Source: Patescibacteria group bacterium (GTDB lineage: Bacteria; Patescibacteriota; JABMPQ01; JAQVVF01). Taken from it: 64,000 bases of DNA. Position 1 is the first letter of the stretch. Each line of letters begins with the position of its first letter. The stretch is from NCBI GenBank assembly GCA_041662665.1, contig JBAZSC010000001.1, forward strand, positions 385,511 through 449,510. The letters are read 5' to 3'. Under the pieces are notes generated by a model. That model saw nothing but the letters and a program-made list of their open reading frames with translations. It ran no database searches and had not been told where the DNA came from. The position numbers were made by a program, and so were the translations under genes. Below are positions 1 to 64,000 of this stretch, in pieces.

Positions 1-638
1 TTAAATACGATGAATTAAAAAATGATTTTAAAGAAAAATTTTTAGCAGAAGTTAATAATCCGCAAAAATATAATTATGATTTTTTAGCTGATTTGCCAAA
101 AAATGCCACACTCGAAGGATATCTTTATCCTGACACATATTTTATTTATGCAGATTCAACTCCTGAAACAATTATCAGAAAAATGTTAGATAATTTTGGC
201 AAGAAAGTAACAAAAGATATTAGAGAACAGGCAAAAAGCAAGAATATGACTTTGAATCAAGTTTTGACAATGGCATCAATTATTCAAAAAGAAGTAAAGA
301 CGCCTGAAGAAATGAAGCTGGCAGCCGGTCTTTATTTTAATCGCTTGAATGCAAATAAAGCATTAGAATCAGATTCAACTATTACTTATGTCACTGGAAA
401 TTATGATAGCCGAGCTTCAACAGAAGATTTGAAAATCAAAAGTCCATACAATACATATACTCATAATGGTTTGCCACCAGGACCAATTAGTAATCCAAGC
501 TTGATAGCAATTACAGCAGTTTTAAATCCAACAGAAAGCGATTATATGTTTTTTATCACAGATAAATCTGGCAAAGCAATTTTTAGTGTAACTGGCGAGG
601 AGCATGTTGAAAATGTTGAAGAGCATTTGAATAATTAG
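1..638 (+). CDS. mltG: Endolytic murein transglycosylase MltG/YceG family, 5'-truncated by window edge
   Basis: The reading frame is open from position 3 (KYDELKNDF...). It contains YceG-family motifs LEGYLYPDTY and GLPPGPISNPS, and stops at 638. Confidence 0.7.
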   Translation, partial: KYDELKNDFKEKFLAEVNNPQKYNYDFLADLPKNATLEGYLYPDTYFIYADSTPETIIRKMLDNFGKKVTKDIREQAKSKNMTLNQVLTMASIIQKEVKTPEEMKLAAGLYFNRLNANKALESDSTITYVTGNYDSRASTEDLKIKSPYNTYTHNGLPPGPISNPSLIAITAVLNPTESDYMFFITDKSGKAIFSVTGEEHVENVEEHLNN

Positions 639-705
639 AAATTAGAAATGAGAAATGAGAAATGAGAATAGGTGTTCACATATCCCAGGCTCTCATTTCA
701 CATCT

Positions 706-737
706 CTAAAAAAAATAAAACCCTAGCAATAGGGTAT
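706..737 (-). terminator. Intrinsic terminator (minus strand) ACCCUA-GCAA-UAGGGU followed by a U-run; copy 1 of a repeated cassette
   Basis: The hairpin lies at 720-735 with an A-run at 706-719 on the plus strand (a U-run on the minus transcript), directly after the stop of 740..1069. Confidence 0.6.
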
Positions 738-739
738 TT

Positions 740-1069
740 TTAATGAGCTTGATTTTGATTTTCTTGTCTAGAATGATAAATTTCTAGACGATAAATTGGA
801 ATATTTTGAGAATTTTGAAAACAAATTTTTACATATATTCCTCTAATCTCAAAAACTTCAATACGTACGCCACAAACTTCAAAGTATTGTCCTGCAAAAA
901 GTACGACTTGTCCTCTCAAAGCGATTTCGTATGCATTATTTACTGTAATTCCATTTTTCGTATGTTCAACATTGAAATAAACAGTAGATTTTGTTATCTT
1001 TTCTACTGTTAATTTATTATCATCTCCGATCATCACTGATTCGCCAGATTTTCTAGTTAGAAAGAGCAT
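740..1069 (-). CDS. CsrA-like RNA-binding protein, apparent tandem duplication of the CsrA fold (109 aa)
   Basis: N-terminal MLFLTRKSGESVMIGDD matches CsrA beta1-beta2 (MLxLxRKxxExxxIGxD). C-terminal GVRIEVFEIRGIYVKICFQNSQNIPIYRLEIY matches CsrA beta3-beta5 and the RxEIY motif. A strong SD, GGAGGGAGAGAG, is adjacent to the ATG. Confidence 0.45.
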   Translation of the reverse strand: MLFLTRKSGESVMIGDDNKLTVEKITKSTVYFNVEHTKNGITVNNAYEIALRGQVVLFAGQYFEVCGVRIEVFEIRGIYVKICFQNSQNIPIYRLEIYHSRQENQNQAH

Positions 1070-1130
1070 CTCTCTCCCTCCTGCGTGGTTGTGAGAGCAA
1101 AAAAATAATAACTGAAAATTAAAATTTTGT

Positions 1131-1158
1131 CAAATAAAAAACCCTAATTAATAGGGTA
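1131..1158 (-). terminator. Intrinsic terminator copy 2 (ACCCUA-AUUAA-UAGGGU plus U-run), immediately followed by a TTGACA -35 for the next minus-strand gene
   Basis: Near-identical to the hairpins at 720 and 1566; the shared string is ttgtcaaataaaaaaccctaat. Confidence 0.6.
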
Positions 1159-1495
1159 TAGTTCTTAAGGTACTTTTTTCATGCATTTGATCATATATTT
1201 CTTGGCGAAGAATTTGAATTGTAACTGGTGCTTCAAAACAGATTCTGACAGAATTCTTGTTAACTTGCATGATCGTTACTCTGACTCCAGATACAATAAA
1301 ATATTTTTGCGCAGAATGCTCAAAATTGCCTTGGACAGCTAAAGTTTTGCTGTTTGATTTTGTTGTACCATTCGCGCCATCTAAATATTCCGTAATTTTG
1401 AAAGTTGCAGTCCTTCGCGATGTTCTGATTAAGGTAATTTTGCATGAGTCATCGATCCTTACAGACTCGTACAAGTTCCTTTCTAGAAACAGCAT
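1148..1495 (-). CDS. CsrA-like RNA-binding protein paralog (115 aa; start revised to the internal Met)
   Basis: MLFLERNLYESVRIDD at the N-terminus. C-terminal half GVRVTIMQVNKNSVRICFEAPVTIQILRQEIY aligns to CsrA VxVxxxxGxxVRIGIxAPKxVxIxREEIY. SD GGAGGAG lies 7 nt upstream of the Met at 1495. The ORF-track start at 1558 lacks an RBS. Confidence 0.5.
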   Translation of the reverse strand: MLFLERNLYESVRIDDSCKITLIRTSRRTATFKITEYLDGANGTTKSNSKTLAVQGNFEHSAQKYFIVSGVRVTIMQVNKNSVRICFEAPVTIQILRQEIYDQMHEKSTLRTIPY

Positions 1496-1557
1496 TTTTT
1501 TCTCCTCCTTTGCTTGACTGAACAACTGGAATCTTATCAGAAAACGATATTTTGTCA

Positions 1558-1584
1558 AATAAAAAACCCTAATGAATAGGGTAA
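1558..1584 (-). terminator. Intrinsic terminator copy 3 (ACCCUA-AUGAA-UAGGGU plus U-run)
   Basis: Same cassette as at 720 and 1140, directly after the stop of 1605..1871. Confidence 0.6.
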
Positions 1585-1604
1585 TGAAAGATCAATCTGT
1601 ATAT

Positions 1605-1871
1605 TTATTTGTCTGGAAAATCTTGGATGCAGGACTTATGTTGTTCTGTCAAATATTTGTTATCTGCATGCCATTGGATATTCAGAGTTACAAAAGCAGA
1701 CACCAAGAATACAAACGATATTCCAAAGAAAAATGCAAGAGTGCGTCGTTTTCGATTCAAGTCTAGAATAAGGATTAGAAAAGAAATTCCGCTAACAAAG
1801 AACAAAATTCCAAGAACAAAAAGAAATATTGGCAAGAAAGCATACAAAAGTGCGGCATACATTGTATCCAT
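1605..1871 (-). CDS. Small integral membrane protein (88 aa, two predicted TM helices), hypothetical
   Basis: Two hydrophobic segments. Strong SD GGAGGAGGAA adjacent to the ATG at 1871. Followed by its own copy of the cassette terminator. Confidence 0.5.
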   Translation of the reverse strand: MDTMYAALLYAFLPIFLFVLGILFFVSGISFLILILDLNRKRRTLAFFFGISFVFLVSAFVTLNIQWHADNKYLTEQHKSCIQDFPDK

Positions 1872-1949
1872 TTCCTCCTCCTTTGTCCTCCGTGAGCAAC
1901 GTTAAAGAATACATTTTCTTGATAATATTGTCAATATTTTTCTTTCCTC

Positions 1950-1977
1950 TTGACAATATAATATTTTTTGCTAAACT
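1950..1977 (+). promoter_or_regulatory. Candidate sigma-70 promoter for the rplJL leader (TTGACA-16-TAAACT)
   Basis: TTGACA at 1950-1955; weak -10 TAAACT at 1972-1977. Confidence 0.3.
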
Positions 1978-2090
1978 ATAATTACTTACAAATAAATATT
2001 CCAGAGACAGTAAGTTTCAGCACAAGCTGAGTAATTCTTGCCGAGGAAAAAACGAGTAACTAGTCATAAGTAACTAGTAATTAGTTTATC

Positions 2091-2119
2091 ATCCTACGGC
2101 AAAGTAGGATTTTTTAATA
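2091..2119 (+). terminator. Leader attenuator-like intrinsic terminator in the rplJ 5' leader
   Basis: ATCCTAC-ggcaaa-GTAGGAT followed by TTTTTT. No plus-strand gene lies upstream, and the rplJ start is 92 nt downstream. Confidence 0.5.
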
Positions 2120-2210
2120 AATAAAAAGTTGAATTTTCGCAGCGCCTGCATCAACGCACATCAGCGTAGATCAGCGTTAGAATCTGCGTTTAATCAGCTT
2201 CTACGAATAT

Positions 2211-2741
2211 ATGGCAAAGACAAGAATTGAAAAAGAAAAGATGGTTAAGGAAACATCTGATAAATTAAATAAAGCAAAATCATTAGTTTTTGCTAATTTT
2301 ACAGGATTGAAAGTTAACGAAGTTCAAGAATTAAAAAAAGAAGCAAAAAAGCAAGATGTTGAATTCTCAGTTGTTAAAAATTCTTTATTCAAATTAGCAA
2401 TGAAGAATTCGGATCTTAAAGATGTCAAGATGGAAGAATTCAAAGGCCCTAGAGCAGTTGCATTTGGTTATTCTGATGAAGTTGCGGGAGCAAAAATATT
2501 GCACACTTTTGCAAAGAAGCACAAAGTAATGCAATTATTAGGCGGTATTTTAGGCAAAGCTTTGTTATCAACTAAAGAAGTTACAAATCTAGCCAAGCTT
2601 CCTTCAAAAGAAGAAATGCTTGCCAAAACTGTTGGCACTATCAAAGCTCCTATCACTTCATTTGTTAATGTTATGGCAGGAAATTTAAGAGGCTTGATCA
2701 ATGTATTAAACGCAGTAAAGGACAAGAAACCTACTAAATAA
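2211..2741 (+). CDS. rplJ: 50S ribosomal protein L10
   Basis: 176 aa with typical L10 length and sequence (MAKTRIEKEKMVKE...FANFTGLKVNEVQELKK), immediately upstream of L7/L12. Confidence 0.9.
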   Translation: MAKTRIEKEKMVKETSDKLNKAKSLVFANFTGLKVNEVQELKKEAKKQDVEFSVVKNSLFKLAMKNSDLKDVKMEEFKGPRAVAFGYSDEVAGAKILHTFAKKHKVMQLLGGILGKALLSTKEVTNLAKLPSKEEMLAKTVGTIKAPITSFVNVMAGNLRGLINVLNAVKDKKPTK

Positions 2742-2827
2742 TTAATTTATATAATAACTAATTTGTTAACAAGCTAATCATTAATTAAGTTCTAATTACT
2801 GATAACTGTTAACTAATAACTAATTTT

Positions 2828-3265
2828 ATGGCAGAAGAAGTAAAGAAAGCTGAAGAAGCTAAAGAAGAGAAAAAAGAAGTAGTAGTTCCAGAAAAATTCA
2901 AAGCCTTAGTAGAAGGAATTGAAAAAATGTCAGTATTGGAACTATCTGAATTGGTAAAAGTTTTGGAAGAAAAATTCGGCGTATCAGCAGCTGCTCCTAT
3001 GGCTATGGCTATGCCAGGTGCTGCAGGTGCAGATGCAGGTGAAGCTGAAGAAAAAACAGAATTCAATATTGAATTGAAAGCTGTTGGTGATCAAAAGATC
3101 CAAGTTATCAAAGCTGTAAAAGAAATTACAGGCAAAGGTCTAAAAGAAGCTAAAGATATGGTAGACAAAGCTCCAGTTGTAGTAAAAGAAAAAGTTGCAA
3201 AAGCTGAAGCAGAAGAATTGAAAAAGAAATTAGAAGCTGCAGGTGCAACAGTTGAATTGAAGTAA
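2828..3265 (+). CDS. rplL: 50S ribosomal protein L7/L12
   Basis: Ala/Glu-rich hinge; C-terminal domain [24 protein letters not shown]...[10 protein letters not shown]. Confidence 0.93.
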
Positions 3266-3310
3266 TCGCGAATTTACACAAATTCATCACGAATTTCACG
3301 AATACTAAAA

Positions 3311-3340
3311 ACCGAGACATAAATGCCTCGGTTTTTGTTT
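3311..3340. terminator. Bidirectional intrinsic terminator between convergent rplL and 3347..3574
   Basis: AACCGAGACAT-aa-ATGCCTCGG with a T-run after it and an A-run before it. Confidence 0.65.
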
Positions 3341-3346
3341 ATGTAA

Positions 3347-3574
3347 TTAATTTAATTTTTTATTTTGTTCAATTTTATTGAGCTCTTGTGTAAAAATTTG
3401 CTTTATAAGACCAGCTCCAGTCGTCTCTGCATATTGACGTGAAATTTCACCAGTTGAATATTGCTTTAACAAAGATCTCATGCCATGTGCCAAAGATTCG
3501 ACCATTTTTTCTTGTTCAGGATCAAGTTCTACTTTTTCTATGCCCGTCTCATCATAAAAATTTTCTCTCGCCAT
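3347..3574 (-). CDS. Hypothetical small protein (75 aa)
   Basis: ORF with a terminator downstream and no recognisable family. A possible HTH-like segment (GEISRQYAETTGAGLIKQ) was not confirmed. Confidence 0.35.
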   Translation of the reverse strand: MARENFYDETGIEKVELDPEQEKMVESLAHGMRSLLKQYSTGEISRQYAETTGAGLIKQIFTQELNKIEQNKKLN

Positions 3575-3604
3575 AAATTTTATTAATTATTAATATCCAA
3601 ATAT

Positions 3605-5923
3605 CTATTTCATCTCAAACATCAACACTTTATTATTACTCAACACGTATCCCTTATTTTTACTTTCATCAATAAATATATCTTTAGCATTTTTGAAATC
3701 AGTATTTGCATATTGCTTCAAAACATTTCCATTTTTATCTAAGACGGCCAATCTTTCGTTAGCTGGATCTAAGACATACAAATTATTATAATCTAATAAT
3801 GTAAATATTTTACTTCCAGAAGCAAAAGATTTATCTAAATTTTTAATTGAAAAATCTTCTTTCTTTCCAGACAAAAAGCTGACAATCTCACCATTATCTT
3901 TCAAGACATAAATACTGCCATCAATTGCAAATGAATTAGCATCTTTAATTCCATTATCAACTCCATCTAACCAAGCCTCTCCTTTATTATAGCCATCAAT
4001 TGTTCTTTGATGCTTCCAGATTTGATCATTAGTATTATCCAAAACATATAATGCATCAAAATAATTTGCAAAAGCAGTAATTTTTTCTTTTGAATCTAAT
4101 TCAAAATCAACTTTATAAATATTATTATCATCTAATACAAATTCAGAAACAGAATTTGAATCAGTCAAAAACTCAATATAATCTTTAAATAAATTTATTG
4201 CGCCATATTTTAAATTGCCAACGCCATTTGATTCATTAGATGCTTTATCTAAAGATTTTTTGTTTTCGTTAACTAAAAATACTTCTGATTTATTTTCATC
4301 ATAAGAATACAATTTTCCGCCAAGTCCTAAAATTCCTTTAGCATTAAAATCAGCTGGCAAAGAAATTGAATCTAAATTTTCTATTCTTGTAACATTATTA
4401 ATTTTATCAAGATCTGTTGTTACTCCTTTCAACAAATCTTCAGCATCTTTTTGAAATTTTTTATCTTTTTTGGCATCAATCAAAATAGTCGTTGCTTCAA
4501 GAAGAAAACCTTTTGCTTTTTCTTTATCGCCATAGATTAATGAATCAGAAGCTTTCTTTTTCAAATCTTGAGCTTGGACAATTGAATTTTCATCAACTTT
4601 TTTTGTTACAGCAACGTCTTTGTTTTCTGGACCTTTGGAATGGAAAAACATAAAAAATCCAAAAATAAAACCTATGCCAACAACACTGCCTAAAATTATT
4701 TTTGATTTATTTGGTAAGCCAGCAACGAATGAAAATGCATCAGCAAAGACACCTTTTATTTTATCTAATCCTAATTTTGGTAATTTATTTTCTGATGGCT
4801 GTATTCTTGGAGATAGATATGATCGAGTTGAAATCGCTTTTCTGCTTGTTATTCTTCTTTCTGGAACTTTAGATTTTGGTTTTAACGACTTTATAGAACC
4901 AGCAACTTTTTCGAAAACAGGCAAGGCATTATCTTTGAATCTCAAAATATTATCTTTTGCTAATTCAATATATTTATTGAATCCTGAAGATTGTTTTTCT
5001 CTTTTTCTTGGCAATGTTTTTAAAATGTCGTCATCAGTATCAATATCTAAAGCCGATCTTTTTTGTTTTGCTTCATGATAATTATAAACTTTGTAATCTT
5101 CATTTGCTGGACGAACTGGTGGCACTGATTTTTTTTCATCAATTGAACCAACTTCATTTTTATTGGCTCGCTCATTAATTAAATCTTCAATTGTCTGTTT
5201 CTTCGTTCTAGGTTTTTTCAAGAAATCAAATTCTTCTTCATAAGCTTCTTTTTCATCTTTTAATTCCAAAACAACAGCTGATAAAGCCGAATTATCGAAA
5301 TTTTGCAGTAAATTTTTGAAATTAGAAATTGCATCTTTAGCAGAGAATTGCGATAAAGTTCTTTTAACTTTTTCACTCGAAAAATATTTCAAAAAATTCG
5401 GAGAAACCATTAATAATTTATCATTAATCTGCATATCTCCAGAAACAACATTAATAAAAGTTTTCATCGGATTTGATTGAGAAGAGCTTGGACCAGTAGT
5501 AATATCAATGACTTCATTTTGCCGATATAAAAATATTTTTGTTGATCCAGTATAGGCGATATGTATCTTATTAAAACTTAAAGCTGCAATTCCAACATGC
5601 AATTTATCAATCCATTCTACATAGCCTTCAGCTGCTAATGTTGATAATGCCTGATTTAATTTGCTCAAAGCTGATTCAAAATGCCCAAGCATTTGTGTCT
5701 TATTTTCTGATGTTTTGAATCTAAAATATTCCTGTTTAATGCATTCAGAAATAATCTCTGACATCTTTGAAGCAAAATCAGTATTCATATCAACATCAAC
5801 AACAACTGCTAATTTTCCTAATTCATTCATTTTTCTATTTGGCGCATCAAAAACAAAAGACTTGCTAAATGTCTCATTAGTTGAAATATCATGAACTGTT
5901 AAATTTTCGTATTTTATTAACAT
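3605..5923 (-). CDS. Large single-pass membrane protein (772 aa): cytoplasmic N-domain plus charged linker, one TM helix, extracytoplasmic beta-propeller-like repeat domain
   Basis: TM segment IILGSVVGIGFIFGFFMFF in mid-protein; C-terminal repeated IYVLD/YVL...G motifs. No confident family assignment. Confidence 0.45.
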   Translation of the reverse strand: MLIKYENLTVHDISTNETFSKSFVFDAPNRKMNELGKLAVVVDVDMNTDFASKMSEIISECIKQEYFRFKTSENKTQMLGHFESALSKLNQALSTLAAEGYVEWIDKLHVGIAALSFNKIHIAYTGSTKIFLYRQNEVIDITTGPSSSQSNPMKTFINVVSGDMQINDKLLMVSPNFLKYFSSEKVKRTLSQFSAKDAISNFKNLLQNFDNSALSAVVLELKDEKEAYEEEFDFLKKPRTKKQTIEDLINERANKNEVGSIDEKKSVPPVRPANEDYKVYNYHEAKQKRSALDIDTDDDILKTLPRKREKQSSGFNKYIELAKDNILRFKDNALPVFEKVAGSIKSLKPKSKVPERRITSRKAISTRSYLSPRIQPSENKLPKLGLDKIKGVFADAFSFVAGLPNKSKIILGSVVGIGFIFGFFMFFHSKGPENKDVAVTKKVDENSIVQAQDLKKKASDSLIYGDKEKAKGFLLEATTILIDAKKDKKFQKDAEDLLKGVTTDLDKINNVTRIENLDSISLPADFNAKGILGLGGKLYSYDENKSEVFLVNENKKSLDKASNESNGVGNLKYGAINLFKDYIEFLTDSNSVSEFVLDDNNIYKVDFELDSKEKITAFANYFDALYVLDNTNDQIWKHQRTIDGYNKGEAWLDGVDNGIKDANSFAIDGSIYVLKDNGEIVSFLSGKKEDFSIKNLDKSFASGSKIFTLLDYNNLYVLDPANERLAVLDKNGNVLKQYANTDFKNAKDIFIDESKNKGYVLSNNKVLMFEMK

Positions 5924-6134
5924 AATACAAATTTGCGAATTTATGCAAATCTACAAATATGCGAATCGAAGTATTCGTATATTCGTATCATTTGCATTAT
6001 TCGTAAATTCGTATTATATTCTTTTCTAATTTATTATAACTAGACTTTAAAATATTAGCAAGACGCGGAAATATCTTTGCTTGTTGACATTTTATACTGT
6101 AAATGATAACATTTTATAAAGTTAATTAACAGCC

Positions 6135-6752
6135 ATGAAAAACGTTCTTGAAAAACTTTTCGGCTCAAAAACAAGAGTAAAAATCTTAAGCTTATTTGTC
6201 AAAAATCAAAACAGCAGTTTTTATGTGCGTGAAATTACCAGAAAATTGCAAGAACGAATTAATTCAATCAGAAGAGAATTAGAAAATTTAACAAATGTCG
6301 GACTTTTAAAAACATTTGATAAAGATCAAAAAAAGTTTTATAAACTGAATAAAGAAAGTATTATTATCGAAGAATTAAGTTCATTAATCTTAAAAGCAAA
6401 TATTGTTCCAAAAGAAAAAGTTGCTGATGAAATTAAAAAAATTAAAAGCATTGATTTTGCTGCATTATCTGGAATTTTTACAAGATCAGATAGCAGAGTT
6501 GATATTTTAATAATTGGAGATAATGTTGAAAAAAATAAATTAGTAAAAATTATTAATGAATTAGAAAAACAGCAAGGACAGGAATTGAATTATACAGTCA
6601 TGAGCAAAAAAGAATTTGATTACCGCAAAAAAATTGATGATCGATTTTTAAATAGTATTCTAGACAAAAAGCACAAAGTTCTAGTCGACAAATTACAGGA
6701 TGAAAAGAATAAGAAAAAAGAGCAAGAATTTGGAATGAAATTATTTCGCTAA
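6135..6752 (+). CDS. Putative winged-helix transcriptional regulator (205 aa)
   Basis: N-terminal RVKILSLFVKNQNSSFYVREITRKLQERINSIRRELENLTNVGLL resembles a wHTH (ArsR/MarR-like); the C-terminal domain is unknown. Confidence 0.4.
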   Translation: MKNVLEKLFGSKTRVKILSLFVKNQNSSFYVREITRKLQERINSIRRELENLTNVGLLKTFDKDQKKFYKLNKESIIIEELSSLILKANIVPKEKVADEIKKIKSIDFAALSGIFTRSDSRVDILIIGDNVEKNKLVKIINELEKQQGQELNYTVMSKKEFDYRKKIDDRFLNSILDKKHKVLVDKLQDEKNKKKEQEFGMKLFR

Positions 6753-6958
6753 AATTTAATTATTTTTTTAACTAGTTAAATTATAACTGTCGTAATGGCA
6801 GTTTTTTAATCCATTAGAAATTGGAAATTAGATATTAGAAATTAGTAAATTTAATATTAAATTTCTAATTTCTAATATCATCGTTGTTGATAACTTTTCA
6901 TTACCATTATCGTGGCTTATTTAAGCAAAAAAATAAGAAGAATTTTTCATTCAAATCC

Positions 6959-6986
6959 TTGACGTAGTATATGAATGGAGTATAAT
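6959..6986 (+). promoter_or_regulatory. mraZ (dcw cluster) promoter TTGACG-16-TATAAT
   Basis: -35 at 6959-6964 and -10 TATAAT at 6981-6986, 73 nt upstream of mraZ. Confidence 0.55.
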
Positions 6987-6996
6987 AAACTTGAAA

Positions 6997-7021
6997 TGGA
7001 ACAAAATGGGACAAAATGGGA
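6997..7021 (+). promoter_or_regulatory. MraZ operator: three direct repeats TGGAA-N5-TGGGA-N5-TGGGA at 10-bp period
   Basis: Repeats at 6997-7001, 7007-7011 and 7017-7021, just downstream of the -10. This matches the TGGGN-N5 direct-repeat architecture bound by MraZ in E. coli and other bacteria. Confidence 0.6.
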
Positions 7022-7058
7022 GATTTTCAAGATGATATTTTTTATTTAATTTATCCTG

Positions 7059-7490
7059 ATGTTCATTGGCGAATACCAACATTCAATTGATGATCGAGGT
7101 CGCTTAGCGATTCCTTCTAAATTTCGTTCCAAAATTAAAAAAGGAGCAGTTGTTACTCGCGGTTTAGACAATTGTCTTTTCCTTTATACAAAAGAAGAAT
7201 GGGAAAAGTTAGCAAACAAATTAGCTAGCCTTCCAATCAGCCAAGCAAATACCAGAGCATTTTCAAGATTGATGTTGGCTGGAGCAATGGATGTTGATTT
7301 AGATAGTCATGGGAGAATAATTATACCTCAATATTTAAGAACATTCTCATCTATCACAAAAAAAGTTATTATCGCTGGATTATATAATCGTTTGGAAATT
7401 TGGGATGAAGAAAAATGGACGATATACAAAACAAATACTGAAAAAAATAGCAGTGAAATCGCTGAAAAAATAGGTGAGTTAGGAGTTTAA
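7059..7490 (+). CDS. mraZ: Transcriptional regulator MraZ
   Basis: MFIGEYQHSIDDRGRLAIPSKFR plus a second DxxxR repeat (MDVDLDSHGRIIIPQYLR); 143 aa; first gene of the dcw cluster. Confidence 0.9.
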   Translation: MFIGEYQHSIDDRGRLAIPSKFRSKIKKGAVVTRGLDNCLFLYTKEEWEKLANKLASLPISQANTRAFSRLMLAGAMDVDLDSHGRIIIPQYLRTFSSITKKVIIAGLYNRLEIWDEEKWTIYKTNTEKNSSEIAEKIGELGV

Positions 7491-7618
7491 CGAGAATTAC
7501 GAATCATGAATAATGAATCATGATTTGAATAACGAAGCATGAATTATGAATATCGTCATTAATCATTATTCAAAATTCGTAATTCAAATCATAATTCTTA
7601 ATTCATAATTCATGATTC

Positions 7619-8551
7619 ATGCAAAGTATCTATCACGTACCTGTCCTTTCAGAAGAAATAATAAAAATCTTTAACCCGCAAAAAAACCAAAATTATATCG
7701 ATGGAACATTAGGAGATGGCGGACACACAGAAATGTTATTAGAAAAAATAGGTCCTAATGGAAAAGTAATGGCATTTGATTTAGATGGTGATGCAATTAT
7801 AAGAGCTTCAAAAAGACTAGAAAAATATAAAGACAGAATTATTTTCATCAACAAAAATTTTAAAGAAATAGAAAAAATAGTAAAAGAAAATAAGTTCACA
7901 GATATTGCAGGAATTTTATTTGATCTCGGTCTTTCAACTTATCAACTTCAAAGTTCTCGCGGATTTTCATTTCAGACCGAAGGAAAGCTCGATATGAAAT
8001 TCGATGAATCAACAAGAAAACACAGATCAGCATTTCAAATTGTCAATGAAGCGAAACCAGAAGAATTAAGACACATCTTTAGAAAATATGGAGAAATTCA
8101 AAATTATTGGAAATTAACAGATACAATAATTAAAAAAAGAACATTAGGCAAAATAAAAACTAGCCAAGAATTAGCTGAAACTGTAAAATATCTTGCTCCA
8201 GAAAGATTTAGAAATAGATATTTAGCTCAAGTTTTTCAAGCAATCAGAATTGCAGTAAATAATGAATTAGAAAATATTACCAATGCCTTAAAGGATTCAA
8301 TAAAAATAATTGAACCAAAAGGAAAAATTGCAGTTATCTCGTATCATTCTCTAGAAGACAGAATAGTTAAACAATTTTTTCAGACGGAAAGCAAAGGCTG
8401 CATTTGTCCGCCAGAAATTCCGATTTGCCAATGCCTACATATCGCATCCTTGAAAATATTAACAAAAAAACCAATTATTCCAACCGAAATAGAAATCAAA
8501 AACAATTCAAAAGCGAGATCAGCAAAATTAAGAATCGCTGAAAAAATATAA
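7619..8551 (+). CDS. rsmH: 16S rRNA (cytosine1402-N4)-methyltransferase RsmH/MraW
   Basis: HVPVLSEEIIKIFNP...DGTLGDGGHTE, a SAM-methyltransferase motif, in the conserved position after mraZ. Confidence 0.9.
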   Translation: MQSIYHVPVLSEEIIKIFNPQKNQNYIDGTLGDGGHTEMLLEKIGPNGKVMAFDLDGDAIIRASKRLEKYKDRIIFINKNFKEIEKIVKENKFTDIAGILFDLGLSTYQLQSSRGFSFQTEGKLDMKFDESTRKHRSAFQIVNEAKPEELRHIFRKYGEIQNYWKLTDTIIKKRTLGKIKTSQELAETVKYLAPERFRNRYLAQVFQAIRIAVNNELENITNALKDSIKIIEPKGKIAVISYHSLEDRIVKQFFQTESKGCICPPEIPICQCLHIASLKILTKKPIIPTEIEIKNNSKARSAKLRIAEKI

Positions 8552-8578
8552 AAACATAAAAAAATAAACAAAAATAAA

Positions 8579-8941
8579 ATGTCAAAGTATTTAACAATCA
8601 ACAAAAATTTAAATTCTAAAAATCGTAACAAAACCGTTAAAAACAAATTATCAGCTGGTCCTGTTACTTTAACAATAGTTACAGTTGTCCTATTTTGTGC
8701 TTTAGGACTTTTGTTTCTTGCTCAAGTTTTTCAATCTCAGACCAAAAGCTATGAAGTTTTAGAACTAAAACAAAAAGCTGAAGAATTAAAACAAGATAAT
8801 AAAGATTTAGAAATTAAATCAGCTGAACTTCGATCAATGGATCACATCAAACAATCAGCAAAACAATTAAATCTAGTAGATACAAAAGATATCGTTTATA
8901 TAAATAAAATCGGCAATTCTGTCGTTGTTATGAATAGATAA
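8579..8941 (+). CDS. ftsL: Cell division protein FtsL-like (single TM plus coiled coil)
   Basis: 120 aa with TM LTIVTVVLFCALGLLFLAQVF followed by a coiled-coil segment; positioned between rsmH and ftsI. Confidence 0.55.
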   Translation: MSKYLTINKNLNSKNRNKTVKNKLSAGPVTLTIVTVVLFCALGLLFLAQVFQSQTKSYEVLELKQKAEELKQDNKDLEIKSAELRSMDHIKQSAKQLNLVDTKDIVYINKIGNSVVVMNR

Positions 8942-9005
8942 AATTAAAAATTAAATATTATCCAACAAAAAAACTCTACTAATATTGCATTTACAAAGGC
9001 CGAAT

Positions 9006-9044
9006 CTAGTGACTAACTAGATTTTATATCTAGTGACTAACTAA
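9006..9044 (+). promoter_or_regulatory. Two copies of the palindrome CTAGTGACTAACTAG/A at 24-bp spacing upstream of ftsI (operator-like)
   Basis: Copies at 9006-9020 and 9030-9044; each is internally palindromic (CTAGT...ACTAG). Confidence 0.3.
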
Positions 9045-9219
9045 ATATAAAGCTTCTATCCAAATTAATGGATAACCAATTTACATGTTTACGAGACAAG
9101 TAAATATGGTAATATAAATGACTAATGGCCATTCACAATAATAGTAGAGCAATTATCATCTTAACAAATTTTTAAGTCTCTATCAAAAGACTAATTTTAA
9201 GCACACTTTGTGGATAATT

Positions 9220-10947
9220 ATGAAAAAACAAAGAAACAATCCAATTTTTGATCGTCTAAATTTTTTATTTGTCATAATTATAATAGCTGTCATCGCTATT
9301 GTTTTTAAGTTATTTAATCTGCAAGTAGTCAAACATGGCTATTATGAAGCTTTAGCTTCTGGACAGCATAGTTTATTTGAAGAACTAGTACCTGAAAGAG
9401 GCGAGATTTATGTTGAAGACAAATTCTCTAAAAAACTTTATCCATTGGCTATTAACAAAAAAATGAATTTAGTATATGCTGTTCCAAAGGATATTGAAGA
9501 TAAAAATGCAACCAGTATTTTATTATCACCTCTACTTTCAATGTCTAGAAACGATATTTACGATTTAATTTCTGATGAGTCAAAACTATATGTTCCAATA
9601 AAGCATAAAGTTGAAAGCGACACAGTAGAACAAATTAAAAATCTAAATCTGACTGGCATCAGCCATCAAACAGAGGATTGGCGATATTATCCTGACAAAG
9701 TTTTAGGCTCGCATATTTTAGGTTTTGTTGGCTTTGTCAATGATCAAAAAAAAGGACAATATGGTGTTGAAGGTTTTTATGACAATACACTTTCAGGCAA
9801 AAATGGCTTTCTGCAAAGTGAAAAAAATACTTTAGGAGAAATGATTTCTGGCAACTCAAAAAATTTAGTTCAAGGAGCAGAAGATGGCAGTGACATTGTC
9901 TTAACAATTGATCGTTTAATTCAAGACAAAGTAGAAACAGTTGTGAAGGATGCAGTTGAAAAAAATGGCGCTGAAAGCGGTTCAGCAATTGTTTTAGATC
10001 CGCAAACAGGAGCAATAATTGCCATGGCAGGCTATCCAAATTTTGACCCGAATAGTTATTCTGAAGTTGAAAACGTTAATGATTTCAGCAATTCAAGTAT
10101 CTACGAACTTTATGAACCTGGATCTGCCTTCAAGCCATTAATTGTTTCTATGGCTCTTGATCAAAGTTTAATTACTCCAGAAACAAAATTTAATGATAAC
10201 GGTAAAATAGAGATTGGCGAATACACTATCCAAAATTTTGATAAAAAAGCTAACGGCGAATTAACTATTACTCAAATTCTAGAAAAATCAAATAATATTG
10301 GCATGGTGCAAATTGCAAGAACCTTGGGCAGAGACAAAATGTATGATTACCTAATTAATTATGGCTTTGATGAAAATACTGGCATCGATTTGGATACAGA
10401 AGCTGGTGCAAATGTTAAAAAACCAAATGAATGGTCTGAAATGGATTTTGCTACAATGAGTTTTGGACAAGGAATTGCAACAACTCCATTAAGGTTAATA
10501 AATGCAATCGCTTGTGTTGCAAATGGAGGAAGATTATTGAAACCATATATTGTCAAAAAAATTATTAGACCAGACGGATCAGAGGAGACAACAAAACCAA
10601 AAGCAGTCCGTCAAGTGATCAAACCTGAAACAGCAGAGACACTATCAGCAATGATGGTTTCAGTAATGGAAAATGGTTTTGGACAGCCAGCAAGAGTTGC
10701 AGGTTATAAGCTTGCCGGAAAAACAGGCACAGCTCAAGTTCCAAGCGCTGATGGAAAAGGTTATGATCCAAACAAAAAAATCACCACTTTTGTCGGTTTT
10801 GGTCCAATCGAATATCCTCGTTTTGCGATCTTAGTAAAATTAAATAATCCTGGTGGAGATGTGTGGGCGGAATCTGTTACTGGTCCAGCATTCAAATCAA
10901 TTGCGCAAGAATTATTAAAATATTATCAAATAGCACCGAGTAGCTAA
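9220..10947 (+). CDS. ftsI: Peptidoglycan D,D-transpeptidase FtsI / class B PBP
   Basis: N-terminal TM; active-site motifs SAFK (EPGSAFKP), SNN (KSNNIGM) and KTGT. Start taken at MKKQRNN (9220); the ORF-track start at 9208 is also possible. Confidence 0.85.
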   Translation: MKKQRNNPIFDRLNFLFVIIIIAVIAIVFKLFNLQVVKHGYYEALASGQHSLFEELVPERGEIYVEDKFSKKLYPLAINKKMNLVYAVPKDIEDKNATSILLSPLLSMSRNDIYDLISDESKLYVPIKHKVESDTVEQIKNLNLTGISHQTEDWRYYPDKVLGSHILGFVGFVNDQKKGQYGVEGFYDNTLSGKNGFLQSEKNTLGEMISGNSKNLVQGAEDGSDIVLTIDRLIQDKVETVVKDAVEKNGAESGSAIVLDPQTGAIIAMAGYPNFDPNSYSEVENVNDFSNSSIYELYEPGSAFKPLIVSMALDQSLITPETKFNDNGKIEIGEYTIQNFDKKANGELTITQILEKSNNIGMVQIARTLGRDKMYDYLINYGFDENTGIDLDTEAGANVKKPNEWSEMDFATMSFGQGIATTPLRLINAIACVANGGRLLKPYIVKKIIRPDGSEETTKPKAVRQVIKPETAETLSAMMVSVMENGFGQPARVAGYKLAGKTGTAQVPSADGKGYDPNKKITTFVGFGPIEYPRFAILVKLNNPGGDVWAESVTGPAFKSIAQELLKYYQIAPSS

Positions 10948-11060
10948 ATTCCAAATTACAAATCCCAAATTCCAAACAAAAAACAAATTACAAGCCACAA
11001 ATATATTCTTGTAATTTGGAATTTGAGATTTGTTTGGAATTTGGTGCTTGTAATTTAATT
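10948..11060. repeat. About 110-bp imperfect AT-rich palindromic intergenic element between ftsI and murF; member of a dispersed family
   Basis: Left arm ccaaattacaaatcccaaattccaaacaaa; right arm tttgtttggaatttgg...cttgtaattt. The 24-mer acaaatcccaaattccaaacaaaa (10958-10981) is identical to 39638-39661. Confidence 0.6.
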
Positions 11061-11065
11061 ATCTC

Positions 11066-12352
11066 ATGAAAAATTTACTTCAAAAAATTTTAAAAAGTAT
11101 TTCAAAATCTATTCTCAAAAAACATAATCCAATCATCATCGGTGTTACCGGCAGTGTCGGAAAAACTGGAACAGTTGAGGCTATTTATCATGTCTTAAAA
11201 AATAAATTTTCTGTCAGAAAAACAATTGGCAATTATAATAATGAAATTGGTTTGCCTTTAACAATTATCGGCGAAAAAACAGCTAATCGTTCAATTTTAT
11301 GTTGGTTAAATATTTTCAATAAAGGCATAAAACAAATTTACTCAAAAGATTATCCAAAAATTTTGGTTCTTGAAATGGGAGTAGATAAACCAAATGACAT
11401 GGATTATCTGTTAAATTTAGCAACTCCAAATATTTCTGTAATAACTGCAATTGGCAAAAAACCAGTTCATGTTGAATTTTTCAAAAGTCCAAAAGAATTA
11501 GTTTCAGAAAAAACAAAAATAATTACTAATTTGAAATCAACAGAAACAGCAATTTTAAATTATGATGACATTGCAGTTCGCTTATCAGCCAAGCAAACAA
11601 AAGCAAAAACAATCACTTTCGGTTTTACAAAAGGATCAGAATTGCAAGCAGATAATTTAACACTTAATGCCGATTTTTCGCAAGGACAAAGTTTGCAAGG
11701 CTATAGTTTCAAAATGCGCTATCAAGGCAAAGAAGTTCCAGTCAGATTAAAAAATATTTTTAGCAAAACTCAAATTTACGCAGTACTAGCAGCAGCTGCA
11801 TGTGCAATTTCAATGAAATTTAATTTAATTGAAATTTCAGAAGCGCTATACGATTATCAATCTCCAAAAGGAAGAATGAATTTAATTCCTGGAATTAAAG
11901 GAACATATTTAATTGATGACTCATATAATGCCTCGCCAGAAGCAACATTATCAGCTCTAAATGTTTTAAAAGAAATAAAAACATCTGGCCGAAAAATTGC
12001 CTGTTTAGCTGACATGTTAGAATTAGGAACTATGACAATAGAAGCCCACAAAGATGTCGGTAAATCAGCATCTCAATCAGCAGATTTTATCGTTGCAGTT
12101 GGCAAGGCTTCAGAATATATTGCATCAGAAGCAATTAAATTTGGTTTTCCAAAAGACAAAGTTTTTACATTTCAAAATTCAGAAGAAGCCGGACTTTTCG
12201 TCCAAAATAAAATTTTAAAACCTGGCGATATTGTTCTCATCAAAGGCTCACAAAGCATGAGAATGGAAAAAATAACCAAAGAATTAATGGCAGAGCCAGA
12301 AAAAGCGCCAGAATTGTTAGTTAGACAAAGTACTGAATGGTTGAAAAAATAA
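11066..12352 (+). CDS. murF: UDP-N-acetylmuramoyl-tripeptide--D-alanyl-D-alanine ligase
   Basis: P-loop GVTGSVGKTGT, Mur-ligase central and C-terminal domains, dcw-cluster context. Confidence 0.8.
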   Translation: MKNLLQKILKSISKSILKKHNPIIIGVTGSVGKTGTVEAIYHVLKNKFSVRKTIGNYNNEIGLPLTIIGEKTANRSILCWLNIFNKGIKQIYSKDYPKILVLEMGVDKPNDMDYLLNLATPNISVITAIGKKPVHVEFFKSPKELVSEKTKIITNLKSTETAILNYDDIAVRLSAKQTKAKTITFGFTKGSELQADNLTLNADFSQGQSLQGYSFKMRYQGKEVPVRLKNIFSKTQIYAVLAAAACAISMKFNLIEISEALYDYQSPKGRMNLIPGIKGTYLIDDSYNASPEATLSALNVLKEIKTSGRKIACLADMLELGTMTIEAHKDVGKSASQSADFIVAVGKASEYIASEAIKFGFPKDKVFTFQNSEEAGLFVQNKILKPGDIVLIKGSQSMRMEKITKELMAEPEKAPELLVRQSTEWLKK

Positions 12353-12358
12353 GTACAG

Positions 12359-12390
12359 TAGGGAACAAAAATTTTTGTTCCCTATTTTTA
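12359..12390 (+). terminator. Intrinsic terminator after murF
   Basis: TAGGGAACAAAAA-TTTTTGTTCCCTA followed by TTTTT. Confidence 0.7.
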
Positions 12391-12494
12391 AGAATTATGC
12401 ACAATAAAGTATAGTTTGTTTTTAAAACAAAAAAGTTGTATACTTAAATAAACAACGAACTAATGGCGAGTTATAAAATAATTTGCAATAAGTT

Positions 12495-15400
12495 TTGATT
12501 TATAAAAACAAAATGGATAATTTTAATATAATCAAAAAAGTACGAGGGGGGGGGCTTAATGGAAAAGTAAAAATTTTTGGTATTTCAAAATACAAGATTC
12601 TTTTGAGTCTTTTTTTTATAGCAATTTTTTCTGTATTGTTTCTTTCATTATCAGTTGCGCAAGCGGCATATAGAGACGTGATTGAAGCTGATTCTCCTAT
12701 TTATTATTGGCCGATGGATGAAGCGGCTGGAGCAACAAGTTTGTCCGCAGTAGTTGGTGGCACGGCAATTAATCTTACTGGCGCGACTGCTGGAGAAAAT
12801 GGACAAGTAGATGGAACAGCAGTTTCTTTTAATGGTACATCTAATTTTGGACAAACTGCATCAAGTATTAACCTAACTTCTTATAGTAAGGTTTTAGTTG
12901 AGACATTAGTTTATTTTGATAATTATGATGCATCAGGAGGATTAATGGTATGGGAACTTGGTTCAAGCATAGCAACACAAACAACAGGTTTTTATTTTTC
13001 ATCTAAGAATGGAAATTCACCTAATGATAAGTTTGCACCTGCCGTCAAAGGTAATGTAGGTTACAATTATGCACAGTATGCACAGGCATCACTACAAACA
13101 TGGCATCATATAGTTGCTGTGTTTGATAAAAGTGTTGCTACGGATGAAGTGAATTTATATGTGGACGGGATATTACAAACAGCTGAGTCAAGACCATTAA
13201 ATCTTGATAATACAAATAATTTTGGAAATTCAGTTTTATATTTAATGAGTCGCGCAGGAACATCATTATTTAATGGTGGTAAAATGCAGCATCTAGCAAT
13301 TTATACTAATTTAAGTGATACAAAAATTTTTGATCATGCTCAAGCTTCTGGAGTTTTACATTTTTCAGGTGGTACTGTGTCGGAATCTTCTCATACTGCA
13401 AACTCGGCAACATTGTTATGGACACATTCATTGTATGGTACAGATCCTATAACGGAACAATTGCAACGAAGTTTGCATGGATTAGATACTTGGTCAGATG
13501 TTAGTGGAGCTACTTTAAGTCCGGCGACTGATTCCGGATTAAGTTCTGATACAAGTTATGATTATAGAGTTGTATATACAGATGCAACATCGGCAACTGT
13601 TTATTCCAATATTGTTACTGTTACGACTAATAAAATTTATCCACCGTATATAGCTAATTCAGATAAAGTAATTGTTGGTCCTTATGATACAGCGCAATCC
13701 GGTTCACCTGCAAATTTTGGAGTTACTGGAGGACATACAAACATGGAGCTTTTGATGAAAGCGCATAAATATAGAATGCGTCAGGATGGTATTGTTAACA
13801 GAGTTCGTCTATATACTGTAAATAAGACAAATCTTACTGGATTTTATATAAGGATTTGGCGAAAAAATGGATCAACATATGATTTAGTTGGTACTAGTAA
13901 TAATATTGTGGATAGTTTAGTTGCCGGAGATTTTGCTACTGTTGATCTTTCTTCTCCCATCATCGGAGTTTTGGAGGGTGATTATATTGGCATGCGAATT
14001 GAATCAAATGGTATCCAAAATTTTTATGCTTATAGTCCTGGAAGTGCAGCCACTTATTACATGTTTGATACTGCTATTTCATCAACTAGCATGGATTGGG
14101 AAAGTAAGACTACTGCTAGCGGGGTAATGCCAGTAGAAATTTATATGCAGGCACCGCAAGTGGCATTTATTGGTGATTCAATTATATCTGGGCATTATAC
14201 AAATTATAGTTTTCTTCATACTACTGAGACAACAAATATTCCTTCAACGCTAGAACGACAATTTAGTAATTTGACGGGCTATACTTATCAAAATATGGGT
14301 ATTGGTGCTCAAACTTCTACACAAATAGCTGCTCGCTTTACTCAAGATATGATAAATTTACATCCGCGAGTCGCTGTTATTGAAGCTGGAGTAAATGATT
14401 TTGGTTCTTATGATCCTGCTACATCTAAGGCAACACTTTTGGCAAATTGGACAAGTATGCTTGATGCCGCACAAGCGAGTGATAGTATTACAACGATTTT
14501 AGTTGTGAAGATTCTTCCTTGGTCAAATGGCACAAATTCTCAAATGCAGATTAGGGATGATTGGAATTCTGCGATTGCAACTTTGGCTGCTGGTTATTCA
14601 AAGGCTATTGTTGTAGATACAAGTAGTTATGTAGGTCAATTTAGGCCTGGAGGAGATGTCGGAAATTTATGGGATATACAAGCCGCTTATGATCAAGATG
14701 GTGTTCATTTTACTCAAGCAGGAAATGGTCAGATTGCGCAAGCATTAGCGGGTGTATTAGATAGTACTGCTCCAGCTACAACTGCAACTCCTACTGGCGG
14801 AATTTACAATATTTCAAAAACTGTAACTTTATCTTGTGATGATGTTAGTGGTCAAGGATGTAATAAAACATATTATACAACTGACGGAACGGATCCAACG
14901 ACTAATTCATCTGAATATGTTTCTCCTTTAGACATTTTTTCTAACACAATTCTAAAGTTTTTTTCTGTCGATGTTGTTGATAACCAAGAATCAATTAAAA
15001 CAGAAAACTATGTTATAGATACTATTGCTCCAGTTACAATTGCTTCTCCTGCTAGTGGAACTTATACATCGACTCAAACTGTTACTTTAACAGCAGTTGA
15101 TAGTAATACAGGAGTTAGCAAAACATATTACACAACCGATAGCACAGAACCAACCACATCATCTTTAGTCTATTTATCACCAATTGAAATTAATCAGACA
15201 ACAACTCTCAAATTCTTTTCAGTCGATAATGCTGGAAATATTGAAAACATTAAAACAGAAAATTACATAATTATTACATCAATTCCTTTTATCGAAAGAA
15301 TCAATCTTGAAGATGCAGTCTTAAATCAAACCTATCAAAGTCAACAAAATAATGCTGATCTTCTTTTCTATCTTCTTCCTAAACAAAAATCAATCAAAGA

Positions 15401-15896
15401 TCTATATATTAAATTAATCAGAAACAAGAAGAAGCATCTTAACGGTTTTACAAAAAAGAACAGTTATCCAGGATACTTAAAGCTATTATCAAATATCGGC
15501 ACAGTCAAAAAAGCTTATCAAAAAAATGTTAACAAGCATATTAATTTTAGAATTTCAGTCAGATATTCAAAAACAAAATTAAACAAGACGAATATCAAAG
15601 AAAAAAATCTAAGATTATTCATTAAAGACAGAGACAATATCTGGCGAGGACCATATCGAATATACCAAAACAAAATAACGCATACACTAAAATTTAAAAT
15701 CAGAAATTATTTAGTTAAGCCTCCAAAGAATCCAATTCCAAATCCGTTAGACATTAAAACAAAGAACCGACCATTTGCTCCATCATTTTACTTCAGAACA
15801 TTAAAAAAGATTAAGTTTGTCATTGCAGAAAAGAATGCCTTATCTAATTTAACTAATTTAGAAACATCGGATAGCCAAGATTTCTTCTTTGAGTAG
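12495..15896 (+). CDS. Large secreted multidomain surface protein (1133 aa): signal peptide, LamG/ConA-like lectin domain, FN3-like domain, SGNH/GDSL hydrolase domain, two chitobiase/beta-hexosaminidase-C-like (CHB_HEX_C-type) modules, Lys-rich C-terminal domain
   Basis: LamG-like region WHHIVAVFDK...LYVDGIL. SGNH blocks FIGDSIISG, GVND and DGVHFT. Repeated TDGTDPTT...TLKFFSVD modules. The C-terminal basic domain is shared with 42796..44889 and 59596..61455. A G9 tract lies at 12546-12554 within the 5' end. Confidence 0.6.
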   Translation: MIYKNKMDNFNIIKKVRGGGLNGKVKIFGISKYKILLSLFFIAIFSVLFLSLSVAQAAYRDVIEADSPIYYWPMDEAAGATSLSAVVGGTAINLTGATAGENGQVDGTAVSFNGTSNFGQTASSINLTSYSKVLVETLVYFDNYDASGGLMVWELGSSIATQTTGFYFSSKNGNSPNDKFAPAVKGNVGYNYAQYAQASLQTWHHIVAVFDKSVATDEVNLYVDGILQTAESRPLNLDNTNNFGNSVLYLMSRAGTSLFNGGKMQHLAIYTNLSDTKIFDHAQASGVLHFSGGTVSESSHTANSATLLWTHSLYGTDPITEQLQRSLHGLDTWSDVSGATLSPATDSGLSSDTSYDYRVVYTDATSATVYSNIVTVTTNKIYPPYIANSDKVIVGPYDTAQSGSPANFGVTGGHTNMELLMKAHKYRMRQDGIVNRVRLYTVNKTNLTGFYIRIWRKNGSTYDLVGTSNNIVDSLVAGDFATVDLSSPIIGVLEGDYIGMRIESNGIQNFYAYSPGSAATYYMFDTAISSTSMDWESKTTASGVMPVEIYMQAPQVAFIGDSIISGHYTNYSFLHTTETTNIPSTLERQFSNLTGYTYQNMGIGAQTSTQIAARFTQDMINLHPRVAVIEAGVNDFGSYDPATSKATLLANWTSMLDAAQASDSITTILVVKILPWSNGTNSQMQIRDDWNSAIATLAAGYSKAIVVDTSSYVGQFRPGGDVGNLWDIQAAYDQDGVHFTQAGNGQIAQALAGVLDSTAPATTATPTGGIYNISKTVTLSCDDVSGQGCNKTYYTTDGTDPTTNSSEYVSPLDIFSNTILKFFSVDVVDNQESIKTENYVIDTIAPVTIASPASGTYTSTQTVTLTAVDSNTGVSKTYYTTDSTEPTTSSLVYLSPIEINQTTTLKFFSVDNAGNIENIKTENYIIITSIPFIERINLEDAVLNQTYQSQQNNADLLFYLLPKQKSIKDLYIKLIRNKKKHLNGFTKKNSYPGYLKLLSNIGTVKKAYQKNVNKHINFRISVRYSKTKLNKTNIKEKNLRLFIKDRDNIWRGPYRIYQNKITHTLKFKIRNYLVKPPKNPIPNPLDIKTKNRPFAPSFYFRTLKKIKFVIAEKNALSNLTNLETSDSQDFFFE
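12546..12554 (+). repeat. Poly-G (G9) homopolymeric tract inside the 5' coding region, upstream of the signal peptide
   Basis: gagggggggggc; the only long G/C homopolymer seen in this AT-rich window. Confidence 0.85.
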
Positions 15897-15914
15897 AGAA
15901 ATATATTAACAAAG

Positions 15915-15940
15915 CCTCGGATTTTCCCGAGGTTTTTTGT
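15915..15940 (+). terminator. Intrinsic terminator
   Basis: CCTCGG-attttc-CCGAGG followed by TTTTTT. Confidence 0.75.
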
Positions 15941-16082
15941 TAAATACGCAAACAATTCAACAATTTAACAATTGAACAATGTTAAGTTCTAAAAACATAA
16001 TATTTATGTAAAAGATATTAACAATGTCAGTTGTGTAAAAAGCACAAATATTATATAATAAAACAAACAACAAAATTAAAAC

Positions 16083-19000
16083 ATGAAAAATTTGATTAAG
16101 AATTGGATAGTCATCCCAACAATTTTTGTTATAATTGCCGTTCTTATTTTTGGCAATAATTTTTATAATGCTCAAAAAACAGATGCCGAAGTTTTGACTT
16201 GGACTCAAGTTGCAAATAACGTTGGTTCAACTGCAACTGCTTCAATTCTAAGTTCTAACGGAAAAATATATGCCGGCACTTATGATGGCTCTGGAACTAT
16301 TGGCACAAGATTATTTTCAAGCTCTAACGGAACAGATTGGACTCAAGTTAACAGTGACGGTTTCGGTGTTGTGGCAAACAGGAGTACGTATTCATTAATC
16401 GAATTTGATGGTGCAATTTTTGCTGGTGTCAGCAATGCTGCTGGAGGACTTATCTATCGTTGCGATTTAACTACTGATTGTGATCAAGCTGTTAATTGGG
16501 CTGCTGCAACTGATCCAGGACTTTCAAATGTCAACAATATTGAAATTAGTTCTTTAGTTGAATATGATGGTTATATTTTTGCTGGAACTCGAAATCTTGT
16601 TACTGGTGCCGAAGTTTGGAGTTGTCAATCAATTGTTTCAGACTGTAATATCCAAGCTAATTGGTCAAGAGTTGATGGAGCTAGCGGTTTTGGTGATGCT
16701 AATAATGTATCCGCAGCAAGTATGGCAACATTCAACAATGCTTTGTACGTTGGAACAGGACGCGTTCCTGGCAGTCCGACAAGTGAGGTGTGGTATTGTA
16801 CTAGTTGTAAAGGCGTCGACTGGAATGTTTCGAATAATAATGGTTTTGGAGATAATAATCAAACAGTTCAATCTTTAGTAGTTTATGATAATCAGCTTTA
16901 TGCTGGCACAGAAAAATCTGGTGGAATACAGAGTGCAGAACTTTGGAGAACTTCAGATGGTACTAATCCTGCAAATTGGGCGCAAGTTGGCGCTGACGGT
17001 TTTGGTGCAACTGCTGTAAGTAGAACATTTCAATCGATGCTAGTTAATCGTGATGCACTCTATGTAGGAACTGGACGTGACGATGCCGGCACTAGAATTT
17101 GGATGTCAATTGATGGGGCAACTTTTGAACAGATTAATGAATCAGGTTTTGGCAATGCAAACATTAATTCTACATACGGACTAATTGCTTTAAATAATTA
17201 TCTTTATTCTGCTAATGGCAATATTGCTGGAGGGAGTGTTGTTGGTTCAGTTTACCGAACTTCATTAAATCCAGCTATTACCGCAGGTAGTGTAACTGCC
17301 TCTCAAGTAACTGATGGCACAGGTAGAGTAAATATTTCTTTTACACTTAGCGATCCTGATTATAATAATTCACGCGCCAAAGTTGAATATTCTTTAGACA
17401 ATGGCGCTACCTGGCCTGGAAAAGCAACTCTTTCAACGACTGACGCTGATACAACTGCAACATTTGGCGATCCAAAAATTGATAATAGTACAGCTTATCA
17501 AGTTGGTACTGCTGCAGGATATATTACAACATCTTCAGGAGCTAATACTGTTAATGTTGTTTGGAATTCAAAGCTTGATGCGCCTGGAGCCAATACAAAT
17601 AATGCAATGATTCGTGTCACTCCAAATGACCTGCTTTATGATGGAACAGCTGTCTCTTCTGCAAGTTTTAGCCTTGACAATGTCGCACCTGTGATAAGCA
17701 ATGTGACGGTTAGTCCAACTTGTGGCAAAAGAAATACTGATCTTAGTATTACAGTCAGTATTGATGGAACTCAATCTGAAAATCCATCTGTCACTGTTGA
17801 CGGAAATTCCGCTACAACAAACAATGCTCAAGCTGGTGCAGAATCAATTCGATATTCTTATCGTGTTTTAGGAACTGAAACTCAAGGCTCAGATCCAGTC
17901 GTTGCAAATGCAAGAGACTCTGCTGGCAATACCAGCACAAAATCAACAACAGTGACATTAGATTTTAATGCGCCAGTAATTACTGCAAATCCTGATGGTG
18001 GCGCATTCAATAGTCTAATAAATGTAACTCTTACTGCAAATGAACAAGTAGGAAAAATTAGATATACAACAAATGGTGATGATCCAACTGTAAATGGAAC
18101 AACTTACCGAGGCGCTATTCCAATCGATAGTAATACAACTTTAAAATTTTATGCCTTTGATACTTGCGGAAATACCTCTGATGTCAAAACAGAAATTTAT
18201 GTTTTTGATTTTGTAGCTCCACACACATCAGCCAACCCTCCTGGTGGAATATATGAAAATCCTCAAGCAGTAGAATTGACTTCAGACAAGCCAGCCACAA
18301 TTTATTTTACAACTGATGGCACTGAGCCGACAGAAAACTCAAATGTTTATAATGGTCGAATACTTATTAGCGAGAATACTACTTTGAAATTTTTTGGCAT
18401 TGATGAAGCAGGAAATAGAGAGGCAACTGTTAATACAGAAGTTTACGTTATCTCATCAACAAGCCCATTTATTTCTCTTACCAAAACTTACAGCATCTCA
18501 GCAATTTCAGCCGGCACATCAGGCAGCGGAAGCTCAATGCTAAAAAAAGCAACATCAGTTGTCAGTAATTTTAATGTCAAATCAAAATTTAGTTTAATCC
18601 TCTTTATCGTAATCGCATTTTGGCTTATTGTTTCATCAATTTATTTCATCTTTACTTTCTTTAAGAATAGAGCCAGAATATCAAAAACTTTCAGCTATCT
18701 ATTTAAAAAACAAAAAGTATTTTGTGGAACTGTCACAATAATTATTGCCTTTTGTTTAATTATTGAATTATTTATAGGTTACGGCACAAGAGCAGCTTCT
18801 GTTTCTCGAGGAGATTTTATAAATTATCGCATTGATTATATTAATCAAGGTGCAAAGTCGACAGCTGATTTAAGAATCGTCGATTCAATTTCATCTTCTA
18901 CTACATATATTACAGGTTCAATTAATGTTAATGGTGTCGGACGTTCTGATTCTAGAGATAATGATAATGCTGATTATAACGAAACAAATCCTGGTGCAGT

Positions 19001-20366
19001 TACTGTTGATATTGGCGTTGTTGATCCAAATAATTCAGGATTTATTGAATTTCAAGTTCAAGTTAATAGCGATGTTCCATTTGGAACAGTTATTTCAAAT
19101 AAAGGAATTGGCAGCTACAACCCAGGAGCAATATTTACGGAAAGCAATATTGTTTCTAATACTGTTTCAAGTGCTGCATTTGGCGGACCAATTATTGTTA
19201 AAAAAGAAGAAAAAAAACCAGTTGTTCAACCTAAAGAAGAAGAAAAAAATATAGAAAAAGAAATAGAAAAAGTTGTCGGTGAAAAATTTGTTGATAATGT
19301 TATTAAAATTTTCGATGATGTTCTTAATTTTCTCAAAAATAAGGATATTCAACAAATAATAAATAATTACGTTGCTCCAATAATAACCGCATTAACAGCC
19401 TTGGGAATATTGGCAGCAATCCCATTTATCAATTCATTGCTTCCATATCTTGCTTATCTTTTACAATATCTTACTCATCCAGTTCTATTTTTTGGCAAAA
19501 GAAAAAGATGGGGAATTGTTTTCGATTCATTAAGTAAACAGCCTCTTGATTTAGCTATTGTCCGTTTGTTTAACAAAAATACCAAAAAATTGCTCGCAAC
19601 TAGAATTACTGATGTTCATGGCCGTTATTTATTTATCGTTGATCCAGGAGATTATTATATTACAGTTGCCAAGCCTTATTATATATTTCCATCAAAATTA
19701 ACAACTGAAAAAACAGAAAATACTTATATTGGTGAAACAATTTCAGTTCAATCAAATAATAACCAAAAAGAAAAAGGCGTTATTGCTTTTGACATTCCTC
19801 TAGACCCACAAGAAGGTTACATGCAAAATCCAGTCAATCCATCAAAAGTAATTGCAACTCCGATAAAGACACTTAGCGATTTACAAACATTGCCAAAAGA
19901 AGTTATTAAAAATGCTGATAACCAATTATTAAAAGTAAGGCGACAATATAAATTCAATCAATTTGTTGCAATCGTTGGTCCAATTATCGGATTATTTTGC
20001 TTAATCATCAGCCCATCAATTTTGACAGCAGTATTATTTGTTTTGGATATAATATTATTCTTTGTCTTCAGGAGATTGGCAGTTAAGCGCATGAATTCAT
20101 GGGGCAAAACAATTGATCAATCCAAGCACAAAGCTTTGCCAAAAACAATTGTCAGACTTTTTGACAATAAATACGGCAGAATGTTGCTAGCTGATATTTC
20201 CAAAGGCGATGGCCGTTATGGCTTCCTAGCTGGCAAAGACAAATATGTTCTAACATCTCAAAAATCTGGTTATGAATTGCCACAAAATAAAATTGAAGTT
20301 CAAGGTGGAAAAGAAGGAGTTATTAGCCAAAATCTAGAATTAAAGAAAGTTATTAAAACTTTTTAA
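16083..20366 (+). CDS. Giant mosaic surface/membrane protein (1427 aa): signal peptide, beta-propeller-like W/GFG repeats, Ig/CHB_HEX_C-like modules, internal TM helices, DUF11-like repeat domain, two carboxypeptidase-regulatory-like (prealbumin-fold) domains
   Basis: Repeated ...GFG...LYAGT...W units. TLKFY/FFGIDEAGN modules. TM segments near aa 840-895, 1105-1130 and 1250-1285. DUF11-like DLRIVDSI...TYITGSINVNG. CarboxypepD_reg-like WGIVFDSLSKQPLDLAIVRLFNKNTKKLL...GRYLF and TIVRLFDNKYGRMLLADISKGDGRYGF. Confidence 0.5.
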   Translation: MKNLIKNWIVIPTIFVIIAVLIFGNNFYNAQKTDAEVLTWTQVANNVGSTATASILSSNGKIYAGTYDGSGTIGTRLFSSSNGTDWTQVNSDGFGVVANRSTYSLIEFDGAIFAGVSNAAGGLIYRCDLTTDCDQAVNWAAATDPGLSNVNNIEISSLVEYDGYIFAGTRNLVTGAEVWSCQSIVSDCNIQANWSRVDGASGFGDANNVSAASMATFNNALYVGTGRVPGSPTSEVWYCTSCKGVDWNVSNNNGFGDNNQTVQSLVVYDNQLYAGTEKSGGIQSAELWRTSDGTNPANWAQVGADGFGATAVSRTFQSMLVNRDALYVGTGRDDAGTRIWMSIDGATFEQINESGFGNANINSTYGLIALNNYLYSANGNIAGGSVVGSVYRTSLNPAITAGSVTASQVTDGTGRVNISFTLSDPDYNNSRAKVEYSLDNGATWPGKATLSTTDADTTATFGDPKIDNSTAYQVGTAAGYITTSSGANTVNVVWNSKLDAPGANTNNAMIRVTPNDLLYDGTAVSSASFSLDNVAPVISNVTVSPTCGKRNTDLSITVSIDGTQSENPSVTVDGNSATTNNAQAGAESIRYSYRVLGTETQGSDPVVANARDSAGNTSTKSTTVTLDFNAPVITANPDGGAFNSLINVTLTANEQVGKIRYTTNGDDPTVNGTTYRGAIPIDSNTTLKFYAFDTCGNTSDVKTEIYVFDFVAPHTSANPPGGIYENPQAVELTSDKPATIYFTTDGTEPTENSNVYNGRILISENTTLKFFGIDEAGNREATVNTEVYVISSTSPFISLTKTYSISAISAGTSGSGSSMLKKATSVVSNFNVKSKFSLILFIVIAFWLIVSSIYFIFTFFKNRARISKTFSYLFKKQKVFCGTVTIIIAFCLIIELFIGYGTRAASVSRGDFINYRIDYINQGAKSTADLRIVDSISSSTTYITGSINVNGVGRSDSRDNDNADYNETNPGAVTVDIGVVDPNNSGFIEFQVQVNSDVPFGTVISNKGIGSYNPGAIFTESNIVSNTVSSAAFGGPIIVKKEEKKPVVQPKEEEKNIEKEIEKVVGEKFVDNVIKIFDDVLNFLKNKDIQQIINNYVAPIITALTALGILAAIPFINSLLPYLAYLLQYLTHPVLFFGKRKRWGIVFDSLSKQPLDLAIVRLFNKNTKKLLATRITDVHGRYLFIVDPGDYYITVAKPYYIFPSKLTTEKTENTYIGETISVQSNNNQKEKGVIAFDIPLDPQEGYMQNPVNPSKVIATPIKTLSDLQTLPKEVIKNADNQLLKVRRQYKFNQFVAIVGPIIGLFCLIISPSILTAVLFVLDIILFFVFRRLAVKRMNSWGKTIDQSKHKALPKTIVRLFDNKYGRMLLADISKGDGRYGFLAGKDKYVLTSQKSGYELPQNKIEVQGGKEGVISQNLELKKVIKTF

Positions 20367-20371
20367 TACAT

Positions 20372-21196
20372 ATGACAAACCCTCCGCAAATCGAACAAGA
20401 GCCTCAAATTGATCTTGAAGAAGAAAAAATGGATATTACAAATGATCTACGTCAAGAATTAGATGAACATCGCGAAGTTTCGTATGAAAATTATGGTGAA
20501 AAAAAGATCGTTAGCGTAAAAATAGGAGACAAAGTTTATAAATTTTATCCTGATAATCAGGAAGATGCTGATTGGGTTATGGTTACTGAGGATAAAGATG
20601 GAAAATATCTTGACTCCATTGGAATCAATAAAAAATCTGATGTTGAATATCTGGAAAAAATTTTCGAACAAGATATTCCCGATAGTTTACGTCAAGCTAT
20701 AGATGATCATCGCGAAATTTCTTACGAAAATTATGGTGAAAAAAAAGTTATCAAAATACAGCAAGGAGATAAGACCTATAAATTTTTTCCTGACAACCAA
20801 GAACATGCAGATTGGGCAATGGTTACTGAAGATGAAGATGGTAAATATCTTGATTCTATTGGCATTAGCGAAAAATCTGATGTTGAATATCTAGAAAAAA
20901 TTTTCGAACAAGATATTCCAGATGGTTTGCGTCAAGCTTTAGATGAACATCGCGAAGTTTCGTATGAAAATTATGGTGAAAAAAAGATCGTTAGCGTAAA
21001 AATAGGAAACAAAGTTTATAAATTTTATCCTGATAATCAGGAAGATGCTGATTGGGTTATGGTTACTGAGGATAAAGATGGAAAATATCTTGACTCTATT
21101 GGAATAAAGGAAGAATCTGATGTTGAATATCTAGAAAAACTTTTTGAAACACCAACAAAAGAAGAACAAATTGAAGAAGTAAAAAGAGAATTATAA
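20372..21196 (+). CDS. Acidic protein composed of three tandem 80-aa repeats, translationally coupled to the giant protein
   Basis: Repeats at 20447-20686, 20687-20926 and 20927-21166 (LRQxLDxHREVSYENYGEKK...EYLEKIFEQDIPD). Repeats 1 and 3 are nearly identical at the DNA level. The start lies 6 nt after the upstream stop. Confidence 0.55.
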   Translation: MTNPPQIEQEPQIDLEEEKMDITNDLRQELDEHREVSYENYGEKKIVSVKIGDKVYKFYPDNQEDADWVMVTEDKDGKYLDSIGINKKSDVEYLEKIFEQDIPDSLRQAIDDHREISYENYGEKKVIKIQQGDKTYKFFPDNQEHADWAMVTEDEDGKYLDSIGISEKSDVEYLEKIFEQDIPDGLRQALDEHREVSYENYGEKKIVSVKIGNKVYKFYPDNQEDADWVMVTEDKDGKYLDSIGIKEESDVEYLEKLFETPTKEEQIEEVKREL

Positions 21197-21331
21197 GAAG
21201 TAATTTATAATTTTAAATAATAGGCTGATTTTTCAGCCTATTTAAATTAGATTGACTTTTATGTCAATTCTGATATTTTTAATTTAAGCAAATTTTATAT
21301 TTTTAGGTTTTTAGGTTATTAAGTTTAACAT

Positions 21332-21420
21332 GCCGCATTCGTCAAGTGGCTAGGACGTATGATTCTCATTCATACAGTCAAAATTTTCCCAGAAAATTTT
21401 GACGGGTTCGATTCCCATTA
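21332..21420 (+). tRNA. tRNA-like element (Glu-type D-arm, anticodon loop TTCTCAT) with a 25-nt perfect hairpin inserted before the T-arm and a non-complementary acceptor 3' strand; probable pseudo-tRNA or remnant
   Basis: GCCGCATTCGTCAAGTGGCTAGGACG...TATGA-TTCTCAT-TCATA...tcaaaattttcccagaaaattttga...GGGTTCGATTCCC. The 3' acceptor strand ATTATAT cannot pair with GCCGCAT. Confidence 0.35.
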
Positions 21421-21450
21421 TATTCTATTTATAATAATAAAATATTTCAT

Positions 21451-21522
21451 GCCCCTATCGTCTAGTGGTTAGGACGCTTGGTTCTCAACCAAGGAACACC
21501 GGTTCGATTCCGGTTAGGGGTA
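21451..21522 (+). tRNA. tRNA-Glu (anticodon CUC as read from the loop TTCTCAA)
   Basis: Full cloverleaf: acceptor GCCCCTA/TAGGGGT, D-arm GTC-TAGTGGTTAG-GAC, anticodon stem CTTGG/CCAAG, T-arm ACCGG-TTCGATT-CCGGT, discriminator A. CCA is not encoded. Confidence 0.8.
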
Positions 21523-21593
21523 TTTTTTATGCAAGCATTTTTGTTTTAAATTTAAAATTATGTTAAACTAAATATAATTTAGTATAAAAAACT

Positions 21594-22925
21594 GTGAAAA
21601 ACAAAACCAACAAAAAACCATTATATTGCACAATTTTTCCAGAGTGCTACAAAAATAATCTCAAGCTTTGGGAATGTCCGAGTTTTCTATTTCTAGTTAC
21701 AGGCGTCATAACTATCATTGTTATGATCGCAACTTATATTTTGACCAATATTTATACGTCTCCAGAGTTTGTCGTTTTTAGTGTTATCGCAATTACGATC
21801 ATTCTTATAATTGCTGGTTATTTAATTACTCAAGGAGTTGGCAGAATTACGGAAGCAAAATTAACTGCAGAACGTGAAAAAAAGAAAACTGAATCAATAG
21901 TTATGAATCTTTCCGATGGATTATTGATGCTTGATAATGCTTACAATATTATTTTATTAAATCCTTGCGCAGAAAAATATTTAGGAATTGATAAAAAACA
22001 AATTATTGGTTTAAAAACTTTTGGAAAAGAAATTAATAAATTTCCAAATCTTAAAAAAATCATTAACAAAATTCCAGGAAGTCCAACTGATTTAAAAACA
22101 ATTGAAGAAAATATTTTAATAGAATCGCCTGAAAAAAGATACTTAAGGATAACAACTTCTCCTGTTTACGATAATCGTCGTACTTTTATTGGTTTCGTAA
22201 AAGTCCTGCATGATTTCACCAAAGAAAAAGAAATCGAAAACATGAAAACTGAATTTGTTTCTTTGGCTTCTCATCAGCTTAGAAGTCCTTTGTCTAGTTT
22301 GCGATGGTTATTAGAAATTTTATTACGTGGAAGGATTGGCGCTTTATCAGAAGAGCAAACAAAAGTTTTAACCCAAATGAACGAATCAAATGACAGAATG
22401 ATCAAAACTGTTCAAGATCTTTTGAATGTCTCAAGAATCGAAGAAGGAAGAACTGGTTTAGAGCTTTCATTAACAGACTTTAATCAGATCGTTGACAATG
22501 CAATTAAGGATGTAAATGCGCAAGCTCAAAAAAAACAAATTAAAATAAATTTTGAAAAACAAGATATTAAAAAAGCAATGTTAGATCCAGAAAAGATTAA
22601 AATTGTTGTTCAGAATTTAATTGATAATGCTGTAAAATATACAAAAGAAAAAGGCGAGATTAAAATTAATTCAGAGCTGAAAGATAATAAAATATTTTTT
22701 TCAGTCAAAGATAATGGCATCGGAATCCCAGAAGTAGAGCAAGAAAAAATCTTTACGAAATTCCATAGAAGTAAAAATGCCAAATTACTATCTGTTCATG
22801 GGACGGGTCTAGGATTATATATCGCTAAAAAAATAGTTGAGACTCACAAAGGAAAAATTTGGTTTGCATCCAAACAAGATCAAGGAACGACATTCTACAT
22901 TGAGTTGCCGACAAATATAAGTTAA
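21594..22925 (+). CDS. Sensor histidine kinase (two N-terminal TM helices, PAS-like domain, HisKA, HATPase_c)
   Basis: H-box FVSLASHQLRSPL, N-box NLIDNAVKYT, G-boxes DNGIGIP and GTGLGLYIAKKIVE. The ORF begins with GTG. Confidence 0.8.
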   Translation: MKNKTNKKPLYCTIFPECYKNNLKLWECPSFLFLVTGVITIIVMIATYILTNIYTSPEFVVFSVIAITIILIIAGYLITQGVGRITEAKLTAEREKKKTESIVMNLSDGLLMLDNAYNIILLNPCAEKYLGIDKKQIIGLKTFGKEINKFPNLKKIINKIPGSPTDLKTIEENILIESPEKRYLRITTSPVYDNRRTFIGFVKVLHDFTKEKEIENMKTEFVSLASHQLRSPLSSLRWLLEILLRGRIGALSEEQTKVLTQMNESNDRMIKTVQDLLNVSRIEEGRTGLELSLTDFNQIVDNAIKDVNAQAQKKQIKINFEKQDIKKAMLDPEKIKIVVQNLIDNAVKYTKEKGEIKINSELKDNKIFFSVKDNGIGIPEVEQEKIFTKFHRSKNAKLLSVHGTGLGLYIAKKIVETHKGKIWFASKQDQGTTFYIELPTNIS

Positions 22926-22992
22926 AGCAATTATTGTATATAGTAATTTTACGTATAACAATTTAGCAGTTTAACAATTTAACAATATAGCT

Positions 22993-23373
22993 ATGCCAAC
23001 AAAAATATTGATTGTCGAAGATGAAACAGCTCTTTTATATGCTCTAAAAGCTGAATTATCACAAAACGATTTTGAAGTTATAGAAGCAATAGATGGTGAA
23101 AAAGGACTTCAAGCTTTGGAAAAACAAATTCCAGATATTATTATTTTAGATTTGCTTTTACCAGGAATTGACGGTTTTGAAGTTTTGCAAAGGATAAAAA
23201 GCAAGCCTGAAATGAAAAATATTCCTGTAATAATTCTTACGAATTTAGGTGATAAAGAAAGTGTTGAGAAGGGCAAGAAATTAGGTGCTGATGATTATTT
23301 AATTAAAACTGATTACTCTTTGGAAGAAGTTATTAATAAATTAAAATCTTTGGTAAATAAAACAAAAAAATGA
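22993..23373 (+). CDS. Response regulator, receiver (CheY-like) domain only
   Basis: ILIVEDE, phospho-acceptor D in IIILDLLLPGIDG, and a T/K signature; 126 aa with no output domain. Confidence 0.8.
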   Translation: MPTKILIVEDETALLYALKAELSQNDFEVIEAIDGEKGLQALEKQIPDIIILDLLLPGIDGFEVLQRIKSKPEMKNIPVIILTNLGDKESVEKGKKLGADDYLIKTDYSLEEVINKLKSLVNKTKK

Positions 23374-24164
23374 GAATAAAAATAATTTTTGTTCTAATAA
23401 TTTTAGCGCTTGCAACTAATTTTACTTGTTTTGCCAGGACTTCTGATCAGCAATCAAACGAATCTTTTACTGAAGAAATTGATAATAAAATAAAACAAGA
23501 AATTTCGGATCAAAAAAAACAAAATGAACAGCAAGTTTCAGATATCAAAAACTTTTTACCTGCTTTAGATGGCATTATTATCGATACAATCGAAAAAAAT
23601 GGAATGACTATTGTTGAAATAAATTCCAATATTTTAACACAAGAAAATAATCAACCAATTTTTTATGTTAAAGAATATATAAAAGATCCTTTTCTTTTTT
23701 TGGCATCAGAACCAAATACTTTTGAATATAAAAATAAGTTTTATAAATTTACTGATACTCCAATCTTTCGCTTTAAATTAAGAAGCGCTCCAAGTGGAAA
23801 AATAGATTTGTCTTATGATTCATCTAAGATTAAAATCAAAAGCGAACAGAATTATGTTATTACAGATTTGAATTTAAGAATTCAAGATGGCGCTTTTTCT
23901 GCAATAAAACAAGATAATGATTACCCAATTAATTTTTTCGCTGATACATTATTCAAAAAGGCAATCAATGGTTATAAAGATTATCAAATCAAAAGTGCAG
24001 ATCTTTCTTTGAATAATAATATTTTAGAATACAAAGTTTCATTAAATATTTCCGGAAAAATATTATGGATGTTTGATACAACTTTTGATTTAATAGCAAC
24101 AATGAATGCTAATAATGGAAAAATATCAGTTGAAAAGCCATGGTGGGAGACTTTCGTGTTCTAG
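23370..24164 (+). CDS. Secreted hypothetical protein (signal peptide)
   Basis: N-terminal MRIKIIFVLIILALATNFTCFA. The start overlaps the response-regulator stop (ATGA), so probably co-operonic with the two-component pair. Confidence 0.45.
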   Translation: MRIKIIFVLIILALATNFTCFARTSDQQSNESFTEEIDNKIKQEISDQKKQNEQQVSDIKNFLPALDGIIIDTIEKNGMTIVEINSNILTQENNQPIFYVKEYIKDPFLFLASEPNTFEYKNKFYKFTDTPIFRFKLRSAPSGKIDLSYDSSKIKIKSEQNYVITDLNLRIQDGAFSAIKQDNDYPINFFADTLFKKAINGYKDYQIKSADLSLNNNILEYKVSLNISGKILWMFDTTFDLIATMNANNGKISVEKPWWETFVF

Positions 24165-24207
24165 ATTATCGAAACATTTAAACACTTTAACAAAAAAACA
24201 AGGAGCT

Positions 24208-24273
24208 GGTTGCAGAATCCTTTCTGCAACCACATCATCACTGTTGACATGGTTTCAGAGAGGACTCTGAAAC
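24208..24273 (+). ncRNA. Candidate structured element: two GC-rich stable hairpins upstream of the duplicated gene pair
   Basis: GGTTGCAG-aatccttt-CTGCAACC (24208-24230) and GGTTTCAGAG-agga-CTCTGAAACC (24250-24273), in an otherwise AT-rich spacer and with no U-run. Confidence 0.25.
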
Positions 24274-24334
24274 CAGCGAATTGCACTATAATTTGGATTT
24301 TTTTAAATTTCTATATTTTTAGTTTTTTACATAC

Positions 24335-25051
24335 ATGCCAGAAAGAGAACAATTAACTCAAAAAGATATTCAAGGCCCAGAAAAAGAAACATCAGAGCCA
24401 GGTCTTGAAATTGCAAGAACACCTGAATCAGAAACAGTTGTAGATTTAGCTAATGAACTGCACGAAGCAATACAAAATGATTCGCCAATTACTTATGGAA
24501 AAGTTGAAGACTTTAGAGAAGCTTTGGACCAATTAAAATTTAATATTGGCGGAGAAATGATGACAGCCGAAGAAGCAAGAAAGATTCCTGATTTAAAATT
24601 GAATATGGAAATTTGGAAAAGGATAAAAGTCGGTGATTATTCGACTTCGACTATTACTCAAATGACTTATGTAAGTCTAGAGGTAGCAGATATTCTTAAA
24701 AACGTAGGAACTGTGCGTTTGCTAAACGTAAAATATTTTCCTAGCTCAATATTGAGAAAATTATGTGAACGAAAAGGTTATCTTACGCTTGGAATTGAAG
24801 AAATTTCTGATCAAGATGCAGAAATTATTAGTAATCATCAAGGAGAGCTATTTCTTGATAATATAACTCGATTGTCAGTTAAGCAAGCTGAATTTTTAAG
24901 TCAGCATCGAGGACAGCTTTCATTGGCTGGTCTTGAATCATTACCAGATCAAGCAGCAATATATTTCATTGATTTTAAGCATTTTCTTAATGTACAAAGT
25001 AGAATTACAACGCAAATTGGTAGATTAAGAAAAAGGAGTAGAAAGAAATAA
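24335..25051 (+). CDS. Hypothetical protein, paralog A of a tandem duplicate (238 aa), C-terminal leucine-rich-repeat-like segment
   Basis: The N-terminal ~110 aa are ~90% identical to 25082..25594 at the DNA level. The C-terminus has ~24-aa L-rich repeats (ELFLDNITRLSVKQAEFLSQHRGQLSLAGLESLPDQ). Confidence 0.5.
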   Translation: MPEREQLTQKDIQGPEKETSEPGLEIARTPESETVVDLANELHEAIQNDSPITYGKVEDFREALDQLKFNIGGEMMTAEEARKIPDLKLNMEIWKRIKVGDYSTSTITQMTYVSLEVADILKNVGTVRLLNVKYFPSSILRKLCERKGYLTLGIEEISDQDAEIISNHQGELFLDNITRLSVKQAEFLSQHRGQLSLAGLESLPDQAAIYFIDFKHFLNVQSRITTQIGRLRKRSRKK

Positions 25052-25081
25052 TTATATTTATATTTTTAGTTTTTTACACAA

Positions 25082-25594
25082 ATGCCAGAAAGAGAACCAC
25101 TAACTCAACAAGATATTCAAGGTCCTGAAAAAGAATCAGAAAAGATAGGTCTTGAAATTGCAAGAACACCTGAATCAGAAACAGTTAAAGATTTAGCCAA
25201 TGAATTTCACGAAGCAATACAAAATGATTCGCCAATTACTTATGGAAAAGTTGAAGACTTTAGAGAAGCTTTAGGAAAATTGAAATTTAATATTGGTGGA
25301 GAAATGATGACAGCCGAAGAAGTTAAAAAGATTCCTGATTTAAAAATGAATATGGAAATTTGGGAAGAAATTAGACGCCGAGATTATAGAAGAGTAAGGG
25401 AGCTCACTTTCATAATTCCCGATATCTATCATATTATTAGTCAAACTGGTAGAGTTTTTTCTTTAGAAAAAATTGATTCGTTGCCTGATGAAATTGCATT
25501 ATTATTTTTAGATTTTTCTTTCCAAGTAAAGATTTCAGATAACTTCAAAAAACATTTGACTGAATTGTATATAAAAAGAAGCAATAAATCTTAA
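25082..25594 (+). CDS. Hypothetical protein, paralog B of the tandem duplicate (170 aa), shorter divergent C-terminus
   Basis: Shares the promoter-proximal sequence (tttttagttttttaca...ATGCCAGAAAGAGAAC) and the N-terminal domain with 24335..25051. Confidence 0.5.
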   Translation: MPEREPLTQQDIQGPEKESEKIGLEIARTPESETVKDLANEFHEAIQNDSPITYGKVEDFREALGKLKFNIGGEMMTAEEVKKIPDLKMNMEIWEEIRRRDYRRVRELTFIIPDIYHIISQTGRVFSLEKIDSLPDEIALLFLDFSFQVKISDNFKKHLTELYIKRSNKS

Positions 25595-25620
25595 ATTAAA
25601 TATTTATCCACATAAAAACC

Positions 25621-25648
25621 TTGACAGGTTTTTTTTTATTGCTAGAAT
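25621..25648 (+). promoter_or_regulatory. hrcA operon promoter TTGACA-16-TAGAAT
   Basis: -35 at 25621-25626 and -10 at 25643-25648, immediately upstream of CIRCE. Confidence 0.6.
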
Positions 25649-25652
25649 ATAA

Positions 25653-25679
25653 TTAGCACTAAAGATAAGAGAGTGCTAG
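25653..25679 (+). promoter_or_regulatory. CIRCE operator (HrcA binding site) TTAGCACTA-N9-GAGTGCTAG, plus an extra direct-repeat half-site GAGTGCTAA at 25693-25701
   Basis: Matches the CIRCE consensus TTAGCACTC-N9-GAGTGCTAA, upstream of hrcA-grpE-dnaK-dnaJ. Confidence 0.85.
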
Positions 25680-25797
25680 TGCTCTCGAAACTAGAGTGCT
25701 AATAACCCTGTCATCCTGAACCGTAGTGAAGGATCCCGAAAATGAACGCTCATTCATGGGATTCTTCGGCTTCGGCCTCAGAATGACAGATAAAAAA

Positions 25798-26547
25798 ATG
25801 AATTCAAGACAGAAAACAATTTTAAACGCAATTATCAAAGAATATATCCAAACAGCCGAACCAGTTGGCTCAAAAGTTTTAGTTGAAAAATATCATTTTG
25901 ATTTATCTTCTGCCACACTTCGAAATGAAATGAAAGAATTAGAAGATATGGGATTTTTGACTCAACCTCATACTTCAGCAGGCAGAACTCCAACAGACAA
26001 AGGCTATCGATTTTTTGTGGATAGTTTAATGGGTGAAAAAGAATTAACTTTAAATGAGCAAAGACAATTACAAACAGAATTAATCAAGACCAAAGCAAAA
26101 TATAATAGATTAGCCAAATCAACTGCAAGATTGTTATCCAGATTATCTGACAATTTAGTTATTTCTGGTGTTCTAGATTCTCAAGACATTTGGGAAGCTG
26201 GCATGCCAAAATTATTAAAACAGCCAGAATTCAAAAATCCAGATGAAGTTTATGATGTTGCTGAAGCACTTGATTTATTAGATGAAAATGTTGAAACTCT
26301 ATGCGACAAAGCAAAATCAAAATGCATTAAAGTCTATATCGGCAAAGAAAATCCACTTCATATCAATAATTGTTCAATGATAGTTTCACAGATCAAATAT
26401 CCGTCAGGTGAAAAAGGATTCATCGCCATTATCGGTCCAAAAAGAATGCATTATGATAAAAATATATCGTTGTTAGAACACATAACCAAGTTTTTAGGAT
26501 CAGGTCTATTAATAATTCTATTTTTACCTTTAATTACGAGAATCTAG
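25798..26547 (+). CDS. hrcA: Heat-inducible transcription repressor HrcA
   Basis: MNSRQKTILNAIIKEYIQTAEPVGSKVL...TLRNEMKELEDMGFLTQPHTSAGRTPTDKGYRFFVD, the HrcA signature. Start taken at Met25 of the track ORF; the upstream extension lies in the structured leader. Confidence 0.85.
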   Translation: MNSRQKTILNAIIKEYIQTAEPVGSKVLVEKYHFDLSSATLRNEMKELEDMGFLTQPHTSAGRTPTDKGYRFFVDSLMGEKELTLNEQRQLQTELIKTKAKYNRLAKSTARLLSRLSDNLVISGVLDSQDIWEAGMPKLLKQPEFKNPDEVYDVAEALDLLDENVETLCDKAKSKCIKVYIGKENPLHINNCSMIVSQIKYPSGEKGFIAIIGPKRMHYDKNISLLEHITKFLGSGLLIILFLPLITRI

Positions 26548-26666
26548 AATTTTGAATCTAGAATCTGGAATTGAATTTAGAATATTGAATAAAAAATTCT
26601 GCATTCTAAATTCTGTATTCATTCAAGATTCTAGATTCCAGATTCAAGATTCATAATTTAAAAACT

Positions 26667-27143
26667 ATGTTTAAAAAGAAAAACGAGAATAAAGAAATCG
26701 AAGAATTAAAAAAGAAGAGTGACGAGTATCTCAACGGCTGGAAGCGCGCTCAAGCCGATTATCAAAACTTAAGAAAGCAAACAGCCAAAGATCAAGTTGA
26801 TTTTGTAAAGTTCGCAAATGAAAATGTTATCTTAGAAATTATTCCAGTCTTAGATAATTTTCAGTCAGCCTATAATGCAGTACCAAAAGATTTAGAAAAT
26901 AACCCATGGGTACAAGGTATCAAATTCATTAAGAAACAATTAGAAGATGTTCTGGCAAAAAATGGCGTTAAGCAAATTGAATGTCTTAATAAAGAATTTG
27001 ATCCAAAATGTCATGAAGCAGTGAATTACAAAGAAGAAAAAGATAAAGAAAAGAAAGAAAAATTAGTCGTTTGCAAAGAAATATTTAAAGGCTACGAGCT
27101 TAACGGCAAAATAATTAGACCAGCAAAAGTAGAAGTAAAATAA
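26667..27143 (+). CDS. grpE: Nucleotide exchange factor GrpE
   Basis: GWKRAQADYQNLRKQ motif; in operon position between hrcA and dnaK. Confidence 0.85.
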   Translation: MFKKKNENKEIEELKKKSDEYLNGWKRAQADYQNLRKQTAKDQVDFVKFANENVILEIIPVLDNFQSAYNAVPKDLENNPWVQGIKFIKKQLEDVLAKNGVKQIECLNKEFDPKCHEAVNYKEEKDKEKKEKLVVCKEIFKGYELNGKIIRPAKVEVK

Positions 27144-27284
27144 ATTAACTAGAATCAAGAATCAAGAATTATGAATTAAGAAAAAAGATCTTTATTCATA
27201 ATTCATTATTCATAATTCATCTATCTCAATTCTTTTCAAGTTTTATTCAAGCAATAAACCTGAAAAGAAAAAGAGAACAAATCT

Positions 27285-29213
27285 ATGTCTAAGATATTAG
27301 GTATTGATCTAGGAACAACAAATTCCTGCATGGCCATCATCGAAGGTGGCGAGCCAAAAGTTTTAGAAAACAAAGATGGAAATCGAACAACTCCATCAGT
27401 TGTTGCAATAAAACAAGATGGTGAAAGAATCGTCGGACAGCTAGCAAAAAGACAAGCTGTTACAAATTCTGAAAATACAGTTTATTCAGTTAAGCGTCTT
27501 ATTGGTCGTAAATATGATTCTGAAGAAGTTCAAAAAGATGTTAGAGTTTTGCCTTACAAAGTTACTCAATCAGGTTTAGGTGTTAAAGTTACAATGCATG
27601 GCAAAGAATATACTCCTCAAGAAATTTCAGCAATGGTTTTGCAAAAATTAAAAAAAGACGCTGAAGAAAAATTAGGCGAAGAAATCAAAGAAGCAATTAT
27701 TACAGTTCCTGCATATTTTGATGATGCTCAAAGACAAGCAACAAAAGATGCTGGAAAAATTGCTGGTCTTGAAGTCAAAAGAATTATCAATGAACCAACA
27801 GCTGCTGCATTAGCTTATGGTTTCAACAAGAAAAAAAATGAAAAAATTGCAGTTTACGATTTAGGCGGTGGTACATTTGATATTTCAATTCTTGAAGTAG
27901 GCAATGACACAGTTGAAGTAAAATCAACAAATGGTGATACTCATTTAGGTGGTGATGATTTTGATCAAAAAATTATTGACTTCTTAGTTAGCGAATTCAA
28001 AAAAGAACAAGGTATTGATTTATCAACTGATAAGATGGCAATCCAGAGATTAAAAGAATCAGCTGAAAAAGCAAAGCACGAATTATCAAGCGCTTTAGAA
28101 ACTGAAGTTAATCAGCCATTTATTACTACTGATAGCACTGGTCCAAAACACTTAAATATTAAAATAACTCGTGCTAAACTAGAAGAGTTAGTTGGCGATT
28201 TGGTAGAAAAAACAATTGAGCCATGTAAAAAAGCTTTGGCAGATGCAAAGTTAAGCATCTCAGATATCAATGAAGTTGTCATGGTTGGTGGACAAACAAG
28301 AATGCCAATGGTACAGAAAAAAGTTGAAGAATTTTTCGGCAAGAAACCGCACATGGGTGTAAATCCAGATGAAGTTGTTGCAGTTGGTGCAGCTGTAGAA
28401 GCAGGTGTTTTGCAAGGTGATGTTAAAGACATTTTGTTATTAGATGTTACTCCATTAACATTAGGTCTAGAAACATTAGGTGGAATTAGAACTGCTTTGA
28501 TCAATCGAAATACAACAGTTCCAACATCAAAAGCTCAAGTTTTCTCAACTGCAGCTGACAATCAGCCACAAGTTGAAATCAATGTTTTGCAAGGTGAAAG
28601 AGAAATGGCAAATGATAACAAATCTTTAGGCAGATTTATCTTAGACGGCATTCCACCAGCACCAAGAGGAATTCCTCAAATTGAAGTTACTTTTGATATT
28701 GATGCTAATGGCATTTTGAATGTCAAAGCAAAAGACAAAGCAACTGGCAAAGAACAAAAGATTACAATCACTGCTTCTTCAGGTTTGTCAGATGAAGAAG
28801 TTGAGAGAATGAAAAAAGATGCTGAATCTCATGCTGAAGAAGACAAAAAGATTAAAGAAAAAATTGAAATCAAGAATAATGCAGAAACTTTAATTTATAC
28901 TGCTGAAAAAACTTTAAGAGACGCAAAAGGCAAAGTTGATGAAAAAACTACAAAGTTAATTACAGAAAAAGTTGAAGCTTTGAAAAAAGTCAAAGATACA
29001 GCAGAGGCTACAGTTGTTAAAAAAGCAACAGAAGAATTATCAGCTGAACTACAAAAGGTTGGTCAGAAAATGTACCAAGACGCTCAAGCAGCACAAGCTA
29101 AAGCACAACAAGCTTCTCAAGCTCAAGGACAACAAGCTCAAAGTGCACCACATGCTGATCCAAAAGGACCAAATACAGTAAAAGGTGAATACAAAGAAGT
29201 ACCTAAAAAATAA
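27285..29213 (+). CDS. dnaK: Chaperone DnaK (Hsp70)
   Basis: [18 protein letters not shown] and [11 protein letters not shown]-like motifs; 642 aa. Confidence 0.97.
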
Positions 29214-29233
29214 TTAAGATTTTGTCGTGGTTC

Positions 29234-29262
29234 GTAGCGACAGGGCACTGCCCTGTCGCTAC
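29234..29262 (+). promoter_or_regulatory. GC-rich perfect palindrome/hairpin in the dnaK-dnaJ intergenic spacer
   Basis: GTAGCGACAGGGCA-c-TGCCCTGTCGCTAC (14-nt arms) followed by a weakly T-rich tail; likely a partial terminator or mRNA processing/stability element. Confidence 0.45.
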
Positions 29263-29286
29263 GTGTTAAATTTGTTTACAAAAAAA

Positions 29287-30426
29287 ATGCCCAAAGATTA
29301 TTACGACATTCTAGGCGTTACTAAAGAATCTTCAGGAGATGAAATTAAAAAAGCTTTTTATAAAAAAGCTCATCAATATCATCCTGACAAAAAAGGCGGA
29401 GACGCTGAAAAATTTAAGGAAGCCAACGAAGCTTACCAAGTTTTGTCTGACCAAGAAAAAAAATCTCAATATGATCAATATGGACAAACCTTTGAACAAG
29501 CTCAAAGCCAAGGCGGATCTTATGGCGGTAATCCTTTTGGCGGATTTAATTCTCAAGGCTTTAATGTGAATTTTGAAGACATTGATCTTGGTGATATTTT
29601 TTCATCATTTTTTGGCGGTAAAAGAAAATCAAAAGGCAATAGAAATGCTGTTGCTGGCAATGATATTAATATTGATTTAAATATTAATTTTGAAGATCCA
29701 GCAAATAATATTGAAAAAGAAATTGAATTATATAAAAAGATACAATGTGATAAATGCCATGGACAAGGGAATGAGCCAGGTACAAAAATTAATACTTGCC
29801 AAACATGCCATGGCAGCGGTCAAGTTACGCAAGCTCGCCAAACAATGTTTGGTATGTTTCAACAAGCAACAGTATGTCCAGCATGTAATGGCCAAGGGCA
29901 AACATTTGAACAAAATTGTTCAAAATGCAAAGGCAAAGGACAAGTTCAAGGTTATGAAAAAATATCCATCAACATTCCAGCTGGCATCAAAGATGGACAG
30001 ACAATGGAATTAGGCGGAAAAGGTGAAGAAGGTCAAAAAAATGGTCCTGCTGGAAATCTTTATGTTACAATTCATGTTGCAAAACATAAATATTTCAAAA
30101 GAAAAGATGATAATTTAATTTATGCATTGCCTTTGAGTTTTACGCAAGCAGCTCTCGGTTCCGAAATAGAAATCCCAACTCTTGATGGCAAAATAGCATT
30201 AAAAATTCCAGCTGGTGTTCAAACTGGAAAAATATTTGTCATTGATGGCAAAGGCTTTCCGAATTTAAACGGACAAGGTGCAGGTGATTTGTTAATTCCA
30301 GTTAAAGTTATTACTCCAACAAAGCTTAACAAAAAAGAAAGAGAATTATTATTAGAATTAGCAAATACAAATGGACAAACAGTAAAAATCAAAAAGCATA
30401 ATTTTCTTCACGATCTATTCGAATAA
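29287..30426 (+). CDS. dnaJ: Chaperone DnaJ
   Basis: J-domain HPD (YHPDKK), a G/F region, four CxxCxGxG zinc-finger repeats, and a C-terminal domain. Start at MPKDYYDILGV. Confidence 0.9.
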   Translation: MPKDYYDILGVTKESSGDEIKKAFYKKAHQYHPDKKGGDAEKFKEANEAYQVLSDQEKKSQYDQYGQTFEQAQSQGGSYGGNPFGGFNSQGFNVNFEDIDLGDIFSSFFGGKRKSKGNRNAVAGNDINIDLNINFEDPANNIEKEIELYKKIQCDKCHGQGNEPGTKINTCQTCHGSGQVTQARQTMFGMFQQATVCPACNGQGQTFEQNCSKCKGKGQVQGYEKISINIPAGIKDGQTMELGGKGEEGQKNGPAGNLYVTIHVAKHKYFKRKDDNLIYALPLSFTQAALGSEIEIPTLDGKIALKIPAGVQTGKIFVIDGKGFPNLNGQGAGDLLIPVKVITPTKLNKKERELLLELANTNGQTVKIKKHNFLHDLFE

Positions 30427-30431
30427 CTTGT

Positions 30432-30498
30432 AGTAAGTAGAAAGTAGAATGTAGCAAGACGATCTTTCTACTTTCTACATACTACTTGCTACTTCGTG
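30432..30498. repeat. Long imperfect inverted repeat after dnaJ (probable bidirectional terminator / family palindromic element)
   Basis: gtagtaagtagaaagtagaatgtagcaag / cttgctacttc...ctactttctacatactac. Confidence 0.45.
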
Positions 30499-30515
30499 AT
30501 TTATCCACTTCCCAT

Positions 30516-30544
30516 TTTACATAATTTGATATTACTGTTATACT
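30516..30544 (+). promoter_or_regulatory. Sigma-70 promoter TTTACA-17-TATACT
   Basis: -35 at 30516-30521 and -10 at 30539-30544, 37 nt upstream of 30581. Confidence 0.5.
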
Positions 30545-30580
30545 AAAACTAATCAAAAAAAATAATTAAAACAAAAACAT

Positions 30581-31120
30581 ATGCCTACTGGATTAACTTC
30601 TGCGGTAAACTGGAGTTTGCCGTCTTGGGATTTATTTATAATAATCTTTTTTGTCCTTGCCATTCTTGTTTATGGAATGTCTTTAGGACGAGAAAGAGTT
30701 TTAGCTGTTTTAGTCAGCGTCTATATTTCTCTGGCCATCACAACTAATCTGCCATTTATCAATGAAAAAATGTCGCAGAAATTTGGCTTAGGTCCAGTTT
30801 TCGTCTTACAAATTTTATCATTCTTTGGTTGTATAGCTGGCATATTCTTTTTGCTATCAAGAGTTGGCGCACTTTCTGGTTTTGTCGGTAAGCCAAGTAT
30901 TCCAGTCATTGCTTTATTTAGCGTCTTGCAAGTTGGTTTGATAATTAGTTGTGTCTTGTCATTCTTGCCACCAACAGCATTGGCATATTTATCTTCAATG
31001 GTTAGGTTTGCTTTTGCTTCAGACATCGGACGTTTCTTGTGGATTTTAGCTCCAATGGGTGCACTATATTTGATCCGTCAGAAAGAACCAACCACTCCAG
31101 AAGCAGAACAGAAAAAATAG
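30581..31120 (+). CDS. Polytopic membrane protein (5-6 TM), hypothetical (possibly CvpA-like)
   Basis: Hydrophobic helices throughout its 179 aa. Confidence 0.45.
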   Translation: MPTGLTSAVNWSLPSWDLFIIIFFVLAILVYGMSLGRERVLAVLVSVYISLAITTNLPFINEKMSQKFGLGPVFVLQILSFFGCIAGIFFLLSRVGALSGFVGKPSIPVIALFSVLQVGLIISCVLSFLPPTALAYLSSMVRFAFASDIGRFLWILAPMGALYLIRQKEPTTPEAEQKK

Positions 31121-31159
31121 TCTTGCAGTTTGTTTATTTTTATGTTAATTTTCCATAAA

Positions 31160-31185
31160 GCAAACCTTGCTTTTTTGTTTCGTTA
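31160..31185 (+). terminator. Intrinsic terminator
   Basis: AAGCAA-acc-TTGCTT followed by TTTTTGTTT. Confidence 0.55.
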
Positions 31186-31241
31186 AATTTTATTTAAAAT
31201 AATACTTTTAACTTTAGACTTTTTAACTTTTAACTTCGCGT

Positions 31242-31312
31242 GGGTCCGTAGCTCAATGGTAGAGCTGTAGCCTTTTAAGCTATAGATAAGAGTTCGATTC
31301 TCTTCGGACCCA
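31242..31312 (+). tRNA. tRNA-Lys (anticodon UUU)
   Basis: Acceptor GGGTCCG/CGGACCC, D-arm GCTC-AATGGTA-GAGC, anticodon arm GTAGC-CTTTTAA-GCTAT, T-arm AAGAG-TTCGATT-CTCTT, discriminator A. Confidence 0.85.
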
Positions 31313-31318
31313 AAATTT

Positions 31319-31354
31319 GGAGCTTCAGAACGTGGGAGCGTTAGAGCGTCAGAA
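31319..31354. repeat. Inverted copy (arm A) of the GC-rich CGCTCCCA repeat unit, immediately 3' of tRNA-Lys
   Basis: ggagcttcagaacgtgggagcgttagagcgtcagaa is the reverse complement of part of 31416-31490. Confidence 0.55.
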
Positions 31355-31386
31355 AGTTCTGCGGAAAAATATAATTTATATCAATA

Positions 31387-31416
31387 AACTGCATTCATAG
31401 CAGTTTTTTATTTTTA
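31387..31416 (+). terminator. Intrinsic terminator enclosed by the inverted repeat (terminates the tRNA-Lys transcript)
   Basis: AACTGC-attcata-GCAGTT followed by TTTTTTATTTTT. Confidence 0.65.
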
Positions 31417-31432
31417 GAAAGTCCGACGTTCT

Positions 31433-31488
31433 GACGCTCCCACGCTCCCACGCTCCCACGCTCCCACGCTCCCACGCTCCGAAGCTCC
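31433..31488 (+). repeat. Tandem 8-bp GC-rich repeat (CACGCTCC) x5 flanked by two degenerate units
   Basis: gacgctcc, then cacgctcc x5 (31441-31480), then gaagctcc. A related direct copy lies at 32268-32344. Confidence 0.85.
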
Positions 31489-31495
31489 AATCCCG

Positions 31496-31524
31496 TTGAC
31501 ATTAAAAATCATTCATTATATATT
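31496..31524 (+). promoter_or_regulatory. Promoter TTGACA-17-TATATT for 31564..32223
   Basis: -35 at 31496-31501 and -10 at 31519-31524. Confidence 0.5.
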
Positions 31525-31563
31525 ATCTAGTAAATTCGCACTCTAAAAAAGGAGAAGAGGGAA

Positions 31564-32223
31564 ATGCCAAATCAGCAAGATCGAGTTGAAGCCTTGCAAA
31601 GATTGATTCAGCAAAATCAAGTTAATTTTTTTGATGCATTAGCAAATCATCCAGAAAGGCAACAAGCAGCTGTCCAACATCTTTTGCAAGCGCATCGAGA
31701 ATCACTTGAAGAAACAGCAACAGAACAATTTTCGGATGTTCCAGAACAAGCCAGAAGACAAGCTCTTGATCAACACATGCAAAATCTGCAAAGACAAATG
31801 ACATCTTGTTTGGTTGGATTTGCTGGAAATCAATTAGCCTTGTCGCCATTAGTCCATATTGATGATTATCGTCAAACATTATGCTACAAGGTTTGTAAAT
31901 ATTTAGAATCATTGGGTTATAAACTTAGGATTGAAAATTCAAGCAATTTCAGGCATGCTTGCATTTGTTCAACAAACAGAGATACCTTAATCGATATATA
32001 CAAACCGTTGAATGTCAAGGAAATGTCGTGGCTAGGAAAATTATTTTTCTTTTTTACTCCAGATGTAGACGAGGAAGACCTAAATGAAAAGTTGTGTAGT
32101 TTAATGATTACTCATGGAACTATGGAATTTGAAGTTAATGATGGAAATTCTTATAATGAAGTTTTACAACTCGCCAACAACATTGCCCATCTTTTCCAAG
32201 TCGAAATCACTGTACAATTGTAA
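31564..32223 (+). CDS. Hypothetical Gln-rich protein (219 aa), SD-bearing orphan gene
   Basis: Strong SD AAGGAGAAGAGGG 3 nt upstream of the ATG. Modestly GC-richer than its neighbours. Flanked by the CGCTCCCA repeat blocks. No family recognised. Confidence 0.5.
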   Translation: MPNQQDRVEALQRLIQQNQVNFFDALANHPERQQAAVQHLLQAHRESLEETATEQFSDVPEQARRQALDQHMQNLQRQMTSCLVGFAGNQLALSPLVHIDDYRQTLCYKVCKYLESLGYKLRIENSSNFRHACICSTNRDTLIDIYKPLNVKEMSWLGKLFFFFTPDVDEEDLNEKLCSLMITHGTMEFEVNDGNSYNEVLQLANNIAHLFQVEITVQL

Positions 32224-32248
32224 TCTCCATTTTCGGAGATTTTTTTTA
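32223..32248 (+). terminator. Intrinsic terminator
   Basis: ATCTCC-attttc-GGAGAT followed by TTTTTTTT. Confidence 0.7.
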
Positions 32249-32267
32249 TTTCAGAAAATTAGAATAT

Positions 32268-32344
32268 CAGAAAGTCCGACCGTTCCGACGTTCTGACGCT
32301 CCCACGCTCCGACGCTCTCAAGCTCCCACGTTCCCACGTTCCCA
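32268..32344 (+). repeat. Direct-repeat copy of the GC-rich block (gaaagtccgac...gttctgacgctcccacgctcc...cccacgttcccacgttccca)
   Basis: Shares gaaagtccgacgttctgacgctcccacgctcc with 31416-31447. Confidence 0.7.
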
Positions 32345-32373
32345 AATAAAAAATCCTGTCAAGATAACAGGAT
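32345..32373 (-). terminator. Intrinsic terminator for the minus-strand gene 32387..32899
   Basis: ATCCTGT-caagata-ACAGGAT with an A-run on the plus strand (a U-run on the minus transcript). Confidence 0.6.
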
Positions 32374-32386
32374 CAAAAAAGTGCGA

Positions 32387-32899
32387 CTAAAAGAGCTGGA
32401 TAGATTCTCCATGTAGAATGGCATCCAAGACATTAATCTGATGCGGTTCCAGCCAAAAACACGTAATAATATTTTGCTCGCGAACAACAAAAATCAAATC
32501 ATCAAATCTATAATATCTAACATCATTCTCTAGCCTTGGGTTGCCTGAAGTTTCTTGCTTCAGATACAATTCCGCCATGCCAGAAATTTCAACGGTTTCA
32601 TCAGAATAAAATAGTCCGATAACCATGAGCGCAACAGTAGAAAGACATAGAATTCCATTCTCTGCATAAAAGCGATCAAAAGCTTTCAAAGCTTCATGGT
32701 ATTTCTTATCAGCAAACATTCTTGAAAAATAATTCTCTTGAGCCGATATTTTGATCTTCAAGGAAGCTGAAACAATATGATCAGGAGACTTAAAAAAATC
32801 GTAGTAACTAAGATCAGGAATTTTTAGTCTTCTTTCAACAAAGCGCTCAATACAATGAACGCTTACTGTTAGGGTATTCACTTTGCTTGGGGAGCACAT
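32387..32899 (-). CDS. Hypothetical protein (170 aa), SD-bearing orphan gene
   Basis: Start revised to MCSPSKVN..., preceded by GAGGAGGG-N7-ATG. The ORF-track N-terminal extension overlaps the conserved promoter-like motif and lacks an RBS. Confidence 0.45.
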   Translation of the reverse strand: MCSPSKVNTLTVSVHCIERFVERRLKIPDLSYYDFFKSPDHIVSASLKIKISAQENYFSRMFADKKYHEALKAFDRFYAENGILCLSTVALMVIGLFYSDETVEISGMAELYLKQETSGNPRLENDVRYYRFDDLIFVVREQNIITCFWLEPHQINVLDAILHGESIQLF

Positions 32900-33046
32900 T
32901 TTCTTGCCCTCCTCTGCTGTTTCTTGTCTAGGGAACAATAAAATATAATATAACTTTTTAATTAAAAAGTCAAGCTGTTTACTAAAAAAATATTTTATGA
33001 TATTATCAAATAAAGAAGAGTATTCGCATAATTCGCATATTTGCAA

Positions 33047-33079
33047 CATTTGCATTATTCGTATATTCGTATTATATTT
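33047..33079 (+). promoter_or_regulatory. Conserved about 33-bp promoter-like motif CATTTGCATTATTCGTATATTCGTATTATATT (copy B)
   Basis: Nearly identical to 5988-6020, with a weaker copy at 45030-45059. Contains the tandem ATTCGTAT and reads TTTGCA-N17-TTATAT. Confidence 0.45.
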
Positions 33080-33100
33080 TTAAAATAAAACAAAAAAAAT

Positions 33101-33535
33101 ATGAAAGATTTCTTTCCAAAAGCGTTCCGTATTTTCATGGTAGCCGTCATTTTAGTTGGTGGTGCATTATGGTTAGATTATGAAGCAAAAAAAGACACCA
33201 AGGAGCAATCAGCTCTGGGCAGTATCATTAAAGCTTATAAAAATTTTACGCAAGCTGATAAAAAAGTTGCAAAGAAAAAAAAGAAGAAAAAGAGCACTAA
33301 GACAAATACTGAAAAAACTTCAACAAATACAGCAAATCCTGAGCCTGAAAAAACAACAACCAAGAAAAAGACTGAAAAAACAACGCAAACTACAGAGAAT
33401 GCCACAACGCAAGATACTGTAACAGCCCCAAAAGATACAGGAGGCTATATCGATGATTCAATCAAAGAAAAAGCTAGACAAGAAGCTTTGAATGCAGCTA
33501 AAGAAATTTATAATCAAACTTCCACTCAACAATAA
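33101..33535 (+). CDS. Membrane-anchored low-complexity (Lys/Thr-rich) protein, hypothetical
   Basis: N-terminal TM FRIFMVAVILVGGALWL followed by a K/T-rich disordered region. Confidence 0.4.
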   Translation: MKDFFPKAFRIFMVAVILVGGALWLDYEAKKDTKEQSALGSIIKAYKNFTQADKKVAKKKKKKKSTKTNTEKTSTNTANPEPEKTTTKKKTEKTTQTTENATTQDTVTAPKDTGGYIDDSIKEKARQEALNAAKEIYNQTSTQQ

Positions 33536-33623
33536 AATGTGAATTAAGAATAACGAATTATGAATTATGATAATTTATTATATTTCTCATTTTTTGTTCT
33601 TAATTCTTAATTCTTAATTCTCT

Positions 33624-33929
33624 ATGTTGATAAAATTTAATAAGCAATTTTCGCAAAACGCATTAACATTAATGCGCAAAATTGGATACCAACCTTGGCG
33701 CGATCCAAGATCAAAAACCAGTAGTTTTATCAGACATCCTGGAGCTTCATATTATCCTCGTTTTCATGCATATCCAAAATACGATCAAGATAATAATTTT
33801 ATGATTGACCTCCATTTTGATTGGCGCAGACCAATGCACAAAATTGGCATCAAATCTACAGAAGGCGAAGAAAGCGAAGTTGTCCAGCAAGAAGTTGACA
33901 GAATCAAAAGCATATTAGACAAAATATAA
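33624..33929 (+). CDS. Hypothetical protein (101 aa)
   Basis: ORF flanked by palindromic elements; no family recognised. Confidence 0.35.
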   Translation: MLIKFNKQFSQNALTLMRKIGYQPWRDPRSKTSSFIRHPGASYYPRFHAYPKYDQDNNFMIDLHFDWRRPMHKIGIKSTEGEESEVVQQEVDRIKSILDKI

Positions 33930-34107
33930 ATTAATTAGATTTTTAAACAGCAATAACGCTGTTTTTTTATGCTTAATTGTTCAATTGTTCCATTGCTAAA
34001 TTGTTAACGTCAAAAGACACTTAACAATAGAGCAATTTAACAATTTAGCTTGAAACACTTGACACCACCAAATATAAGTGCTAAATTAATATGAATAGCA
34101 AAACTTA

Positions 34108-34136
34108 TTGACAATTCTGTAAATTTATGCTATACT
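34108..34136 (+). promoter_or_regulatory. Strong sigma-70 promoter TTGACA-17-TATACT
   Basis: -35 at 34108-34113 and -10 at 34131-34136, upstream of 34196. A second TTGACA-17-TAAATT lies at 34059-34087. Confidence 0.55.
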
Positions 34137-34195
34137 TAAATAACAATTAATTAACTTCATTAATATAGTTGATTTGACTATATTAAGCCAAAATT

Positions 34196-35233
34196 ATGAC
34201 TAAGATTAACGAATTTAACCCAACTAAAGACATTCTAGAAATGCTTGATGGTTTGAAAAAAAGAACCAAAAGTATTTTAATCAAAAGATTTGGTTTGGGA
34301 GAAGATTATAAAATGACATTGGAAAGCATTGGTTCTACTTACAAAATCACTCGTGAAAGAGTCAGACAAATTGAATCAGTAGCTTTAGCAGAATTGAAAA
34401 AATCTCCTAAAATTGCCGGATTAAACAAATATGAAGCAATGTTAGAAGATTTACTCAATGAACATGGCAAAATCATGGAGCATAATTTTTTGATGTCAGA
34501 ATTCAGAAAAAAATACAATTTAGATCCAATTCATAATAATGCTATTGAATTTGTTTTAAAGGTTTCTTCAAAATTTAATTCAATCAAAGAAAACGAAGAA
34601 ATCAAAAAAACATGGTCACTAGTTGATGCTAATTTAGATTATTCTAAAAAAGTTATTAATTCATTTGTCTTAAATCTAGAAGGCAAAGGCAAACCAGTTT
34701 TGGAAAATAATTTATCAAATGGTTTTGAATTAGAAATCAAAGATAGCAAAACATTAGTTTCATATTTATCATTAAGCAAGAAAATCTTAAAAAATCCATT
34801 CAATGAATGGGGTTTGTCAAAATGGAGAGAAATTGTTCCAAAAGGCGTCAAAGACAAAGCTTATATTGTATTAGAAAAATTCAATAAACCAGCTCACTTT
34901 ACAAAAATTACTGAGCTTATTAATTCTGCAAAATTTGATACAAAAACAGCTATTCCTCAAACAGTTCATAATGAATTAATTAAAGATCAAAGATTCGTTT
35001 TAGTCGGCAGAGGTATGTATGCTTTGAAAAAATGGGGTTTTCAACAAGGAACAGTTGCTGAAATTATTGAAAAAGTAATTATTGAATCTGGTAAAACTTT
35101 ATCTAAAGAAAATATTATCAATAAAGTGCTAGAACAAAGATTTGTAAAAAAGAACACAATCGTTTTAGCTTTACAAAACAAACAAAGATTCCAAAGAGTT
35201 AACGGTTTATACTGCTTGGCAGGAAATAAATAA
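34196..35233 (+). CDS. Sigma-70 region-4 (HTH) domain protein with a long C-terminal domain of unknown function
   Basis: LTLESIGSTYKITRERVRQIESVALAELKK matches the sigma-70 region 4.2 HTH (TLEEVG...TRERIRQIEAKAL). No region 2 or 3 is present. Confidence 0.55.
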   Translation: MTKINEFNPTKDILEMLDGLKKRTKSILIKRFGLGEDYKMTLESIGSTYKITRERVRQIESVALAELKKSPKIAGLNKYEAMLEDLLNEHGKIMEHNFLMSEFRKKYNLDPIHNNAIEFVLKVSSKFNSIKENEEIKKTWSLVDANLDYSKKVINSFVLNLEGKGKPVLENNLSNGFELEIKDSKTLVSYLSLSKKILKNPFNEWGLSKWREIVPKGVKDKAYIVLEKFNKPAHFTKITELINSAKFDTKTAIPQTVHNELIKDQRFVLVGRGMYALKKWGFQQGTVAEIIEKVIIESGKTLSKENIINKVLEQRFVKKNTIVLALQNKQRFQRVNGLYCLAGNK

Positions 35234-35321
35234 TAGTATAAAATATAATTATTAAGTTGTTTATTGTTTATAGCTAAACAATATAAATTTAGTTAATCAA
35301 TTTTTAAAATAAAAAAATAAA

Positions 35322-36611
35322 ATGAATGGATTACCGCCAATTGATTTTTTTGGCCAACTGCGTGATTTTTTCAGCACGTTTGGTTTTGTTTTTGTCCATG
35401 CCTGGTGGGCGATTATTTTAGGTTTAATTTTCTTAGCCTATTACGCTTTTTATCGCATTCAAAATAATAAATTCTTAGCTGGCGTTGAATATGTTTTGCT
35501 TACTGTATCTGTTCCAGCTGATAGCGAAAAAAGTCCAAAATCAATGGAACAAGTTTTGGCAGGATTCCATGGCATTTATTCTCCTCCAAACTGGTCTGAA
35601 TTTTGGATCTTGGGAGAACAACAAGCCCAAGTTAGCTTAGAATTGGTCGGTATCAATGGCCAAGTCAGATTTATTATCAGAACACCTGTCAAACTTCGTG
35701 ATGCTGTTGAAGCTCATATTTATGCTCATTATCCAGATGCTGAGATTTTTGAAATTGAGGATTACGTTGATGCAATTCCAGACAAATGGCCAAATGAACA
35801 ATACGAACTTTTTGGCACTGATTTTAAATTAATGATGCCAGATTCATATCCTATCAGAACATATATGCAATTTGCTGAAGAATTTGATAAAGGATTCATT
35901 GATCCAATTTCTGCTTACACTGAAGTTATGGGAAAATTAAACGAAGGCGAACAGATCTGGCTTCAGATAACAATTAGGCCAGTTGATGATGCTTGGAAAA
36001 AAGAAGGCGAGAATATTGCCGCAAAACTTATTGGAAAAAAAGTTGATATTCCTGAAGACTTTTTCAAAAAAACAGTCGTTAAAGGCTGGCACAATGTTTT
36101 AAGCGCTACTGATGCTATTTTGCAAGTTCCAGCAGCTGAATTAAAAGAACAAAAAAGAGAAGTTGAATCTTTAATGCAATATCTATCTCCAGGCGAGCAA
36201 GATGTTGTGACTGCTATTCAAAGAAATATCGCCAAAGTTGGTTTTGAAACAAAATTTCGTTATATTTATGTTGCCAAAAAAGATGTATATCAAAAAGGTC
36301 GCGGAGTTGTTGCTATTTTAGGCGCTTTAAAACTTTTGCATACTCAAAATCTCAATTGGTTTTGGTTAGATAAACACACAAAGACTAAGCTTGATTATTG
36401 GAAATTTAGAATTCCTAAAAGACAAAAGAAAATTGTTAGATATTATAAAGAGCGCGATATGGATGCCGGAATTCCGCCATGCATATTGAGCATTGAAGAG
36501 TTAGCTACTTTATTTCACTTTCCTTATGTTTCTGTTGAATCTCCTTCTGTTATCAGCGCATCAGCTAGCAAAGCTGAAGCTCCAAGTAATCTGCCTGTTG
36601 GAAGGCAATAG
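35322..36611 (+). CDS. Membrane protein (two N-terminal TM helices plus large soluble domain), partner of the downstream ATPase
   Basis: TM segments FGFVFVHAWWAIILGLIFLAYYAFY. The stop lies 26 nt before the ATPase start. Confidence 0.45.
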   Translation: MNGLPPIDFFGQLRDFFSTFGFVFVHAWWAIILGLIFLAYYAFYRIQNNKFLAGVEYVLLTVSVPADSEKSPKSMEQVLAGFHGIYSPPNWSEFWILGEQQAQVSLELVGINGQVRFIIRTPVKLRDAVEAHIYAHYPDAEIFEIEDYVDAIPDKWPNEQYELFGTDFKLMMPDSYPIRTYMQFAEEFDKGFIDPISAYTEVMGKLNEGEQIWLQITIRPVDDAWKKEGENIAAKLIGKKVDIPEDFFKKTVVKGWHNVLSATDAILQVPAAELKEQKREVESLMQYLSPGEQDVVTAIQRNIAKVGFETKFRYIYVAKKDVYQKGRGVVAILGALKLLHTQNLNWFWLDKHTKTKLDYWKFRIPKRQKKIVRYYKERDMDAGIPPCILSIEELATLFHFPYVSVESPSVISASASKAEAPSNLPVGRQ

Positions 36612-36637
36612 AAATTTAATTGTTAATCATTATTTTT

Positions 36638-38137
36638 ATGGCTAATAGCGATATTTCGAATTTTGCAACTACCAATTACCGCAATAAAAAAGTAGTTTTC
36701 GGTATAAAAAGAGATGACAGAAGAAGGCACATGTATGTTATTGGAAAAACAGGTATGGGCAAAACAAACCTTATGGAAAATATGGCGATTTCTGATATTC
36801 ATGCCGGAAATGGACTTTGTGTTGTTGATCCTCATGGTGAATTCGCTGAAAAAATGCTCGATTTTGTTCCTGCAAATCGTATTAATGATGTTATTTATTT
36901 TAATCCTGGAGACATGGATTTCCCAATTGCATTTAACGTGATGGAAAATGTTAATCCTGCATACAAACATTTGATCTCTTCAGGACTTATCGGTGTTTTC
37001 AAAAAAATCTGGGCAGATTCTTGGGGCCCTCGTCTTGAATATGTTTTAAGAAATTCTATTCTAGCTTTGCTTGACTATCCAGGTTCAACAATGTTAGGCA
37101 TTATGAGAATCTTAGTTGACAAAGAGTATCGTAAAAAAGTTATTGAAAAAATTCAAGATCCAGTTGTCAAACAATTCTGGGTTGAAGAATATTCAAAATA
37201 TCCTGACAAATTTCAAGCAGAAGCAATCGCTCCTATTCAAAACAAAGTTGGACAATTCTTATCCATTTCTTTAATTAGAAATATTGTTGGCCAATCAAAA
37301 TCAACAATAGATATGCGTGAAGTAATGGATAACAAAAAAATTCTAATTCTTAATTTAGCAAAAGGCCGAGTTGGTGAAGATGCCTCAGCCTTATTTGGTG
37401 CAGTTATTATTACTAAGATTCAATTAGCTGCAATGTCGCGCGTTGATATTCCAGAAGAGGAAAGAGCAGACTTTTATCTCTATGTCGATGAGTTTCAAAA
37501 TTTCGCAACTGAATCTTTTGCTGATATTCTGTCAGAAGCTAGAAAGTACCATCTTAATTTAATTATTGGCCATCAATACATTGGTCAGCTAGAAACTGGC
37601 GGTTCTACAAAAGTCCGAGATGCTGTTTTTGGCAATGTCGGAACAATCGCTTGTTTCAGAGTTGGAGCAGCTGATGCAGAATTCTTAGTCAGCGAATTTG
37701 AGCCAATATTTACAGAAATTGATTTAGTTAATTTAACCAAATATAATATTTATTTGAAATTGATGATTGATGGTATTGCTTCTCAAGCTTTTAGCGCTAC
37801 AACTCTTCCTCCTTCCAAAAAAATCGAGGGACATAAAGAAAAAATCATCAAAGTTTCTCGCGAACGTTATGCGCAACAAAGAGAAATTGTCGAAGATAGA
37901 ATTTCAAAATGGTCAGAAACAATTGTCAGAGATGAAGCAACAATGCCACAAGCCAGATATTTTCCAAAGAAAAGAACTGAAAGTTCAGAGCAACAACAAA
38001 TACATCAGCCATTTAAAAAAGCATTTAGCGAAATTTTGAAGGGTAAATTACAGGTAGAAGAAAAAAAACCGCAAGAAAAACCGCAAGAAAAACCAAGAGA
38101 AACATTAAAGCCAGGACAAGTAATCAAAATGGATTAA
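36638..38137 (+). CDS. P-loop ATPase of the TraD/TrwB/VirD4 coupling-protein / HerA-FtsK (DUF87-like) clade, lacking its own TM segment
   Basis: Walker A VIGKTGMGKTN followed by VVDPHGEF. Walker B FYLYVDEFQNF. Conserved RKYHLNLIIGHQ. Start taken at MANSD (36638). Confidence 0.6.
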   Translation: MANSDISNFATTNYRNKKVVFGIKRDDRRRHMYVIGKTGMGKTNLMENMAISDIHAGNGLCVVDPHGEFAEKMLDFVPANRINDVIYFNPGDMDFPIAFNVMENVNPAYKHLISSGLIGVFKKIWADSWGPRLEYVLRNSILALLDYPGSTMLGIMRILVDKEYRKKVIEKIQDPVVKQFWVEEYSKYPDKFQAEAIAPIQNKVGQFLSISLIRNIVGQSKSTIDMREVMDNKKILILNLAKGRVGEDASALFGAVIITKIQLAAMSRVDIPEEERADFYLYVDEFQNFATESFADILSEARKYHLNLIIGHQYIGQLETGGSTKVRDAVFGNVGTIACFRVGAADAEFLVSEFEPIFTEIDLVNLTKYNIYLKLMIDGIASQAFSATTLPPSKKIEGHKEKIIKVSRERYAQQREIVEDRISKWSETIVRDEATMPQARYFPKKRTESSEQQQIHQPFKKAFSEILKGKLQVEEKKPQEKPQEKPRETLKPGQVIKMD

Positions 38138-38148
38138 TATATATTTTT

Positions 38149-38176
38149 AGCCAGGAAATTTCCTGGCTTTTTGTAT
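38149..38176 (+). terminator. Intrinsic terminator
   Basis: AGCCAGGAAA-TTTCCTGGCT followed by TTTTTGTATTT. Confidence 0.75.
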
Positions 38177-38211
38177 TTACAAAAAATCAAAAAAAATATA
38201 TAATATCGCGT

Positions 38212-39342
38212 ATGCAAAAACATGTCATTTGCGCCATGTCTGGCGGAGTAGATAGCAGTGTCGCAGCTGCTTTACTTAAAAAACAAGGTTATAAAGTAAC
38301 CGGTGTTTTTATGCGCTTTTGGCATGAAAAGAATAATAAAACTTGCGCAACGAATAGATGCTGTTCTCAAGACTCATTTGATTCTGCAAGACTCGTTTGC
38401 CAGAAATTAGGTATTAAATTATATTCTTTAAATTGCGAAAAAGAATTCAAAAAATATGTTGTTGATTATTTTTTAGATTCTTTCAAAAAAGGTTTAACAC
38501 CAAATCCATGCATTGCTTGCAATAAATATATAAAATTCGGATTTTTTTTTAGAAAACTTCTCGAGTTTGACGCTGATTATCTTGCTACAGGACATTATGT
38601 TAAAGTCAAAAGTCAAAAGTCAAAAATTAAAAGTAACAATTCAAAAGTAAAAAATAAATTAAAAATTAAAAATAACTATCTGCTACTTACTGCTAAAGAT
38701 AAAAACAAAGATCAATCATATTTTTTGTATAATTTAAATCAAAAAAAGTTAGCCAAGATTTTATTTCCAATCGGAAATTACTTAAAGCCTGAAGTTAGAA
38801 AATTAGCCAAAAAATTTAATTTGCCAACAGCCGAGAAAAAAGAATCACAAGAAATTTGTTTTATTAAAGAAAAAAATTATCATGATTTTTTAAAAAGAAA
38901 CTTAAAAAAAATTAAGCCTGGAAAAATTAAAACAGTTAGCGGGCAAACAATAGGCGAACATCAAGGCTTATGTTTTTATACTTTAGGTCAGCGAAAGGGA
39001 ATAGGATTGGGTTTAGAAAAAACTTTTTATGTCGCCAAACTCGATTTTAAGCACAATATTTTAGTTGTCACAGATAATCCAAAAGACAAGCTATTATTTA
39101 GTAAAAATATTAAATTAAAAAATTTAAATTTAATAGGGGAAAGACCGTCTCTCCCCTATTCTTGTCAAATAAAAATTCGATCACATGCCTCGCCTGTTTT
39201 AGGAAAAATAATTAAAATAAATAAAAATGAAGCCCATATTTCCCTATCTTCTCCTGCACGTGCAGTTATGCCTGGACAATCAGCAGTAATTTATAATAAA
39301 GAGGTTTTAATTGGAGGAGGCGTTATTGCAAAAACAGAGTAG
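38212..39342 (+). CDS. mnmA: tRNA-specific 2-thiouridylase MnmA (with Lys-rich low-complexity insertion)
   Basis: PP-loop AMSGGVDSSVAA; catalytic Cys motifs (NPCIACNK). The insertion KSQKSKIKSNNSKVKNKLKIKNN is encoded by GTCAAAA-type repeats at about 38600-38680. Confidence 0.85.
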   Translation: MQKHVICAMSGGVDSSVAAALLKKQGYKVTGVFMRFWHEKNNKTCATNRCCSQDSFDSARLVCQKLGIKLYSLNCEKEFKKYVVDYFLDSFKKGLTPNPCIACNKYIKFGFFFRKLLEFDADYLATGHYVKVKSQKSKIKSNNSKVKNKLKIKNNYLLLTAKDKNKDQSYFLYNLNQKKLAKILFPIGNYLKPEVRKLAKKFNLPTAEKKESQEICFIKEKNYHDFLKRNLKKIKPGKIKTVSGQTIGEHQGLCFYTLGQRKGIGLGLEKTFYVAKLDFKHNILVVTDNPKDKLLFSKNIKLKNLNLIGERPSLPYSCQIKIRSHASPVLGKIIKINKNEAHISLSSPARAVMPGQSAVIYNKEVLIGGGVIAKTE

Positions 39343-39422
39343 CTATTGTAAAATAGTAATTAGTAACTAGTAATTTGTTAATTCGTTTCTAGTTACTAAT
39401 TACGAATTACTAATTACAACAT

Positions 39423-39629
39423 ATGTCCGATTTTTCCGATCCAAAACGTCAATTGCAATCAAAAATAGACGATCTTCACGATGACATTGACGAGCGAGAA
39501 AAAGAGCTTAAAGAAATTGATTTGCAATTAAAAGATTTATCAAGAAGAAAAGAACTTTTAGAAGCCGAACTAGAAGAACTTTATGCTACGGAAAAAAGAT
39601 TGCAACAAGAAATCAGCCGGCCGGAATAA
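39423..39629 (+). CDS. Small coiled-coil protein (68 aa), hypothetical
   Basis: Heptad-like charged repeats; flanked by palindromic elements on both sides. Confidence 0.35.
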   Translation: MSDFSDPKRQLQSKIDDLHDDIDEREKELKEIDLQLKDLSRRKELLEAELEELYATEKRLQQEISRPE

Positions 39630-39735
39630 AAAAAATCACAAATCCCAAATTCCAAACAAAATCCAAATTACAAAGTCGACGATTTGTTGTTTGTGGTTTG
39701 TAATTTGTTTGCGATTTGGAATTTGTAATTTTAAT
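39630..39735. repeat. About 100-bp palindromic intergenic element (second copy of the ccaaattacaaatcccaaattcc family), centred on GTCGAC
   Basis: 39638-39661 is identical to 10958-10981. Right arm ttgtttgcgatttggaatttgtaatttt. Confidence 0.6.
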
Positions 39736-39742
39736 TTCACGT

Positions 39743-41554
39743 ATGACATCTCAAGACCTAATCAACAAATACCTAGCTTTTTTCAAAAGCAAAGGCCATC
39801 AAATCATACCAGGCGCATCGCTGATTCCAGAACATGATCCATCTGTTTTATTTACAACTGCTGGAATGCATCCATTAGTTCCTTTTTTGTTAGGCGAAAA
39901 ACATCCGCAAGGAAAAAGATTAACAGATCTTCAGAGATGTTTAAGAACTGTTGATATTGATAATGTCGGTGACAACTGGCACTCAACTTTTTTTGAAATG
40001 CTTGGAAATTGGTCTTTGGGCGATTATTTTAAAGAAGACGCAATCAAGTTTGCCTACGAATTTTTAACAAGCAAAGAATACTTAAATATTTATCCTGGTA
40101 AATTATCAGTTACAGTTTTTGCTGGCGATAATGATGCGAAAAAAGACGAAGAAGCGATAAAAACTTGGCAAAATTTAGGCATTCCAAATGATAGAATTTA
40201 TCCGCTTCCAAAAGAAGATAATTGGTGGGGACCAGCAGGTGAAGTTGGTCCATGCGGACCTGATACCGAAATTTTTTATGATACAGACAAAGAAAAATGT
40301 TGTGATGATTGCAAGCCAGGCTGTGGTTGTGGAAAATATGTTGAAATCTGGAACTTAGTTTTTATGAGCTATAACAAAACAAAAGATGGAAAATTCTTGC
40401 CATTAGCCCAAAAAAATATTGATACTGGCATGGGTGTTGATAGAACTTTAGCTGTACTTCATACTTTTGATAATTCTTATCAAACAGAATTATTCAAGCC
40501 AGTTATGGATTTATTGGAAGATAAATTATCTGGCCATTCTCAAGATTTTAACAATGTTACAAAAGACCCAATTAAATCAAAAAGAATAATTGCTGATCAT
40601 ATTAGAGCTTCTGTATTTTTATTGATGGATGGAGTTACTCCTTCAAATCTTGATCAAGGCTATATTTTGCGCCGATTAATTAGACGCGCAGTCCGTCATG
40701 CCAAATTATTAGAAATTAAAAAAGAAGAAAAAGTAAATCAGCAAATTGCTAATTTATTTATAAATATTTATAAAGCCAGATACCCAAAATTATTAGAGCA
40801 AAAAGATTTTATTATAAAAGAATTGCAAGATGAAGAAGATAGATTTGAAATTTCTTTAGCAAAAGGTTTAAAAGTTTTTGAAAAAATAACGTCATGTAGA
40901 GACGATGCACCGCATCGTCTCCGAGACAAAAAGATTAGAGGTCTTGATGCATTTCATCTTTATGACACTTATGGCTTTCCAATTGAAATGACCAAAGAAT
41001 TAGCCAAGGAAAAAGGATTTAGTGTCGACGAAAAAGAATTCGGTTTAGAATTTGTAAAACATCAAGCATTATCAAGAAAAGGTGCAGAGAAAAAATTTAA
41101 AGGAGGCCTAGCTGACCATTCAGAAATAACAACAAGACTCCACACTGCAACTCATCTCTTGCATCAAGCATTACGCCAAGTGTTAGGCGAACAAGTTCAA
41201 CAAAAAGGCAGTAACATTAATCCAGAACGTTTGCGCTTTGATTTTAATTATGATCAGAAAATGACGCCTGAACAATTGCAACAAGTTGAAAAAATAGTTA
41301 ATGATCAAATTAAAAAAGGTTTAGAAATTAAAATGGAAGAAATGTCTGTTGACGAAGCAAAGTCAAAAGGCGCAATTGGTTTATTTACAGAAAAATACGG
41401 TGATAAAGTAAAAGTTTATTCTATAGGCGATTTTTCCAAAGAAATCTGTGGCGGTCCTCATGCAAAAAACACAAAAGAACTACATCATTTTAAAATAAAA
41501 AAAGAAGAATCAAGTTCTGCTGGAGTTAGAAGAATCAAAGCAATTTTAGATTAA
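39743..41554 (+). CDS. alaS: Alanine--tRNA ligase (catalytic, tRNA-recognition and editing domains; apparently lacking the C-terminal C-Ala domain)
   Basis: FTTAGMHPLVPF, NWSLGDYFKEDAI and the editing HxxxH (HTATHLLHQALRQVLG). Ends ...GGPHAKNTKELHHFKI at 604 aa. Start at MTSQDL. Confidence 0.8.
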   Translation: MTSQDLINKYLAFFKSKGHQIIPGASLIPEHDPSVLFTTAGMHPLVPFLLGEKHPQGKRLTDLQRCLRTVDIDNVGDNWHSTFFEMLGNWSLGDYFKEDAIKFAYEFLTSKEYLNIYPGKLSVTVFAGDNDAKKDEEAIKTWQNLGIPNDRIYPLPKEDNWWGPAGEVGPCGPDTEIFYDTDKEKCCDDCKPGCGCGKYVEIWNLVFMSYNKTKDGKFLPLAQKNIDTGMGVDRTLAVLHTFDNSYQTELFKPVMDLLEDKLSGHSQDFNNVTKDPIKSKRIIADHIRASVFLLMDGVTPSNLDQGYILRRLIRRAVRHAKLLEIKKEEKVNQQIANLFINIYKARYPKLLEQKDFIIKELQDEEDRFEISLAKGLKVFEKITSCRDDAPHRLRDKKIRGLDAFHLYDTYGFPIEMTKELAKEKGFSVDEKEFGLEFVKHQALSRKGAEKKFKGGLADHSEITTRLHTATHLLHQALRQVLGEQVQQKGSNINPERLRFDFNYDQKMTPEQLQQVEKIVNDQIKKGLEIKMEEMSVDEAKSKGAIGLFTEKYGDKVKVYSIGDFSKEICGGPHAKNTKELHHFKIKKEESSSAGVRRIKAILD

Positions 41555-41560
41555 AAAAAG

Positions 41561-41581
41561 ACTTGCTGAACAAGTCTCAAA
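41561..41581. terminator. Bidirectional hairpin between convergent alaS and 41577..41984
   Basis: AGACTTG-ctgaa-CAAGTCT with an A-run before it. Confidence 0.45.
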
Positions 41582-41984
41582 GAACTTTTTTGTGAAGCTC
41601 AAAAACCTTTATACATGGTACAGACACTGGAGAACGTGACAATATAGCAAGACGAGAAAAACTAAAAATTTCACTCAAGAGATGATCATAAACATCACCG
41701 CTAGCAGGAATTTCTTGACGGATTTGTTCGGGGCTGCTATTTTCAACATACGAAATTTCCGTGCAGGAAAAACCATGTGAATTCGCGAACCAGTTCAAAA
41801 GCATTTCTGCATCAGCGAGAATTCCTACTCGCAACTCAAAACGAGAAGACTGTCTGTCAGGCCAATTAACCTGTTGTCGATCTTTATCCGTTAAAGTTAA
41901 TGCAGCAACAGAACAATTAATCGCAGATTTTACGTAAGGTAGAATAGTAATAATTACGAAGTCACCGTCTTGTAACTGCCTCAT
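41577..41984 (-). CDS. Hypothetical protein (135 aa), SD-bearing GC-richer orphan gene
   Basis: GGAGGGAGGAG immediately upstream of the ATG; composition visibly less AT-rich; no family recognised. Confidence 0.45.
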   Translation of the reverse strand: MRQLQDGDFVIITILPYVKSAINCSVAALTLTDKDRQQVNWPDRQSSRFELRVGILADAEMLLNWFANSHGFSCTEISYVENSSPEQIRQEIPASGDVYDHLLSEIFSFSRLAILSRSPVSVPCIKVFELHKKVL

Positions 41985-42071
41985 CTCCTCCCTCCTTTTC
42001 TAGGGTGCGAGAATATTATCACTCAAATAAGAATAGAATATCAATGATAAATTGTCAATTCAATAACAATT

Positions 42072-42548
42072 ATGATAATTGAAAAACTTCAAGAAAAAAA
42101 TATTAAAGAATTTTGCGACTTGGCACAAAGAATAATTTTAGATTTGTCATATTATTCAGACATTGCAAAGAAAAATTATGCAAAAAGTTTTGAAGTTAAA
42201 GAGATACAAAATAAAATAAAAAACGAAAATAAATTATTTTTGAGTGCTAAAAATAATAACAAAATAGTTGGTTTTATGTACGGATTTTTTGATAATACCG
42301 GACTTTTTTGGATTGAATGGATTGGAATTAATGAAGAAAATAGACGCAAAGGAATTGGCAATGAGATTCTAAAATTTTTGATAAATTACTTAAAAGAATC
42401 AAAAAAAGTACACAAAATTGTTTGTGATATTAGAACTTCAAATTTGCCTTCACAAAAATTTTTTGCAAAAAATAAATTTAATAAAATTGCACTTCTAAAA
42501 AATTTTTGGCACAAAGAAGATTTTGAAATTTGGGAATTAACATTATAA
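42072..42548 (+). CDS. GNAT family N-acetyltransferase
   Basis: Acetyl-CoA binding motif IEWIGINEENRRKGIGNEILKFL (Q/RxxGxG/A). Confidence 0.7.
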   Translation: MIIEKLQEKNIKEFCDLAQRIILDLSYYSDIAKKNYAKSFEVKEIQNKIKNENKLFLSAKNNNKIVGFMYGFFDNTGLFWIEWIGINEENRRKGIGNEILKFLINYLKESKKVHKIVCDIRTSNLPSQKFFAKNKFNKIALLKNFWHKEDFEIWELTL

Positions 42549-42795
42549 TAAAAAAATATGTCAATTGATAGTGAGCCAACAGCTCCAAATCCAGAGCAAG
42601 AAGGATTAGCTCAACTGATCCGAATAATATTTTAAGAACAATCAAAGATGGTGCCAGAAGTCCTCTATATTGGTCAAGACATGTTGCAGAAGCGATGTAC
42701 GAAAAAGTAGCTGAAATTATATTAGAATAAATATTTAACATAAAAAATAAAACGTGTTATAATATTTTTGTTAAATAAAAATTTATATAAAACAA

Positions 42796-44889
42796 ATGAA
42801 AAAATTATTATGTCTTAGTGCGTTGATTTTTTGTCTTACCGCGTTTTTAGGTTTTAACCAAGCAAAAGCTTATACTTTTGACAACAGCGTGCAAGGGAAA
42901 GTTTTTTGGACAAGCATAACTTCGGGTGGTTCAGATAGCTATGGTAGAGCATTAGCATTAGACAGAGAACATTATCCACATATCTGTACCTACTCATCTG
43001 AATCAGGTACTCAATACCTTAGGCATTCTTATTGGAATGGAACAACATGGATAGTTGATACAGTTGATAGCTCCGCAACAGCAGATTTTGGAAAATATTG
43101 TTCTATTGCTGTCAATCAAAATACGGATGTTACACAAATAAGCTATTATTCTGGCACAGCTGGACATGTGCGTTATGCTACTAACGTTTCAGGTAGCTGG
43201 GTTGCAACAAATGTTGATACAACTGCTGATGATACTGGACTATATACTGCTATAGCTTTAGATACATTTGGCGATGCGCATATTTTGTATAGAAATGTCA
43301 CAGATACTGATTTAATGCATGCTACGAATGCAGGTGGCTCATGGACGACCGAAAAATTACCAAATGCAGGGGATAATATTGGTTTTTATAATGCTATTAC
43401 CATAGATTCATCAAACAAAATTGATATTGCTTACAGAGATAATACAGATAGCAAAGCTTATTATAATAACAAATCATACGGTGGAAATTGGAGTAATCCA
43501 GCCACAGAAGTAGGTTCAGCATCTGCTTCAGCAATTTCTATTTCAAAATCTTCAGACAATATCGTCAGAATTTTCTATGTTGCAGGAGGAGAAACGCTAG
43601 AAATGGCATCTCAAAATGGCGCGTCTTGGGATATAACAAATTTAGTTCTAAAATCAAGTACATCTGGCCTAGCAAACTCCTCTGGAATCTATGACAGCGC
43701 AACAGGGGCACATGCAGTCACGGTAGATGGCGTCGAATCCTTTACATATTATGTCAACTATCTTAGTCAATCTGGTATCGACGTGCTTAGTAATACAGCC
43801 GTTAATTCAACTGCAATTGACTTTTACAATGACAATGCATTTATAACATATGTGGGACAAACCTTTGTCCTCCTCGACTCCGTCAACCCCGACGTTTCAA
43901 GTTTTCAAGCCCTCCGCACAGGTTTGTCAGTTGCATACACTTTCACAACTCCTGACTATGCAGAAATGGGTGGCTCAAAATATTTTTGCATTGACGAGAC
44001 AAATACTTGCGATCCAGCAACAGGTACTGCAATTTCATCTGCTTCAACTTCAGGGACATATACTTTATCAGGCAATTCAGCAAATACTTTTTACATCAGA
44101 ATTAGTGATTGGGCTCAGAATCTAAGCGTCATTCCATACAATACAGATTCAACAGCTCCAGTTACAACAGCATCATTAGCTAATGGAACTTTCAATGATA
44201 CCAAGACTACAACATTAACAGCAACAGATTCTCAATCAGGAGTTTCAGCTACTTATTACACTTTAGATGGCACTGATCCAACAACATCTTCAGCAGTTTA
44301 TTCAGGTACAATTACAATTTCAACATCAAAAACTCTAAAATATTTTTCTGTGGATAATGTTGGAAATGCAGAAGCAGTAAAAACAAATACTTACACCATT
44401 ACGCGTTTAATCAAACAAGACAAAAAATTAAAAATTTCCAGTACTAAACAAGGCTTTACATATACTGGAGTCGGATTAAATTTATATTTTACAAGCTTAC
44501 CAGCAAAAGTTACCAAGAATAACAAGTATTGGTTAAAATGGCATAAATATAATAGTTATCCAACTAATTGGGCAAATGCCAGCAATAAGACTTTAAAAAG
44601 ATACTGGAAGTTAAATGATAATACTTCTAAATTGAAAACCAAATTCAAAATGAAAATTGCTTTCAAATACACAAGTAAATTATTAAAAGCTCTAAAAAAG
44701 AAAAATCCAGGCATTAAGAAAAAAGATCTTCGATTACAATATTTTGATTCAACAACAAACAGCTGGAAAAACATCGCCAATGCTTGGCCGAAAGCAAAGA
44801 TACTTGCCAAAACCAAAAAGAATATGATTACAGTCAAATATTTCAACAAGTTTCCTAAAAAAGAATTCTTATTTGCGATTGGATTGTAA
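42796..44889 (+). CDS. Secreted surface protein (697 aa): signal peptide, beta-propeller-like repeats, CHB_HEX_C-like module, shared Lys-rich C-terminal domain
   Basis: Signal MKKLLCLSALIFCLTAFLGFNQAKA; repeated Y..G.W....D units. TDGTDPTTSSAVYSGTITISTSKTLKYFSVDNVGN. The C-terminal ~150 aa are homologous to the C-termini of 12495..15896 and 59596..61455. Confidence 0.55.
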   Translation: MKKLLCLSALIFCLTAFLGFNQAKAYTFDNSVQGKVFWTSITSGGSDSYGRALALDREHYPHICTYSSESGTQYLRHSYWNGTTWIVDTVDSSATADFGKYCSIAVNQNTDVTQISYYSGTAGHVRYATNVSGSWVATNVDTTADDTGLYTAIALDTFGDAHILYRNVTDTDLMHATNAGGSWTTEKLPNAGDNIGFYNAITIDSSNKIDIAYRDNTDSKAYYNNKSYGGNWSNPATEVGSASASAISISKSSDNIVRIFYVAGGETLEMASQNGASWDITNLVLKSSTSGLANSSGIYDSATGAHAVTVDGVESFTYYVNYLSQSGIDVLSNTAVNSTAIDFYNDNAFITYVGQTFVLLDSVNPDVSSFQALRTGLSVAYTFTTPDYAEMGGSKYFCIDETNTCDPATGTAISSASTSGTYTLSGNSANTFYIRISDWAQNLSVIPYNTDSTAPVTTASLANGTFNDTKTTTLTATDSQSGVSATYYTLDGTDPTTSSAVYSGTITISTSKTLKYFSVDNVGNAEAVKTNTYTITRLIKQDKKLKISSTKQGFTYTGVGLNLYFTSLPAKVTKNNKYWLKWHKYNSYPTNWANASNKTLKRYWKLNDNTSKLKTKFKMKIAFKYTSKLLKALKKKNPGIKKKDLRLQYFDSTTNSWKNIANAWPKAKILAKTKKNMITVKYFNKFPKKEFLFAIGL

Positions 44890-45059
44890 ATTTAAAGTAA
44901 GTTTTTTCACTTGTTAAAATATGTTATAATAGAACCATAGATATTATTTTATATGACATAATTTTTGAGTCTGGTGATTCGTCGATTCGCATATTCGTAG
45001 ATTAGCATTAATTTGCTTCTAAGGGCGCAAATTAATTTCGTATATTTGTATTATATTTT

Positions 45060-46325
45060 ATGGGATTTCTAGATAAATTCTTTCCACAAGAAAAACAAAA
45101 TGGTAATTATGCATTAGCTTTAGATATTGGCACCGATCTTGTCAAAGCTTTGATATTTGAAATAAAACCTGAAGAGCAAAGAGGTTATGTTATTGGTGTT
45201 GGCCGTCAAAAACAAAAACTTAGCGACATCCATGCTGGAGCAGTTACTGATATTCAAGGCGTTGTCAGATCAGCAGAAAAAGCAATTGAAACAGCAGAAA
45301 AAATGGCAGATGTAAAACCAGACCAAGTTATTCTTGGTATTGCTGGTGAATTAGTAAAAGGCATTACAACTAATGTCCATTATGAAAGAAAAAAACCAAA
45401 AGTAAAAATTGATTTTCCAGAATTAAAAAATATTTTGCAAAAAGTTCAGTGGCAAGCTTTCAACAAAGTCCGCAAACAACTTTCTTGGGAAACAGGCTTA
45501 GATGAAATAGACGTAAAATTAATTAATGCAGCAATAGTTGATGTCCGAATTGATGGTTATAGAATTGCCAATCCAATTGGTTTTCAAGGCAAGGATGTCA
45601 GTATTTCAATTTTTAATGCCTATGCTCCATTAGTGCATTTAGGAGCTCTAGAATCAATCTCAACAGATTTGGAAATGGATTTGTTATCAATAGCAGCAGA
45701 GCCATATGCAGTTGCTTCTTGCCAAGATCTTGAAGATTCAAAAGAATTTTCGGCAATCTTTATCGATATTGGTGGTGGAACAACTGATGTCGCAGTTGTC
45801 AAAAATGGCGTTTTAGAGGGCACAAAAATGTTTGGTCTAGGCGGAAGAGCTTTTACAAAAAGATTAGCCAATGAATTAAAAGTAAATTTTTCTGAAGCAG
45901 AAGAAACTAAACTAAAATATTCCAAGAATTTATTAAAACAAGATCTAGTAAAGCAAGTCAAAAAAGCTTTAGATTCAGATTGCCAAGTTTGGCTATCTGG
46001 CGTTGAATTAGCTTTATCAGAATTTGATAATATCGATCATTTACCATCAGAAATTTTATTATGCGGTGGTGGTAGCGCATTACTTGGTATTAAATCCGCT
46101 TTACAAAGTGAAGACTGGATCAAAAATCTGCCATTTACCAAAAAACCAAAAATAAATTTTCTAAAACCTGCTGATGTTACAAGTATTGTTGATAAAACTG
46201 GCTTATTAAAAAGCCAACAAGATGTGACCCCAATGGCTTTAGCAAATTTAGCCTTAGATTTAGCTGGAGAAGAAGAGCCTTTGCAAGGAATTTTACGCAA
46301 AGTTGTAAATATGATGCACACCTAA
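45060..46325 (+). CDS. ftsA: Cell division protein FtsA (actin-like ATPase)
   Basis: ALDIGTDLVKALIFE and DIGGGTTDVAVV phosphate-binding motifs; 421 aa. Confidence 0.8.
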   Translation: MGFLDKFFPQEKQNGNYALALDIGTDLVKALIFEIKPEEQRGYVIGVGRQKQKLSDIHAGAVTDIQGVVRSAEKAIETAEKMADVKPDQVILGIAGELVKGITTNVHYERKKPKVKIDFPELKNILQKVQWQAFNKVRKQLSWETGLDEIDVKLINAAIVDVRIDGYRIANPIGFQGKDVSISIFNAYAPLVHLGALESISTDLEMDLLSIAAEPYAVASCQDLEDSKEFSAIFIDIGGGTTDVAVVKNGVLEGTKMFGLGGRAFTKRLANELKVNFSEAEETKLKYSKNLLKQDLVKQVKKALDSDCQVWLSGVELALSEFDNIDHLPSEILLCGGGSALLGIKSALQSEDWIKNLPFTKKPKINFLKPADVTSIVDKTGLLKSQQDVTPMALANLALDLAGEEEPLQGILRKVVNMMHT

Positions 46326-46403
46326 AAACATTTAACTATTAACACTTAACATTTAACGATTTTTAAAAAATGTTAATTGTTAAAAGTTAATTGTTAACTG
46401 TCT

Positions 46404-48044
46404 ATGCGCCATATCTATCTCGAAGAAGATGATGAAATAATTTCCGTAATTGATAAAATAAAAAACGTTCAAGATAGCAACGTTGAGTTAGTATTCCCAA
46501 ATAAATCACCTTTGATTAGAAGTATTGTTAACTTAAAAATATTAAAACGCCAATCAGACATTTTGAAGAAAAATATTATTGTTGTTTCAACAGACGAGAT
46601 TGGCCAAGTTCTAGCAAAGAAAGCAAATCTACAAATCAAATCCAAAGTAGATGATAGCCAAGATGAAGACCAAGAATCACAAGTTTCTGATGTTCCTAAA
46701 AATGGTCCTGTTTTTAAATCATACAAAGAAGAAGAATTATTAAAGAATATTAAAAAATTAAAAAATCAAGAAACTCCAGAAGTAAACAAGCCAGATTATA
46801 AAGAAATATCTAAAGATTCAAAAAGAAAACAAATTGAACTTTTGAAAAAAAAGTTTTCAACAAATCAAAAACCAAAATTTGTTTTGTTGCCGTCAAAAAT
46901 ATCAAAAATAATTTTAGGTTTTTTTGGCGTTTGTTTAGTTATCGGCATTATTGCAATTATCTTTATCTTGCCAAAAGCCCAAATTATCTATTCACCAAAA
47001 ACAGAACCTTTTACTCATACCTTAGAAGCAACATTAGTTCAAGGACTTAGCGAACCAAATATTGCCGACAAACAAATTTCTTATGAACTTGCAACAATTG
47101 AAAAAAGTAGTGACGAAGCAAATTTTAATGCAAGCGGAGAAAAAGATATTGGTGCAAAAGCAAAAGGACAAATTACAATTTACAATAAATATTCTTCAGA
47201 GCCACAACCATTAATCGCAACAACAAGATTCATGGGAAATAATGGCAAAATTTATCGCTTAGCTAACGATATAAATGTTCCAGGCGCCAAAATCGATGAA
47301 GGAAAGACTATAGCCGGAAGTATTGATGCTACAATTGAAGCTGATGCTTTTGGCAGTGAATATAATTTAGAAGCAGGTGCTTTTGCAATTCCTGGTCTAA
47401 GCTTAGATAAACAGCAAGCTATCTATGCAGAAACAGTTTCCGCAATAACTGGAGGAGAATCAAAAAAAGTTACTGTCATAACTTCCGATGATTTGAAAAA
47501 AGCAAAAGATGATTTACTTGCAAAAGTTAGTCAAAAAATAGCAGAAGAATACAAAACCAAGATCCCAAATGACAAGATAATTATTGATGGTGCAATTAAA
47601 AATGAAATTCTTGATTCGAAAACATCTGGTGAAGAAAATAAAGAAATGAAAGATTTCAAGATGTCTGTATCTGTAAAAAGTACTATTCCTTATGTTTCAA
47701 AAAATGATTTGCAAAAAATAGTTTTTGCTGATGCCAATAGTTTCTTGCCAGAAAATAAACAATTGCTTGATGAAAATTTAGACAATGGAATAAATTACGA
47801 AAGTATTTCACAAGAAGAAAATAAAATAAATGTCAAAATTTCTTTGAACAAAAAAATGTACACAAAGATTGATGAGCTAGAAGTAAAAAATAATATCGTT
47901 GGCAAAAAATCGCAAGAAGCAATAGACTATATCATGACCAATCCTTATGTTTATAAAGCTGAAGTTAATTTGTGGCCATTCTGGGTAAAGAGAGTTCCGC
48001 GCATCAAAAGTAAGATCAATATAAGCGAAAAAGAGCTTGACTAA
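46404..48044 (+). CDS. Bitopic membrane protein (546 aa) in the position usually occupied by ftsZ; hypothetical
   Basis: Cytoplasmic N-domain, then TM IILGFFGVCLVIGIIAIIFIL, then a large extracytoplasmic domain. No tubulin GGGTGTG motif. Confidence 0.4.
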   Translation: MRHIYLEEDDEIISVIDKIKNVQDSNVELVFPNKSPLIRSIVNLKILKRQSDILKKNIIVVSTDEIGQVLAKKANLQIKSKVDDSQDEDQESQVSDVPKNGPVFKSYKEEELLKNIKKLKNQETPEVNKPDYKEISKDSKRKQIELLKKKFSTNQKPKFVLLPSKISKIILGFFGVCLVIGIIAIIFILPKAQIIYSPKTEPFTHTLEATLVQGLSEPNIADKQISYELATIEKSSDEANFNASGEKDIGAKAKGQITIYNKYSSEPQPLIATTRFMGNNGKIYRLANDINVPGAKIDEGKTIAGSIDATIEADAFGSEYNLEAGAFAIPGLSLDKQQAIYAETVSAITGGESKKVTVITSDDLKKAKDDLLAKVSQKIAEEYKTKIPNDKIIIDGAIKNEILDSKTSGEENKEMKDFKMSVSVKSTIPYVSKNDLQKIVFADANSFLPENKQLLDENLDNGINYESISQEENKINVKISLNKKMYTKIDELEVKNNIVGKKSQEAIDYIMTNPYVYKAEVNLWPFWVKRVPRIKSKINISEKELD

Positions 48045-48073
48045 GCTAAAATAAAAAAAGTCCCAAAAAGTCA

Positions 48074-48102
48074 TTGACATTAATAAAATTACGATATATA
48101 AT
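48074..48102 (+). promoter_or_regulatory. Strong sigma-70 promoter TTGACA-17-TATAAT for the infA-rpmJ-rpsM-rpsK-rpsD-rpoA-rplQ operon, followed by a palindrome-rich leader
   Basis: -35 at 48074-48079 and -10 at 48097-48102. The leader contains TTAGTGCAGCACTAA. Confidence 0.6.
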
Positions 48103-48217
48103 TAACCTAAATTAGTGCAGCACTAACTTAGTTCTGACGGTTTCAAAAATACTGTCTAGCTGCTGAGGTTTTTGTTTGTAATCGTTAGATTTAAATTAGT
48201 GCTGCATCATATCTTTT

Positions 48218-48445
48218 ATGTCTAAAAATTCGCAGCGCAAAGAGATTATTGAAATGACTGGTAAAGTTGTAGAGACGTTACCAAATGCCAATTTCAAAAT
48301 TAAACTTGAAAATGGCCATGAGATTTGGGGCTATGCTTCAGGCAAAATGAAAATCAATTTGATTAAACTTTTGCCAGGAGATAAAGTATTGATTGAATTG
48401 AGCCCATACGATTTATCAAAAGGTAGAATTACTAGAAGACTGTAA
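48218..48445 (+). CDS. infA: Translation initiation factor IF-1
   Basis: [31 protein letters not shown]...[14 protein letters not shown], an S1-like fold. Confidence 0.9.
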
Positions 48446-48524
48446 TTGACGGACAATTAACTTTTAACTATTAACACTTAACTTTATGTTAACTGTTAGT
48501 TGTTAACTGCTAAAAAAATCAATC

Positions 48525-48638
48525 ATGAAAGTAAGAGCATCAGTAAAAAGAATTTGTAATAAATGTAAACCTGTTCACAGAAAAGGCAGAATTTATATTA
48601 TTTGTGAAAATCCAAAACATAAACAACGCCAGGGCTAA
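48525..48638 (+). CDS. rpmJ: 50S ribosomal protein L36
   Basis: Not in the ORF track (37 aa). Translates to [37 protein letters not shown] with a Cys4-type zinc ribbon; conserved position between infA and rpsM. Confidence 0.85.
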
Positions 48639-48689
48639 CTTTTGATTTTGACGTTTTATTTTAGACTTTAGACTTTTAACTAATAAAAT

Positions 48690-49079
48690 ATGGCTAGAAT
48701 CGCTAGTATCACAATTCCATCAGAAAAAAGAATAGATGTCGCTTTGACATATATTTATGGTATTGGCTTGAATCTTAGTAAAAAGGTTTTAAAGACAGCT
48801 AATATTGCTTGGAATAAGAAAACTAAGGAATTAACGACTGACGAAATCAATACATTAAAGAATCTTATTGAAAAAAGACACAAGGTTGAAGGTGATTTGC
48901 GTCGTGAAAAAATGCTTAATGTTAAAAGATTAAAAGAAATAAACTGCTATCGCGGCACTAGACATGCTAGAAATCTTCCTGTTCGCGGTCAAAGAACAAA
49001 GACCAATTCTAGAACAGTAAGAGGTAATGTAAGAAGAACAGCTGGTAGTGGCAAGCGCGCTTCAGCAGAAAAGACTTAA
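48690..49079 (+). CDS. rpsM: 30S ribosomal protein S13
   Basis: MARIASITIPSEKRIDVALTYIYGIG... Confidence 0.93.
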   Translation: MARIASITIPSEKRIDVALTYIYGIGLNLSKKVLKTANIAWNKKTKELTTDEINTLKNLIEKRHKVEGDLRREKMLNVKRLKEINCYRGTRHARNLPVRGQRTKTNSRTVRGNVRRTAGSGKRASAEKT

Positions 49080-49086
49080 AAAATTT

Positions 49087-49482
49087 ATGGCTAACACATT
49101 TACTAAAAAAAGTGCAAAGAAGAAAGTAGTCCGCAAAATTAGCAAGGGTCGTGCTTATATTGCATCAACTTATAACAATACCCATGTTTCTTTAACAGAC
49201 TTAAATGGAAATGTTATTTCTTGGAGCAATGCTGGAAAATTAGGCTTTAAGGGCGCAAAAAGATCTACTCCTTATGCTGCAACTGAAATTGTTAAAGATG
49301 CTATTACTAAAGCAAAACCAACAGGCATTAGCGAGATTGATGTATTTGTTCGAGGTATTGGTGGCGGACGTGAAGCAGCAATCAGAGCTTTATATTCAAA
49401 TGGTTTAAATATCGTCTCTATCAAGGATATTACTCCAATTCCACATAATGGTTGCAGACCTCCAAAAGTAAGACGCGTTTAA
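49087..49482 (+). CDS. rpsK: 30S ribosomal protein S11
   Basis: RAYIASTYNNTHVSLTDLNGNVISWSNAGKLGFKGAKRSTPYAA. Start at MANTFTKK; the longer track ORF overlaps rpsM. Confidence 0.9.
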   Translation: MANTFTKKSAKKKVVRKISKGRAYIASTYNNTHVSLTDLNGNVISWSNAGKLGFKGAKRSTPYAATEIVKDAITKAKPTGISEIDVFVRGIGGGREAAIRALYSNGLNIVSIKDITPIPHNGCRPPKVRRV

Positions 49483-49569
49483 CAGTTGAATTTAATCTTA
49501 AATTAAATAAAAGAGATTAGAAAAACTTTCTCAATATCCAATTTCTAATTTCCAATTTCTAAATCTATT

Positions 49570-50193
49570 ATGCTATACAAGAAATGCAAAAAATGCCGAC
49601 GTTATGGTGAAAAACTTTTTTTGAAAGGTGATCGTTGTTATACGCCAAAATGCGCAATAACAAGAAGAAACTATGCTCCTGGAATTCATGGTGATACTGG
49701 AAAGCCAAAGAAAATGTCTGAATTTGGTACTCAACTTTTTGAAAAGCAAAAAGCTAAAAAGATTTATGGACTTCGTGAAAAACAATTCAAAGGTTATTAT
49801 CAAAAAGCTAGCAAGCAAAGAGGTGTTACTGGTGAAAAAATTGCTCAATTACTAGAAACAAGATTAGATAATATCGTTTTTAGATTAGGTTTCGCAAAGT
49901 CTAGGAATTTAAGCCGTCAGATTGTTAATCATGGACATGTTTTAGTTAATGAAAAGCCAGTTGATATTGCTTCTCATCAACTAAAAATTAATGATGTTGT
50001 CAAGATTAAGAACAAATCAAAAGCTAATAAATATTTTGTTAATATTCCAAAATCGATTGTAAAAGATTCTATTCCTCGCTGGTTAGACGTAAATCCAAAA
50101 GAATATTCTGGAAAAGTTATCGCAATGCCAAGTCTTGCTGATATGGATCATTCAATTGGCATGAAGCAAATTATCGAATCATATTCAAAATAA
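49570..50193 (+). CDS. rpsD: 30S ribosomal protein S4
   Basis: A Cys-rich N-terminus (CKKCRRYGEKLFLKGDRCYTPKC) and an S4 domain. Confidence 0.93.
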   Translation: MLYKKCKKCRRYGEKLFLKGDRCYTPKCAITRRNYAPGIHGDTGKPKKMSEFGTQLFEKQKAKKIYGLREKQFKGYYQKASKQRGVTGEKIAQLLETRLDNIVFRLGFAKSRNLSRQIVNHGHVLVNEKPVDIASHQLKINDVVKIKNKSKANKYFVNIPKSIVKDSIPRWLDVNPKEYSGKVIAMPSLADMDHSIGMKQIIESYSK

Positions 50194-50331
50194 TTAATAC
50201 ATTTTTTTTATTTTTCTGCGTCTTCTGCGTTCGATTCTGCGTAAGTCTGCGTTCATATTTGAACCGCAGAAAAAGCAGAATATAACGCAGAAAGCGCAGA
50301 ATATATTTATAAGCATTTAATTATAATTTTT

Positions 50332-51291
50332 ATGGAGGAAATTATCATACCATCAAAGATTGCTGCCCTAAAAGAAGAAGATAATGAATCTACTATTGTT
50401 ATTGAGCCATGTTTTCCTGGATACGGTCTTACTTTAGGCAACGCATTAAGAAGAATTTTACTTTCTTCTCTTAAAGGTGCTGCAATTACTGCTATTAAGA
50501 TTAAAGGTGTTGATCATGAATTTACAGCTATTGAACATATCAAAGAGAGCGTTATTGATATTATTTTGAATGTAAAGAAAATTAGAGTTAAATCATTCTC
50601 AACTGAGCCTGTTAGAGTAAAATTATCACACAAAGGCGTAGGCGAAATTACTGCAAAAGAAATCAAAGCTACTAGCGATATTGAAGTTATCAACAAAGAT
50701 CAAAAAATTGCCGAAGCTACAAGCAAAGATGCTAATTTTGAAATGGAATTTGTTATTGAACAAGGAATGGGTTATTTACCAGTTGAACAAAGAAATGGCA
50801 AAGATCTAGAAATCGGCATGATCGCAGTTGATGCTATTTTTTCTCCAGTTATTGCTGTTGGCTACAAAGTTGAAAGTACTCGTGTTGGACAAAGAACAGA
50901 CTTTGACAAACTTATCTTAAATGTAAAAACAGATGGTTCAATTTCTCCTTTAGACGCAATTGCAAAATCAGCAAAAATTTTAGTTGACCAATTCTCAATA
51001 TTAGCTGGTAAGGAAATGATTGAAAAGAAAATCAAAGAAGGTAAAGAAGAAAAAGAACAGCCAGCAGAAGAAAAAGAAGAAGCAACTACAGAAGCAGGAG
51101 AAAAATTAGTTTCCGAATTAAAATTATCAACAAGAACATATAATTCATTAGATAAAGCAAAAATCAGAAAAGTTAAGGATTTGATCAAAAAATCAGAAAA
51201 AGATTTATTAGAATTAGAAGGCTTTGGCGAAACAGCTTTGAAAGAAATCAAAAAAGAATTAAAGAAATTAGATTTAGATTTAAAAGCGTAA
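50332..51291 (+). CDS. rpoA: DNA-directed RNA polymerase subunit alpha
   Basis: N-terminal IEPCFPGYGLTLGNALRRILLSS plus a C-terminal alpha-CTD (ELKLSTRTYNSLDKAKIRKVKDL). Confidence 0.93.
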   Translation: MEEIIIPSKIAALKEEDNESTIVIEPCFPGYGLTLGNALRRILLSSLKGAAITAIKIKGVDHEFTAIEHIKESVIDIILNVKKIRVKSFSTEPVRVKLSHKGVGEITAKEIKATSDIEVINKDQKIAEATSKDANFEMEFVIEQGMGYLPVEQRNGKDLEIGMIAVDAIFSPVIAVGYKVESTRVGQRTDFDKLILNVKTDGSISPLDAIAKSAKILVDQFSILAGKEMIEKKIKEGKEEKEQPAEEKEEATTEAGEKLVSELKLSTRTYNSLDKAKIRKVKDLIKKSEKDLLELEGFGETALKEIKKELKKLDLDLKA

Positions 51292-51335
51292 TATTTTATT
51301 TTTAATTTTAGATTTTAGACTTTTAATTAACAAAG

Positions 51336-51686
51336 ATGCGACATCTTAAGAATACTAAAAAATTAGGACGTGATAGAGCACAACGAAAAGCTTTGAAAAA
51401 AATGTTAGCTTCATCTTTAATTTTGCATGGCAAAATTCAAACAACAGAAGCAAAAGCATCTTTTGTCAGACCTTATATCGAAAAGATAATTACTGCTTGC
51501 AGAGAAAAAAGTTTAATTTCGAAAAGAGCATTAAATCAAGATTTAAATAGCAAAGCAGCCATCAAATTCAGCAAAGATTTAGCAATAAAATTCGCTGGCA
51601 AAAAAGGCGGTTACACAAGAATCACAAAGTTGTTCACTCGCAAAGGCGATAATGCTAAAATGGTATTACTAGAATTAATTCAATAA
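51336..51686 (+). CDS. rplQ: 50S ribosomal protein L17
   Basis: MRHLKNTKKLGRDRAQRKALKKML... Confidence 0.9.
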   Translation: MRHLKNTKKLGRDRAQRKALKKMLASSLILHGKIQTTEAKASFVRPYIEKIITACREKSLISKRALNQDLNSKAAIKFSKDLAIKFAGKKGGYTRITKLFTRKGDNAKMVLLELIQ

Positions 51687-51716
51687 CAGTTTATTAGTGA
51701 AATATTAGTGTATTAT

Positions 51717-52109
51717 ATGAAAACATTTATTCCAGAATCAAAAAATATTAAGAGAGAAAAACATATTCTTGATGCTTCAAAAGAATCATTGGGAAGATTA
51801 GCAACAAAAGCTGCTACTTTTTTAATGGGCAAACACAAAGTTGATTATACTGCTCATTTAGATATGGGAGATTTTGTAACTGTTATTAATTCCAGTGAAG
51901 TTATTTTGACTGGCAACAAAATGGAAGATAAAAAATATCATCATTCATCTTGGTATTTAGGAAATTTAAGAACATTTTCTGCACAAGAAAAATATAATAA
52001 GAATCCTAATTTTTTGATTAAGAACGCAGTCAAAGGCATGTTGCCAAAAAATAGGCTTCAAAATGCTAGATTAAAAAGATTAACATTATTCACAAATGAC
52101 GGAAAATAA
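51717..52109 (+). CDS. rplM: 50S ribosomal protein L13
   Basis: MKTFIPESKNIKREKHILDASKESLGRLATKAA. Confidence 0.9.
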   Translation: MKTFIPESKNIKREKHILDASKESLGRLATKAATFLMGKHKVDYTAHLDMGDFVTVINSSEVILTGNKMEDKKYHHSSWYLGNLRTFSAQEKYNKNPNFLIKNAVKGMLPKNRLQNARLKRLTLFTNDGK

Positions 52110-52563
52110 GAAACCAGAGACAATTAAAGAAGTTGCTAAAGAAGTTATTCAAGAAAAACAAGCCGGCGATTTAGCTGGAAAATATTATTATGGAACAGGC
52201 AGAAGAAAAAGAGCTATTGCCCAAGTCAGATTATATCGCGGTAATGGAAAATTTACTGTAAATAAAAAAGAATTAAAAGTATATTTCAAAAATGCAGATT
52301 TAAGAGATATTATTTTAGAGCCATATAAATCAGTTGGTCAAGAAGGAAAATTTGATACAACGGTTAAGGTTTTAGGTGGTGGATCAAAAGGCCAAGCTGA
52401 AGCAGTTAGATTAGGAATTTCAAGAGCCTTAGTTGTCAAAAATCAGACTTACAAAGTTCCTCTAAAAAAATCAGGATTCTTAACAAGAGATCCAAGAGAA
52501 ACAGAAAGAAAGAAGCCAGGTTTAAAGAAAGCAAGACGCGCTCCACAATGGGCAAAGAGATAA
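52096..52563 (+). CDS. rpsI: 30S ribosomal protein S9
   Basis: YYGTGRRKRAIAQVRL...GGGSKGQAEAVRLGISRAL...KKARRAPQWAKR; overlaps rplM by 14 nt. Confidence 0.93.
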   Translation: MTENKKPETIKEVAKEVIQEKQAGDLAGKYYYGTGRRKRAIAQVRLYRGNGKFTVNKKELKVYFKNADLRDIILEPYKSVGQEGKFDTTVKVLGGGSKGQAEAVRLGISRALVVKNQTYKVPLKKSGFLTRDPRETERKKPGLKKARRAPQWAKR

Positions 52564-52575
52564 AAAAATATTTGG

Positions 52576-52604
52576 CCGCGGGATTTATTCTCGCGGTTTT
52601 TTTA
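52576..52604 (+). terminator. Intrinsic terminator after rplM-rpsI
   Basis: CCGCGGG-atttattct-CGCGG followed by TTTTTTT. Confidence 0.75.
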
Positions 52605-52667
52605 TTTTCTCTTGAAAAGAAAAAGAACAATAGTATACTTATATTAGCTCTTTGCAGGAGGAAAACG

Positions 52668-53159
52668 ATGAAGCCAAGTAAAGGATTCAACGCTCCATCA
52701 ATGTGTAGAACTTATCTACGCGAAGATCAGAATCAACATAAAAATGAAGATGACTTGAAACAGAGATTGTATAACAGTATTAGGAAAATCTTGGGCATCA
52801 ATATTTCTGACCAAGAATTAATGCAAAGCATGAAAAAACTGTCTGCAAGATCGCAACGAGAAAATATGATTCGTCATGTTCGACCGGCACATCAAGAATC
52901 TTTAAGACGTATTCAAGATCTAGACCTTATCAAAGAAACGTACCGCAATCTCAACACTGAACTCACAGACGAGCAAGCAAGTATAGTTAGAGACGAATTA
53001 TTAGATAAGTTTTTACCTGGTTGGTTAGATGACCGTTTTGATTCGTTGGGTTTTTTCTGGGCAATGGATTTGTTGCCAGCATGGTATTCTACAAAAGAAC
53101 GAATGGCAAAAGTTTTAGATATCGATCTTTCAAGGTATCCACCACTTGAATCAGCCTAG
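52668..53159 (+). CDS. Hypothetical protein (163 aa), SD-bearing orphan gene
   Basis: AGGAGGA lies 5 nt upstream of the ATG at 52668. The track ORF start at 52548 runs through the upstream terminator. Followed by the terminator AATCAGCCTAGGCTGATTTTTTTT. Confidence 0.45.
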   Translation: MKPSKGFNAPSMCRTYLREDQNQHKNEDDLKQRLYNSIRKILGINISDQELMQSMKKLSARSQRENMIRHVRPAHQESLRRIQDLDLIKETYRNLNTELTDEQASIVRDELLDKFLPGWLDDRFDSLGFFWAMDLLPAWYSTKERMAKVLDIDLSRYPPLESA

Positions 53160-53350
53160 GCTGATTTTTTTTATACTTGTCAGCCGAAGTGTCAAAATAT
53201 TTTTTTAAGATAAAGAATTTCAACAGTAAAAGAAAGAATTCGTAAAACAAGTCCAAACAAAAACGAAGGCTGACAAAAAAACTGCATTTCAGCAGTTAGT
53301 AATCTGTGTATCTGTGTCGCATCTGTTAAATATCTGTATAAAATCTGTGG

Positions 53351-54781
53351 CTAGAATAAACTATCGTCTTCCGAAATTCTAGCTTCGAATAAAGTTTTAT
53401 CAGGATTTAAAAATATTAAATTTTCGCCTTTCAAGCCAATTGCAAAATTTGAAACATTAAAATTATTAAATGTGTACGAATTTTTAGTGCTTCTTTCATC
53501 TAATTCAATCACATTTAATTTGTCATCAATATTATATAAAACATGCTCAAAATCTGAATACCAAATCGCTTTATCAATTCTTGTCTGAGATCTGGCAATC
53601 AAATTTGCATTATTTACTTTATATTCATTATGAATCAACGGAATTTCAGATGAACGATTTACTAATTCATAAAACCACATCTCAACATCATTATAATATA
53701 ATAATTTGTTTTCTTCTTCGCTCCAAACAAAATCTCTTGGGTTATCAAAAATTTTTGTTGCTGAAAATTCATTGCTGCCTTTTTTTTGTTTTGTTAGATA
53801 CAAGACATTATTTTCTAGCTTAAATGCAACTGCATTTTTTAATCCTACTTTAATTTCCGATGTTTTTAAATTATCAGGATTTTCTACAAACAAATTATCA
53901 GCTCCTAAATTATTTTCATTTGATCTTTTGATGACATATTTCTCATTTTCAAATTTTTCCAAAAATACATAATCATTTCCAATTGCATAATCAAATACAG
54001 AAGTTGAAGCAACAGATGGTATTGAAGACGAATCAGCATTAAAGCTATATAAATTATCATTATAAATCCAATAAATTAAGCTATCATTTTGCATTGACCA
54101 TTTTGGATTTAAAATATCAAAACCAAAAACATTATTTAAATTTATGACTTTTTCCGAATTAGCAATCATATAATTCTTTATTGCTGATGCTTCATTCCAA
54201 GTAAAAAAAGTATATCTGCCATTTAGCGATACTTGTAAATCAGAAAATTCTGCATTTTCATATTTTGAGCTCTCTTCTTTTTTTGGAAAAATTTTTGTTA
54301 ATTTTGATGAATCTAAATCGTATTCAAAAATGCCTTTTTTGTCTTGTTGATTGCTTGACAAAAATATTTTTTTCTCGTCAGGCAAATACTTAAAATTATC
54401 AAATGTTTGTTCTTTAGATAAAGATTTTAAGCTTGGATTTTCATAAAATAATCTAACATGACTTGCCCAATTTACTTTGCCACTTTTCACAGGTAATGTT
54501 TTCTTCCAAGAAAAAAAGTTTTGTTTTTCAATTCTTATTTTATAATTTTTCGGAGTCAGTGAAGAAGCTTTGAATGGAGTGCCATTATCAACAAATTTAT
54601 TATTTAAAAAGACATTAACACTTTCTGGTTGCGATTCAATAACTAGCATTCCAACTTTTGTAATCTCAAATTTTTTAAAATCAAAACGAAAGCCCATAGA
54701 ATAGAAAACCAAAAATGGTGCGAGTGTAATAAAAATGCCAATAGCTAAAGATAATAAAATTTGTCGATGCAATTTTCTCAT
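53351..54781 (-). CDS. PEGA-domain membrane-anchored protein with C-terminal beta-propeller-like region (476 aa)
   Basis: Signal-anchor LLSLAIGIFITLAPFLVFY. PEGA-like VGMLVIESQPESVNVFLNNKFVDNGTPFKASSLTPKNYKIRIEKQNFFSWKKTLPV. Confidence 0.5.
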   Translation of the reverse strand: MRKLHRQILLSLAIGIFITLAPFLVFYSMGFRFDFKKFEITKVGMLVIESQPESVNVFLNNKFVDNGTPFKASSLTPKNYKIRIEKQNFFSWKKTLPVKSGKVNWASHVRLFYENPSLKSLSKEQTFDNFKYLPDEKKIFLSSNQQDKKGIFEYDLDSSKLTKIFPKKEESSKYENAEFSDLQVSLNGRYTFFTWNEASAIKNYMIANSEKVINLNNVFGFDILNPKWSMQNDSLIYWIYNDNLYSFNADSSSIPSVASTSVFDYAIGNDYVFLEKFENEKYVIKRSNENNLGADNLFVENPDNLKTSEIKVGLKNAVAFKLENNVLYLTKQKKGSNEFSATKIFDNPRDFVWSEEENKLLYYNDVEMWFYELVNRSSEIPLIHNEYKVNNANLIARSQTRIDKAIWYSDFEHVLYNIDDKLNVIELDERSTKNSYTFNNFNVSNFAIGLKGENLIFLNPDKTLFEARISEDDSLF

Positions 54782-54895
54782 ATAATATATTAATTAAAAA
54801 ATAACAATTTTTAATCATTTTGTCAAAACCAATCTTGACAGTTAAAATTGAGTTTGATAAAATATGCTTTGATTCGACCCAACGAGGAGGGAGAA

Positions 54896-55111
54896 ATGGC
54901 CTCACATGACACTTCCAGTGATGTGAAATTGGCACGAAAAATACTTGAAGAGTTTGATCCAGCAGAACTTCCTGAAGTTTCGCCTGATCAGCTGCCTGAC
55001 TTGCCAGAAGACAATCCGCCTCCTCCTAACCCTTTAGACCCGCTTGATGAAGGTAGAAGAAGCCCAATCAGATCAAAATTTCATGTCTATGGAGTTAACG
55101 AACTATTTTGA
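54896..55111 (+). CDS. Small acidic Pro-rich hypothetical protein (71 aa), SD-bearing orphan gene
   Basis: GAGGAGGGAG lies 3 nt upstream of the ATG; start at MASHD. Confidence 0.35.
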   Translation: MASHDTSSDVKLARKILEEFDPAELPEVSPDQLPDLPEDNPPPPNPLDPLDEGRRSPIRSKFHVYGVNELF

Positions 55112-55173
55112 GTAATTTCTTTTCTGAAATTATCGTAATTGTTCTAGTTTCCTCAAGAAAGGAGAAGAAAGAA

Positions 55174-55368
55174 ATGCCAAAAGATTGGAATAGTATTGTT
55201 GGAAAGCCAAATCTAACTTCAAGAATTCCGGGACAGCCTACTGATATTGAGTTAGCGCAATGGAAAAAGGAACTTGCACAGCCATTGACTCTGTTAATCA
55301 TATTTGATGAAGATGAGCTTACAGAATGGAACAAATCCCATCAGATTCCAGATTTGATTGCAGGTTAA
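55174..55368 (+). CDS. Small hypothetical protein (64 aa), SD-bearing orphan gene
   Basis: AAAGGAGAAG lies 6 nt upstream of the ATG; followed by the terminator ACTGTGA-ttt-TCACAGT plus T7 (55391-55414). Confidence 0.35.
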   Translation: MPKDWNSIVGKPNLTSRIPGQPTDIELAQWKKELAQPLTLLIIFDEDELTEWNKSHQIPDLIAG

Positions 55369-55493
55369 TACATTTTTTGCACTTTTTACTACTGTGATTT
55401 TCACAGTTTTTTTATGTTGTATTTTCGCTATTTTTGTAATATACTTAAATAAATTCTAGTTACTTATTACTAGTTACTAATTACTTTTGTTTT

Positions 55494-56771
55494 ATGTCCA
55501 AATTCATAATTACAGGCCCAAATAAATTATCCGGCGAAATAAAAGTTGCAGGTGCAAAAAACAATGCCTTAAAAGTCATTGCTGCTACAGTTTTGACAGA
55601 TCAAGAAGTGATCTTAAAAAACATTCCAGATATTGAAGATGTTCATGTTATGTTTGAAATTTTAAAAGATCTTGGTGGTAATGTAGAAAAAATTAACGAT
55701 CATGAATACAAAGTCCAAACTAAAGAAATTAAAAAAACAGAATTAAACAAAAATCTAGTTGCAAAATTACGCGCTTCAATAATGTTTTTAGCTCCATTAC
55801 TAACTAGAGTTAACGAAGTAAAATTTCCATTTCCAGGTGGTGATATCATTGGTAAAAGACCAATTGATATTTATTTAGATGGCTTAGATCAGTTTGGCGT
55901 TGAAATAAAATTTGAACGAGATTATTATCATCTGAAAAGAACTAATGAAAAACTAAAAGCAACAAAATTTGTTTTTCCAATTATTTCTCATACTGTTACA
56001 GAAAGTTTAATTATGTCAGGAGTGTTGGCAGAAGGCAAAACAGTTCTAATTAACACAGCTTGTGAGCCAGAAATTGTCAGTTTGGCAGAATTTTTGAATT
56101 CTTTAGGAGCAAAAATTACCGGTGCTGGTACTCCAAATATTGAAATTGAAGGAGTCCCAAGTCTTAGCGGCGGAGAATTTACAGCAATTCCAGATCGTAT
56201 TGAAACTGGAACTTTTGCAATTTTGGGAGCATTGACTGGTGGCGATTTAAAAATTACAAATTGCGAACCGTCACATCTTGAAGTTTTCTGGAAAGTACTA
56301 AAACATATTGGTGTTAATTTTGAAATTGGCAAAGACTTTGTTAAGATAAATCCTTCAGAAGATCTTAATGTATGCAAAGGTTTAAATGCTTGTGAAGTTA
56401 GAACTCATGAATATCCAGGTTTCGCTACAGACTTGCAAGCTCCAGCAACAATTCTTTTAACTCAAGCCAAAGGTTTAAGCATGGTTCATGAAACAATTTA
56501 TGAAGGCAGATTATTCTATACTGATTCACTTAACAAAATGGGTGCCAATATTATTATGTGCGATCCGCATCGAATTGTTGTCCAAGGTCCAACAAAACTT
56601 TATGGCGCAAAACTAGAAAGTCCGGATATTAGAGCTGGTATTGCTTTAGTTATTGCAGCTTTAATTGCAGAAGGCAAATCAGAAATTGATAATATTTACC
56701 AAATTGATCGGGGATATGAAAAGATTGAGGAGAGGTTAAGAAATTTAGGAGCAAATATTCAAAGAGTCTAA
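55494..56771 (+). CDS. murA: UDP-N-acetylglucosamine 1-carboxyvinyltransferase
   Basis: GAKNNALKVIAA and the KLSGEIKVAGAKN EPSP-synthase-fold signature; 425 aa. Confidence 0.9.
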   Translation: MSKFIITGPNKLSGEIKVAGAKNNALKVIAATVLTDQEVILKNIPDIEDVHVMFEILKDLGGNVEKINDHEYKVQTKEIKKTELNKNLVAKLRASIMFLAPLLTRVNEVKFPFPGGDIIGKRPIDIYLDGLDQFGVEIKFERDYYHLKRTNEKLKATKFVFPIISHTVTESLIMSGVLAEGKTVLINTACEPEIVSLAEFLNSLGAKITGAGTPNIEIEGVPSLSGGEFTAIPDRIETGTFAILGALTGGDLKITNCEPSHLEVFWKVLKHIGVNFEIGKDFVKINPSEDLNVCKGLNACEVRTHEYPGFATDLQAPATILLTQAKGLSMVHETIYEGRLFYTDSLNKMGANIIMCDPHRIVVQGPTKLYGAKLESPDIRAGIALVIAALIAEGKSEIDNIYQIDRGYEKIEERLRNLGANIQRV

Positions 56772-56910
56772 TTTCTAATTTTCAATTTCTAATTTCTATT
56801 AAATGTCTAATAATCTAATTTTTAAACCTTCATGTCGTCGTCGATGTTTAGAAATTAATTATTAAAAATTTAATAGAAATTTAGAATTAGAAATTGAAAA
56901 TTTTCACGTT

Positions 56911-57921
56911 ATGTTTATAAAAAAAATCGGCATTGATTTAGGTACAGCAAACTCAGTTGTTTATCTTCCAAAAAAAGGTATTGTTTTGAATGAGCCATCA
57001 GTTGTTGCAGTTTCAATAGATGATAATTCAATTCTTGCAGTTGGTAATGAAGCAAAACAAATGCTTGGTCGAACACCAGACACAATTGTTGCTTCTCGTC
57101 CAATGAAAGATGGAGTTATCGCAGATTATCGTGTTACTGAAGCAATGCTCAAATATTTTATTAACAAATCAATTGGCAATGTCAGACTTTTTCGTCCAGA
57201 AGTTATGGTTGCAGTTCCAGCTGGTATTACTTCAACAGAGAGAAGAGCTGTAGTTGATGCTACAATGAATGCTGGTGCAAAAGCTGCATATATCATCAAA
57301 GAGCCAATCGCTGCTGCTATCGGTGCTGGAATTCCAATCGCTCAATCTTGTGGAAATATGATTATTGATATTGGCGGCGGAACAACTGAGGTTGCTGTTA
57401 TTTCTTTAGGTGGCATTGTTGCTGTGAATTCAGTTCGTGTTGCTGGAAACAAATTAGATATGGCTATTGCAAATTATATCCGCAAAAAACATGGTTTAGT
57501 TATCGGTGACAGAACAGCTGAAGAAATCAAAATTAAAATTGGTACAGCTTTACCAGTTGAAAAAGAAGATTCAATAGAAATCCGAGGCCGTGATATGGTT
57601 CGAGGTCTTCCAAAAAATATTATTGTTACTTCAAATGAAACAACTGAAGCAATTCAAGACGAACTTCGTGAAATTGTTCAAGCTGCCAAAGCAGTTTTGC
57701 AAGAAACTCCTCCAGAATTATCAGCAGATGTCATGGATAAAGGCATGATTTTATCAGGTGGTGGAGGATTGTTAAGAAATTTAGATCAACTTTTAGCCAA
57801 GGCAACAGGTGTTCCATGTTATGTTGCCGAAGATCCGCTTTTATGTGTTGTTAAAGGAACAGCAGCTGCTTTAGAGAATCTTGATTCGTATAAGAGAAGC
57901 GTTTTAGCTTCTAAAAGGTAA
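56911..57921 (+). CDS. mreB: Rod shape-determining protein MreB
   Basis: IGIDLGTANSVVY, DIGGGTTEVAVIS and GGGGLLRNLD. Confidence 0.9.
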   Translation: MFIKKIGIDLGTANSVVYLPKKGIVLNEPSVVAVSIDDNSILAVGNEAKQMLGRTPDTIVASRPMKDGVIADYRVTEAMLKYFINKSIGNVRLFRPEVMVAVPAGITSTERRAVVDATMNAGAKAAYIIKEPIAAAIGAGIPIAQSCGNMIIDIGGGTTEVAVISLGGIVAVNSVRVAGNKLDMAIANYIRKKHGLVIGDRTAEEIKIKIGTALPVEKEDSIEIRGRDMVRGLPKNIIVTSNETTEAIQDELREIVQAAKAVLQETPPELSADVMDKGMILSGGGGLLRNLDQLLAKATGVPCYVAEDPLLCVVKGTAAALENLDSYKRSVLASKR

Positions 57922-58060
57922 AATCCTAAGCACTAATATCTAAATTCTAAACCTGCCTACCGGCAGGCAGGCAAACTCAAAATACAAATGTTCAAATTTA
58001 ATCTTATTCTGAATAATAAAAAAACCGCAAACACAAGTTTAACGGTTAAACAGAGAGCAA

Positions 58061-58273
58061 TTATTTTAAAGAAATGGTAATTCTCGGCAGAACATCTTGG
58101 CTGATATCGAGTTCAATGTTTAATAATTGATTATTTTCATAAACGAATCTACCAAGCGCTTCTAAAAGGGTGTCACCAAAAACTTCGATGTGATGCTTGC
58201 CCTTTAAACAAACATTGACTTTTTCTTTACCACTTGCGGGTTCCACTTTTCTCGTAACGATCAGTTTTGCCAT
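58061..58273 (-). CDS. Small hypothetical protein (70 aa), SD-bearing orphan gene
   Basis: GGAGGAGGAAG lies 4 nt upstream of the ATG; no family recognised. Confidence 0.4.
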   Translation of the reverse strand: MAKLIVTRKVEPASGKEKVNVCLKGKHHIEVFGDTLLEALGRFVYENNQLLNIELDISQDVLPRITISLK

Positions 58274-58411
58274 TTTCTTCCTCCTCCTTTTTCCGGACCA
58301 GAATAATATAGTATAATAAAACCGATTACAAAAAACAATAGTTTTTAGATTTTATATTTTGATCATTTAGATTTGTTTAGTATTTAGAATTTAGGATTTA
58401 GAATTTTAGCC

Positions 58412-59527
58412 ATGATAATAGGCATAGACGCTTCAAGAGCAAACAAACAAGTCAAAACCGGGACAGAATGGTATTCATATAACCTTATTTTAGAATTAGC
58501 AAAATTAGATAAAAATAATCAATATAATTTATATTCTCCTGATAAATTAAAAGGCGAGTTAGCAAAATTACCGCAAAATTTCAAGGAACAAGTTTTATCT
58601 TGGCCACCAAAATATCTTTGGACAATGGTTAGGCTTTCTTATGAAATGAAAAAAAATCCGCCAGATATTTTATTTGTTCCAGCTCACATTATTCCTTTAG
58701 CCTCGCCAAAAAAAACAGTAACTACAATTTGCGATATTGGTTTTAAATCTCATCCTGAATTATATTCTAATAAAGAAATCAAATATCATAATTTTGGTTT
58801 AGAGCAAGCTATCAAAAAAGCAGCATTGATTCTAACTATTTCTGAATTTACAAAACAAGAAATGATTAAATTCTGCAATATTGATCCAAGTAGAATTAAA
58901 GTAATTTATTTAGGCTTCAGCCAAAATGATTACAAAAAAATTGATGATCAAAACGCAATTCAAAATATCAAAGATAAATATAAATTACCAGAAAATTATT
59001 TATTTTACACTGGCAGATTAAATTTGAAAAAGAACATCTTAAATTTAGTAAAAGCTTTTAAAAATATAATTGCAGATCCAAAATTTAAGGATTACAAATT
59101 AGTTTTAGCTGGCGTACCTGAGAATGGTTATGATTTAATAGAAGAAGAAATTAATAAAAATAATTTACGCGATAAAATTATTGAACTTGGCTGGACAAAG
59201 GAAGAAGATTTGCCATATCTGATGAATGGTGCAAAATTATTTGTTTTTCCATCAAATTATGAAGGCTTTGGTATTCCGCCGTTAGAAGCAATGGCTTGCG
59301 GAACATTAGTTGTTTCTTCAAATGCCGCATCTTTGCCAGAAGTTACTGGCGAGGCAGCCATATTATTTGATCCAAAAAATGTTGATGAAATGACTGAAAA
59401 AATTAAATTGGGCTTAAGCGATGAAAATTTAAGATATAATTTAATAGAAAAAGGTTTTCAGCAAATCAAAAAATTCTCTTGGGAAAAATGCGCTAGAGAA
59501 ACATTAGATATTTTGAAAAAAGTATAA
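58412..59527 (+). CDS. Glycosyltransferase family 4 (GT-B, glycosyl transferase group 1)
   Basis: C-terminal EGFGIPPLEAMACGTLVVSSNAASLPEV (EX7E-type motif). Confidence 0.8.
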   Translation: MIIGIDASRANKQVKTGTEWYSYNLILELAKLDKNNQYNLYSPDKLKGELAKLPQNFKEQVLSWPPKYLWTMVRLSYEMKKNPPDILFVPAHIIPLASPKKTVTTICDIGFKSHPELYSNKEIKYHNFGLEQAIKKAALILTISEFTKQEMIKFCNIDPSRIKVIYLGFSQNDYKKIDDQNAIQNIKDKYKLPENYLFYTGRLNLKKNILNLVKAFKNIIADPKFKDYKLVLAGVPENGYDLIEEEINKNNLRDKIIELGWTKEEDLPYLMNGAKLFVFPSNYEGFGIPPLEAMACGTLVVSSNAASLPEVTGEAAILFDPKNVDEMTEKIKLGLSDENLRYNLIEKGFQQIKKFSWEKCARETLDILKKV

Positions 59528-59595
59528 AAAATGTTAATAACTTTTTTCGTATCTATGCTATATTAAATACAAAGTTATCACATAAAACAAAATAA

Positions 59596-61455
59596 ATGAA
59601 AAAACATTTTCTTGGGAGTATTATTTTTGCATTTCTATTTTTTGTTTTCAGCTTTTTTTTAAACAATCAAGCGTTTGCCAGAACGAGCTCAACTTGGAGC
59701 GCAGTTGGTACTTCCGGAATGAACGCCTCAGTTGATGCCTTAGCAGTTTATAATAATGAATTGTATGCTGGTGGATCTTTCACAACAGCTGATGGGATCA
59801 CAACAAATTGTATTGCAAAATGGAATGGCACGAGCTGGAGCAAAGTTGGTTCTACTGGCTTTACAGATGGAGACGTATATAGTTTAGCAGTTTATAATAA
59901 TGAGTTATACGCTGGCGGATCTTTTGGCACAATAGATGGAATTTCCGCGTTTGCTATTGCAAAATGGAATGGAACAGCCTGGAGTAAGGTAGGTACTATT
60001 GGCATGAATGGTGCAGTCAATGCATTAGTCGTATATAATGACAAATTATATGCCGGAGGTGATTTTACAACAGCTGATGCAGCTCCAGTTTTTTATATCT
60101 CTGCATGGAATGGTACTGTCTGGAGTGCAGTTGGTTCTTCGGGAATGGACAATGATATTAAATCATTAGCTACTTTTAATAATGAGTTATACGCCGGAGG
60201 AGCATTTACTACTGCAGATACAAACACTGTTAATCACATTGCTGTTTGGAGTGGTACTACTTGGAGCGCGGTCGGTTCTTCAGGAATGGACGGTAATGTC
60301 AATGCTTTAGCCGTTTTTAATAATCAATTATATGCTGGAGGAGCATTTACTACTGCAGATGCAAATACCGTTAATCGTATTGCAGTATTAAATGGGGCAA
60401 CTTGGAATGGGGTTGGCTCCTCAGGAATGGATGCGCAAATTAATACTTTTGCTGTTTACGATAATAATTTATATGTTGGAGGACAATTCACTACAGTAGA
60501 TTCAACAGCAATCAATTATATTGCTAAATGGAATGGAACTTCTTGGAGTGCTGTTGGTTCAGGCACAAATGGCAAAGTTTCAGCTTTAGAAGTTTACAAC
60601 GATGCATTATATGCAGGAGGATCTTTTACAGTTGCTGGCGGAATTACTGCGAATAGAATTGCCTCTTGGTTTATCGACTATATTGCTCCAACAACAACAG
60701 CCTCACCAGCTGGCGGTACATATGAAACAGATCAAACAGTAACATTAACCGCAACTGATGCAGATTCAACAATTTCAGCAACATATTACACTACTGACGG
60801 AACTACTCCAACAACTTCATCAACAGTTTACACTTCGCCAATTACAATTTCTCAAGATACAACTCTTAAATTCTTTTCAGTCGACAGTCTAGGAAATTCA
60901 GAAGAAGTAAAAACAGAAACATATATTATCGATCGTACAATTATCGCTGAAAGACATCTTAAAAAAGGAAAAAAAATCTATCTCTATTCAGGTTTGAATA
61001 GCAAGCAAATCGAAGGCAAGTCATTAATTATCAATTTTACTAAATTACCAAACAAATTAACAAAGAATCATAACTATTGGATTCAATTTGTTAGACATTC
61101 TGCTTATCCAGGAAGTCTAGAGCTTGGCTCTCATTTATCATTAAAAAAGTATTGGACATTTAAGACAAATTTAAATAAATACAAAGCAAAAAATTCAGAT
61201 CAGAAATTCAAATTTAAAATTGCCTACAAATATACAAAAAAAGAATTAAAAGCATTAAAAAAGATAAATCCAGCAATCACTCAAAAAGAGCTTAGACTGA
61301 AATATCGCGTTAAAGCTGGTTTGAACTGGTATCCAATTAGCAATAATTGGAAAAATGCAAAAATAAAACATAATACCTCAAAAAAGAAATTTATAGTAAA
61401 ATATTTCAAGAAATTTGCAAAAAGTACATATTATTTTGCGATTATTAAAAAGTAA
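59596..61455 (+). CDS. Secreted surface protein (619 aa): signal peptide, seven Kelch/beta-propeller-like ~48-aa repeats, CHB_HEX_C-like module, shared Lys-rich C-terminal domain
   Basis: Repeats W(N/S)GT.WS.VGS.GM.G.V.ALAVYNN.LYAGG.FTTAD. TDGTTPTTSSTVYTSPITISQDTTLKFFSVDSLGN. The C-terminal ~160 aa are homologous to 44400-44889 and 15300-15896. Confidence 0.55.
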   Translation: MKKHFLGSIIFAFLFFVFSFFLNNQAFARTSSTWSAVGTSGMNASVDALAVYNNELYAGGSFTTADGITTNCIAKWNGTSWSKVGSTGFTDGDVYSLAVYNNELYAGGSFGTIDGISAFAIAKWNGTAWSKVGTIGMNGAVNALVVYNDKLYAGGDFTTADAAPVFYISAWNGTVWSAVGSSGMDNDIKSLATFNNELYAGGAFTTADTNTVNHIAVWSGTTWSAVGSSGMDGNVNALAVFNNQLYAGGAFTTADANTVNRIAVLNGATWNGVGSSGMDAQINTFAVYDNNLYVGGQFTTVDSTAINYIAKWNGTSWSAVGSGTNGKVSALEVYNDALYAGGSFTVAGGITANRIASWFIDYIAPTTTASPAGGTYETDQTVTLTATDADSTISATYYTTDGTTPTTSSTVYTSPITISQDTTLKFFSVDSLGNSEEVKTETYIIDRTIIAERHLKKGKKIYLYSGLNSKQIEGKSLIINFTKLPNKLTKNHNYWIQFVRHSAYPGSLELGSHLSLKKYWTFKTNLNKYKAKNSDQKFKFKIAYKYTKKELKALKKINPAITQKELRLKYRVKAGLNWYPISNNWKNAKIKHNTSKKKFIVKYFKKFAKSTYYFAIIKK

Positions 61456-61477
61456 AAAAATTTAATAAATGCATAGA

Positions 61478-61500
61478 AACGGGTTAAGCCCGTTTTTATT
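61478..61500 (+). terminator. Intrinsic terminator
   Basis: ACGGG-ttaag-CCCGT followed by TTTTTATTT. Confidence 0.75.
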
Positions 61501-61545
61501 TGCTCTTTTAACGTTAGTAAATTTATGTTAAATTATATATGAGTT

Positions 61546-62433
61546 ATGAAAATAATCGGAAATGAAAGAATTCAGGAGGCCATCAAAAAAAGTGTTCAAA
61601 ACCACCAATTTTTTCATGCCTACCTATTTAGCGGACCTGCCAATCTTGGCAAAAAAACATTAGCTTTAGAATTCGCCAATCTCCTGAAATGCTCAAAGAA
61701 TGATATTCATATTCTAGAGAAAAATACCGCAATCAAAATTGATGAAGTCCGCGATTTACAGCACAAATTATTATTATCATCGCAATCAGAATTTAAAATA
61801 ATGATAATTGATGATGCAGCTAATATTACCAATCAAGCAGCAAGCGCTTTATTGAAAACTCTAGAGGAGCCATCAAGAAATACAGTTTTAATTTTGGTTA
61901 CATCCAACAAATCAAAAGTTTTGCCAACCATTATTTCTCGTTGCATTAATTATGAATTTAATCTAGTCAGTAAAGAAAAAATAAATCTTTTGCTGAATAA
62001 TCACAATTTGTCGGAGCAAGAAAAAAACCAGATCTTGCAATTTGCACAAGGCCGTCCTGGAATTGCTCTTGCATTAGCGAATAATAAAAATGGAATTCTT
62101 GCCAGACAAAAATTTATTTCTAGTTTTTCAAATTTATTAAATTCAGATATTAACTCAAAATTTATTTTTGTCGAAAAAATTTACAAAGAATCAAAAGAAA
62201 ATTTTAATAAAATAATTAATCTCTGGACTTCATTTTTTCGCGATTGTTTATTATTAAAATCAAATAATCCAAATCTAATTTTAAATCAGTCTAATTTAAA
62301 TGAGCTTAAGCAATTTTCAGAAAATAATGAAAAAATAAAAATAATTAATTTAATAAAATATCTTACAGAAATAAATAATGCTCCTAACATTAATGAAAAA
62401 CTAGCATTAGAAAATTTCTTTTTGAAGATATAA
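61546..62433 (+). CDS. holB: DNA polymerase III delta' subunit
   Basis: AAA+ clamp-loader-like region HAYLFSGPANLGKKTLALEFANLL and an SRC-like TSNKSKVLPTIISRC. Confidence 0.7.
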   Translation: MKIIGNERIQEAIKKSVQNHQFFHAYLFSGPANLGKKTLALEFANLLKCSKNDIHILEKNTAIKIDEVRDLQHKLLLSSQSEFKIMIIDDAANITNQAASALLKTLEEPSRNTVLILVTSNKSKVLPTIISRCINYEFNLVSKEKINLLLNNHNLSEQEKNQILQFAQGRPGIALALANNKNGILARQKFISSFSNLLNSDINSKFIFVEKIYKESKENFNKIINLWTSFFRDCLLLKSNNPNLILNQSNLNELKQFSENNEKIKIINLIKYLTEINNAPNINEKLALENFFLKI

Positions 62434-62484
62434 AATACTTTATAACTTTAAGAACTTTATAAACTTTATAACTACCAAATAAAT

Positions 62485-63525
62485 ATGCCAACAAAAAAAA
62501 TATCAATTCTAATATTTCTACTGGCATCAGTGATGTTAACAGGTTCAGCTTGCAATAAACCAAAAGATTTGTTTATTTACAAGACAGTTGATTCCGGCAA
62601 GAATTGGGAACAAAAAGCTGTATCAGAAAATAAAAAGTCATTAGCAACATTTAGTGTACTTTGCATTGCCATTGATAAAAATAATCCAAACAATATTGTC
62701 ATTGGAACTCTAGGCAACGGAATTATGAAGAGTCAAAATGCTGGCGATACTTGGCAACAAACTTCTTTGAAGCAAGGAACGATTAATGCAGTTGCAATTA
62801 ATCCAAAAGATAGTAATGTTATTTACGCTGGAGGAAGTATCGGAACATTAGGAAAAATGTACAAGAGTACAGATGCTGGAGCAAATTTCAACGAAATATA
62901 TTCTGAAACTCACGCAAAAATTGACGTTATGAGTATTCTAGTTGATCATTTTAATCCAAAAATAATTTATGCAGGTTTGACTAATGGCGGATTTCTAAAA
63001 AGCTCTGATTCCGGCAACAGCTGGCTTGCAACTAACTGGTTTTCAGGCCCAGTTGCGACAATGGAAATGAGTCCAAAAGATTCTCGCAAAATTTATGTTG
63101 CAATCAAGGGCAGATTCGCTTATGTAACAAAAGATGGTGGAAAAACTTGGAAAGATTTGAAAGATAGTTTAGTCGATTTTCGCGGTGCTAATTTAATTAC
63201 TGCAATTCAATTTGATCCAAGAGATGATCGTATCATTTATCTAGGATCGCACTATGGCGTTACAAAATCTATAGATGACGGAAAAAAATGGATTGATACA
63301 GGATTATTATTAGATCCAGGAAAATTTACAAATGTGGCAATGGCAGTTAGTCCAAAAAGCCCAGAAATAATTTATGTCGGAGTTGATACTACAATTCATA
63401 AATCAGTTGACGGAGGAAAAAATTGGAATGTAAAAAAAATTACAAATAATGTAATAACTAGTTTAGTAATCGATCCAAAAAATACGCAAAATGTTTATAC
63501 TGGCATAATGGCAGTAAAACAATAG
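62485..63525 (+). CDS. BNR/Asp-box repeat beta-propeller protein (Ycf48/sialidase-like), probable lipoprotein
   Basis: Seven S/TxDxGxxW Asp-box repeats (DSGKNW, AGDTW, DAGANF, DSGNSW, DGGKTW, DDGKKW, DGGKNW). Signal peptide ending in the lipobox-like LTGSAC. Confidence 0.6.
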   Translation: MPTKKISILIFLLASVMLTGSACNKPKDLFIYKTVDSGKNWEQKAVSENKKSLATFSVLCIAIDKNNPNNIVIGTLGNGIMKSQNAGDTWQQTSLKQGTINAVAINPKDSNVIYAGGSIGTLGKMYKSTDAGANFNEIYSETHAKIDVMSILVDHFNPKIIYAGLTNGGFLKSSDSGNSWLATNWFSGPVATMEMSPKDSRKIYVAIKGRFAYVTKDGGKTWKDLKDSLVDFRGANLITAIQFDPRDDRIIYLGSHYGVTKSIDDGKKWIDTGLLLDPGKFTNVAMAVSPKSPEIIYVGVDTTIHKSVDGGKNWNVKKITNNVITSLVIDPKNTQNVYTGIMAVKQ

Positions 63526-63557
63526 ATAACTAAATTTTATAAAATAATTCAAAAAAT

Positions 63558-64000
63558 ATGCCTAATCAAATTATCAATCAAGCAAAGAAAAATATGGATG
63601 AATCTCTAGATTTTATGCAAAATGAATTAAGGAAATTCAAAACTGGCCGTGCTCAATCTGCATTGGTTGAAGATATTCTAGTCGAATATTATGGAACCAA
63701 GACTCCATTAAAACAAATTGCGACAATTAGTGTTCCTGAGCCAGCAATGATCTCAATTTCTCCATTTGATAAAAATTCAATTAAATCTATCGAAAAAGCA
63801 ATTTCAGAATCAAAGCTTAATTTAACTACTAGCAGTGATGGTCAAATCATCAGAATAAAAATTCCTCCATTGACAGAAGAGAGAAGACAAGAATTGGCTC
63901 AAGTTTTGAATCAAAAAGTCGAAGAAGTAAAAGTCTCAATCAGAAGCACTCGCGAAGAAACAATGAAAAAGCTTAAAGATATGGAATCTGCAAAACAAAT
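63558..64000 (+). CDS. frr: Ribosome recycling factor, 3'-truncated by window edge
   Basis: MPNQIINQAKKNMDESLDFMQNELRKFKTGRA...VPEPAMISISPFD, the RRF signature. Confidence 0.85.
   Translation, partial: MPNQIINQAKKNMDESLDFMQNELRKFKTGRAQSALVEDILVEYYGTKTPLKQIATISVPEPAMISISPFDKNSIKSIEKAISESKLNLTTSSDGQIIRIKIPPLTEERRQELAQVLNQKVEEVKVSIRSTREETMKKLKDMESAKQ

Follow-up and report, generated by a model that had tools for sequence, protein, structure and literature searches.

A Patescibacterium of the Parcubacteria type, with a genome of about 0.65 Mb, probably carries accessory gene cassettes with strong Shine-Dalgarno (SD) sequences inside a genome where translation is otherwise SD-independent. A foreign origin of these cassettes is probable, and the reader of their signal is put forward as a proposal. 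The analysis deals with the window, that is, the whole stretch of 64,000 nucleotides, and with loci from its relatives, the genus being sampled through about 175 kb of partial genomes.

Two classes of start sites

Start sites were scored by the energy of the RNA duplex between positions -20 to -1 and ACCUCCUUA. All ten genes singled out by the sequence-only reading have GGAGG or GGAG upstream of their ATG, at the positions which that reading had given, with energies of -8.7 to -12.5 kcal/mol against ACCUCCUUA, a sequence that may differ from the 16S tail of this genus. Among the remaining genes, about 50 in number, no energy is below -4.0 kcal/mol (the extreme, at 58412) and the majority are above 0. 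Over all annotated starts of the window the energies are bimodal, with an empty interval between -4.0 and -8.7 kcal/mol. The proposed dichotomy is real and sharp, and it is also present in sister species. The motif had been placed 3-7 nt from the ATG, but the measured spacing, counted from the last base of the GGAG(G) core, is 5-9 nt. Gene 1605 has two tandem cores, the distal one 15 nt and the proximal one 5 nt from the ATG. GGAGG occurs 48 times on the two strands of the window, close to the expectation from composition. Intergenic copies are all found within eight of the SD leaders (the two others have GGAG only), with a single exception at 63868, beyond the last complete gene of the window. 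The non-intergenic copies are in-frame Gly-Gly codons within genes, and no avoidance of GGAGG inside coding regions was seen.

The identities assigned to the SD-less core genes were borne out by Pfam. MraZ, RsmH, FtsI, MurF, AlaS, FtsA, RpoA, MurA, MreB and IF-1 were identified among the window proteins, whereas precomputed matches identify ribosomal protein L10 on a contig of the same organism (L001) and HrcA, GrpE, DnaK, DnaJ and MnmA on sister-species genes (L085). An L10 leader is found by Rfam at 1983-2124. Core leaders are A-rich and G-depleted.

The codon-composition comparison, run in the window, agrees with the claim that the SD set is less AT-rich: GC3 is 0.288 in SD-led genes vs 0.209 in the core (Mann-Whitney p = 3e-4) and remains higher when small non-SD genes alone are considered (p = 0.004). 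Lysine content is 5.7% vs 11.5%, upstream GC 0.47 vs 0.18, and start-region folding -10.1 vs -3.7 kcal/mol (p = 6e-6). With start regions of higher GC and more structure, SD-led genes would probably be unable to use the SD-independent route and would depend on GGAGG. Six of the ten are on the minus strand, vs 3 of 50 core genes (p = 3e-4). Their description as short is correct in the window (median 112 aa vs 284 aa for the core), but a sister species has an SD-led, trypsin-like gene of 655 aa, so that the class is better called accessory than strictly small.

Anatomy of the SD-led cassettes

An SD gene unit is made of a near-consensus sigma-70 promoter, a leader of 28-45 nt, the ORF and an intrinsic terminator. 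Along the leader, a C/T-rich patch is followed by an A-run, GGAGG and a polypurine spacer. The units of the window are as follows (energies in kcal/mol).

712..1133 (-): cassette 1, CsrA-like protein, 109 aa (CDS 1069-740); promoter TTGACA-17-TATTAT, 1133-1105; purine/SD tract AGGAGGGAGAGAG, 1082-1070, -10.8; terminator hairpin 735-720, then a T-run
1135..1558 (-): cassette 2, CsrA-like paralogue, 115 aa (CDS 1495-1148); promoter TTGACA-16-TAAGAT, 1558-1531; SD tract AAAGGAGGAGAAAAAA, 1511-1496, -11.6; terminator 1157-1141, its T-run extending into the -35 box of cassette 1
1560..1934 (-): cassette 3, membrane protein, 88 aa (CDS 1871-1605); promoter TTGACA-17-TATTCT, 1934-1906; double SD tract GGAGGACAAAGGAGGAGGAA, 1891-1872, -12.1; terminator 1582-1566
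31496..32250 (+): cassette 4, orphan, 219 aa (CDS 31564-32223); promoter TTGACA-17-TATATT, 31496-31524; SD tract 31545-31563, -8.7; terminator 32222-32241
32345..32973 (-): cassette 5, hypervariable protein, 170 aa (CDS 32899-32387); promoter TTGACT-17-TATTAT, 32973-32945, with the palindrome CTTTTTAATTAAAAAG within; SD tract 32915-32900, -12.5; terminator 32374-32352
41550..42058 (-): cassette 6, orphan, 135 aa (CDS 41984-41577); promoter TTGACA-17-TATTCT, 42058-42030; SD tract AGAAAAGGAGGGAGGAG, 42001-41985, -12.1; terminator 41578-41558
52612..53175 (+): cassette 7, species-specific orphan, 163 aa (CDS 52668-53159); promoter TTGAAA-16-TATACT, 52612-52639; SD tract AGGAGGAAAACG, 52656-52667, -10.3; terminator 53148-53167
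54835..55415 (+): cassette 8, apparently bicistronic; promoter TTGACA-17-TAAAAT, 54835-54863; gene 1, ORF 54896-55111, 71 aa, acidic and proline-rich, SD 54884-54895, -12.3; gene 2, ORF 55174-55368, 64 aa, SD 55155-55173, -8.7; terminator 55391-55407
57991..58331 (-): cassette 9, species-specific orphan, 70 aa (CDS 58273-58061); promoter TTGTAA-17-TATTAT, 58331-58303; SD tract GGAAAAAGGAGGAGGAAGAAA, 58294-58274, -12.1; predicted hairpin and T-run within the ~50 nt 3′ of the stop, where the terminator scan raised no flag

Turnover and conservation in sister species

That none of the ten proteins belongs to a known family holds for eight of them and fails for the two CsrA-like ones, which match Pfam CsrA (PF02599, 53-56 bits, cutoff 27). 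When 1.84 billion representative proteins were searched with phmmer, two of the eight non-CsrA proteins had homologues there and the other six had none detectable. The SD-led genes are orphans in this sense, but some SD-less genes are orphans too.

Core proteins of the window are 75-99% identical to those of the sister species, vs 26-60% for SD-led ones when the gene is not simply absent; four of the ten SD-led genes are species-specific. The cassette 3 protein has SD-led orthologues in both sister species (26-36% identity). For the cassette 4 protein (AlphaFold2 model, pLDDT 65), only three homologues exist, with 47-60% identity, and promoter and SD are conserved in all three. A cassette 6 homologue in L005 (32% identity across 75 aa) has kept its GGAGG, and the same position in L006 is occupied by a small gene with GGAGG and without detectable similarity to the cassette 6 protein. 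One SD-led homologue that is 30% identical has flanking genes about 85-90% identical, as judged by eye. In both sister species, the cassette 7 gene is missing between rpsI and a 476-aa gene, and the cassette 9 gene between mreB and a glycosyltransferase gene; at the latter position, L010 has a different SD-led gene of 88 aa. Upstream of murA, the position of cassette 8, a small SD-led ORF is present in L006 and L007 and absent from L005. Variable SD-led cargo at one and the same site is also seen between yceG and rplJ, and downstream of the orthologue of window gene 33624.

In six families, represented in 2-4 species each, the promoter and GGAGG are kept amid a divergent leader. Since both are still conserved, the SD signal would be under selection. 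Retention of the SD in orthologues with 26-60% protein identity argues for function over leftover sequence.

The anti-SD in relatives and the origin of the cassettes

16S 3′ ends were recovered from two relatives only, both distant, L051 (GGATCAATTTTACT) and L098 (GGATCAATTAAACT). Neither contains CCUCC, GGATCAATT... being found where GGATCACCTCC stands otherwise, in agreement with the published figure for Parcubacteria, the same broad lineage, where the anti-SD motif was detected at a rate of 48% (Tsurumaki et al., 2022, RNA 28:1041, PMC9297842). The searched passages of that article report the rRNA feature and make no mention of a residual SD-led gene class. SD sequences are missing from large genes in nearly all of the other relatives (80 related loci). 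The genus of the window differs in that it keeps and conserves an SD-led class, about 14% of its sampled genes, where the other SD-less relatives show an excess near 2%. In L008 (MurA identity 67%), core genes are SD-led, so an anti-SD would exist nearby in the tree.

In L098, none of the 14 genes with a Pfam match has an SD-like motif, vs 4 of the roughly 7 genes without one; SD-like leaders can thus exist without an anti-SD. It may be imagined that the genus also lacks it, as L051 and L098 do (PMC9297842), and that GGAGG is an inert inheritance from SD-using donors. The split in L098, the deviant composition of the SD-led genes, the four species-specific genes, a sister CsrA about 60% identical to gammaproteobacterial CsrA and the often strongly elevated GC3 of SD-led ORFs in other relatives fit with this idea, which we nevertheless regard as decidedly improbable. 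GGAGG and its spacing survive at protein identities down to 26-36% while the rest of the leader is scrambled, promoters are vertically conserved and syntenic positions fixed. The leaders share a polypurine spacer style specific to the genus (87% purine vs 68% in other lineages, p = 4e-6), and the donor-typical GGAGGT is almost absent from them (1/27 vs 12/34). The larger SD-led share of the genus also speaks against relics.

Acquisition from an SD-using donor, the alternative of the sequence-only reading, finds partial support in the same composition, species-specificity, CsrA resemblance and L098 split, but alone it leaves the conserved SD and promoter and the genus-specific spacer unexplained. 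The cassettes resemble horizontally acquired genomic islets in their atypical GC3 and amino-acid usage, their presence or absence between sisters and their hot-spots with varying cargo. They differ in having no integrases, transposases or repeat boundaries and in their minimal format of one gene per cassette. Several of them are also stably syntenic orthologues in which the promoter is conserved and the coding region hypervariable. The CsrA resemblance aside, neither mobility genes nor a foreign phylogeny have been demonstrated for them.

CsrA-like proteins and the GGA-rich leaders

Proteins of the CsrA/RsmA type regulate translation by binding to GGA motifs that overlap the SD. The two window proteins (53 bits for that of cassette 1) are 36% identical to each other and, at 109 and 115 aa, internally expanded: an N-terminal β1-β3-like segment and a second, β2-β5-helix segment are separated by some 35 inserted residues. 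Their RNA-binding segments are kept, β1 as MLFLTRK and β5 as YRLEIY or LRQEIY, matching HREEIY. At this locus, one sister species has a single canonical CsrA of 75 aa, also in PF02599 with these segments intact, and the other has none, yet has SD-led genes.

As the sequence-only reading had suggested, the GGA-rich leaders might be primarily CsrA binding sites, through which the set would be co-ordinately repressed or activated after transcription. Beyond the Pfam scores and the intact segments, most leaders have 2-5 GGA triplets, more than anti-SD pairing requires, the polypurine spacer is restricted to the genus, and the CsrA genes carry such leaders themselves, as autoregulation would predict. 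Such a regulon still appears unlikely. A master role is weakened by the CsrA content of the species (two expanded copies, one canonical, none at the locus), all of which have SD-led genes. High-affinity CsrA sites typically present GGA in hairpin loops, whereas most of the triplets here are predicted to lie in stems or in open purine tracts. Neither an antagonist sRNA nor a FliW partner was seen here, and the tight 5-9 nt spacing fits ribosome pairing, while protein binding has no such need. CsrA itself belongs to the SD-led cargo that varies.

Comparison with SD-independent Bacteroidia

SD-independent initiation is known from Bacteroidia, for example Flavobacterium johnsoniae, in which the anti-SD is sequestered and strong SDs are confined to a few genes, notably rpsU. 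As there, most genes of the window, including ribosomal and cell-division ones, are SD-less with A-rich, G-poor leaders, and a small minority has a strong canonical SD. Here, however, the minority consists of fast-evolving accessory orphans in promoter-terminator cassettes instead of an autoregulatory ribosomal-protein gene, the lineage is Patescibacteria, and the anti-SD is putative. By analogy, the anti-SD could be present but occluded or scarce, SD-led genes being translated by only some of the ribosomes or in one particular state. The core leaders, the lack of avoidance of internal GGAGG, expected if the anti-SD is usually unavailable, and the frequent pairing of the SD with the upstream C/T patch in predicted folds, suggestive of regulated exposure, would agree with this. 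But rpsU is outside the window, the predicted hairpins are short and the argument is one of analogy; only a slight chance is given to this mechanism.

Proposed model

We lean, by a little, towards two modes of translation start in one genome, with SD-led flexible cassettes beside an SD-independent core. Core genes would start on G-depleted, A/T-rich, unstructured leaders devoid of SD, some perhaps leaderless. The flexible pool would be made up of small genes that evolve rapidly and occupy hot-spots in the gaps separating core operons. Each would form an autonomous unit, and these units may have entered, or may circulate, by horizontal transfer. Their GGAGG would be read by an anti-SD retained in the 16S rRNA of the genus. 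CsrA would be part of this cargo, with a possible further role in modulating GGA-rich leaders.

Core and SD-led genes differ in their initiation signals

The pairing energy between the -20 to -1 region and ACCUCCUUA was computed for every gene. In ten genes of the window, named here by coordinate (740, 1148, 1605, 31564, 32387, 41577, 52668, 54896, 55174 and 58061) and called SD-led, it ranges from -8.7 to -12.5 kcal/mol, whereas none of the other annotated window starts lies below -4.0 kcal/mol, most values being positive. The sequence-only reading, which had opposed ten genes with a strong Shine-Dalgarno (SD) sequence to an SD-less core, is thus borne out. A GGAGG or GGAG core is found 5-9 nt from the ATG in 10/10 SD-led genes, so that all ten fit the canonical SD definition, in which purines able to pair with CCUCC stand 4-10 nt before the start. 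Chance occurrence of GGAGG was ruled out by classifying all window copies together with control motifs. The overall frequency of GGAGG in the window shows no excess over composition and the copies inside coding regions correspond to Gly-Gly codons; each intergenic copy belongs to the leader of one of eight SD-led genes, the other two leaders having GGAG only.

The leaders of the two classes have their own features. Those of the core genes are G-depleted (most positions between -17 and -1 have 2-8% G, and two reach as much as 10%) and A-rich at -7 to -4, and the start codon is ATG in 49 of 50 genes. In SD-led leaders, counting from GGAG, a patch rich in C and T occupies -14 to -7 and is followed by an A-run; this patch frequently pairs with the SD in predicted folds. 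It was also observed that the leaders of the unrelated 31564 and 41577 families share ATTC(N0-2)GCAC(N)CT(N)AAAA(A)GGAG, which suggests a reused leader module:

window 31534-31554, shared leader motif
window 41995-42014(-), shared leader motif
L005 (a related locus) ~570-590(-), shared leader motif

The SD-led set had also been described as short and less AT-rich, and the comparison with the core agrees on both counts.

Comparison of SD-led and core genes
Start-region folding: SD-led -10.1, core -3.7 kcal/mol; p = 6e-6
Upstream GC: SD-led 0.47, core 0.18; p = 1e-6
GC of first 30 nt: SD-led 0.42, core 0.29; p = 1e-4
GC3: SD-led 0.29, core 0.21; p = 3e-4
Lysine content: SD-led 5.7%, core 11.5%; no p value
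Median length: SD-led 112 aa, core 284 aa; p = 6e-4
Minus strand: SD-led 6/10, core 3/50; p = 3e-4

Organization of the SD-led cassettes

Each SD-led gene is a short ORF preceded by a near-consensus promoter and a leader of 28-45 nt, and followed by a terminator composed of a hairpin and a T-run. TTGACA is the -35 box in 6/9 promoters, genes 54896 and 55174 having one promoter and one terminator in common. The idea of a special promoter class was dismissed, TTGACA-type promoters and intrinsic terminators being also found on core operons. Since core operons have the same promoter and terminator types, the SD is the distinguishing part of the cassettes. In the island containing the CsrA-like genes, the terminator of one unit extends into the -35 box of the unit that follows (ACCCTATTnATTAGGGTTTTTTATTTGACAAAAT). 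The presence of three copies of this module, the third more diverged, points to an origin of the island by tandem duplication of a cassette.

Nearly every intergenic spacer of the window contains short arrays in which a unit of 7-8 nt is repeated in tandem 4-8 times (for instance TCATAAT, TTCTTAA, AATTACT and ACGCTCCC). Many are immediately 5' of SD-less core genes, and similar repeated motifs are seen upstream in sister-species loci. These arrays might be linked to the promoter context or to initiation without an SD.

Examples of spacer tandem arrays (window coordinates)
7501-7620
26539-26653
27151-27220
31434-31488
32275-32345
33597-33621
39389-39417
49527-49562
55452-55485
56767-56902
58376-58406

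Gene content and lineage of the window

The window has a GC content of 31-32% and about 61 genes, nearly all on the + strand, together with two tRNAs and one L10 leader. Pfam matches were obtained for MraZ, RsmH, FtsI, MurF, AlaS, FtsA, RpoA, MurA, MreB and IF-1. L10 is supported by a precomputed match on a contig of the same organism (L001), and HrcA, GrpE, DnaK, DnaJ and MnmA by precomputed matches on sister-species genes (locus L085). A MurA-based scan of GTDB genomes gave 80 related loci. The closest are two congeners (88% identity), followed by relatives at 76, 67, 63 and 61%; Kuenen-, Falkow-, Buchanan-, Staskawicz-, Komeili- and Moranbacteria are at 51-58%. Judging from these MurA relatives, the window organism is a Parcubacteria-type CPR bacterium.

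Several other features were observed. At 1983-3265, rplJ-rplL are found with the L10 leader and rplK-rplA are not upstream; many Parcubacteria have no uL1, and this may be such a case. Upstream of hrcA (~25655-25700), a CIRCE-like inverted repeat, TTAGCACTC-N9-GAGTGCTA, is the expected candidate HrcA operator. The GC-rich hairpin between dnaK and dnaJ (29233-29263), CGTAGCGACAGGGCACTGCCCTGTCGCTACG, is a perfect one of 14 bp and is not followed by a T-run. The mnmA transcript may be leaderless because its promoter, TTTACA-17-TATAAT (38176-38212), stops 8 nt short of the ATG. A 23S_rRNA_IVP gene (PF05635) lies between ftsI and murF in both sister species (L091 18632-18997; L093 19071-19442) and is absent from the window. 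Finally, fast-evolving or repetitive orphans also occur without an SD, at 20372-21196 and 24335-25594. The first encodes three repeats of about 80 aa (240-nt period); the second contains tandem paralogues, 24335 and 25082, which are 68% identical across the N-terminal ~125 residues and 44-48% identical to sister-species proteins.

SD-led genes as flexible genome

Core proteins of the window are 75-99% identical to those of two sister species. SD-led proteins 1605, CsrA, 31564, 32387, 41577 and 54896 are 26-60% identical to their sister-species counterparts, and 52668, 55174 and 58061 are absent; for 4/10 SD-led genes the sister species have no orthologue at the syntenic site. When the eight non-CsrA proteins were concatenated and searched with HMMER against 1.84 billion representative proteins, three homologues were obtained for 31564 (47-60% identity), two for 32387 (56% and 30%), and none for the other six. 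In a word-indexed search, the 115-aa CsrA-like protein retrieved only itself, a metagenome scan with family A1 gave matches confined to the window organism, and viral contigs contained no relatives of three SD-led families. The earlier statement that no SD-led gene matches a known family holds for the eight non-CsrA genes, which have no match in Pfam, PHROGs or PADLOC, and fails for the two CsrA-like genes, which match PF02599.

Furthermore, the same inter-core gaps carry different SD-led cargo in different species:

yceG-rplJ gap, window: a membrane-protein gene plus two CsrA-like genes, all SD-led
yceG-rplJ gap, sister 1: SD-led genes for a canonical CsrA, for a secreted protein of 161 aa and for the same membrane protein
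yceG-rplJ gap, sister 2: secreted and membrane proteins only, both SD-led
downstream of the 33624 orthologue, window: nothing
downstream of the 33624 orthologue, relatives: one has a trypsin-like gene of 655 aa, another a membrane protein of 271 aa, both SD-led
upstream of murA: small SD-led ORFs in the window and in related loci L006 and L007, absent from L005

Among the other cargo are an acidic peptide rich in proline, a membrane protein and, in the sisters, a secreted protein. A chimeric assembly was dismissed, the same arrangement being found in independent contigs and in sister genomes. On these sequence comparisons, the SD-led genes belong to the flexible genome.

Despite this divergence, the signal is conserved. 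In six families, with 2-4 species each, both promoter boxes (-35 and -10) and GGAGG form conserved blocks amid divergent leaders, and GGAGG is retained while the proteins drop to 26-60% identity. Hence, selection keeps the SD motif in the orthologues, and the signal is not simply inherited. It also has a genus style: the spacer between GGAGG and ATG is 87% purine in the genus versus 68% in SD-led genes elsewhere (p = 4e-6), and GGAGGT occurs in 1/27 cases versus 12/34 in other lineages. SD-led genes represent about 14% of the sampled genus genes; in other SD-less relatives, their excess above control motifs is about 2%.

These data bear on the proposal that the set was acquired horizontally from an SD-using donor. 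Like horizontally acquired islets, the cassettes have an atypical composition and a patchy presence among close relatives, and the sole pointer to a foreign phylogeny is a sister CsrA, about 60% identical to gammaproteobacterial CsrA. The gene lists show neither integrases nor transposases. A foreign origin explains composition and turnover, but it leaves the conservation of the promoter and of GGAGG unexplained.

The CsrA-like genes

The two CsrA-like proteins (740, 109 aa; 1148, 115 aa) score 53.2 and 55.7 bits against Pfam CsrA (PF02599, cutoff 27) and also match the PHROGs CsrA-like family, confirming their earlier assignment. Canonical CsrA is a single domain of ~55-75 aa (beta1-beta5 plus a helix), whereas the window copies are internally expanded: they match the profile twice, at positions 1-32 and then 14-52, with about 35 residues between. 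The RNA-binding residues of beta1 (L2, L4, R6/R7) and beta5 (R44 in HREEIY) are retained, beta1 reading MLFLTRK (MLILTRR in the canonical protein) and beta5 IYRLEIY or ILRQEIY (VHREEIY). Sister 1 has at the same locus a canonical 75-aa CsrA (L093 8438-8665), which shares about 60% identity with the E. coli and Pseudomonas proteins; in sister 2, no CsrA is found at the yceG-rplJ locus. This difference between sisters indicates that CsrA is itself variable cargo, possibly of proteobacterial origin.

It had been suggested that the SD-led genes form a CsrA regulon. GGA triplets are present in their leaders, and CsrA, with its RNA-binding segments, may act on them. However, a protein that varies among sister species cannot be the reason for the existence of the class, and the regulon is kept as a possible, secondary reading.

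Gene 32387, a candidate conflict or addiction module

Gene 32387 (170 aa) is the extreme case of a conserved signal. In its promoter (window 32945-32973), the -35 and -10 boxes are separated by a perfect palindrome of 16 nt, CTTTTTAATTAAAAAG, likely an operator. The palindrome is kept in three species though the coding region drops to 30% identity. In the relative with the 30% identical protein, the promoter is almost unchanged, palindrome included, and two neighbouring genes are ~85-90% identical, as estimated by eye. A check for the co-transcribed partner of a RelE/ParE-type toxin-antitoxin module showed that 31564, next to it, does not run in the same direction but converges on it. Foldseek found no match in the PDB for the 170-aa model; the model of the 219-aa 31564 protein (pLDDT 65) was too uncertain for a structure search. 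The palindromic promoter and the hypervariability hint at a conflict or addiction module.

What may read the GGAGG signal

A 16S tail reading ...GGAUCACCUCC... would support SD:anti-SD pairing, and one reading GGAUCAAUU... would refute it. A 16S gene is present in only one of the 80 murA loci, that of the distant relative Parcubacteria GW2011_GWA2_38_13b (L051), just upstream of pncA and murA (7033-9044, 2012 nt, with insertions). Its tail reads GGATCAATTTTACT; therefore L051 has no anti-SD, and it has essentially no SD-led genes. A second, also more distant Parcubacteria relative (L098, ENA k141_1975085, 53% GC) has a 16S 3' end, near 10555-10610, that reads GGATCAATTAAACT; CCUCC is absent there as well. 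In L098, SD-like motifs nonetheless precede 4 of ~7 Pfam-less, compositionally deviant, low-GC3 genes versus 0/14 Pfam-positive genes (listed genes: 4813, 5497, 7825(-) and 14168(-)). According to the figure given in PMC9297842, only 48% of Parcubacteria show an anti-SD motif, and the two CCUCC-less tails match that figure.

Closer to the window, the situation differs. Locus L008 (CAYFQT010000024.1; 67% MurA identity) has SDs on murA, mreB and other core genes, and MurA identity ranks it nearer the window than L009, L010, L051 and L098. Hence, an anti-SD exists nearby in the tree. In almost all the other 79 murA loci, unlike L008, core genes have no SD, so SD usage varies within the clade. Because the signal is conserved across families and in view of L008, the genus probably retains a functional anti-SD. 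In a second and rather unlikely model, the genus, as in L051 and L098, would have no anti-SD, and the conserved leader with GGAGG and polypurines would not be an SD but a distinct start or control signal of the flexible genome, recognised by a CsrA-type or different protein or by some other region of the ribosome.

In Bacteroidia-type SD-independent translation, the ribosome has an anti-SD that is occluded, and a strong SD precedes rpsU, a gene that lies outside the window and the retrieved loci. The window core genes, SD-less with A-rich, G-depleted leaders, resemble the core genes of that case.

Concluding remarks

The SD finding is real and broader than one window; the most fitting description is that initiation signals are partitioned between core and flexible genes. 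Literature searches gave no account of an SD core/accessory split in Patescibacteria. The cassettes, with strong promoter, SD and terminator, are ready-made expression parts from an uncultured phylum. The partition would also provide a sequence-only marker of accessory or recently acquired genes in Patescibacteria, as well as a warning for gene callers, since a single start-site model per genome would mis-start one of the two classes. The loss of the anti-SD in Parcubacteria now becomes testable: SD-led genes would vanish, stay as relics, or gain another reader. The hypervariable cargo may indicate genes of host interaction or conflict. If the partition is true, one bacterium would use two initiation regimes allocated by gene class, SD-less for the core and SD-led for the flexible genes.

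Follow-up and report, generated by a model that had tools for sequence, protein, structure and literature searches.

Tandem CsrA-family genes in a Patescibacteria genome encode predicted single-chain pseudo-dimers with one conserved RNA-binding face

CsrA is a textbook global regulator: the two identical faces of the homodimer bridge two GGA sites, multi-site RNAs titrate the protein, and each face pairs strand 1 of one subunit with strands 4-5 plus helix from its partner. Two adjacent genes in a 64-kb stretch of Patescibacteria DNA (the window), here called W1 and W2, raise the question of whether a single polypeptide can supply both halves of this arrangement and, if so, how many faces it would keep. 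The original prediction, made from the letters of the window, was of two tandem CsrA-like genes whose products are covalent pseudo-dimers. Both minus-strand ORFs were found at the coordinates it gave, encoding 109 and 115 aa (Table 1), and the four peptide strings that it quoted are all exact.

Table 1. Features of the W1-W2 locus, in window coordinates
Feature	Position	Strand	Description
Gene W1	740..1069	-	109 aa, ATG start, coordinates include stop codon; two-repeat CsrA-family ORF
Gene W2	1148..1495	-	115 aa from ATG at 1495; W1 paralogue, two-repeat architecture
W1 repeat 1	911..1069	-	aa 1-53; strands 1-4 canonical with L2, L4, R6; register from hhalign
W1 repeat 2	743..910	-	aa 54-109; strands 2'-5' canonical
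W2 repeat 1	1328..1495	-	aa 1-56, boundary taken from alignment with W1; MLFLERN strand 1 (L2, L4, R6), strands 2-4, divergent fifth strand aa 45-53
W2 repeat 2	1151..1327	-	aa 57-115; strands 2'-5', R97/E99 (= R44/E46), C-terminal helix aa 98-109
Shine-Dalgarno of W1	1076..1082	-	AGGAGGG, 7-13 nt before ATG, contains GGA motifs; read from sequence
Shine-Dalgarno of W2	1502..1510	-	AAGGAGGAG, 7-15 nt before ATG; read from sequence
Promoter-like site for W1	1105..1133	-	TTGACA-17-TATTAT, 11/12 matches; consensus scan, consensus match only
Promoter-like site for W2	1531..1558	-	TTGACA-16-TAAGAT, extended -10 TG; consensus scan
Terminator-like hairpin after W1	720..735	-	ACCCTAttgcTAGGGT, then T-run
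Terminator-like hairpin after W2	1141..1157	-	T-tail extends into -35 element of W1 promoter
Terminator-like hairpin of upstream 88-aa membrane-protein gene (1605-1871)	1566..1582	-	

W1 and W2 share 36% identity across their full length and lie in a chromosomal locus between a YceG gene and the L10 operon, with synteny kept in a relative; a close relative (L083) has the W1 orthologue alone, without a partner CsrA gene. We placed the start of W2 at its ATG because a Shine-Dalgarno sequence precedes it, a promoter-like site falls inside the longer reading, and the resulting 115-aa product is identical to a deposited protein (P0003, 'MAG: carbon storage regulator [Patescibacteria group bacterium]'); a 136-aa extended ORF from a TTG at 1558 was rejected. 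Both genes carry independent transcription signals in the form of predicted promoter-like sites and terminators, and the hairpin at 1566..1582 is part of the module ahead of W2, a terminator-promoter unit that is repeated. GGA is present within the Shine-Dalgarno sequences of both leaders, but since neither leader has significant RNA structure (z -0.3 and +0.8), we claim no autoregulatory hairpin. Comparison of W1 with a 78%-identical orthologue (P0002) gives a dN/dS of 0.35, showing purifying selection by this measure; the substitutions are concentrated in the loop at residues 54-59, and the strand at residues 41-51 is nearly invariant.

On profile evidence, both proteins are members of the CsrA family. 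The Pfam CsrA profile (PF02599) matches W1 at E 2.8e-14 and W2 at 4.9e-15, with scores of 53.2 and 55.7 bits (cut-off 27), in two stretches of each protein; the NCBIfam CsrA equivalogs TIGR00202 and NF002469 leave both below cut-off, at about 50.6-53.7 against 70.1-73 bits. A canonical CsrA HMM built from 112 short homologues also matches each protein twice. In W1, residues 1-37 pair with model positions 1-37 (E 6e-11) and residues 68-108 with positions 18-58 (E 6e-10); in W2, residues 1-27 pair with positions 1-27 (E 8e-5) and residues 67-109 with positions 14-56 (E 9e-14), and the two matches overlap at model positions 18-37 for W1 and 14-27 for W2. The strand 1 RNA-contact motif (L2, L4, R6) stands at the N-termini as MLFLTRK in W1 and MLFLERN in W2, and the strand 5/helix motif V.V.R.E[IV]Y recurs in the second repeat as IPIYRLEIY and IQILRQEIY, respectively. 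The likeness of both proteins to CsrA greatly exceeds what chance would produce.

The double matches reflect an internal duplication: judged by profile comparison, W1 and W2 are each two homologous CsrA repeats in one chain. When N-terminal and C-terminal halves of 41 such proteins were compared as profiles, hhalign returned a probability of 97.2% (E 4.3e-11) and paired residues 4-41 of W1 with residues 55-91; the repeats of W1 and W2 are only ~15% identical in strands 3-4. At 109 residues, W1 is about as long as a 48-residue strand core joined directly to a complete 61-residue CsrA, and the 30 residues that separate its HMM matches are close to the 28 needed for strand 5 and strands 1'-2'; the middle segments of W1 and W2 (30 and 39 residues) are longer and degenerate. 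Both the HMM and hhalign results depart from the original prediction in one respect, in that the N-terminal part is not limited to strands 1-2 and forms a complete but degenerate repeat. In W1, strand 5 of repeat 1 (residues 41-51) is structurally present, but N44 and A46 stand where R44 and E46 would be, and no helix follows; strand 1' is degenerate (VVLF, with L57 for R6) and is modelled as a loop. Repeat 2 carries R94, E96, I97 and Y98 at the positions of R44, E46, I47 and Y48, and then the sole C-terminal helix (residues 95-107).

In AlphaFold2 predictions, W1 and W2 are both compact monomers in which nine strands are followed by a single C-terminal helix, a confident and self-contained fold in both cases, in keeping with the proposed intramolecular architecture. 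The W1 model reaches pLDDT 91.4 and pTM 0.83, in a run on a 3-sequence alignment that gave only 2 confident models of 5; for W2, run on a 42-sequence alignment, all 5 models have pLDDT 83-87.5, with pTM 0.77. The strands of repeat 1 are placed at residues 2-7, 11-14, 18-25, 29-38 and 41-51 in W1 and at 2-7, 11-14, 18-25, 29-37 and 45-53 in W2, and strands run only up to residue 94 (W1) or 97 (W2), after which comes the C-terminal helix. Foldseek found no significant match to either model in the PDB; RsmN and RsmF appeared at E 0.2-0.35, and the remaining top matches were weak lipocalin-like barrels. Such a chain-wise search is ill-suited to this family because a native CsrA chain is half of a swapped dimer and not globular by itself, and the engineered Re-CsrA is deposited as two chains. 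Aligned with the non-swapped RsmN and RsmF monomers, the W2 model gives TM scores of 0.63-0.67 (target-normalised) over 99-105 columns, and because of this coverage the match spans both termini. The W1 model is matched by ten predicted viral structures (88-114 aa) at E <= 1e-3 over ~100 columns, most with an rmsd of 2.3-3.8 A; they include a 'Carbon storage regulator' of 114 aa from an uncultured Caudovirales phage.

Homologues were gathered by exhaustive profile search of metagenomes, which yielded 98 two-repeat CsrA proteins. Both sites are kept in 51 of these, and the other 47 are compact, that is, composed of strands 1-4 of an N-terminal repeat and strands 2-5 plus the helix of a C-terminal repeat in one ORF of ~86-130 aa; W1 and W2 fall among the 47 by HMM coverage. 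The architecture had been called unusual, and with 98 examples it is rare but not unique. A continuum runs from full CsrA-CsrA fusions, some with repeats 85-95% identical, to compact forms of 86 aa, and one 248-aa chain (P0136) fuses two compact units. Four other compact members that we checked come from phage-like, conjugative-element or chromosomal surroundings, and all four have a further CsrA-family gene as neighbour; paired genes include W2 and W1 here, 63 aa and 97 aa in L086, 117 aa and 57 aa in L088, and 110 aa and 92 aa in L089, and a neighbour of P0124 has lost both R44 and E46. A word-index search with W1 or W2 returned only the same organism and one relative. Genome contigs scanned with alignment A1 gave no match, and with A3 (closely related compact proteins) gave canonical single-domain CsrA only, with no two-domain ORF among 80 loci. 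Against 50,697 phage genomes, tblastn with W1 and P0043 found no match and with P0081 found canonical phage CsrAs only, and no PHROG library model represents the double CsrA architecture. The literature searched on tandem, duplicated, monomeric or pseudodimer CsrA and on Patescibacteria CsrA yielded no description of a natural single-chain CsrA.

Conservation between the two repeats of compact CsrA proteins is asymmetric, as their alignments show. In RsmA-type dimers, a salt bridge links R6 to E46 across the subunits, and RNA binding depends strictly on R44 (PMC3791407); the RNA rests on strand 1'/4/5 patches (PMC5864733). Alignments of 31 and 42 compact homologues show full invariance only at R6, R94/R97 and E96/E99; M1 and L2 come close to it in both alignments, as does L4 in the 31-sequence one. 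The outer L2/L4/R6 are retained in 46-47 of the 47 compact proteins and the outer R44/E46 in all 47, whereas the inner copies of both sets are retained in just 2-5 of the 47, an asymmetry that is partly circular because the compact class was defined by missing inner elements, although the near-100% outer retention is not. The inner positions of W1 fit this pattern, with R6 replaced by L57, R44 by N44 and E46 by A46. W1 and W2 are thus predicted to keep one of the two canonical GGA-binding surfaces: the pseudo-dimer is asymmetric, and so only one RNA-binding face is conserved. The near-invariance of the W1 strand at residues 41-51 could mean that the 'dead' face serves another function.

Several known proteins share parts of this design. 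Canonical CsrA, RsmA and RsmE (PF02599; 1Y00, 2BTI, 2JPP) have in common with W1 and W2 the family profile, the strand 1 motif ML.L.R, the R.E[IV]Y motif, the strand order within each repeat and, presumably, the chemistry of GGA recognition on the conserved face. However, canonical CsrA is a chain of about 57-80 aa that forms an obligate domain-swapped homodimer with two identical RNA sites, whereas W1 and W2 are single chains of 109-115 aa in which the two repeats have diverged and only one helix and a single conserved site are present. Re-CsrA (PDB 5Z38), an engineered and crystallised fusion of CsrA(1-44)-GGGGSGGGGS-full-length CsrA, shares their design; it has a compact core and one helix, is reported to fold much as the native swapped dimer does and, with a single ligand site, still binds RNA (PMC5864733). 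As in W1 and W2, a helix-less first copy precedes a full second copy with one terminal helix, and the first copy gives strand 1 to the single intact site while the second gives strands 4-5 and the helix. Re-CsrA is man-made, however, from two identical E. coli sequences and a 10-residue linker, whereas W1 and W2 are natural and linker-free, and in these proteins the second site has been erased by substitutions, beyond the loss of the helix alone.

RsmN/RsmF (PDB 4KJI, 4K59), the sole PDB family that the W2 model matched structurally, draw strands 1 and 5 of one face from the same chain, and their R6-E46-type salt bridge is intramolecular (PMC3791407). RsmN has a ~16-residue helix between strands 2 and 3, lacks a C-terminal helix and dimerises to give two sites; in the AlphaFold2 models, W1 and W2 have no inserted helix, keep the C-terminal helix and add a second full repeat. 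The full CsrA-CsrA fusions (e.g., P0004, P0007 and P0017; 120-206 aa) resemble W1 and W2 in having two repeats per polypeptide, and it is probably from such fusions that the compact forms evolved. Unlike these, the full fusions keep L2/L4/R6 and R44/E46 in both repeats (44-51 of 51 each), so that two sites are probably kept; they usually have linkers of ~10-30 residues, and many keep the first helix. Among CsrAs of mobile elements (PHROG 9500 'CsrA-like regulator'; F116-like Pseudomonas phages), the annotated phage proteins are, by tblastn, single domains of 50-65 aa. The W1-W2 locus itself is chromosomal and flanked by housekeeping genes, in contrast to the other compact forms in phage-like or conjugative-element contexts.

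We therefore favor, with a probability of roughly 0.68, a reading in which W1 and W2 are single-chain intramolecular CsrA pseudo-dimers with one conserved face and are likely monovalent GGA binders; we infer the exact strand pairing, the monomeric state, RNA binding with its specificity, and the targets. Two CsrA repeats would be joined head to tail without a linker, and the single chain would build the intertwined strand core normally made by two CsrA subunits. The retained face would comprise strand 1 of repeat 1 (L2, L4, R6) together with strands 4'-5' and the helix of repeat 2 (R94/R97, E96/E99, I, Y), while the symmetry-related face would have lost its residues (L57, N44 and A46 in W1) and have no helix. 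Because one face is retained, the most likely function would be that of a monovalent GGA-motif binder, for example at Shine-Dalgarno regions, that represses or modulates translation site by site; two-site bridging and avid capture by multi-site decoy RNAs would be impossible for such a protein. The covalent pseudo-dimer of the original prediction gains support from the homology of the repeats, the compact AlphaFold2 monomers and the Re-CsrA precedent, in an asymmetric version with one conserved face. Its remark that no FliW was in view also holds within the window, where none of the 20 ORFs tested gave a FliW or flagellar Pfam match; an Rfam scan of the same 64 kb for CsrB/RsmZ-type RNA returned only an L10 leader and two tRNAs. 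This antagonist search covered 64 kb, and the deposited copy of the locus is on a 645-kb contig.

Alternatively, one could envision the pseudo-dimers associating further (W1-W1, W2-W2 or W1-W2) with the degenerate face or exposed edges of strands as the contact, yielding a bivalent or multivalent binder in which the paralogues would be partners rather than independent regulators. Compact CsrA genes adjoin another CsrA-family gene in all contexts examined, P0136 joins two compact units in one polypeptide, and the inner strand of W1 is conserved between orthologues, all of which such an association could account for. The W1 orthologue of the L083 relative does without a partner, however, and the self-contained, confident monomers (pTM 0.77-0.83), the behavior of engineered Re-CsrA as a single-site species and the separate promoter-like sites and terminators of W1 and W2 also argue the other way; we consider further association unlikely, though deserving of attention.

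A duplication might also be only apparent, if a single CsrA domain had acquired an insertion of ~45 residues that separates strands 2/3 from what follows, analogous to the helix inserted in RsmN/RsmF, and formed an intermolecular homodimer with two identical sites. A profile search against CsrA sequences in the PDB pairs query residues 1-22 with CsrA 1-22 and 68-107 with CsrA 18-57, which taken alone resembles a split domain, and RsmN and RsmF are the only structural matches within the CsrA family. We nevertheless find this very improbable, since the N-terminal part matches model positions 1-37 and so covers strands 3-4 a second time, the halves are homologous, full fusions grade into 86-aa compact forms, and the predicted middle consists of strands with no helix, in a protein that has the C-terminal helix absent from RsmN. 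An equally slim chance attaches to the idea that mRNA regulation has been lost and that the proteins are decoys, protein-binding modules (e.g., with a partner on the remodelled face) or decaying relics of mobile elements. The family-wide invariance of all the canonical RNA-contact residues on one face is hard to reconcile with such a fate, as are the dN/dS of W1, the intact expression signals and a chromosomal position that remains syntenic in a relative from the YceG gene to the L10 operon, even given the phage-like and conjugative-element contexts of other compact forms, the loss of R44 and E46 in a neighbour of P0124 and the lack of any FliW or CsrB-like RNA in the window.

If the single-chain, one-faced reading of W1 and W2 extends to their relatives, such CsrAs may form a class of monovalent Csr regulators that has evolved repeatedly and has not been described before, each arising from an internal duplication in which inner strands 5 and 1 were later erased or deleted, and distributed over Patescibacteria chromosomes and phage-like and conjugative-element loci; this wider proposal is tentative, and we would not put it at even odds. 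As monovalent binders, these proteins would sit on GGA sites one at a time, with no bridging, and multi-site decoy RNAs could not readily sequester them through avidity. If so, mobile elements could override host Csr control, and a minimal genome would gain a Csr regulator needing neither FliW nor a sponge RNA, which raises the question of what role Csr-type control plays in a Patescibacteria genome that shows no flagellar genes across the 64 kb examined. An unrecognised subclass may thus be hidden under the annotation 'carbon storage regulator', with some members on phage-like and conjugative elements, and proteins of the W1/W2 type would offer a predicted stable monomeric scaffold for structural and design work. 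A natural CsrA of one chain and one face would amount to an evolutionary experiment on how far CsrA function needs bivalency, a question approached so far only with engineered proteins such as Re-CsrA and, reportedly, the CsrA heterodimers of Mercante et al. 2009.

W1 and W2, the two neighboring genes predicted to carry CsrA content twice over, belong to the CsrA family by PF02599, which scores their products at 53.2 and 55.7 bits, respectively, against a cut-off of 27 and matches two stretches in each; neither reaches the NCBIfam equivalog cut-offs. With a canonical HMM built from 112 short homologues collected for this analysis, W1 residues 1-37 match model positions 1-37 (E = 6e-11) and 68-108 match 18-58 (E = 6e-10), and W2 residues 1-27 match 1-27 and 67-109 match 14-56 (E = 9e-14). 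Because these matches overlap, model positions 18-37 (strands 3 and 4) are present twice in W1 and positions 14-27 twice in W2. A single CsrA domain split by an insertion might look similar, and the alignment of the profile to PDB sequences, taken alone, does break into 1-22 and 68-107. However, N-half and C-half profiles of 41 two-repeat proteins align with each other in hhalign (probability 97.2%, E = 4.3e-11; W1 4-41 with 55-91), which at the sequence level settles the question for duplication. In this register, L57 of repeat 2 (C-terminal) lies opposite R6 of repeat 1 (N-terminal), and N44 and A46 of repeat 1 lie opposite R94 and E96 of repeat 2. The gap between the W1 matches is 30 residues, close to the 28 needed for strand 5 plus strands 1-2, so that W1 approximates CsrA(1-48) plus CsrA(1-61), without a linker and with a single helix. 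Since W1 and W2 are 36% identical throughout their length, the two-repeat architecture is older than their split.

AlphaFold2 predicts one layout for both: strands 1-5, a ~10-residue loop in the expected place of strand 1', strands 2'-5' (primes denoting repeat 2), and a C-terminal helix (W1, 3-sequence alignment, pLDDT 91.4, pTM 0.83, 2 of 5 models confident; W2, 42-sequence alignment, pLDDT 83-87.5 in each of five models, pTM 0.77). Foldseek gave no significant match in the PDB; the sole family-related matches of W2 were the non-swapped monomers of the CsrA-family variants RsmN and RsmF (target-normalised TM 0.63-0.67, targets of 64-66 residues; 99-105 columns; probability 0.94-0.98; E 0.2-0.35). 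Because a single RsmN/RsmF chain supplies both strand 1 and strand 5 of an RNA face (PMC3791407), this match involves both ends of W2. Among viral predicted structures, the W1 model has ten matches at E ≤ 1e-3 over ~100 columns, most at an rmsd of 2.3-3.8 Å; these proteins are 81-201 aa long (six between 81 and 114) and include a 'Carbon storage regulator' of 114 aa from an uncultured Caudovirales phage. The engineered Re-CsrA of Ye et al., CsrA(1-44)-GGGGSGGGGS-CsrA, retained RNA binding and has one ligand site (PMC5864733); W1 and W2 share its plan, so such head-to-tail chains can form an intramolecular pseudo-dimer. The predicted fold and, indirectly, the structural matches and this precedent support the covalent pseudo-dimer of the original prediction.

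CsrA-type dimers have two symmetric RNA-binding patches, in each of which strand 1 of one protomer joins strands 4-5 and the helix of the other (PMC5864733); R44 (canonical numbering) is indispensable for binding RNA, and R6 and E46 form an inter-subunit salt bridge (PMC3791407). We counted residue retention over 98 two-repeat proteins, comprising 51 full tandems (both sites kept, median 143 aa) and 47 compact members (lacking intact repeat-1 strand 5 and repeat-2 strand 1, the inner elements; median 107 aa; W1 and W2 included). Full tandems keep L2, L4, and R6 in 50, 50, and 51 cases in repeat 1 and in 44, 50, and 49 in repeat 2, and R44 and E46 in 46 and 50 (repeat 1) and 50 and 51 (repeat 2). 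Among compact members, L2, L4, and R6 of repeat 1 (46, 47, and 47) and R44 and E46 of repeat 2 (47 and 47) are retained, whereas their inner counterparts drop to 2, 5, and 5 in repeat 2 and to 5 and 3 in repeat 1; these low counts are partly circular, the class being defined by missing inner elements, but the full outer retention is not. Only R6, R94/R97, and E96/E99 are invariant in compact alignments of 31 and 42 homologues, with M1 and L2 nearly so in both and L4 in the former. At 86-92 aa, the smallest compact members (P0142 and P0081, for example) retain little of inner strand 5 and strand 1, passing from strands 1-4 to strands 2'-5', whereas W1 and W2 still keep a degenerate middle segment. 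Between W1 and its 78%-identical orthologue, dN/dS is 0.35 and substitutions cluster in the 54-59 loop. Retention of the outer residues with loss of the inner ones argues that one RNA-binding face is under selection and the second is not.

Most probably, W1 and W2 act as monovalent RNA-binding regulators of the CsrA type. One chain of either would provide the entire core and a single GGA-recognition face; it could block a GGA close to a Shine-Dalgarno sequence, would be unable to bridge two sites, and would escape capture by multi-site decoy RNAs through avidity. Working with heterodimers, Mercante et al. in 2009 reportedly found one face enough to bind and two required to regulate a two-site target fully. 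Three other readings rank lower: W1 and W2 may oligomerize further, the main support being the recurrent pairing of compact genes with a second CsrA gene, each may be a split single domain, or their function may not involve RNA. As anticipated, Pfam found no FliW or flagellar gene among 20 window ORFs, and the short C-terminal tails of W1 and W2 count against FliW-type control, which we infer to be disfavored. Rfam returned the L10 leader and two tRNAs in the window, and nothing else.

Features of W1, W2, and other parts of the window
Feature	Positions	Strand	Detail
W1 ORF	740-1069	minus	109 aa
W2 ORF	1148-1495	minus	115 aa from ATG
W1 Shine-Dalgarno	1076-1082	minus	AGGAGGG, strong
W2 Shine-Dalgarno	1502-1510	minus	AAGGAGGAG, strong
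W1 sigma-70-like promoter match	1133-1105	minus	TTGACA-17-TATTAT
W2 sigma-70-like promoter match	1558-1531	minus	TTGACA-16-TAAGAT
W1 terminator-like hairpin	735-720	minus	ACCCTA-loop-TAGGGT, T-run
W2 terminator-like hairpin	1157-1141	minus	ACCCTA-loop-TAGGGT, T-run
Terminator-plus-promoter module	1541-1585, 1116-1160 (also 720-735)		ATACCCTATTnATTAGGGTTTTTTATTTGACAAAAT
88-aa membrane-protein gene	1605-1871
L10 leader RNA (RF00557)	1983-2124		44.3 bits, barely above gathering score 44
ORF	3605-5923		772 aa, no Pfam match; downstream of L10/L12 operon
Paralogous adjacent ORFs	24335-25051, 25082-25594		238 and 170 aa, no Pfam match
ORF	35322-36611		429 aa, no Pfam match; adjoins next
TrwB/TraG-type type IV secretion coupling-protein homologue	36620-38137		E 7e-12

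Both ORFs are present in tandem as first described, and the peptide strings quoted from them match their translations exactly. A longer W2 ORF from a TTG at 1558 was rejected, its start falling within the W2 promoter match; the deposited 115-aa P0003, named 'MAG: carbon storage regulator [Patescibacteria group bacterium]' and with a longest contig of 645 kb, begins at the ATG. Seven terminator-like sites were found in window 600-2250 (0.6 expected), and the ACCCTA...TAGGGT hairpin occurs three times in the 64 kb, always flanking W1/W2 (0 expected by chance). The module before W2 and W1 is identical at 35 of 36 nt, in contrast to the 36% identity of the proteins, and suggests that a unit of terminator, promoter, and gene was duplicated, or that the regulatory module has been homogenised or constrained. 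The locus is chromosomal: two independent metagenome contigs and a relative show it at the same place between YceG and the L10 operon, and the window (32% G+C) holds housekeeping genes (YceG, the L10/L12 operon and its leader RNA, the mraZ-fts-mur cluster, hrcA-grpE-dnaK-dnaJ, a ribosomal protein cluster with rpoA, murA, and mreB). In that relative (L083), the 78%-identical W1 orthologue stands alone between L10 and YceG, W2 is absent, and the 88-aa gene is also missing (L083 3689-4446 versus window 740-2210); the W1 promoter and terminator are conserved. A 796-aa gene (L083 1-2391) takes the place that the 772-aa ORF has in the window. The L10 leader lies within a divergent intergenic region common to the promoter of the 88-aa gene, and the paralogous ORFs share a near-identical N-terminus (MPERExLTQxDIQGPEKE...IARTPESETV).

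An exhaustive profile search returned 1,355 proteins at E ≤ 1e-3; the best 150 are mostly ordinary CsrAs, with two-repeat proteins numbering dozens, all labelled simply 'carbon storage regulator' where a source name exists. Over strands 3-4, the two repeats of a protein share between 95% (P0016; 90% in P0155) and 15% (W1) identity, the median being 45%, which shows that duplication took place more than once and that the W1/W2 lineage is old; its subfamily is represented by three clusters among 5.8 billion proteins and so is very rare. P0136 (248 aa) has four repeats, two compact units fused in tandem. The very long P0018, P0019, and P0143 (1429-1599 aa) each contain 3-8 stretches that match the central part of the double-CsrA profile (E about 1e-8 to 1e-5); these could be CsrA-like modules inside giant proteins or strand-rich repeats unrelated to CsrA. 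An ordinary single-domain CsrA lies beside ComEC-like genes in another Patescibacteria-labelled MAG (L065 5989-6252; no flagellar neighbor seen), so CsrA in Patescibacteria is not restricted to the two-repeat form.

Compact genes recurrently adjoin a second CsrA-family gene: P0072 (97 aa) directly follows a canonical 63-aa CsrA (pair at L086 7816-8294) in a prophage-like region with S24 repressor, integrase, and HNH genes; P0060 (117 aa) directly precedes a canonical 57-aa CsrA (pair at L088 8001-8549) in a conjugative-element-like region with RepA, a DtrJ-like gene, and several DUF families; and the chromosomal P0124 (110 aa) adjoins a 92-aa two-repeat protein without R44 and E46 (L089 8001-8658). 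Two of these three pairs thus sit in prophage-like or conjugative-element-like regions. P0043 (97 aa), with no such neighbor recorded, lies on a phage-like contig with small terminase, DNA methylase, and helicase genes (L084).

No description of a natural tandem or single-chain CsrA was found in the literature searched, an incomplete collection that offers absence of evidence only, nor in two family-wide surveys based on PF02599 (PMC7366521, PMC13443453). The fold family, the chemistry, and an engineered equivalent are already known; what is new is a natural, asymmetric, one-faced single-chain CsrA and the spread of such proteins.

Follow-up and report, generated by a model that had tools for sequence, protein, structure and literature searches.

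Among described systems, the poly-G/C contingency loci of Campylobacter jejuni, Helicobacter pylori, Haemophilus, and Neisseria, which switch by slipped-strand mispairing, offer the closest likeness to the locus reported here: a run of nine guanines (G9) in the 5' part of a gene for a surface protein. Common to both are a G-run of at least 8 in a genome of ~30% G+C otherwise without such runs, a position close to the 5' end of an open reading frame (ORF) for a surface protein, where gain or loss of one G brings immediate truncation, and recurrence on several paralogous surface genes with a length difference of 9 versus 10. Unlike those loci, this one belongs to an uncultured member of the Patescibacteria (CPR) and has all of its paralogues ON; moreover, one copy of the cassette that carries the tract lacks an upstream start, and the tract forms part of a 46-nt block whose nucleotide sequence is conserved. 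Two further families resemble it in part. Neisseria opa genes likewise hold a repeat tract in the leader or signal-peptide region, but there the repeat in the signal-peptide coding region is a pentamer (CTCTT), whereas here it is a homopolymer. The Mycoplasma vlp/vsp families, with their conserved switch-bearing 5' regions, share the arrangement of a conserved 5' cassette ahead of differing mature regions; the vlp tract, however, lies in the promoter spacer, whereas the present tract, going by the annotation, is within the translated leader, and no site-specific recombinase like that of vsp/vsa was found in the window (ten ORFs compared with Pfam).

What would such a switch mean for the phylum? 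Many Patescibacteria, all of which are tiny, live as episymbionts, and the surface proteins of the group presumably mediate host attachment and exposure to phage. Little is known of surface-protein variation in the group besides diversity-generating retroelements. A poly-G switch on a lectin/esterase family, if true, would bring pathogen-style stochastic on/off surface variation to the phylum. Full-text literature searches found no report of a poly-G contingency switch in Patescibacteria; the type of switch is already known, and the phylum would plausibly be new for it.

Is the tract real, and is it more than a chance run? In the window—the whole 64-kb stretch of DNA that we analyzed, with a G+C content of 31.9%—direct reading finds G9 exactly where an earlier note on this sequence had placed it (Table 1), in the local context gtacga-GGGGGGGGG-cttaatgg. 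That note had also called it the sole long G/C homopolymer in 64 kb, and a homopolymer census agrees: the longest other G runs, of which there are 18, and the longest C runs, of which there are 5, have a length of 4. Composition or a first-order Markov model predicts ~0.007 G runs of at least 9 in the window, so this single tract lies ~150-fold above expectation. Only 2.3% of Gly codons are GGG, which gives a probability of ~1.2e-5 for three in a row; the homopolymer is therefore not due to a requirement for glycine.

Table 1. Features of the surface-protein locus, with positions counted within the 64-kb window
Feature	Position	Strand	Remarks
Perfect hairpin TAGGGAACAAAAA/TTTTTGTTCCCTA, then T-run	12359..12390	+	Inverted repeat I2, 13 nt, 100% complementary
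Promoter-like TTAAGA-16-TATAGT	12388..12415	+	Consensus scan 9/12; ~100 nt upstream of ATG 12513
TAAAAACAAA, A-rich, G-poor initiation context	12503..12512	+	Immediately 5' of ATG 12513; genome-typical
CDS P0001, 1127 aa	12513..15896	+	NCBI and JGI annotation
Cassette core CAAAAAAGTACGA + Gn + CTTAATGGAAAAGTAAAAATTTTT	12533..12578	+	Flanks 37/37 identical to L003
G9 homopolymer	12546..12554	+	Codons GGG GGG GGG = Gly12-14; likewise G9 in L001, G10 in L003
Mini-ORF ATG GAA AAG TAA	12559..12570	+	+1 out of frame; ATG homologous to start of cassette-less orthologues
Signal-peptide hydrophobic core and cleavage region (KILLSLFFIAIFSVLFLSLSVAQA, cleaved before A)	12594..12665	+	Direct reading; cleavage position aligned with orthologue mature N-termini
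C-terminal cassette	15285..15893	+	No Pfam match; near-identical in P0002 and P0011

An independent Logan assembly of the same sequencing run as the metagenome-assembled genome (MAG; run SRR18595301, contig L001) also reads G9, so the tract cannot be put down to an error in one assembly. This contig passes through the tract without branching and stops 8 nt past it. We considered that end as a sign of length heterogeneity and rejected it, because a length variant would break the k=31 graph at the tract end; the break would fit better with collapse onto the cassette repeat common to the paralogues, or with a drop in coverage. Poly-G is a familiar artefact of two-color Illumina chemistry, and a sequencing or assembly error such as dark-cycle reads could in principle have produced the run. 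The tract is internal, however, with unique flanks on either side; it recurs not only in the MAG and the Logan assembly but as G10 in a JGI contig from another sample, and its GGG codons are mirrored in two further paralogues. An artefact is barely credible on this evidence, and the independent assemblies have effectively refuted it already. The tract is real and strongly non-random.

The gene in which it lies encodes a large modular protein, P0001, ordered as leader, signal peptide, LamG lectin, beta-sandwich region, GDSL esterase, two CHB_HEX_C modules, and a Lys-rich C-terminal cassette of ~200 aa. Domain matches support the lectin, esterase, and Ig-like modules that had been claimed from the sequence: a Laminin_G_3/ConA-like lectin domain (E = 1.3e-8), a GDSL esterase, and two CHB_HEX_C/Fn3_assoc Ig-like modules. 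With its predicted signal peptide, P0001 thus has the makeup of a surface or host-interaction gene product. The signal peptide ends in AQA, ahead of AYRD, and orthologue mature N-termini align at this point (HA followed by DYRDTIE, QA followed by AYSDTIAG, and others). Its n-region is 28 aa long, against at most 10 aa in other secreted proteins of the window, and gives the impression of an added stretch in which the tract resides. Exact-protein look-ups (starts 12495, 12513, and 12603; P0002, P0011, and P0053) returned no record.

How widespread is the leader? The peptide KKVRGGGLNGKVK recurs in three surface-protein paralogues encoded by this MAG, P0001, P0002, and P0011 (accessions MFA6296113, MFA6296560, and MFA6296650, with P0002 and P0011 being MFA6296650 and MFA6296560), whose 5' and 3' ends are conserved while their middles differ. 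In all three the leader is in frame with an upstream ATG—that is, in the ON frame—and the distance from ATG to tract varies by 2 codons with the reading frame preserved. We predict that the P0002 and P0011 loci carry G9 and AAAACAAAT-ATG. The leader belongs to a very small clade only: of 1.84 billion representatives searched exhaustively, P0001 and P0011 alone came back, and a profile search with the four-leader alignment gave no scored matches. At the nucleotide level, a metagenome scan for the cassette (its flank pattern can also be written AAAAAAGTACGA-Gn-CTTAATGGAAAAGT) matched a single unrelated JGI metagenome contig from another sample, L003; scans of genome contigs with a degenerate cassette pattern and with the exact 3' half, and a scan of viral contigs, found no match.

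The G10 tract of L003 sits inside the identical flanks; the next 30 nt upstream are 23/30 identical, and farther out both sides fall to a 32% background. In none of the frames does an ATG, GTG, or TTG occur 5' of this tract, and in place of ATG 12513 L003 has AAC, which differs by two substitutions; the ORF nonetheless stays intact over more than 600 codons, so not every copy of the cassette has an upstream start. The 37/37-nt identity holds even though the reading frame 5' of the tract differs between the two sequences, which points to constraint on the cassette, or gene conversion, at the DNA or RNA level rather than at the peptide level. A structured RNA element was considered and rejected: folding energies resemble those of shuffled sequences (z -1.2 and +1.1), and the folds differ between the window and L003.

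Where, then, does translation begin? The in-frame starts upstream of the tract are TTG 12495 and ATG 12513, preceded by a stop (TAA) at 12489, and the next canonical in-frame start past the tract is TTG 12603, within the hydrophobic core. NCBI and JGI both call ATG 12513, 33 nt after which the tract begins; for this annotated start the positions confirm the claim that the tract lies between the in-frame starts and the signal peptide. ATG 12513 stands immediately after the motif AAAACAA, which occurs within 25 nt upstream of 6/40 trusted starts, against 0.53 expected (an 11-fold enrichment), and all six of these genes encode secreted or membrane proteins. ATG 12513 has a start-context position weight matrix (PWM) score of 1.5, the 92nd percentile of all ATGs, with one G at positions -20 to -1, where true starts average 1.45; ATG 12559, past the tract, falls in the 1st percentile with a score of -15.1 and has 11 G in the same interval. 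Shine-Dalgarno (SD) sequences precede 1/48 genes and are essentially unused in this genome; in one subgroup of Parcubacteria the anti-SD is missing entirely (PMC9297842). The 16S rRNA gene is absent from the 64-kb window. ATG 12513 is a good candidate for the start in use, judging from its context.

The case for that start is not one-sided. ATG 12513 shares its reading frame with the tract, but L003 has no upstream start, and an apparently ancestral start codon lies downstream of the tract, where ATG 12559 sits 4 nt past its end. A four-way alignment of cassette genes and cassette-less orthologues (A3) contains the invariant TT.ATGGAAAA; L006 reads ATGGAAAAAGTTGAAATT (MEKVEI) and L005 reads ATGGAAAAAATT (MEKI), and relative to L006 a 1-nt deletion in the A-run of the window puts ATG 12559 +1 out of frame. 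The resulting mini-ORF contains A-AAG-TAA, a possible -1 slip site: G-GAA-AAG-TAA offers a slippery codon (AAG to AAA while UAA occupies the A site), although not a full X-XXY-YYZ heptamer, and the 3' end of the G-run lies 10 nt before the AAG. The earlier note had held that initiation downstream of the tract would count against a switch. The homologue of the ancestral start and the startless L003 lend weight to this objection, whereas the genome-typical context of ATG 12513 weighs against it. Two other possibilities were tried and rejected. Initiation at the in-frame ATT 12573, either direct or as re-initiation after the MEK mini-ORF, is not general, as P0002 and P0011 have TTT there. The G-run as a promoter spacer, judged by eye, would have the flanks TCAAAA and CTTAAT, of which CTTAAT lacks an A at position 2, and would imply a transcription start after ATG 12559.

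How might the tract act? Translation from ATG 12513 would give an 11-codon leader, MDNFNIIKKVR, followed by Gly-Gly-Gly from the tract, and would enter the signal peptide without a change of frame. Loss or gain of one G by replication slippage (G8 or G10) would bring a stop within 2-5 codons and hence no lectin/esterase surface protein, and slippage back to G9 would restore the protein. The tract would then be a translational on/off contingency switch—a slippage-prone homopolymer within the conserved 5' leader cassette of a small Patescibacteria surface-protein family. In silico, from start 12513, G9 stays open, G10 yields MDNFNIIKKVRGGGA with a stop after 15 codons, and G8 yields ...RGGGLMEK with a stop after 18 codons; a single-unit change in either direction thus abolishes the full-length product, and the claim that one G more or less would shift the frame ahead of the secretion signal stands, given that start. 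Nine units, over-represented, also place the tract in the range of hypermutable homopolymers (~7-8 or more G/C). The lengths seen are G9 (window and L001) and G10 (L003), but in different genes and lineages. We infer that tract length may vary within populations and be subject to selection.

The phase-variation reading holds up in part. In its favor are the non-random tract, its position, truncation by one G either way, the leaders of the paralogues, and G10 in L003; against it are G9 in both assemblies of the strain and the missing start of L003. Classical contingency families usually mix ON and OFF copies, and the ON state of all three paralogues also counts against a switch. That the tract is a translational phase-variation switch is therefore a putative assignment, to which we give even chances.

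Several other accounts would explain much of the same evidence. The tract may be inherited passively within a leader cassette copied among paralogues by gene conversion or recombination, encoding Gly3 and perhaps slipping, with no adaptive switch. Such an origin would suit the in-frame state of all three genome paralogues, the exclusive G9 in two assemblies of the strain, and the restriction of the leader to P0001 and P0011 in the exhaustive search, and the conserved 5' and 3' ends around different middles suggest concerted evolution. The codon-usage anomaly (p ~1e-5) and the lack of any other G/C run above 4 argue, however, that the homopolymer is maintained, and its length differs in L003; we consider passive inheritance unlikely, though well short of negligible. 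Alternatively, the cassette could be a site for swapping surface-protein bodies behind an expression site in the style of Mycoplasma vsa/vsp, with startless copies like L003 as silent cassettes and the G-run incidental. A block of perfect identity sharply bounded by unrelated flanks, an intact ORF behind a startless copy, and the sharing of both the 5' block and the 3' cassette among family members are what such exchange would leave. But each of the three genome paralogues has its own upstream ATG, the 64-kb window holds no second or inverted copy of the block and hence no multiple sites, and neither a recombinase nor an invertase appears among the ten ORFs compared with Pfam, so that recombination at the cassette seems very unlikely.

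A start at ATG 12559 would change the role of the tract altogether. It would lie in a 5' untranslated leader, and a programmed -1 slip at A-AAG-UAA (codon 3), in which tRNA-Lys re-pairs with AAA instead of AAG, would yield the product MEKVKIFGISKYK..., with a signal peptide of normal length; the G-run would be an SD-like element for initiation or frameshift stimulation, its length would be nearly neutral, and both G9 and G10 would be tolerated. In dnaX (A-AAA-AAG), IS911, and B. subtilis cdd (CGA-AAG), a Lys slip is likewise combined with an upstream SD-like element. The locus shares with these programmed -1 sites a stop just after an A-AAG slip codon, an SD-like run rich in purines or G that ends 10 nt upstream of that codon, and nucleotide-level conservation, and here too the -1 product matches orthologue N-termini (MEKV...): MEKVKI corresponds to MEKVEI of L006, and TT.ATGGAAAA is invariant. 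ATG, A-AAG, and TAA are fully conserved (37/37 nt) despite the differing upstream frame, and in L003, where no upstream start is possible, the first ATG downstream of the extended -10 box is that of the cassette. Unlike the described sites, however, the shift would fall at codon 3, just after initiation, with no tandem heptamer and no downstream structure, in an organism without SD use; the 1/48 frequency of SD sequences, the anti-SD-less Parcubacteria, and the poor context of ATG 12559, which is not that of a credible start, all tell against it. The folding analysis found no conserved RNA structure downstream, the mini-ORF could simply fall out of the codons for L-N-G-K-V-K, an in-frame ATG stands directly after the initiation motif in two independent cassette variants, and the ungapped similarity of L005 past the shared ATGGAAAA is marginal (p ~0.05). 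A programmed frameshift from this start is, in our judgment, unlikely. The two starts might also operate together in a CPR bacterium that does without SD sequences: the ancestral AUG with a -1 Lys slip at A-AAG-UAA as a low, constitutive route (the sole one in L003), and, in the present genome, a newly recruited upstream AUG that bypasses the slip only if the number of G in the tract is divisible by three. We think such two-route control quite unlikely; if true, poly-G slippage would toggle high versus low expression, not on versus off.

Quite apart from the slippage switch itself, genes of this kind call for caution in gene calling and in comparisons of MAGs, as they flip between intact and frameshifted with the consensus tract length. 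The displaced ancestral start, in turn, raises a testable question about initiation and frame setting in bacteria without Shine-Dalgarno usage.

The C-terminal cassette of P0001 also occurs free-standing, as a 228-aa protein in another Patescibacteria MAG, and a search with it returned just two stand-alone homologues. A link to diversity-generating retroelements was sought in two ways: tblastn of the window with the RT and bAvd proteins of L004 gave no match, and no TR/VR pair was detected beside the stand-alone cassette homologue in L004. Upstream of the gene, the promoter-like site in Table 1 is weak, with 9/12 matches no commoner in the window than in shuffled sequence. The hairpin beside it, which received no score in a terminator scan because of its loop length of 0, is likely the terminator of murF (11066-12352), in which case the surface-protein gene would form a separate transcription unit.

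How unusual is a run of nine guanines in this DNA? The window has a G+C content of 31.9%, and a census of all its homopolymers returned 18 runs of four G and 5 of four C, none of lengths 5–8, and a single G-run of length 9 (...aatcaaaaaagtacga GGGGGGGGG cttaatggaaaagtaaaaattttt...), where about 0.007 runs of nine or more would be expected given base composition or under a first-order Markov model. The earlier note had described this G9 as the only long G/C homopolymer in 64 kb, which the census confirms, and the same G9 is present in L001, a contig from an independent Logan assembly (run SRR18595301). L001 runs through the tract and ends 8 nt beyond it, an end for which collapse of the assembly graph onto the cassette repeat would be a better explanation than length polymorphism. 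An artefactual origin of the tract is excluded by three independent assemblies. GGG is rare among glycine codons—2.3% (20/869 outside the tract, in 28 trusted window genes)—and at that codon usage three consecutive GGG codons have a probability of ~1.2e-5; the homopolymer itself therefore seems to be preserved at nucleotide level.

The gene, carried on a 645-kb contig of the Patescibacteria MAG, encodes a protein of 1127 aa (P0001), annotated identically by NCBI and JGI. Its architecture agrees with the secreted protein with lectin, esterase, and Ig-like modules that had been read from the sequence. It follows dcw-cluster genes (rsmH, ftsL-like, ftsI, and murF) and a perfect hairpin, probably the murF terminator, and the next gene encodes a second surface protein of 1427 aa. 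The C-terminal cassette, ~95% conserved across three paralogues and without a Pfam family, may be a lineage-specific anchoring domain; two other CHB_HEX_C surface proteins of the window show weak similarity to it (32–35%) in their C-terminal parts. A stand-alone 228-aa homologue (P0051, 67% identity) lies on another contig (L004 107–2788; GCA_028699085.1, JAQVVF010000017.1), directly downstream of a bAvd gene and a reverse transcriptase. This arrangement is DGR-like; a search for a TR/VR repeat within 3.6 kb on L004 found none, and tblastn of its reverse transcriptase and bAvd proteins against the window gave no match.

Features of the surface-protein gene and its surroundings (window coordinates)
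Feature	Position	Detail
Ribosomal protein L10 leader (RF00557)	1983-2124	upstream of rplJ at 2211; score just at gathering threshold
Short upstream ORF	12463-12498	ATG GCG AGT TAT AAA ATA ATT TGC AAT AAG TTT TGA; in putative leader, between predicted promoter and ATG 12513
Upstream in-frame stop	12489	TAA
Surface-protein ORF	12495-15896	
In-frame starts before tract	12495, 12513	TTG, ATG (annotated)
Poly-G tract	12546-12554	G9
ATG homologous to orthologue starts	12559	
First in-frame start after tract	12603	TTG, within hydrophobic core
Signal peptide		ends AQA/AYRD; cleavage site aligns with mature N-termini of many orthologues
Laminin_G_3/ConA-like lectin domain		E = 1.3e-8
GDSL esterase and two CHB_HEX_C/Fn3_assoc modules		
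Lys-rich C-terminal region		~200 aa; no Pfam match
C-terminal cassette	15285-15893	
C-terminal-cassette-like regions	60847-61299, 44317-44562	in 59596-61455 and in 42796-44889
(T)AAAACAA(A) upstream of starts	16083, 23370, 30581, 33101, 42796, 59596, 12513	

Which start codon is used? No canonical in-frame start precedes the tract other than the two that the earlier note had named. Translated in silico from ATG 12513, G10 (or G7) yields MDNFNIIKKVRGGGA and then a stop, G8 (or G11) yields MDNFNIIKKVRGGGLMEK and a stop, and only G9 (3n) reaches the signal peptide; given that start, the proposed frameshift ahead of the secretion signal by a change of one G holds. An SD-like motif was found at only 1 of the 48 ORF starts inspected in the window, ribosomal-protein genes included (starts without one are, for example, 2211, 2828, 48690, 49570, and 50332). 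The organism is essentially without Shine-Dalgarno sequences, in agreement with a reported absence of the anti-SD in a Parcubacteria subgroup (PMC9297842). The exception is a 219-aa ORF at 31564, without a Pfam match, whose ATG immediately follows a strong SD-like AAGGAGAAGAGGGAA. Sequence ahead of true starts is A/T-rich and strongly depleted in G (mean 1.45 G in −20 to −1). Scored with a start-context matrix trained on 40 trusted starts (mean 4.6, sd 3.1 in training), ATG 12513, directly preceded by TAAAAACAAA, reaches 1.5, the 92nd percentile of all ATGs. Of the 40 starts, 6 have AAAACAA in the 25 nt before them (0.53 expected), all six belonging to genes for secreted or membrane proteins; the heptamer may serve translation initiation or regulation in this class of genes. 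Context score and motif support the annotated start and thus the earlier geometry, with the tract between the used start and the signal peptide; against it stand a start-less copy in another lineage and an apparently ancestral ATG downstream. The n-region from ATG 12513 is 28 aa long, compared with at most 10 aa in other exported window proteins, and the additional residues look like an added extension in which the tract lies.

The closest orthologues lacking the cassette, P0003 (contig L005; ttttATGGAAAAAATTAGA, MEKIR) and P0029 (contig L006; ttttATGGAAAAAGTTGAAATT, MEKVEI), start at the ATG homologous to window 12559, and TT.ATGGAAAA is invariant in a four-way alignment. Because the cassette is one A shorter than L006 (ATGGAAAA-GTAAAAATT), ATG 12559 lies +1 out of frame, with GAA AAG TAA after it; KVKI in the main frame is the counterpart of KVEI in P0029. 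From this alignment, the ancestral start appears to have lain 4 nt downstream of the tract; the leader upstream, G-run included, looks like an addition, and the cassette seems to have been joined onto an older 5′ end. The signal-peptide region after the cassette (12559–12600) is homologous to L005 419–460 and L006 677–720 with further indels; AGATTC, for example, is shared, and the lengths after it differ. L005 begins at its very end (1–23) with a (GA)n run of ~11 units, probably an assembly-end artefact or a microsatellite.

Is the leader shared by other genes? Two further proteins, P0002 (804 aa) and P0011 (1317 aa), begin MYFFNTKINKKVRGGGLNGKVKFF(S/G)ISKYKILLSLFF and end in a ~200-aa C-terminal cassette nearly identical to that of P0001, with different central domains. 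Their accessions (MFA6296650 and MFA6296560; P0001, MFA6296113) place all three in one MAG, so that at least three paralogous surface-protein genes with a Gly3 leader are present in this genome, all in frame with an upstream ATG. P0053, JGI's longer call of P0002, reads ...IIKTN-M, which would back-translate to the same AAAACAAAT-ATG context, and its spacing between ATG and tract departs from that in the window by exactly two codons. Searched exhaustively with phmmer against 1.84 billion representative proteins, the 51-aa leader matched only P0001 and P0011, indicating a leader confined to a very small clade.

A single metagenome match, L003 (Ga0172379_10051331), carries CAAAAAAGTACGA-G10-CTTAATGGAAAAGTAAAAATTTTT. 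Its flanks (13 + 24 nt) are identical to the window's at 37/37 positions; identity is 23/30 over the next 30 nt upstream and 32% beyond on both sides, and the downstream protein shares only 52% identity with P0002 and P0001. Within the perfectly conserved block only the G count differs (10 versus 9), as would be expected of a slippage-prone tract. Upstream of the L003 tract no ATG, GTG, or TTG occurs in any of three frames before stops 8–14 codons upstream, whatever the tract length, and the position matching ATG 12513 is AAC, two substitutions away. The ORF is open for >600 codons with a good signal peptide; the gene has probably been kept intact with no upstream start. Although L003 would read the 13 nt to the left of the tract in another frame or not at all, they are conserved, and thus constraint or gene conversion acts on nucleotides.

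Taken together, a hypermutable poly-G that is ON at G9, within a conserved 5′ leader cassette that is translated and shared by a small family of surface proteins, has about an even chance of being the correct explanation. This refined form of the original proposal is the likeliest reading considered, at roughly balanced odds of being true, and would place a known kind of switch, the slipped-strand contingency locus, in a phylum for which the literature searched yielded no report of one. A passive, gene-converted leader without adaptive switching would fit the ON state of all paralogues and the lack of observed heterogeneity, but leaves the GGG codon anomaly unexplained, and we consider it unlikely.

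Because the displaced ancestral start and the start-less G10 copy are real oddities, we also keep a more unusual, frameshift-dependent reading of the cassette, at a low probability. Specifically, translation would start at ATG 12559 and tRNA-Lys would slip −1 from AAG to AAA with UAA in the A site. Such a slip would permit translation of L003, and possibly of the window gene, and its product MEKVKIF... would have a normal n-region. The G-run's 3′ end lies 10 nt before the AAG slip codon, a geometry that recalls dnaX, IS911, and B. subtilis cdd, comparison systems for −1 slippage on Lys codons. However, SD usage is essentially absent in this genome, the context of ATG 12559 is extremely atypical (score −15.1, 1st percentile, 11 G upstream), a search for conserved RNA structure found none, and the mini-ORF is possibly a mere by-product of the codons CTT AAT GGA AAA GTA AAA; we regard this slip as quite unlikely. 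A shufflon model, with the cassette as a recombination site, would explain the start-less L003, but the block occurs only once in the 64-kb window and the ten window ORFs checked against Pfam include no recombinase, making the model highly improbable.

Elsewhere in the window, two adjacent ORFs (24335–25051, without a Pfam match, and 25082–25594) are paralogous; their N-termini (MPEREQLTQKDIQGPEKE... and MPEREPLTQQDIQGPEKE...) are nearly the same, as are their upstream sequences.
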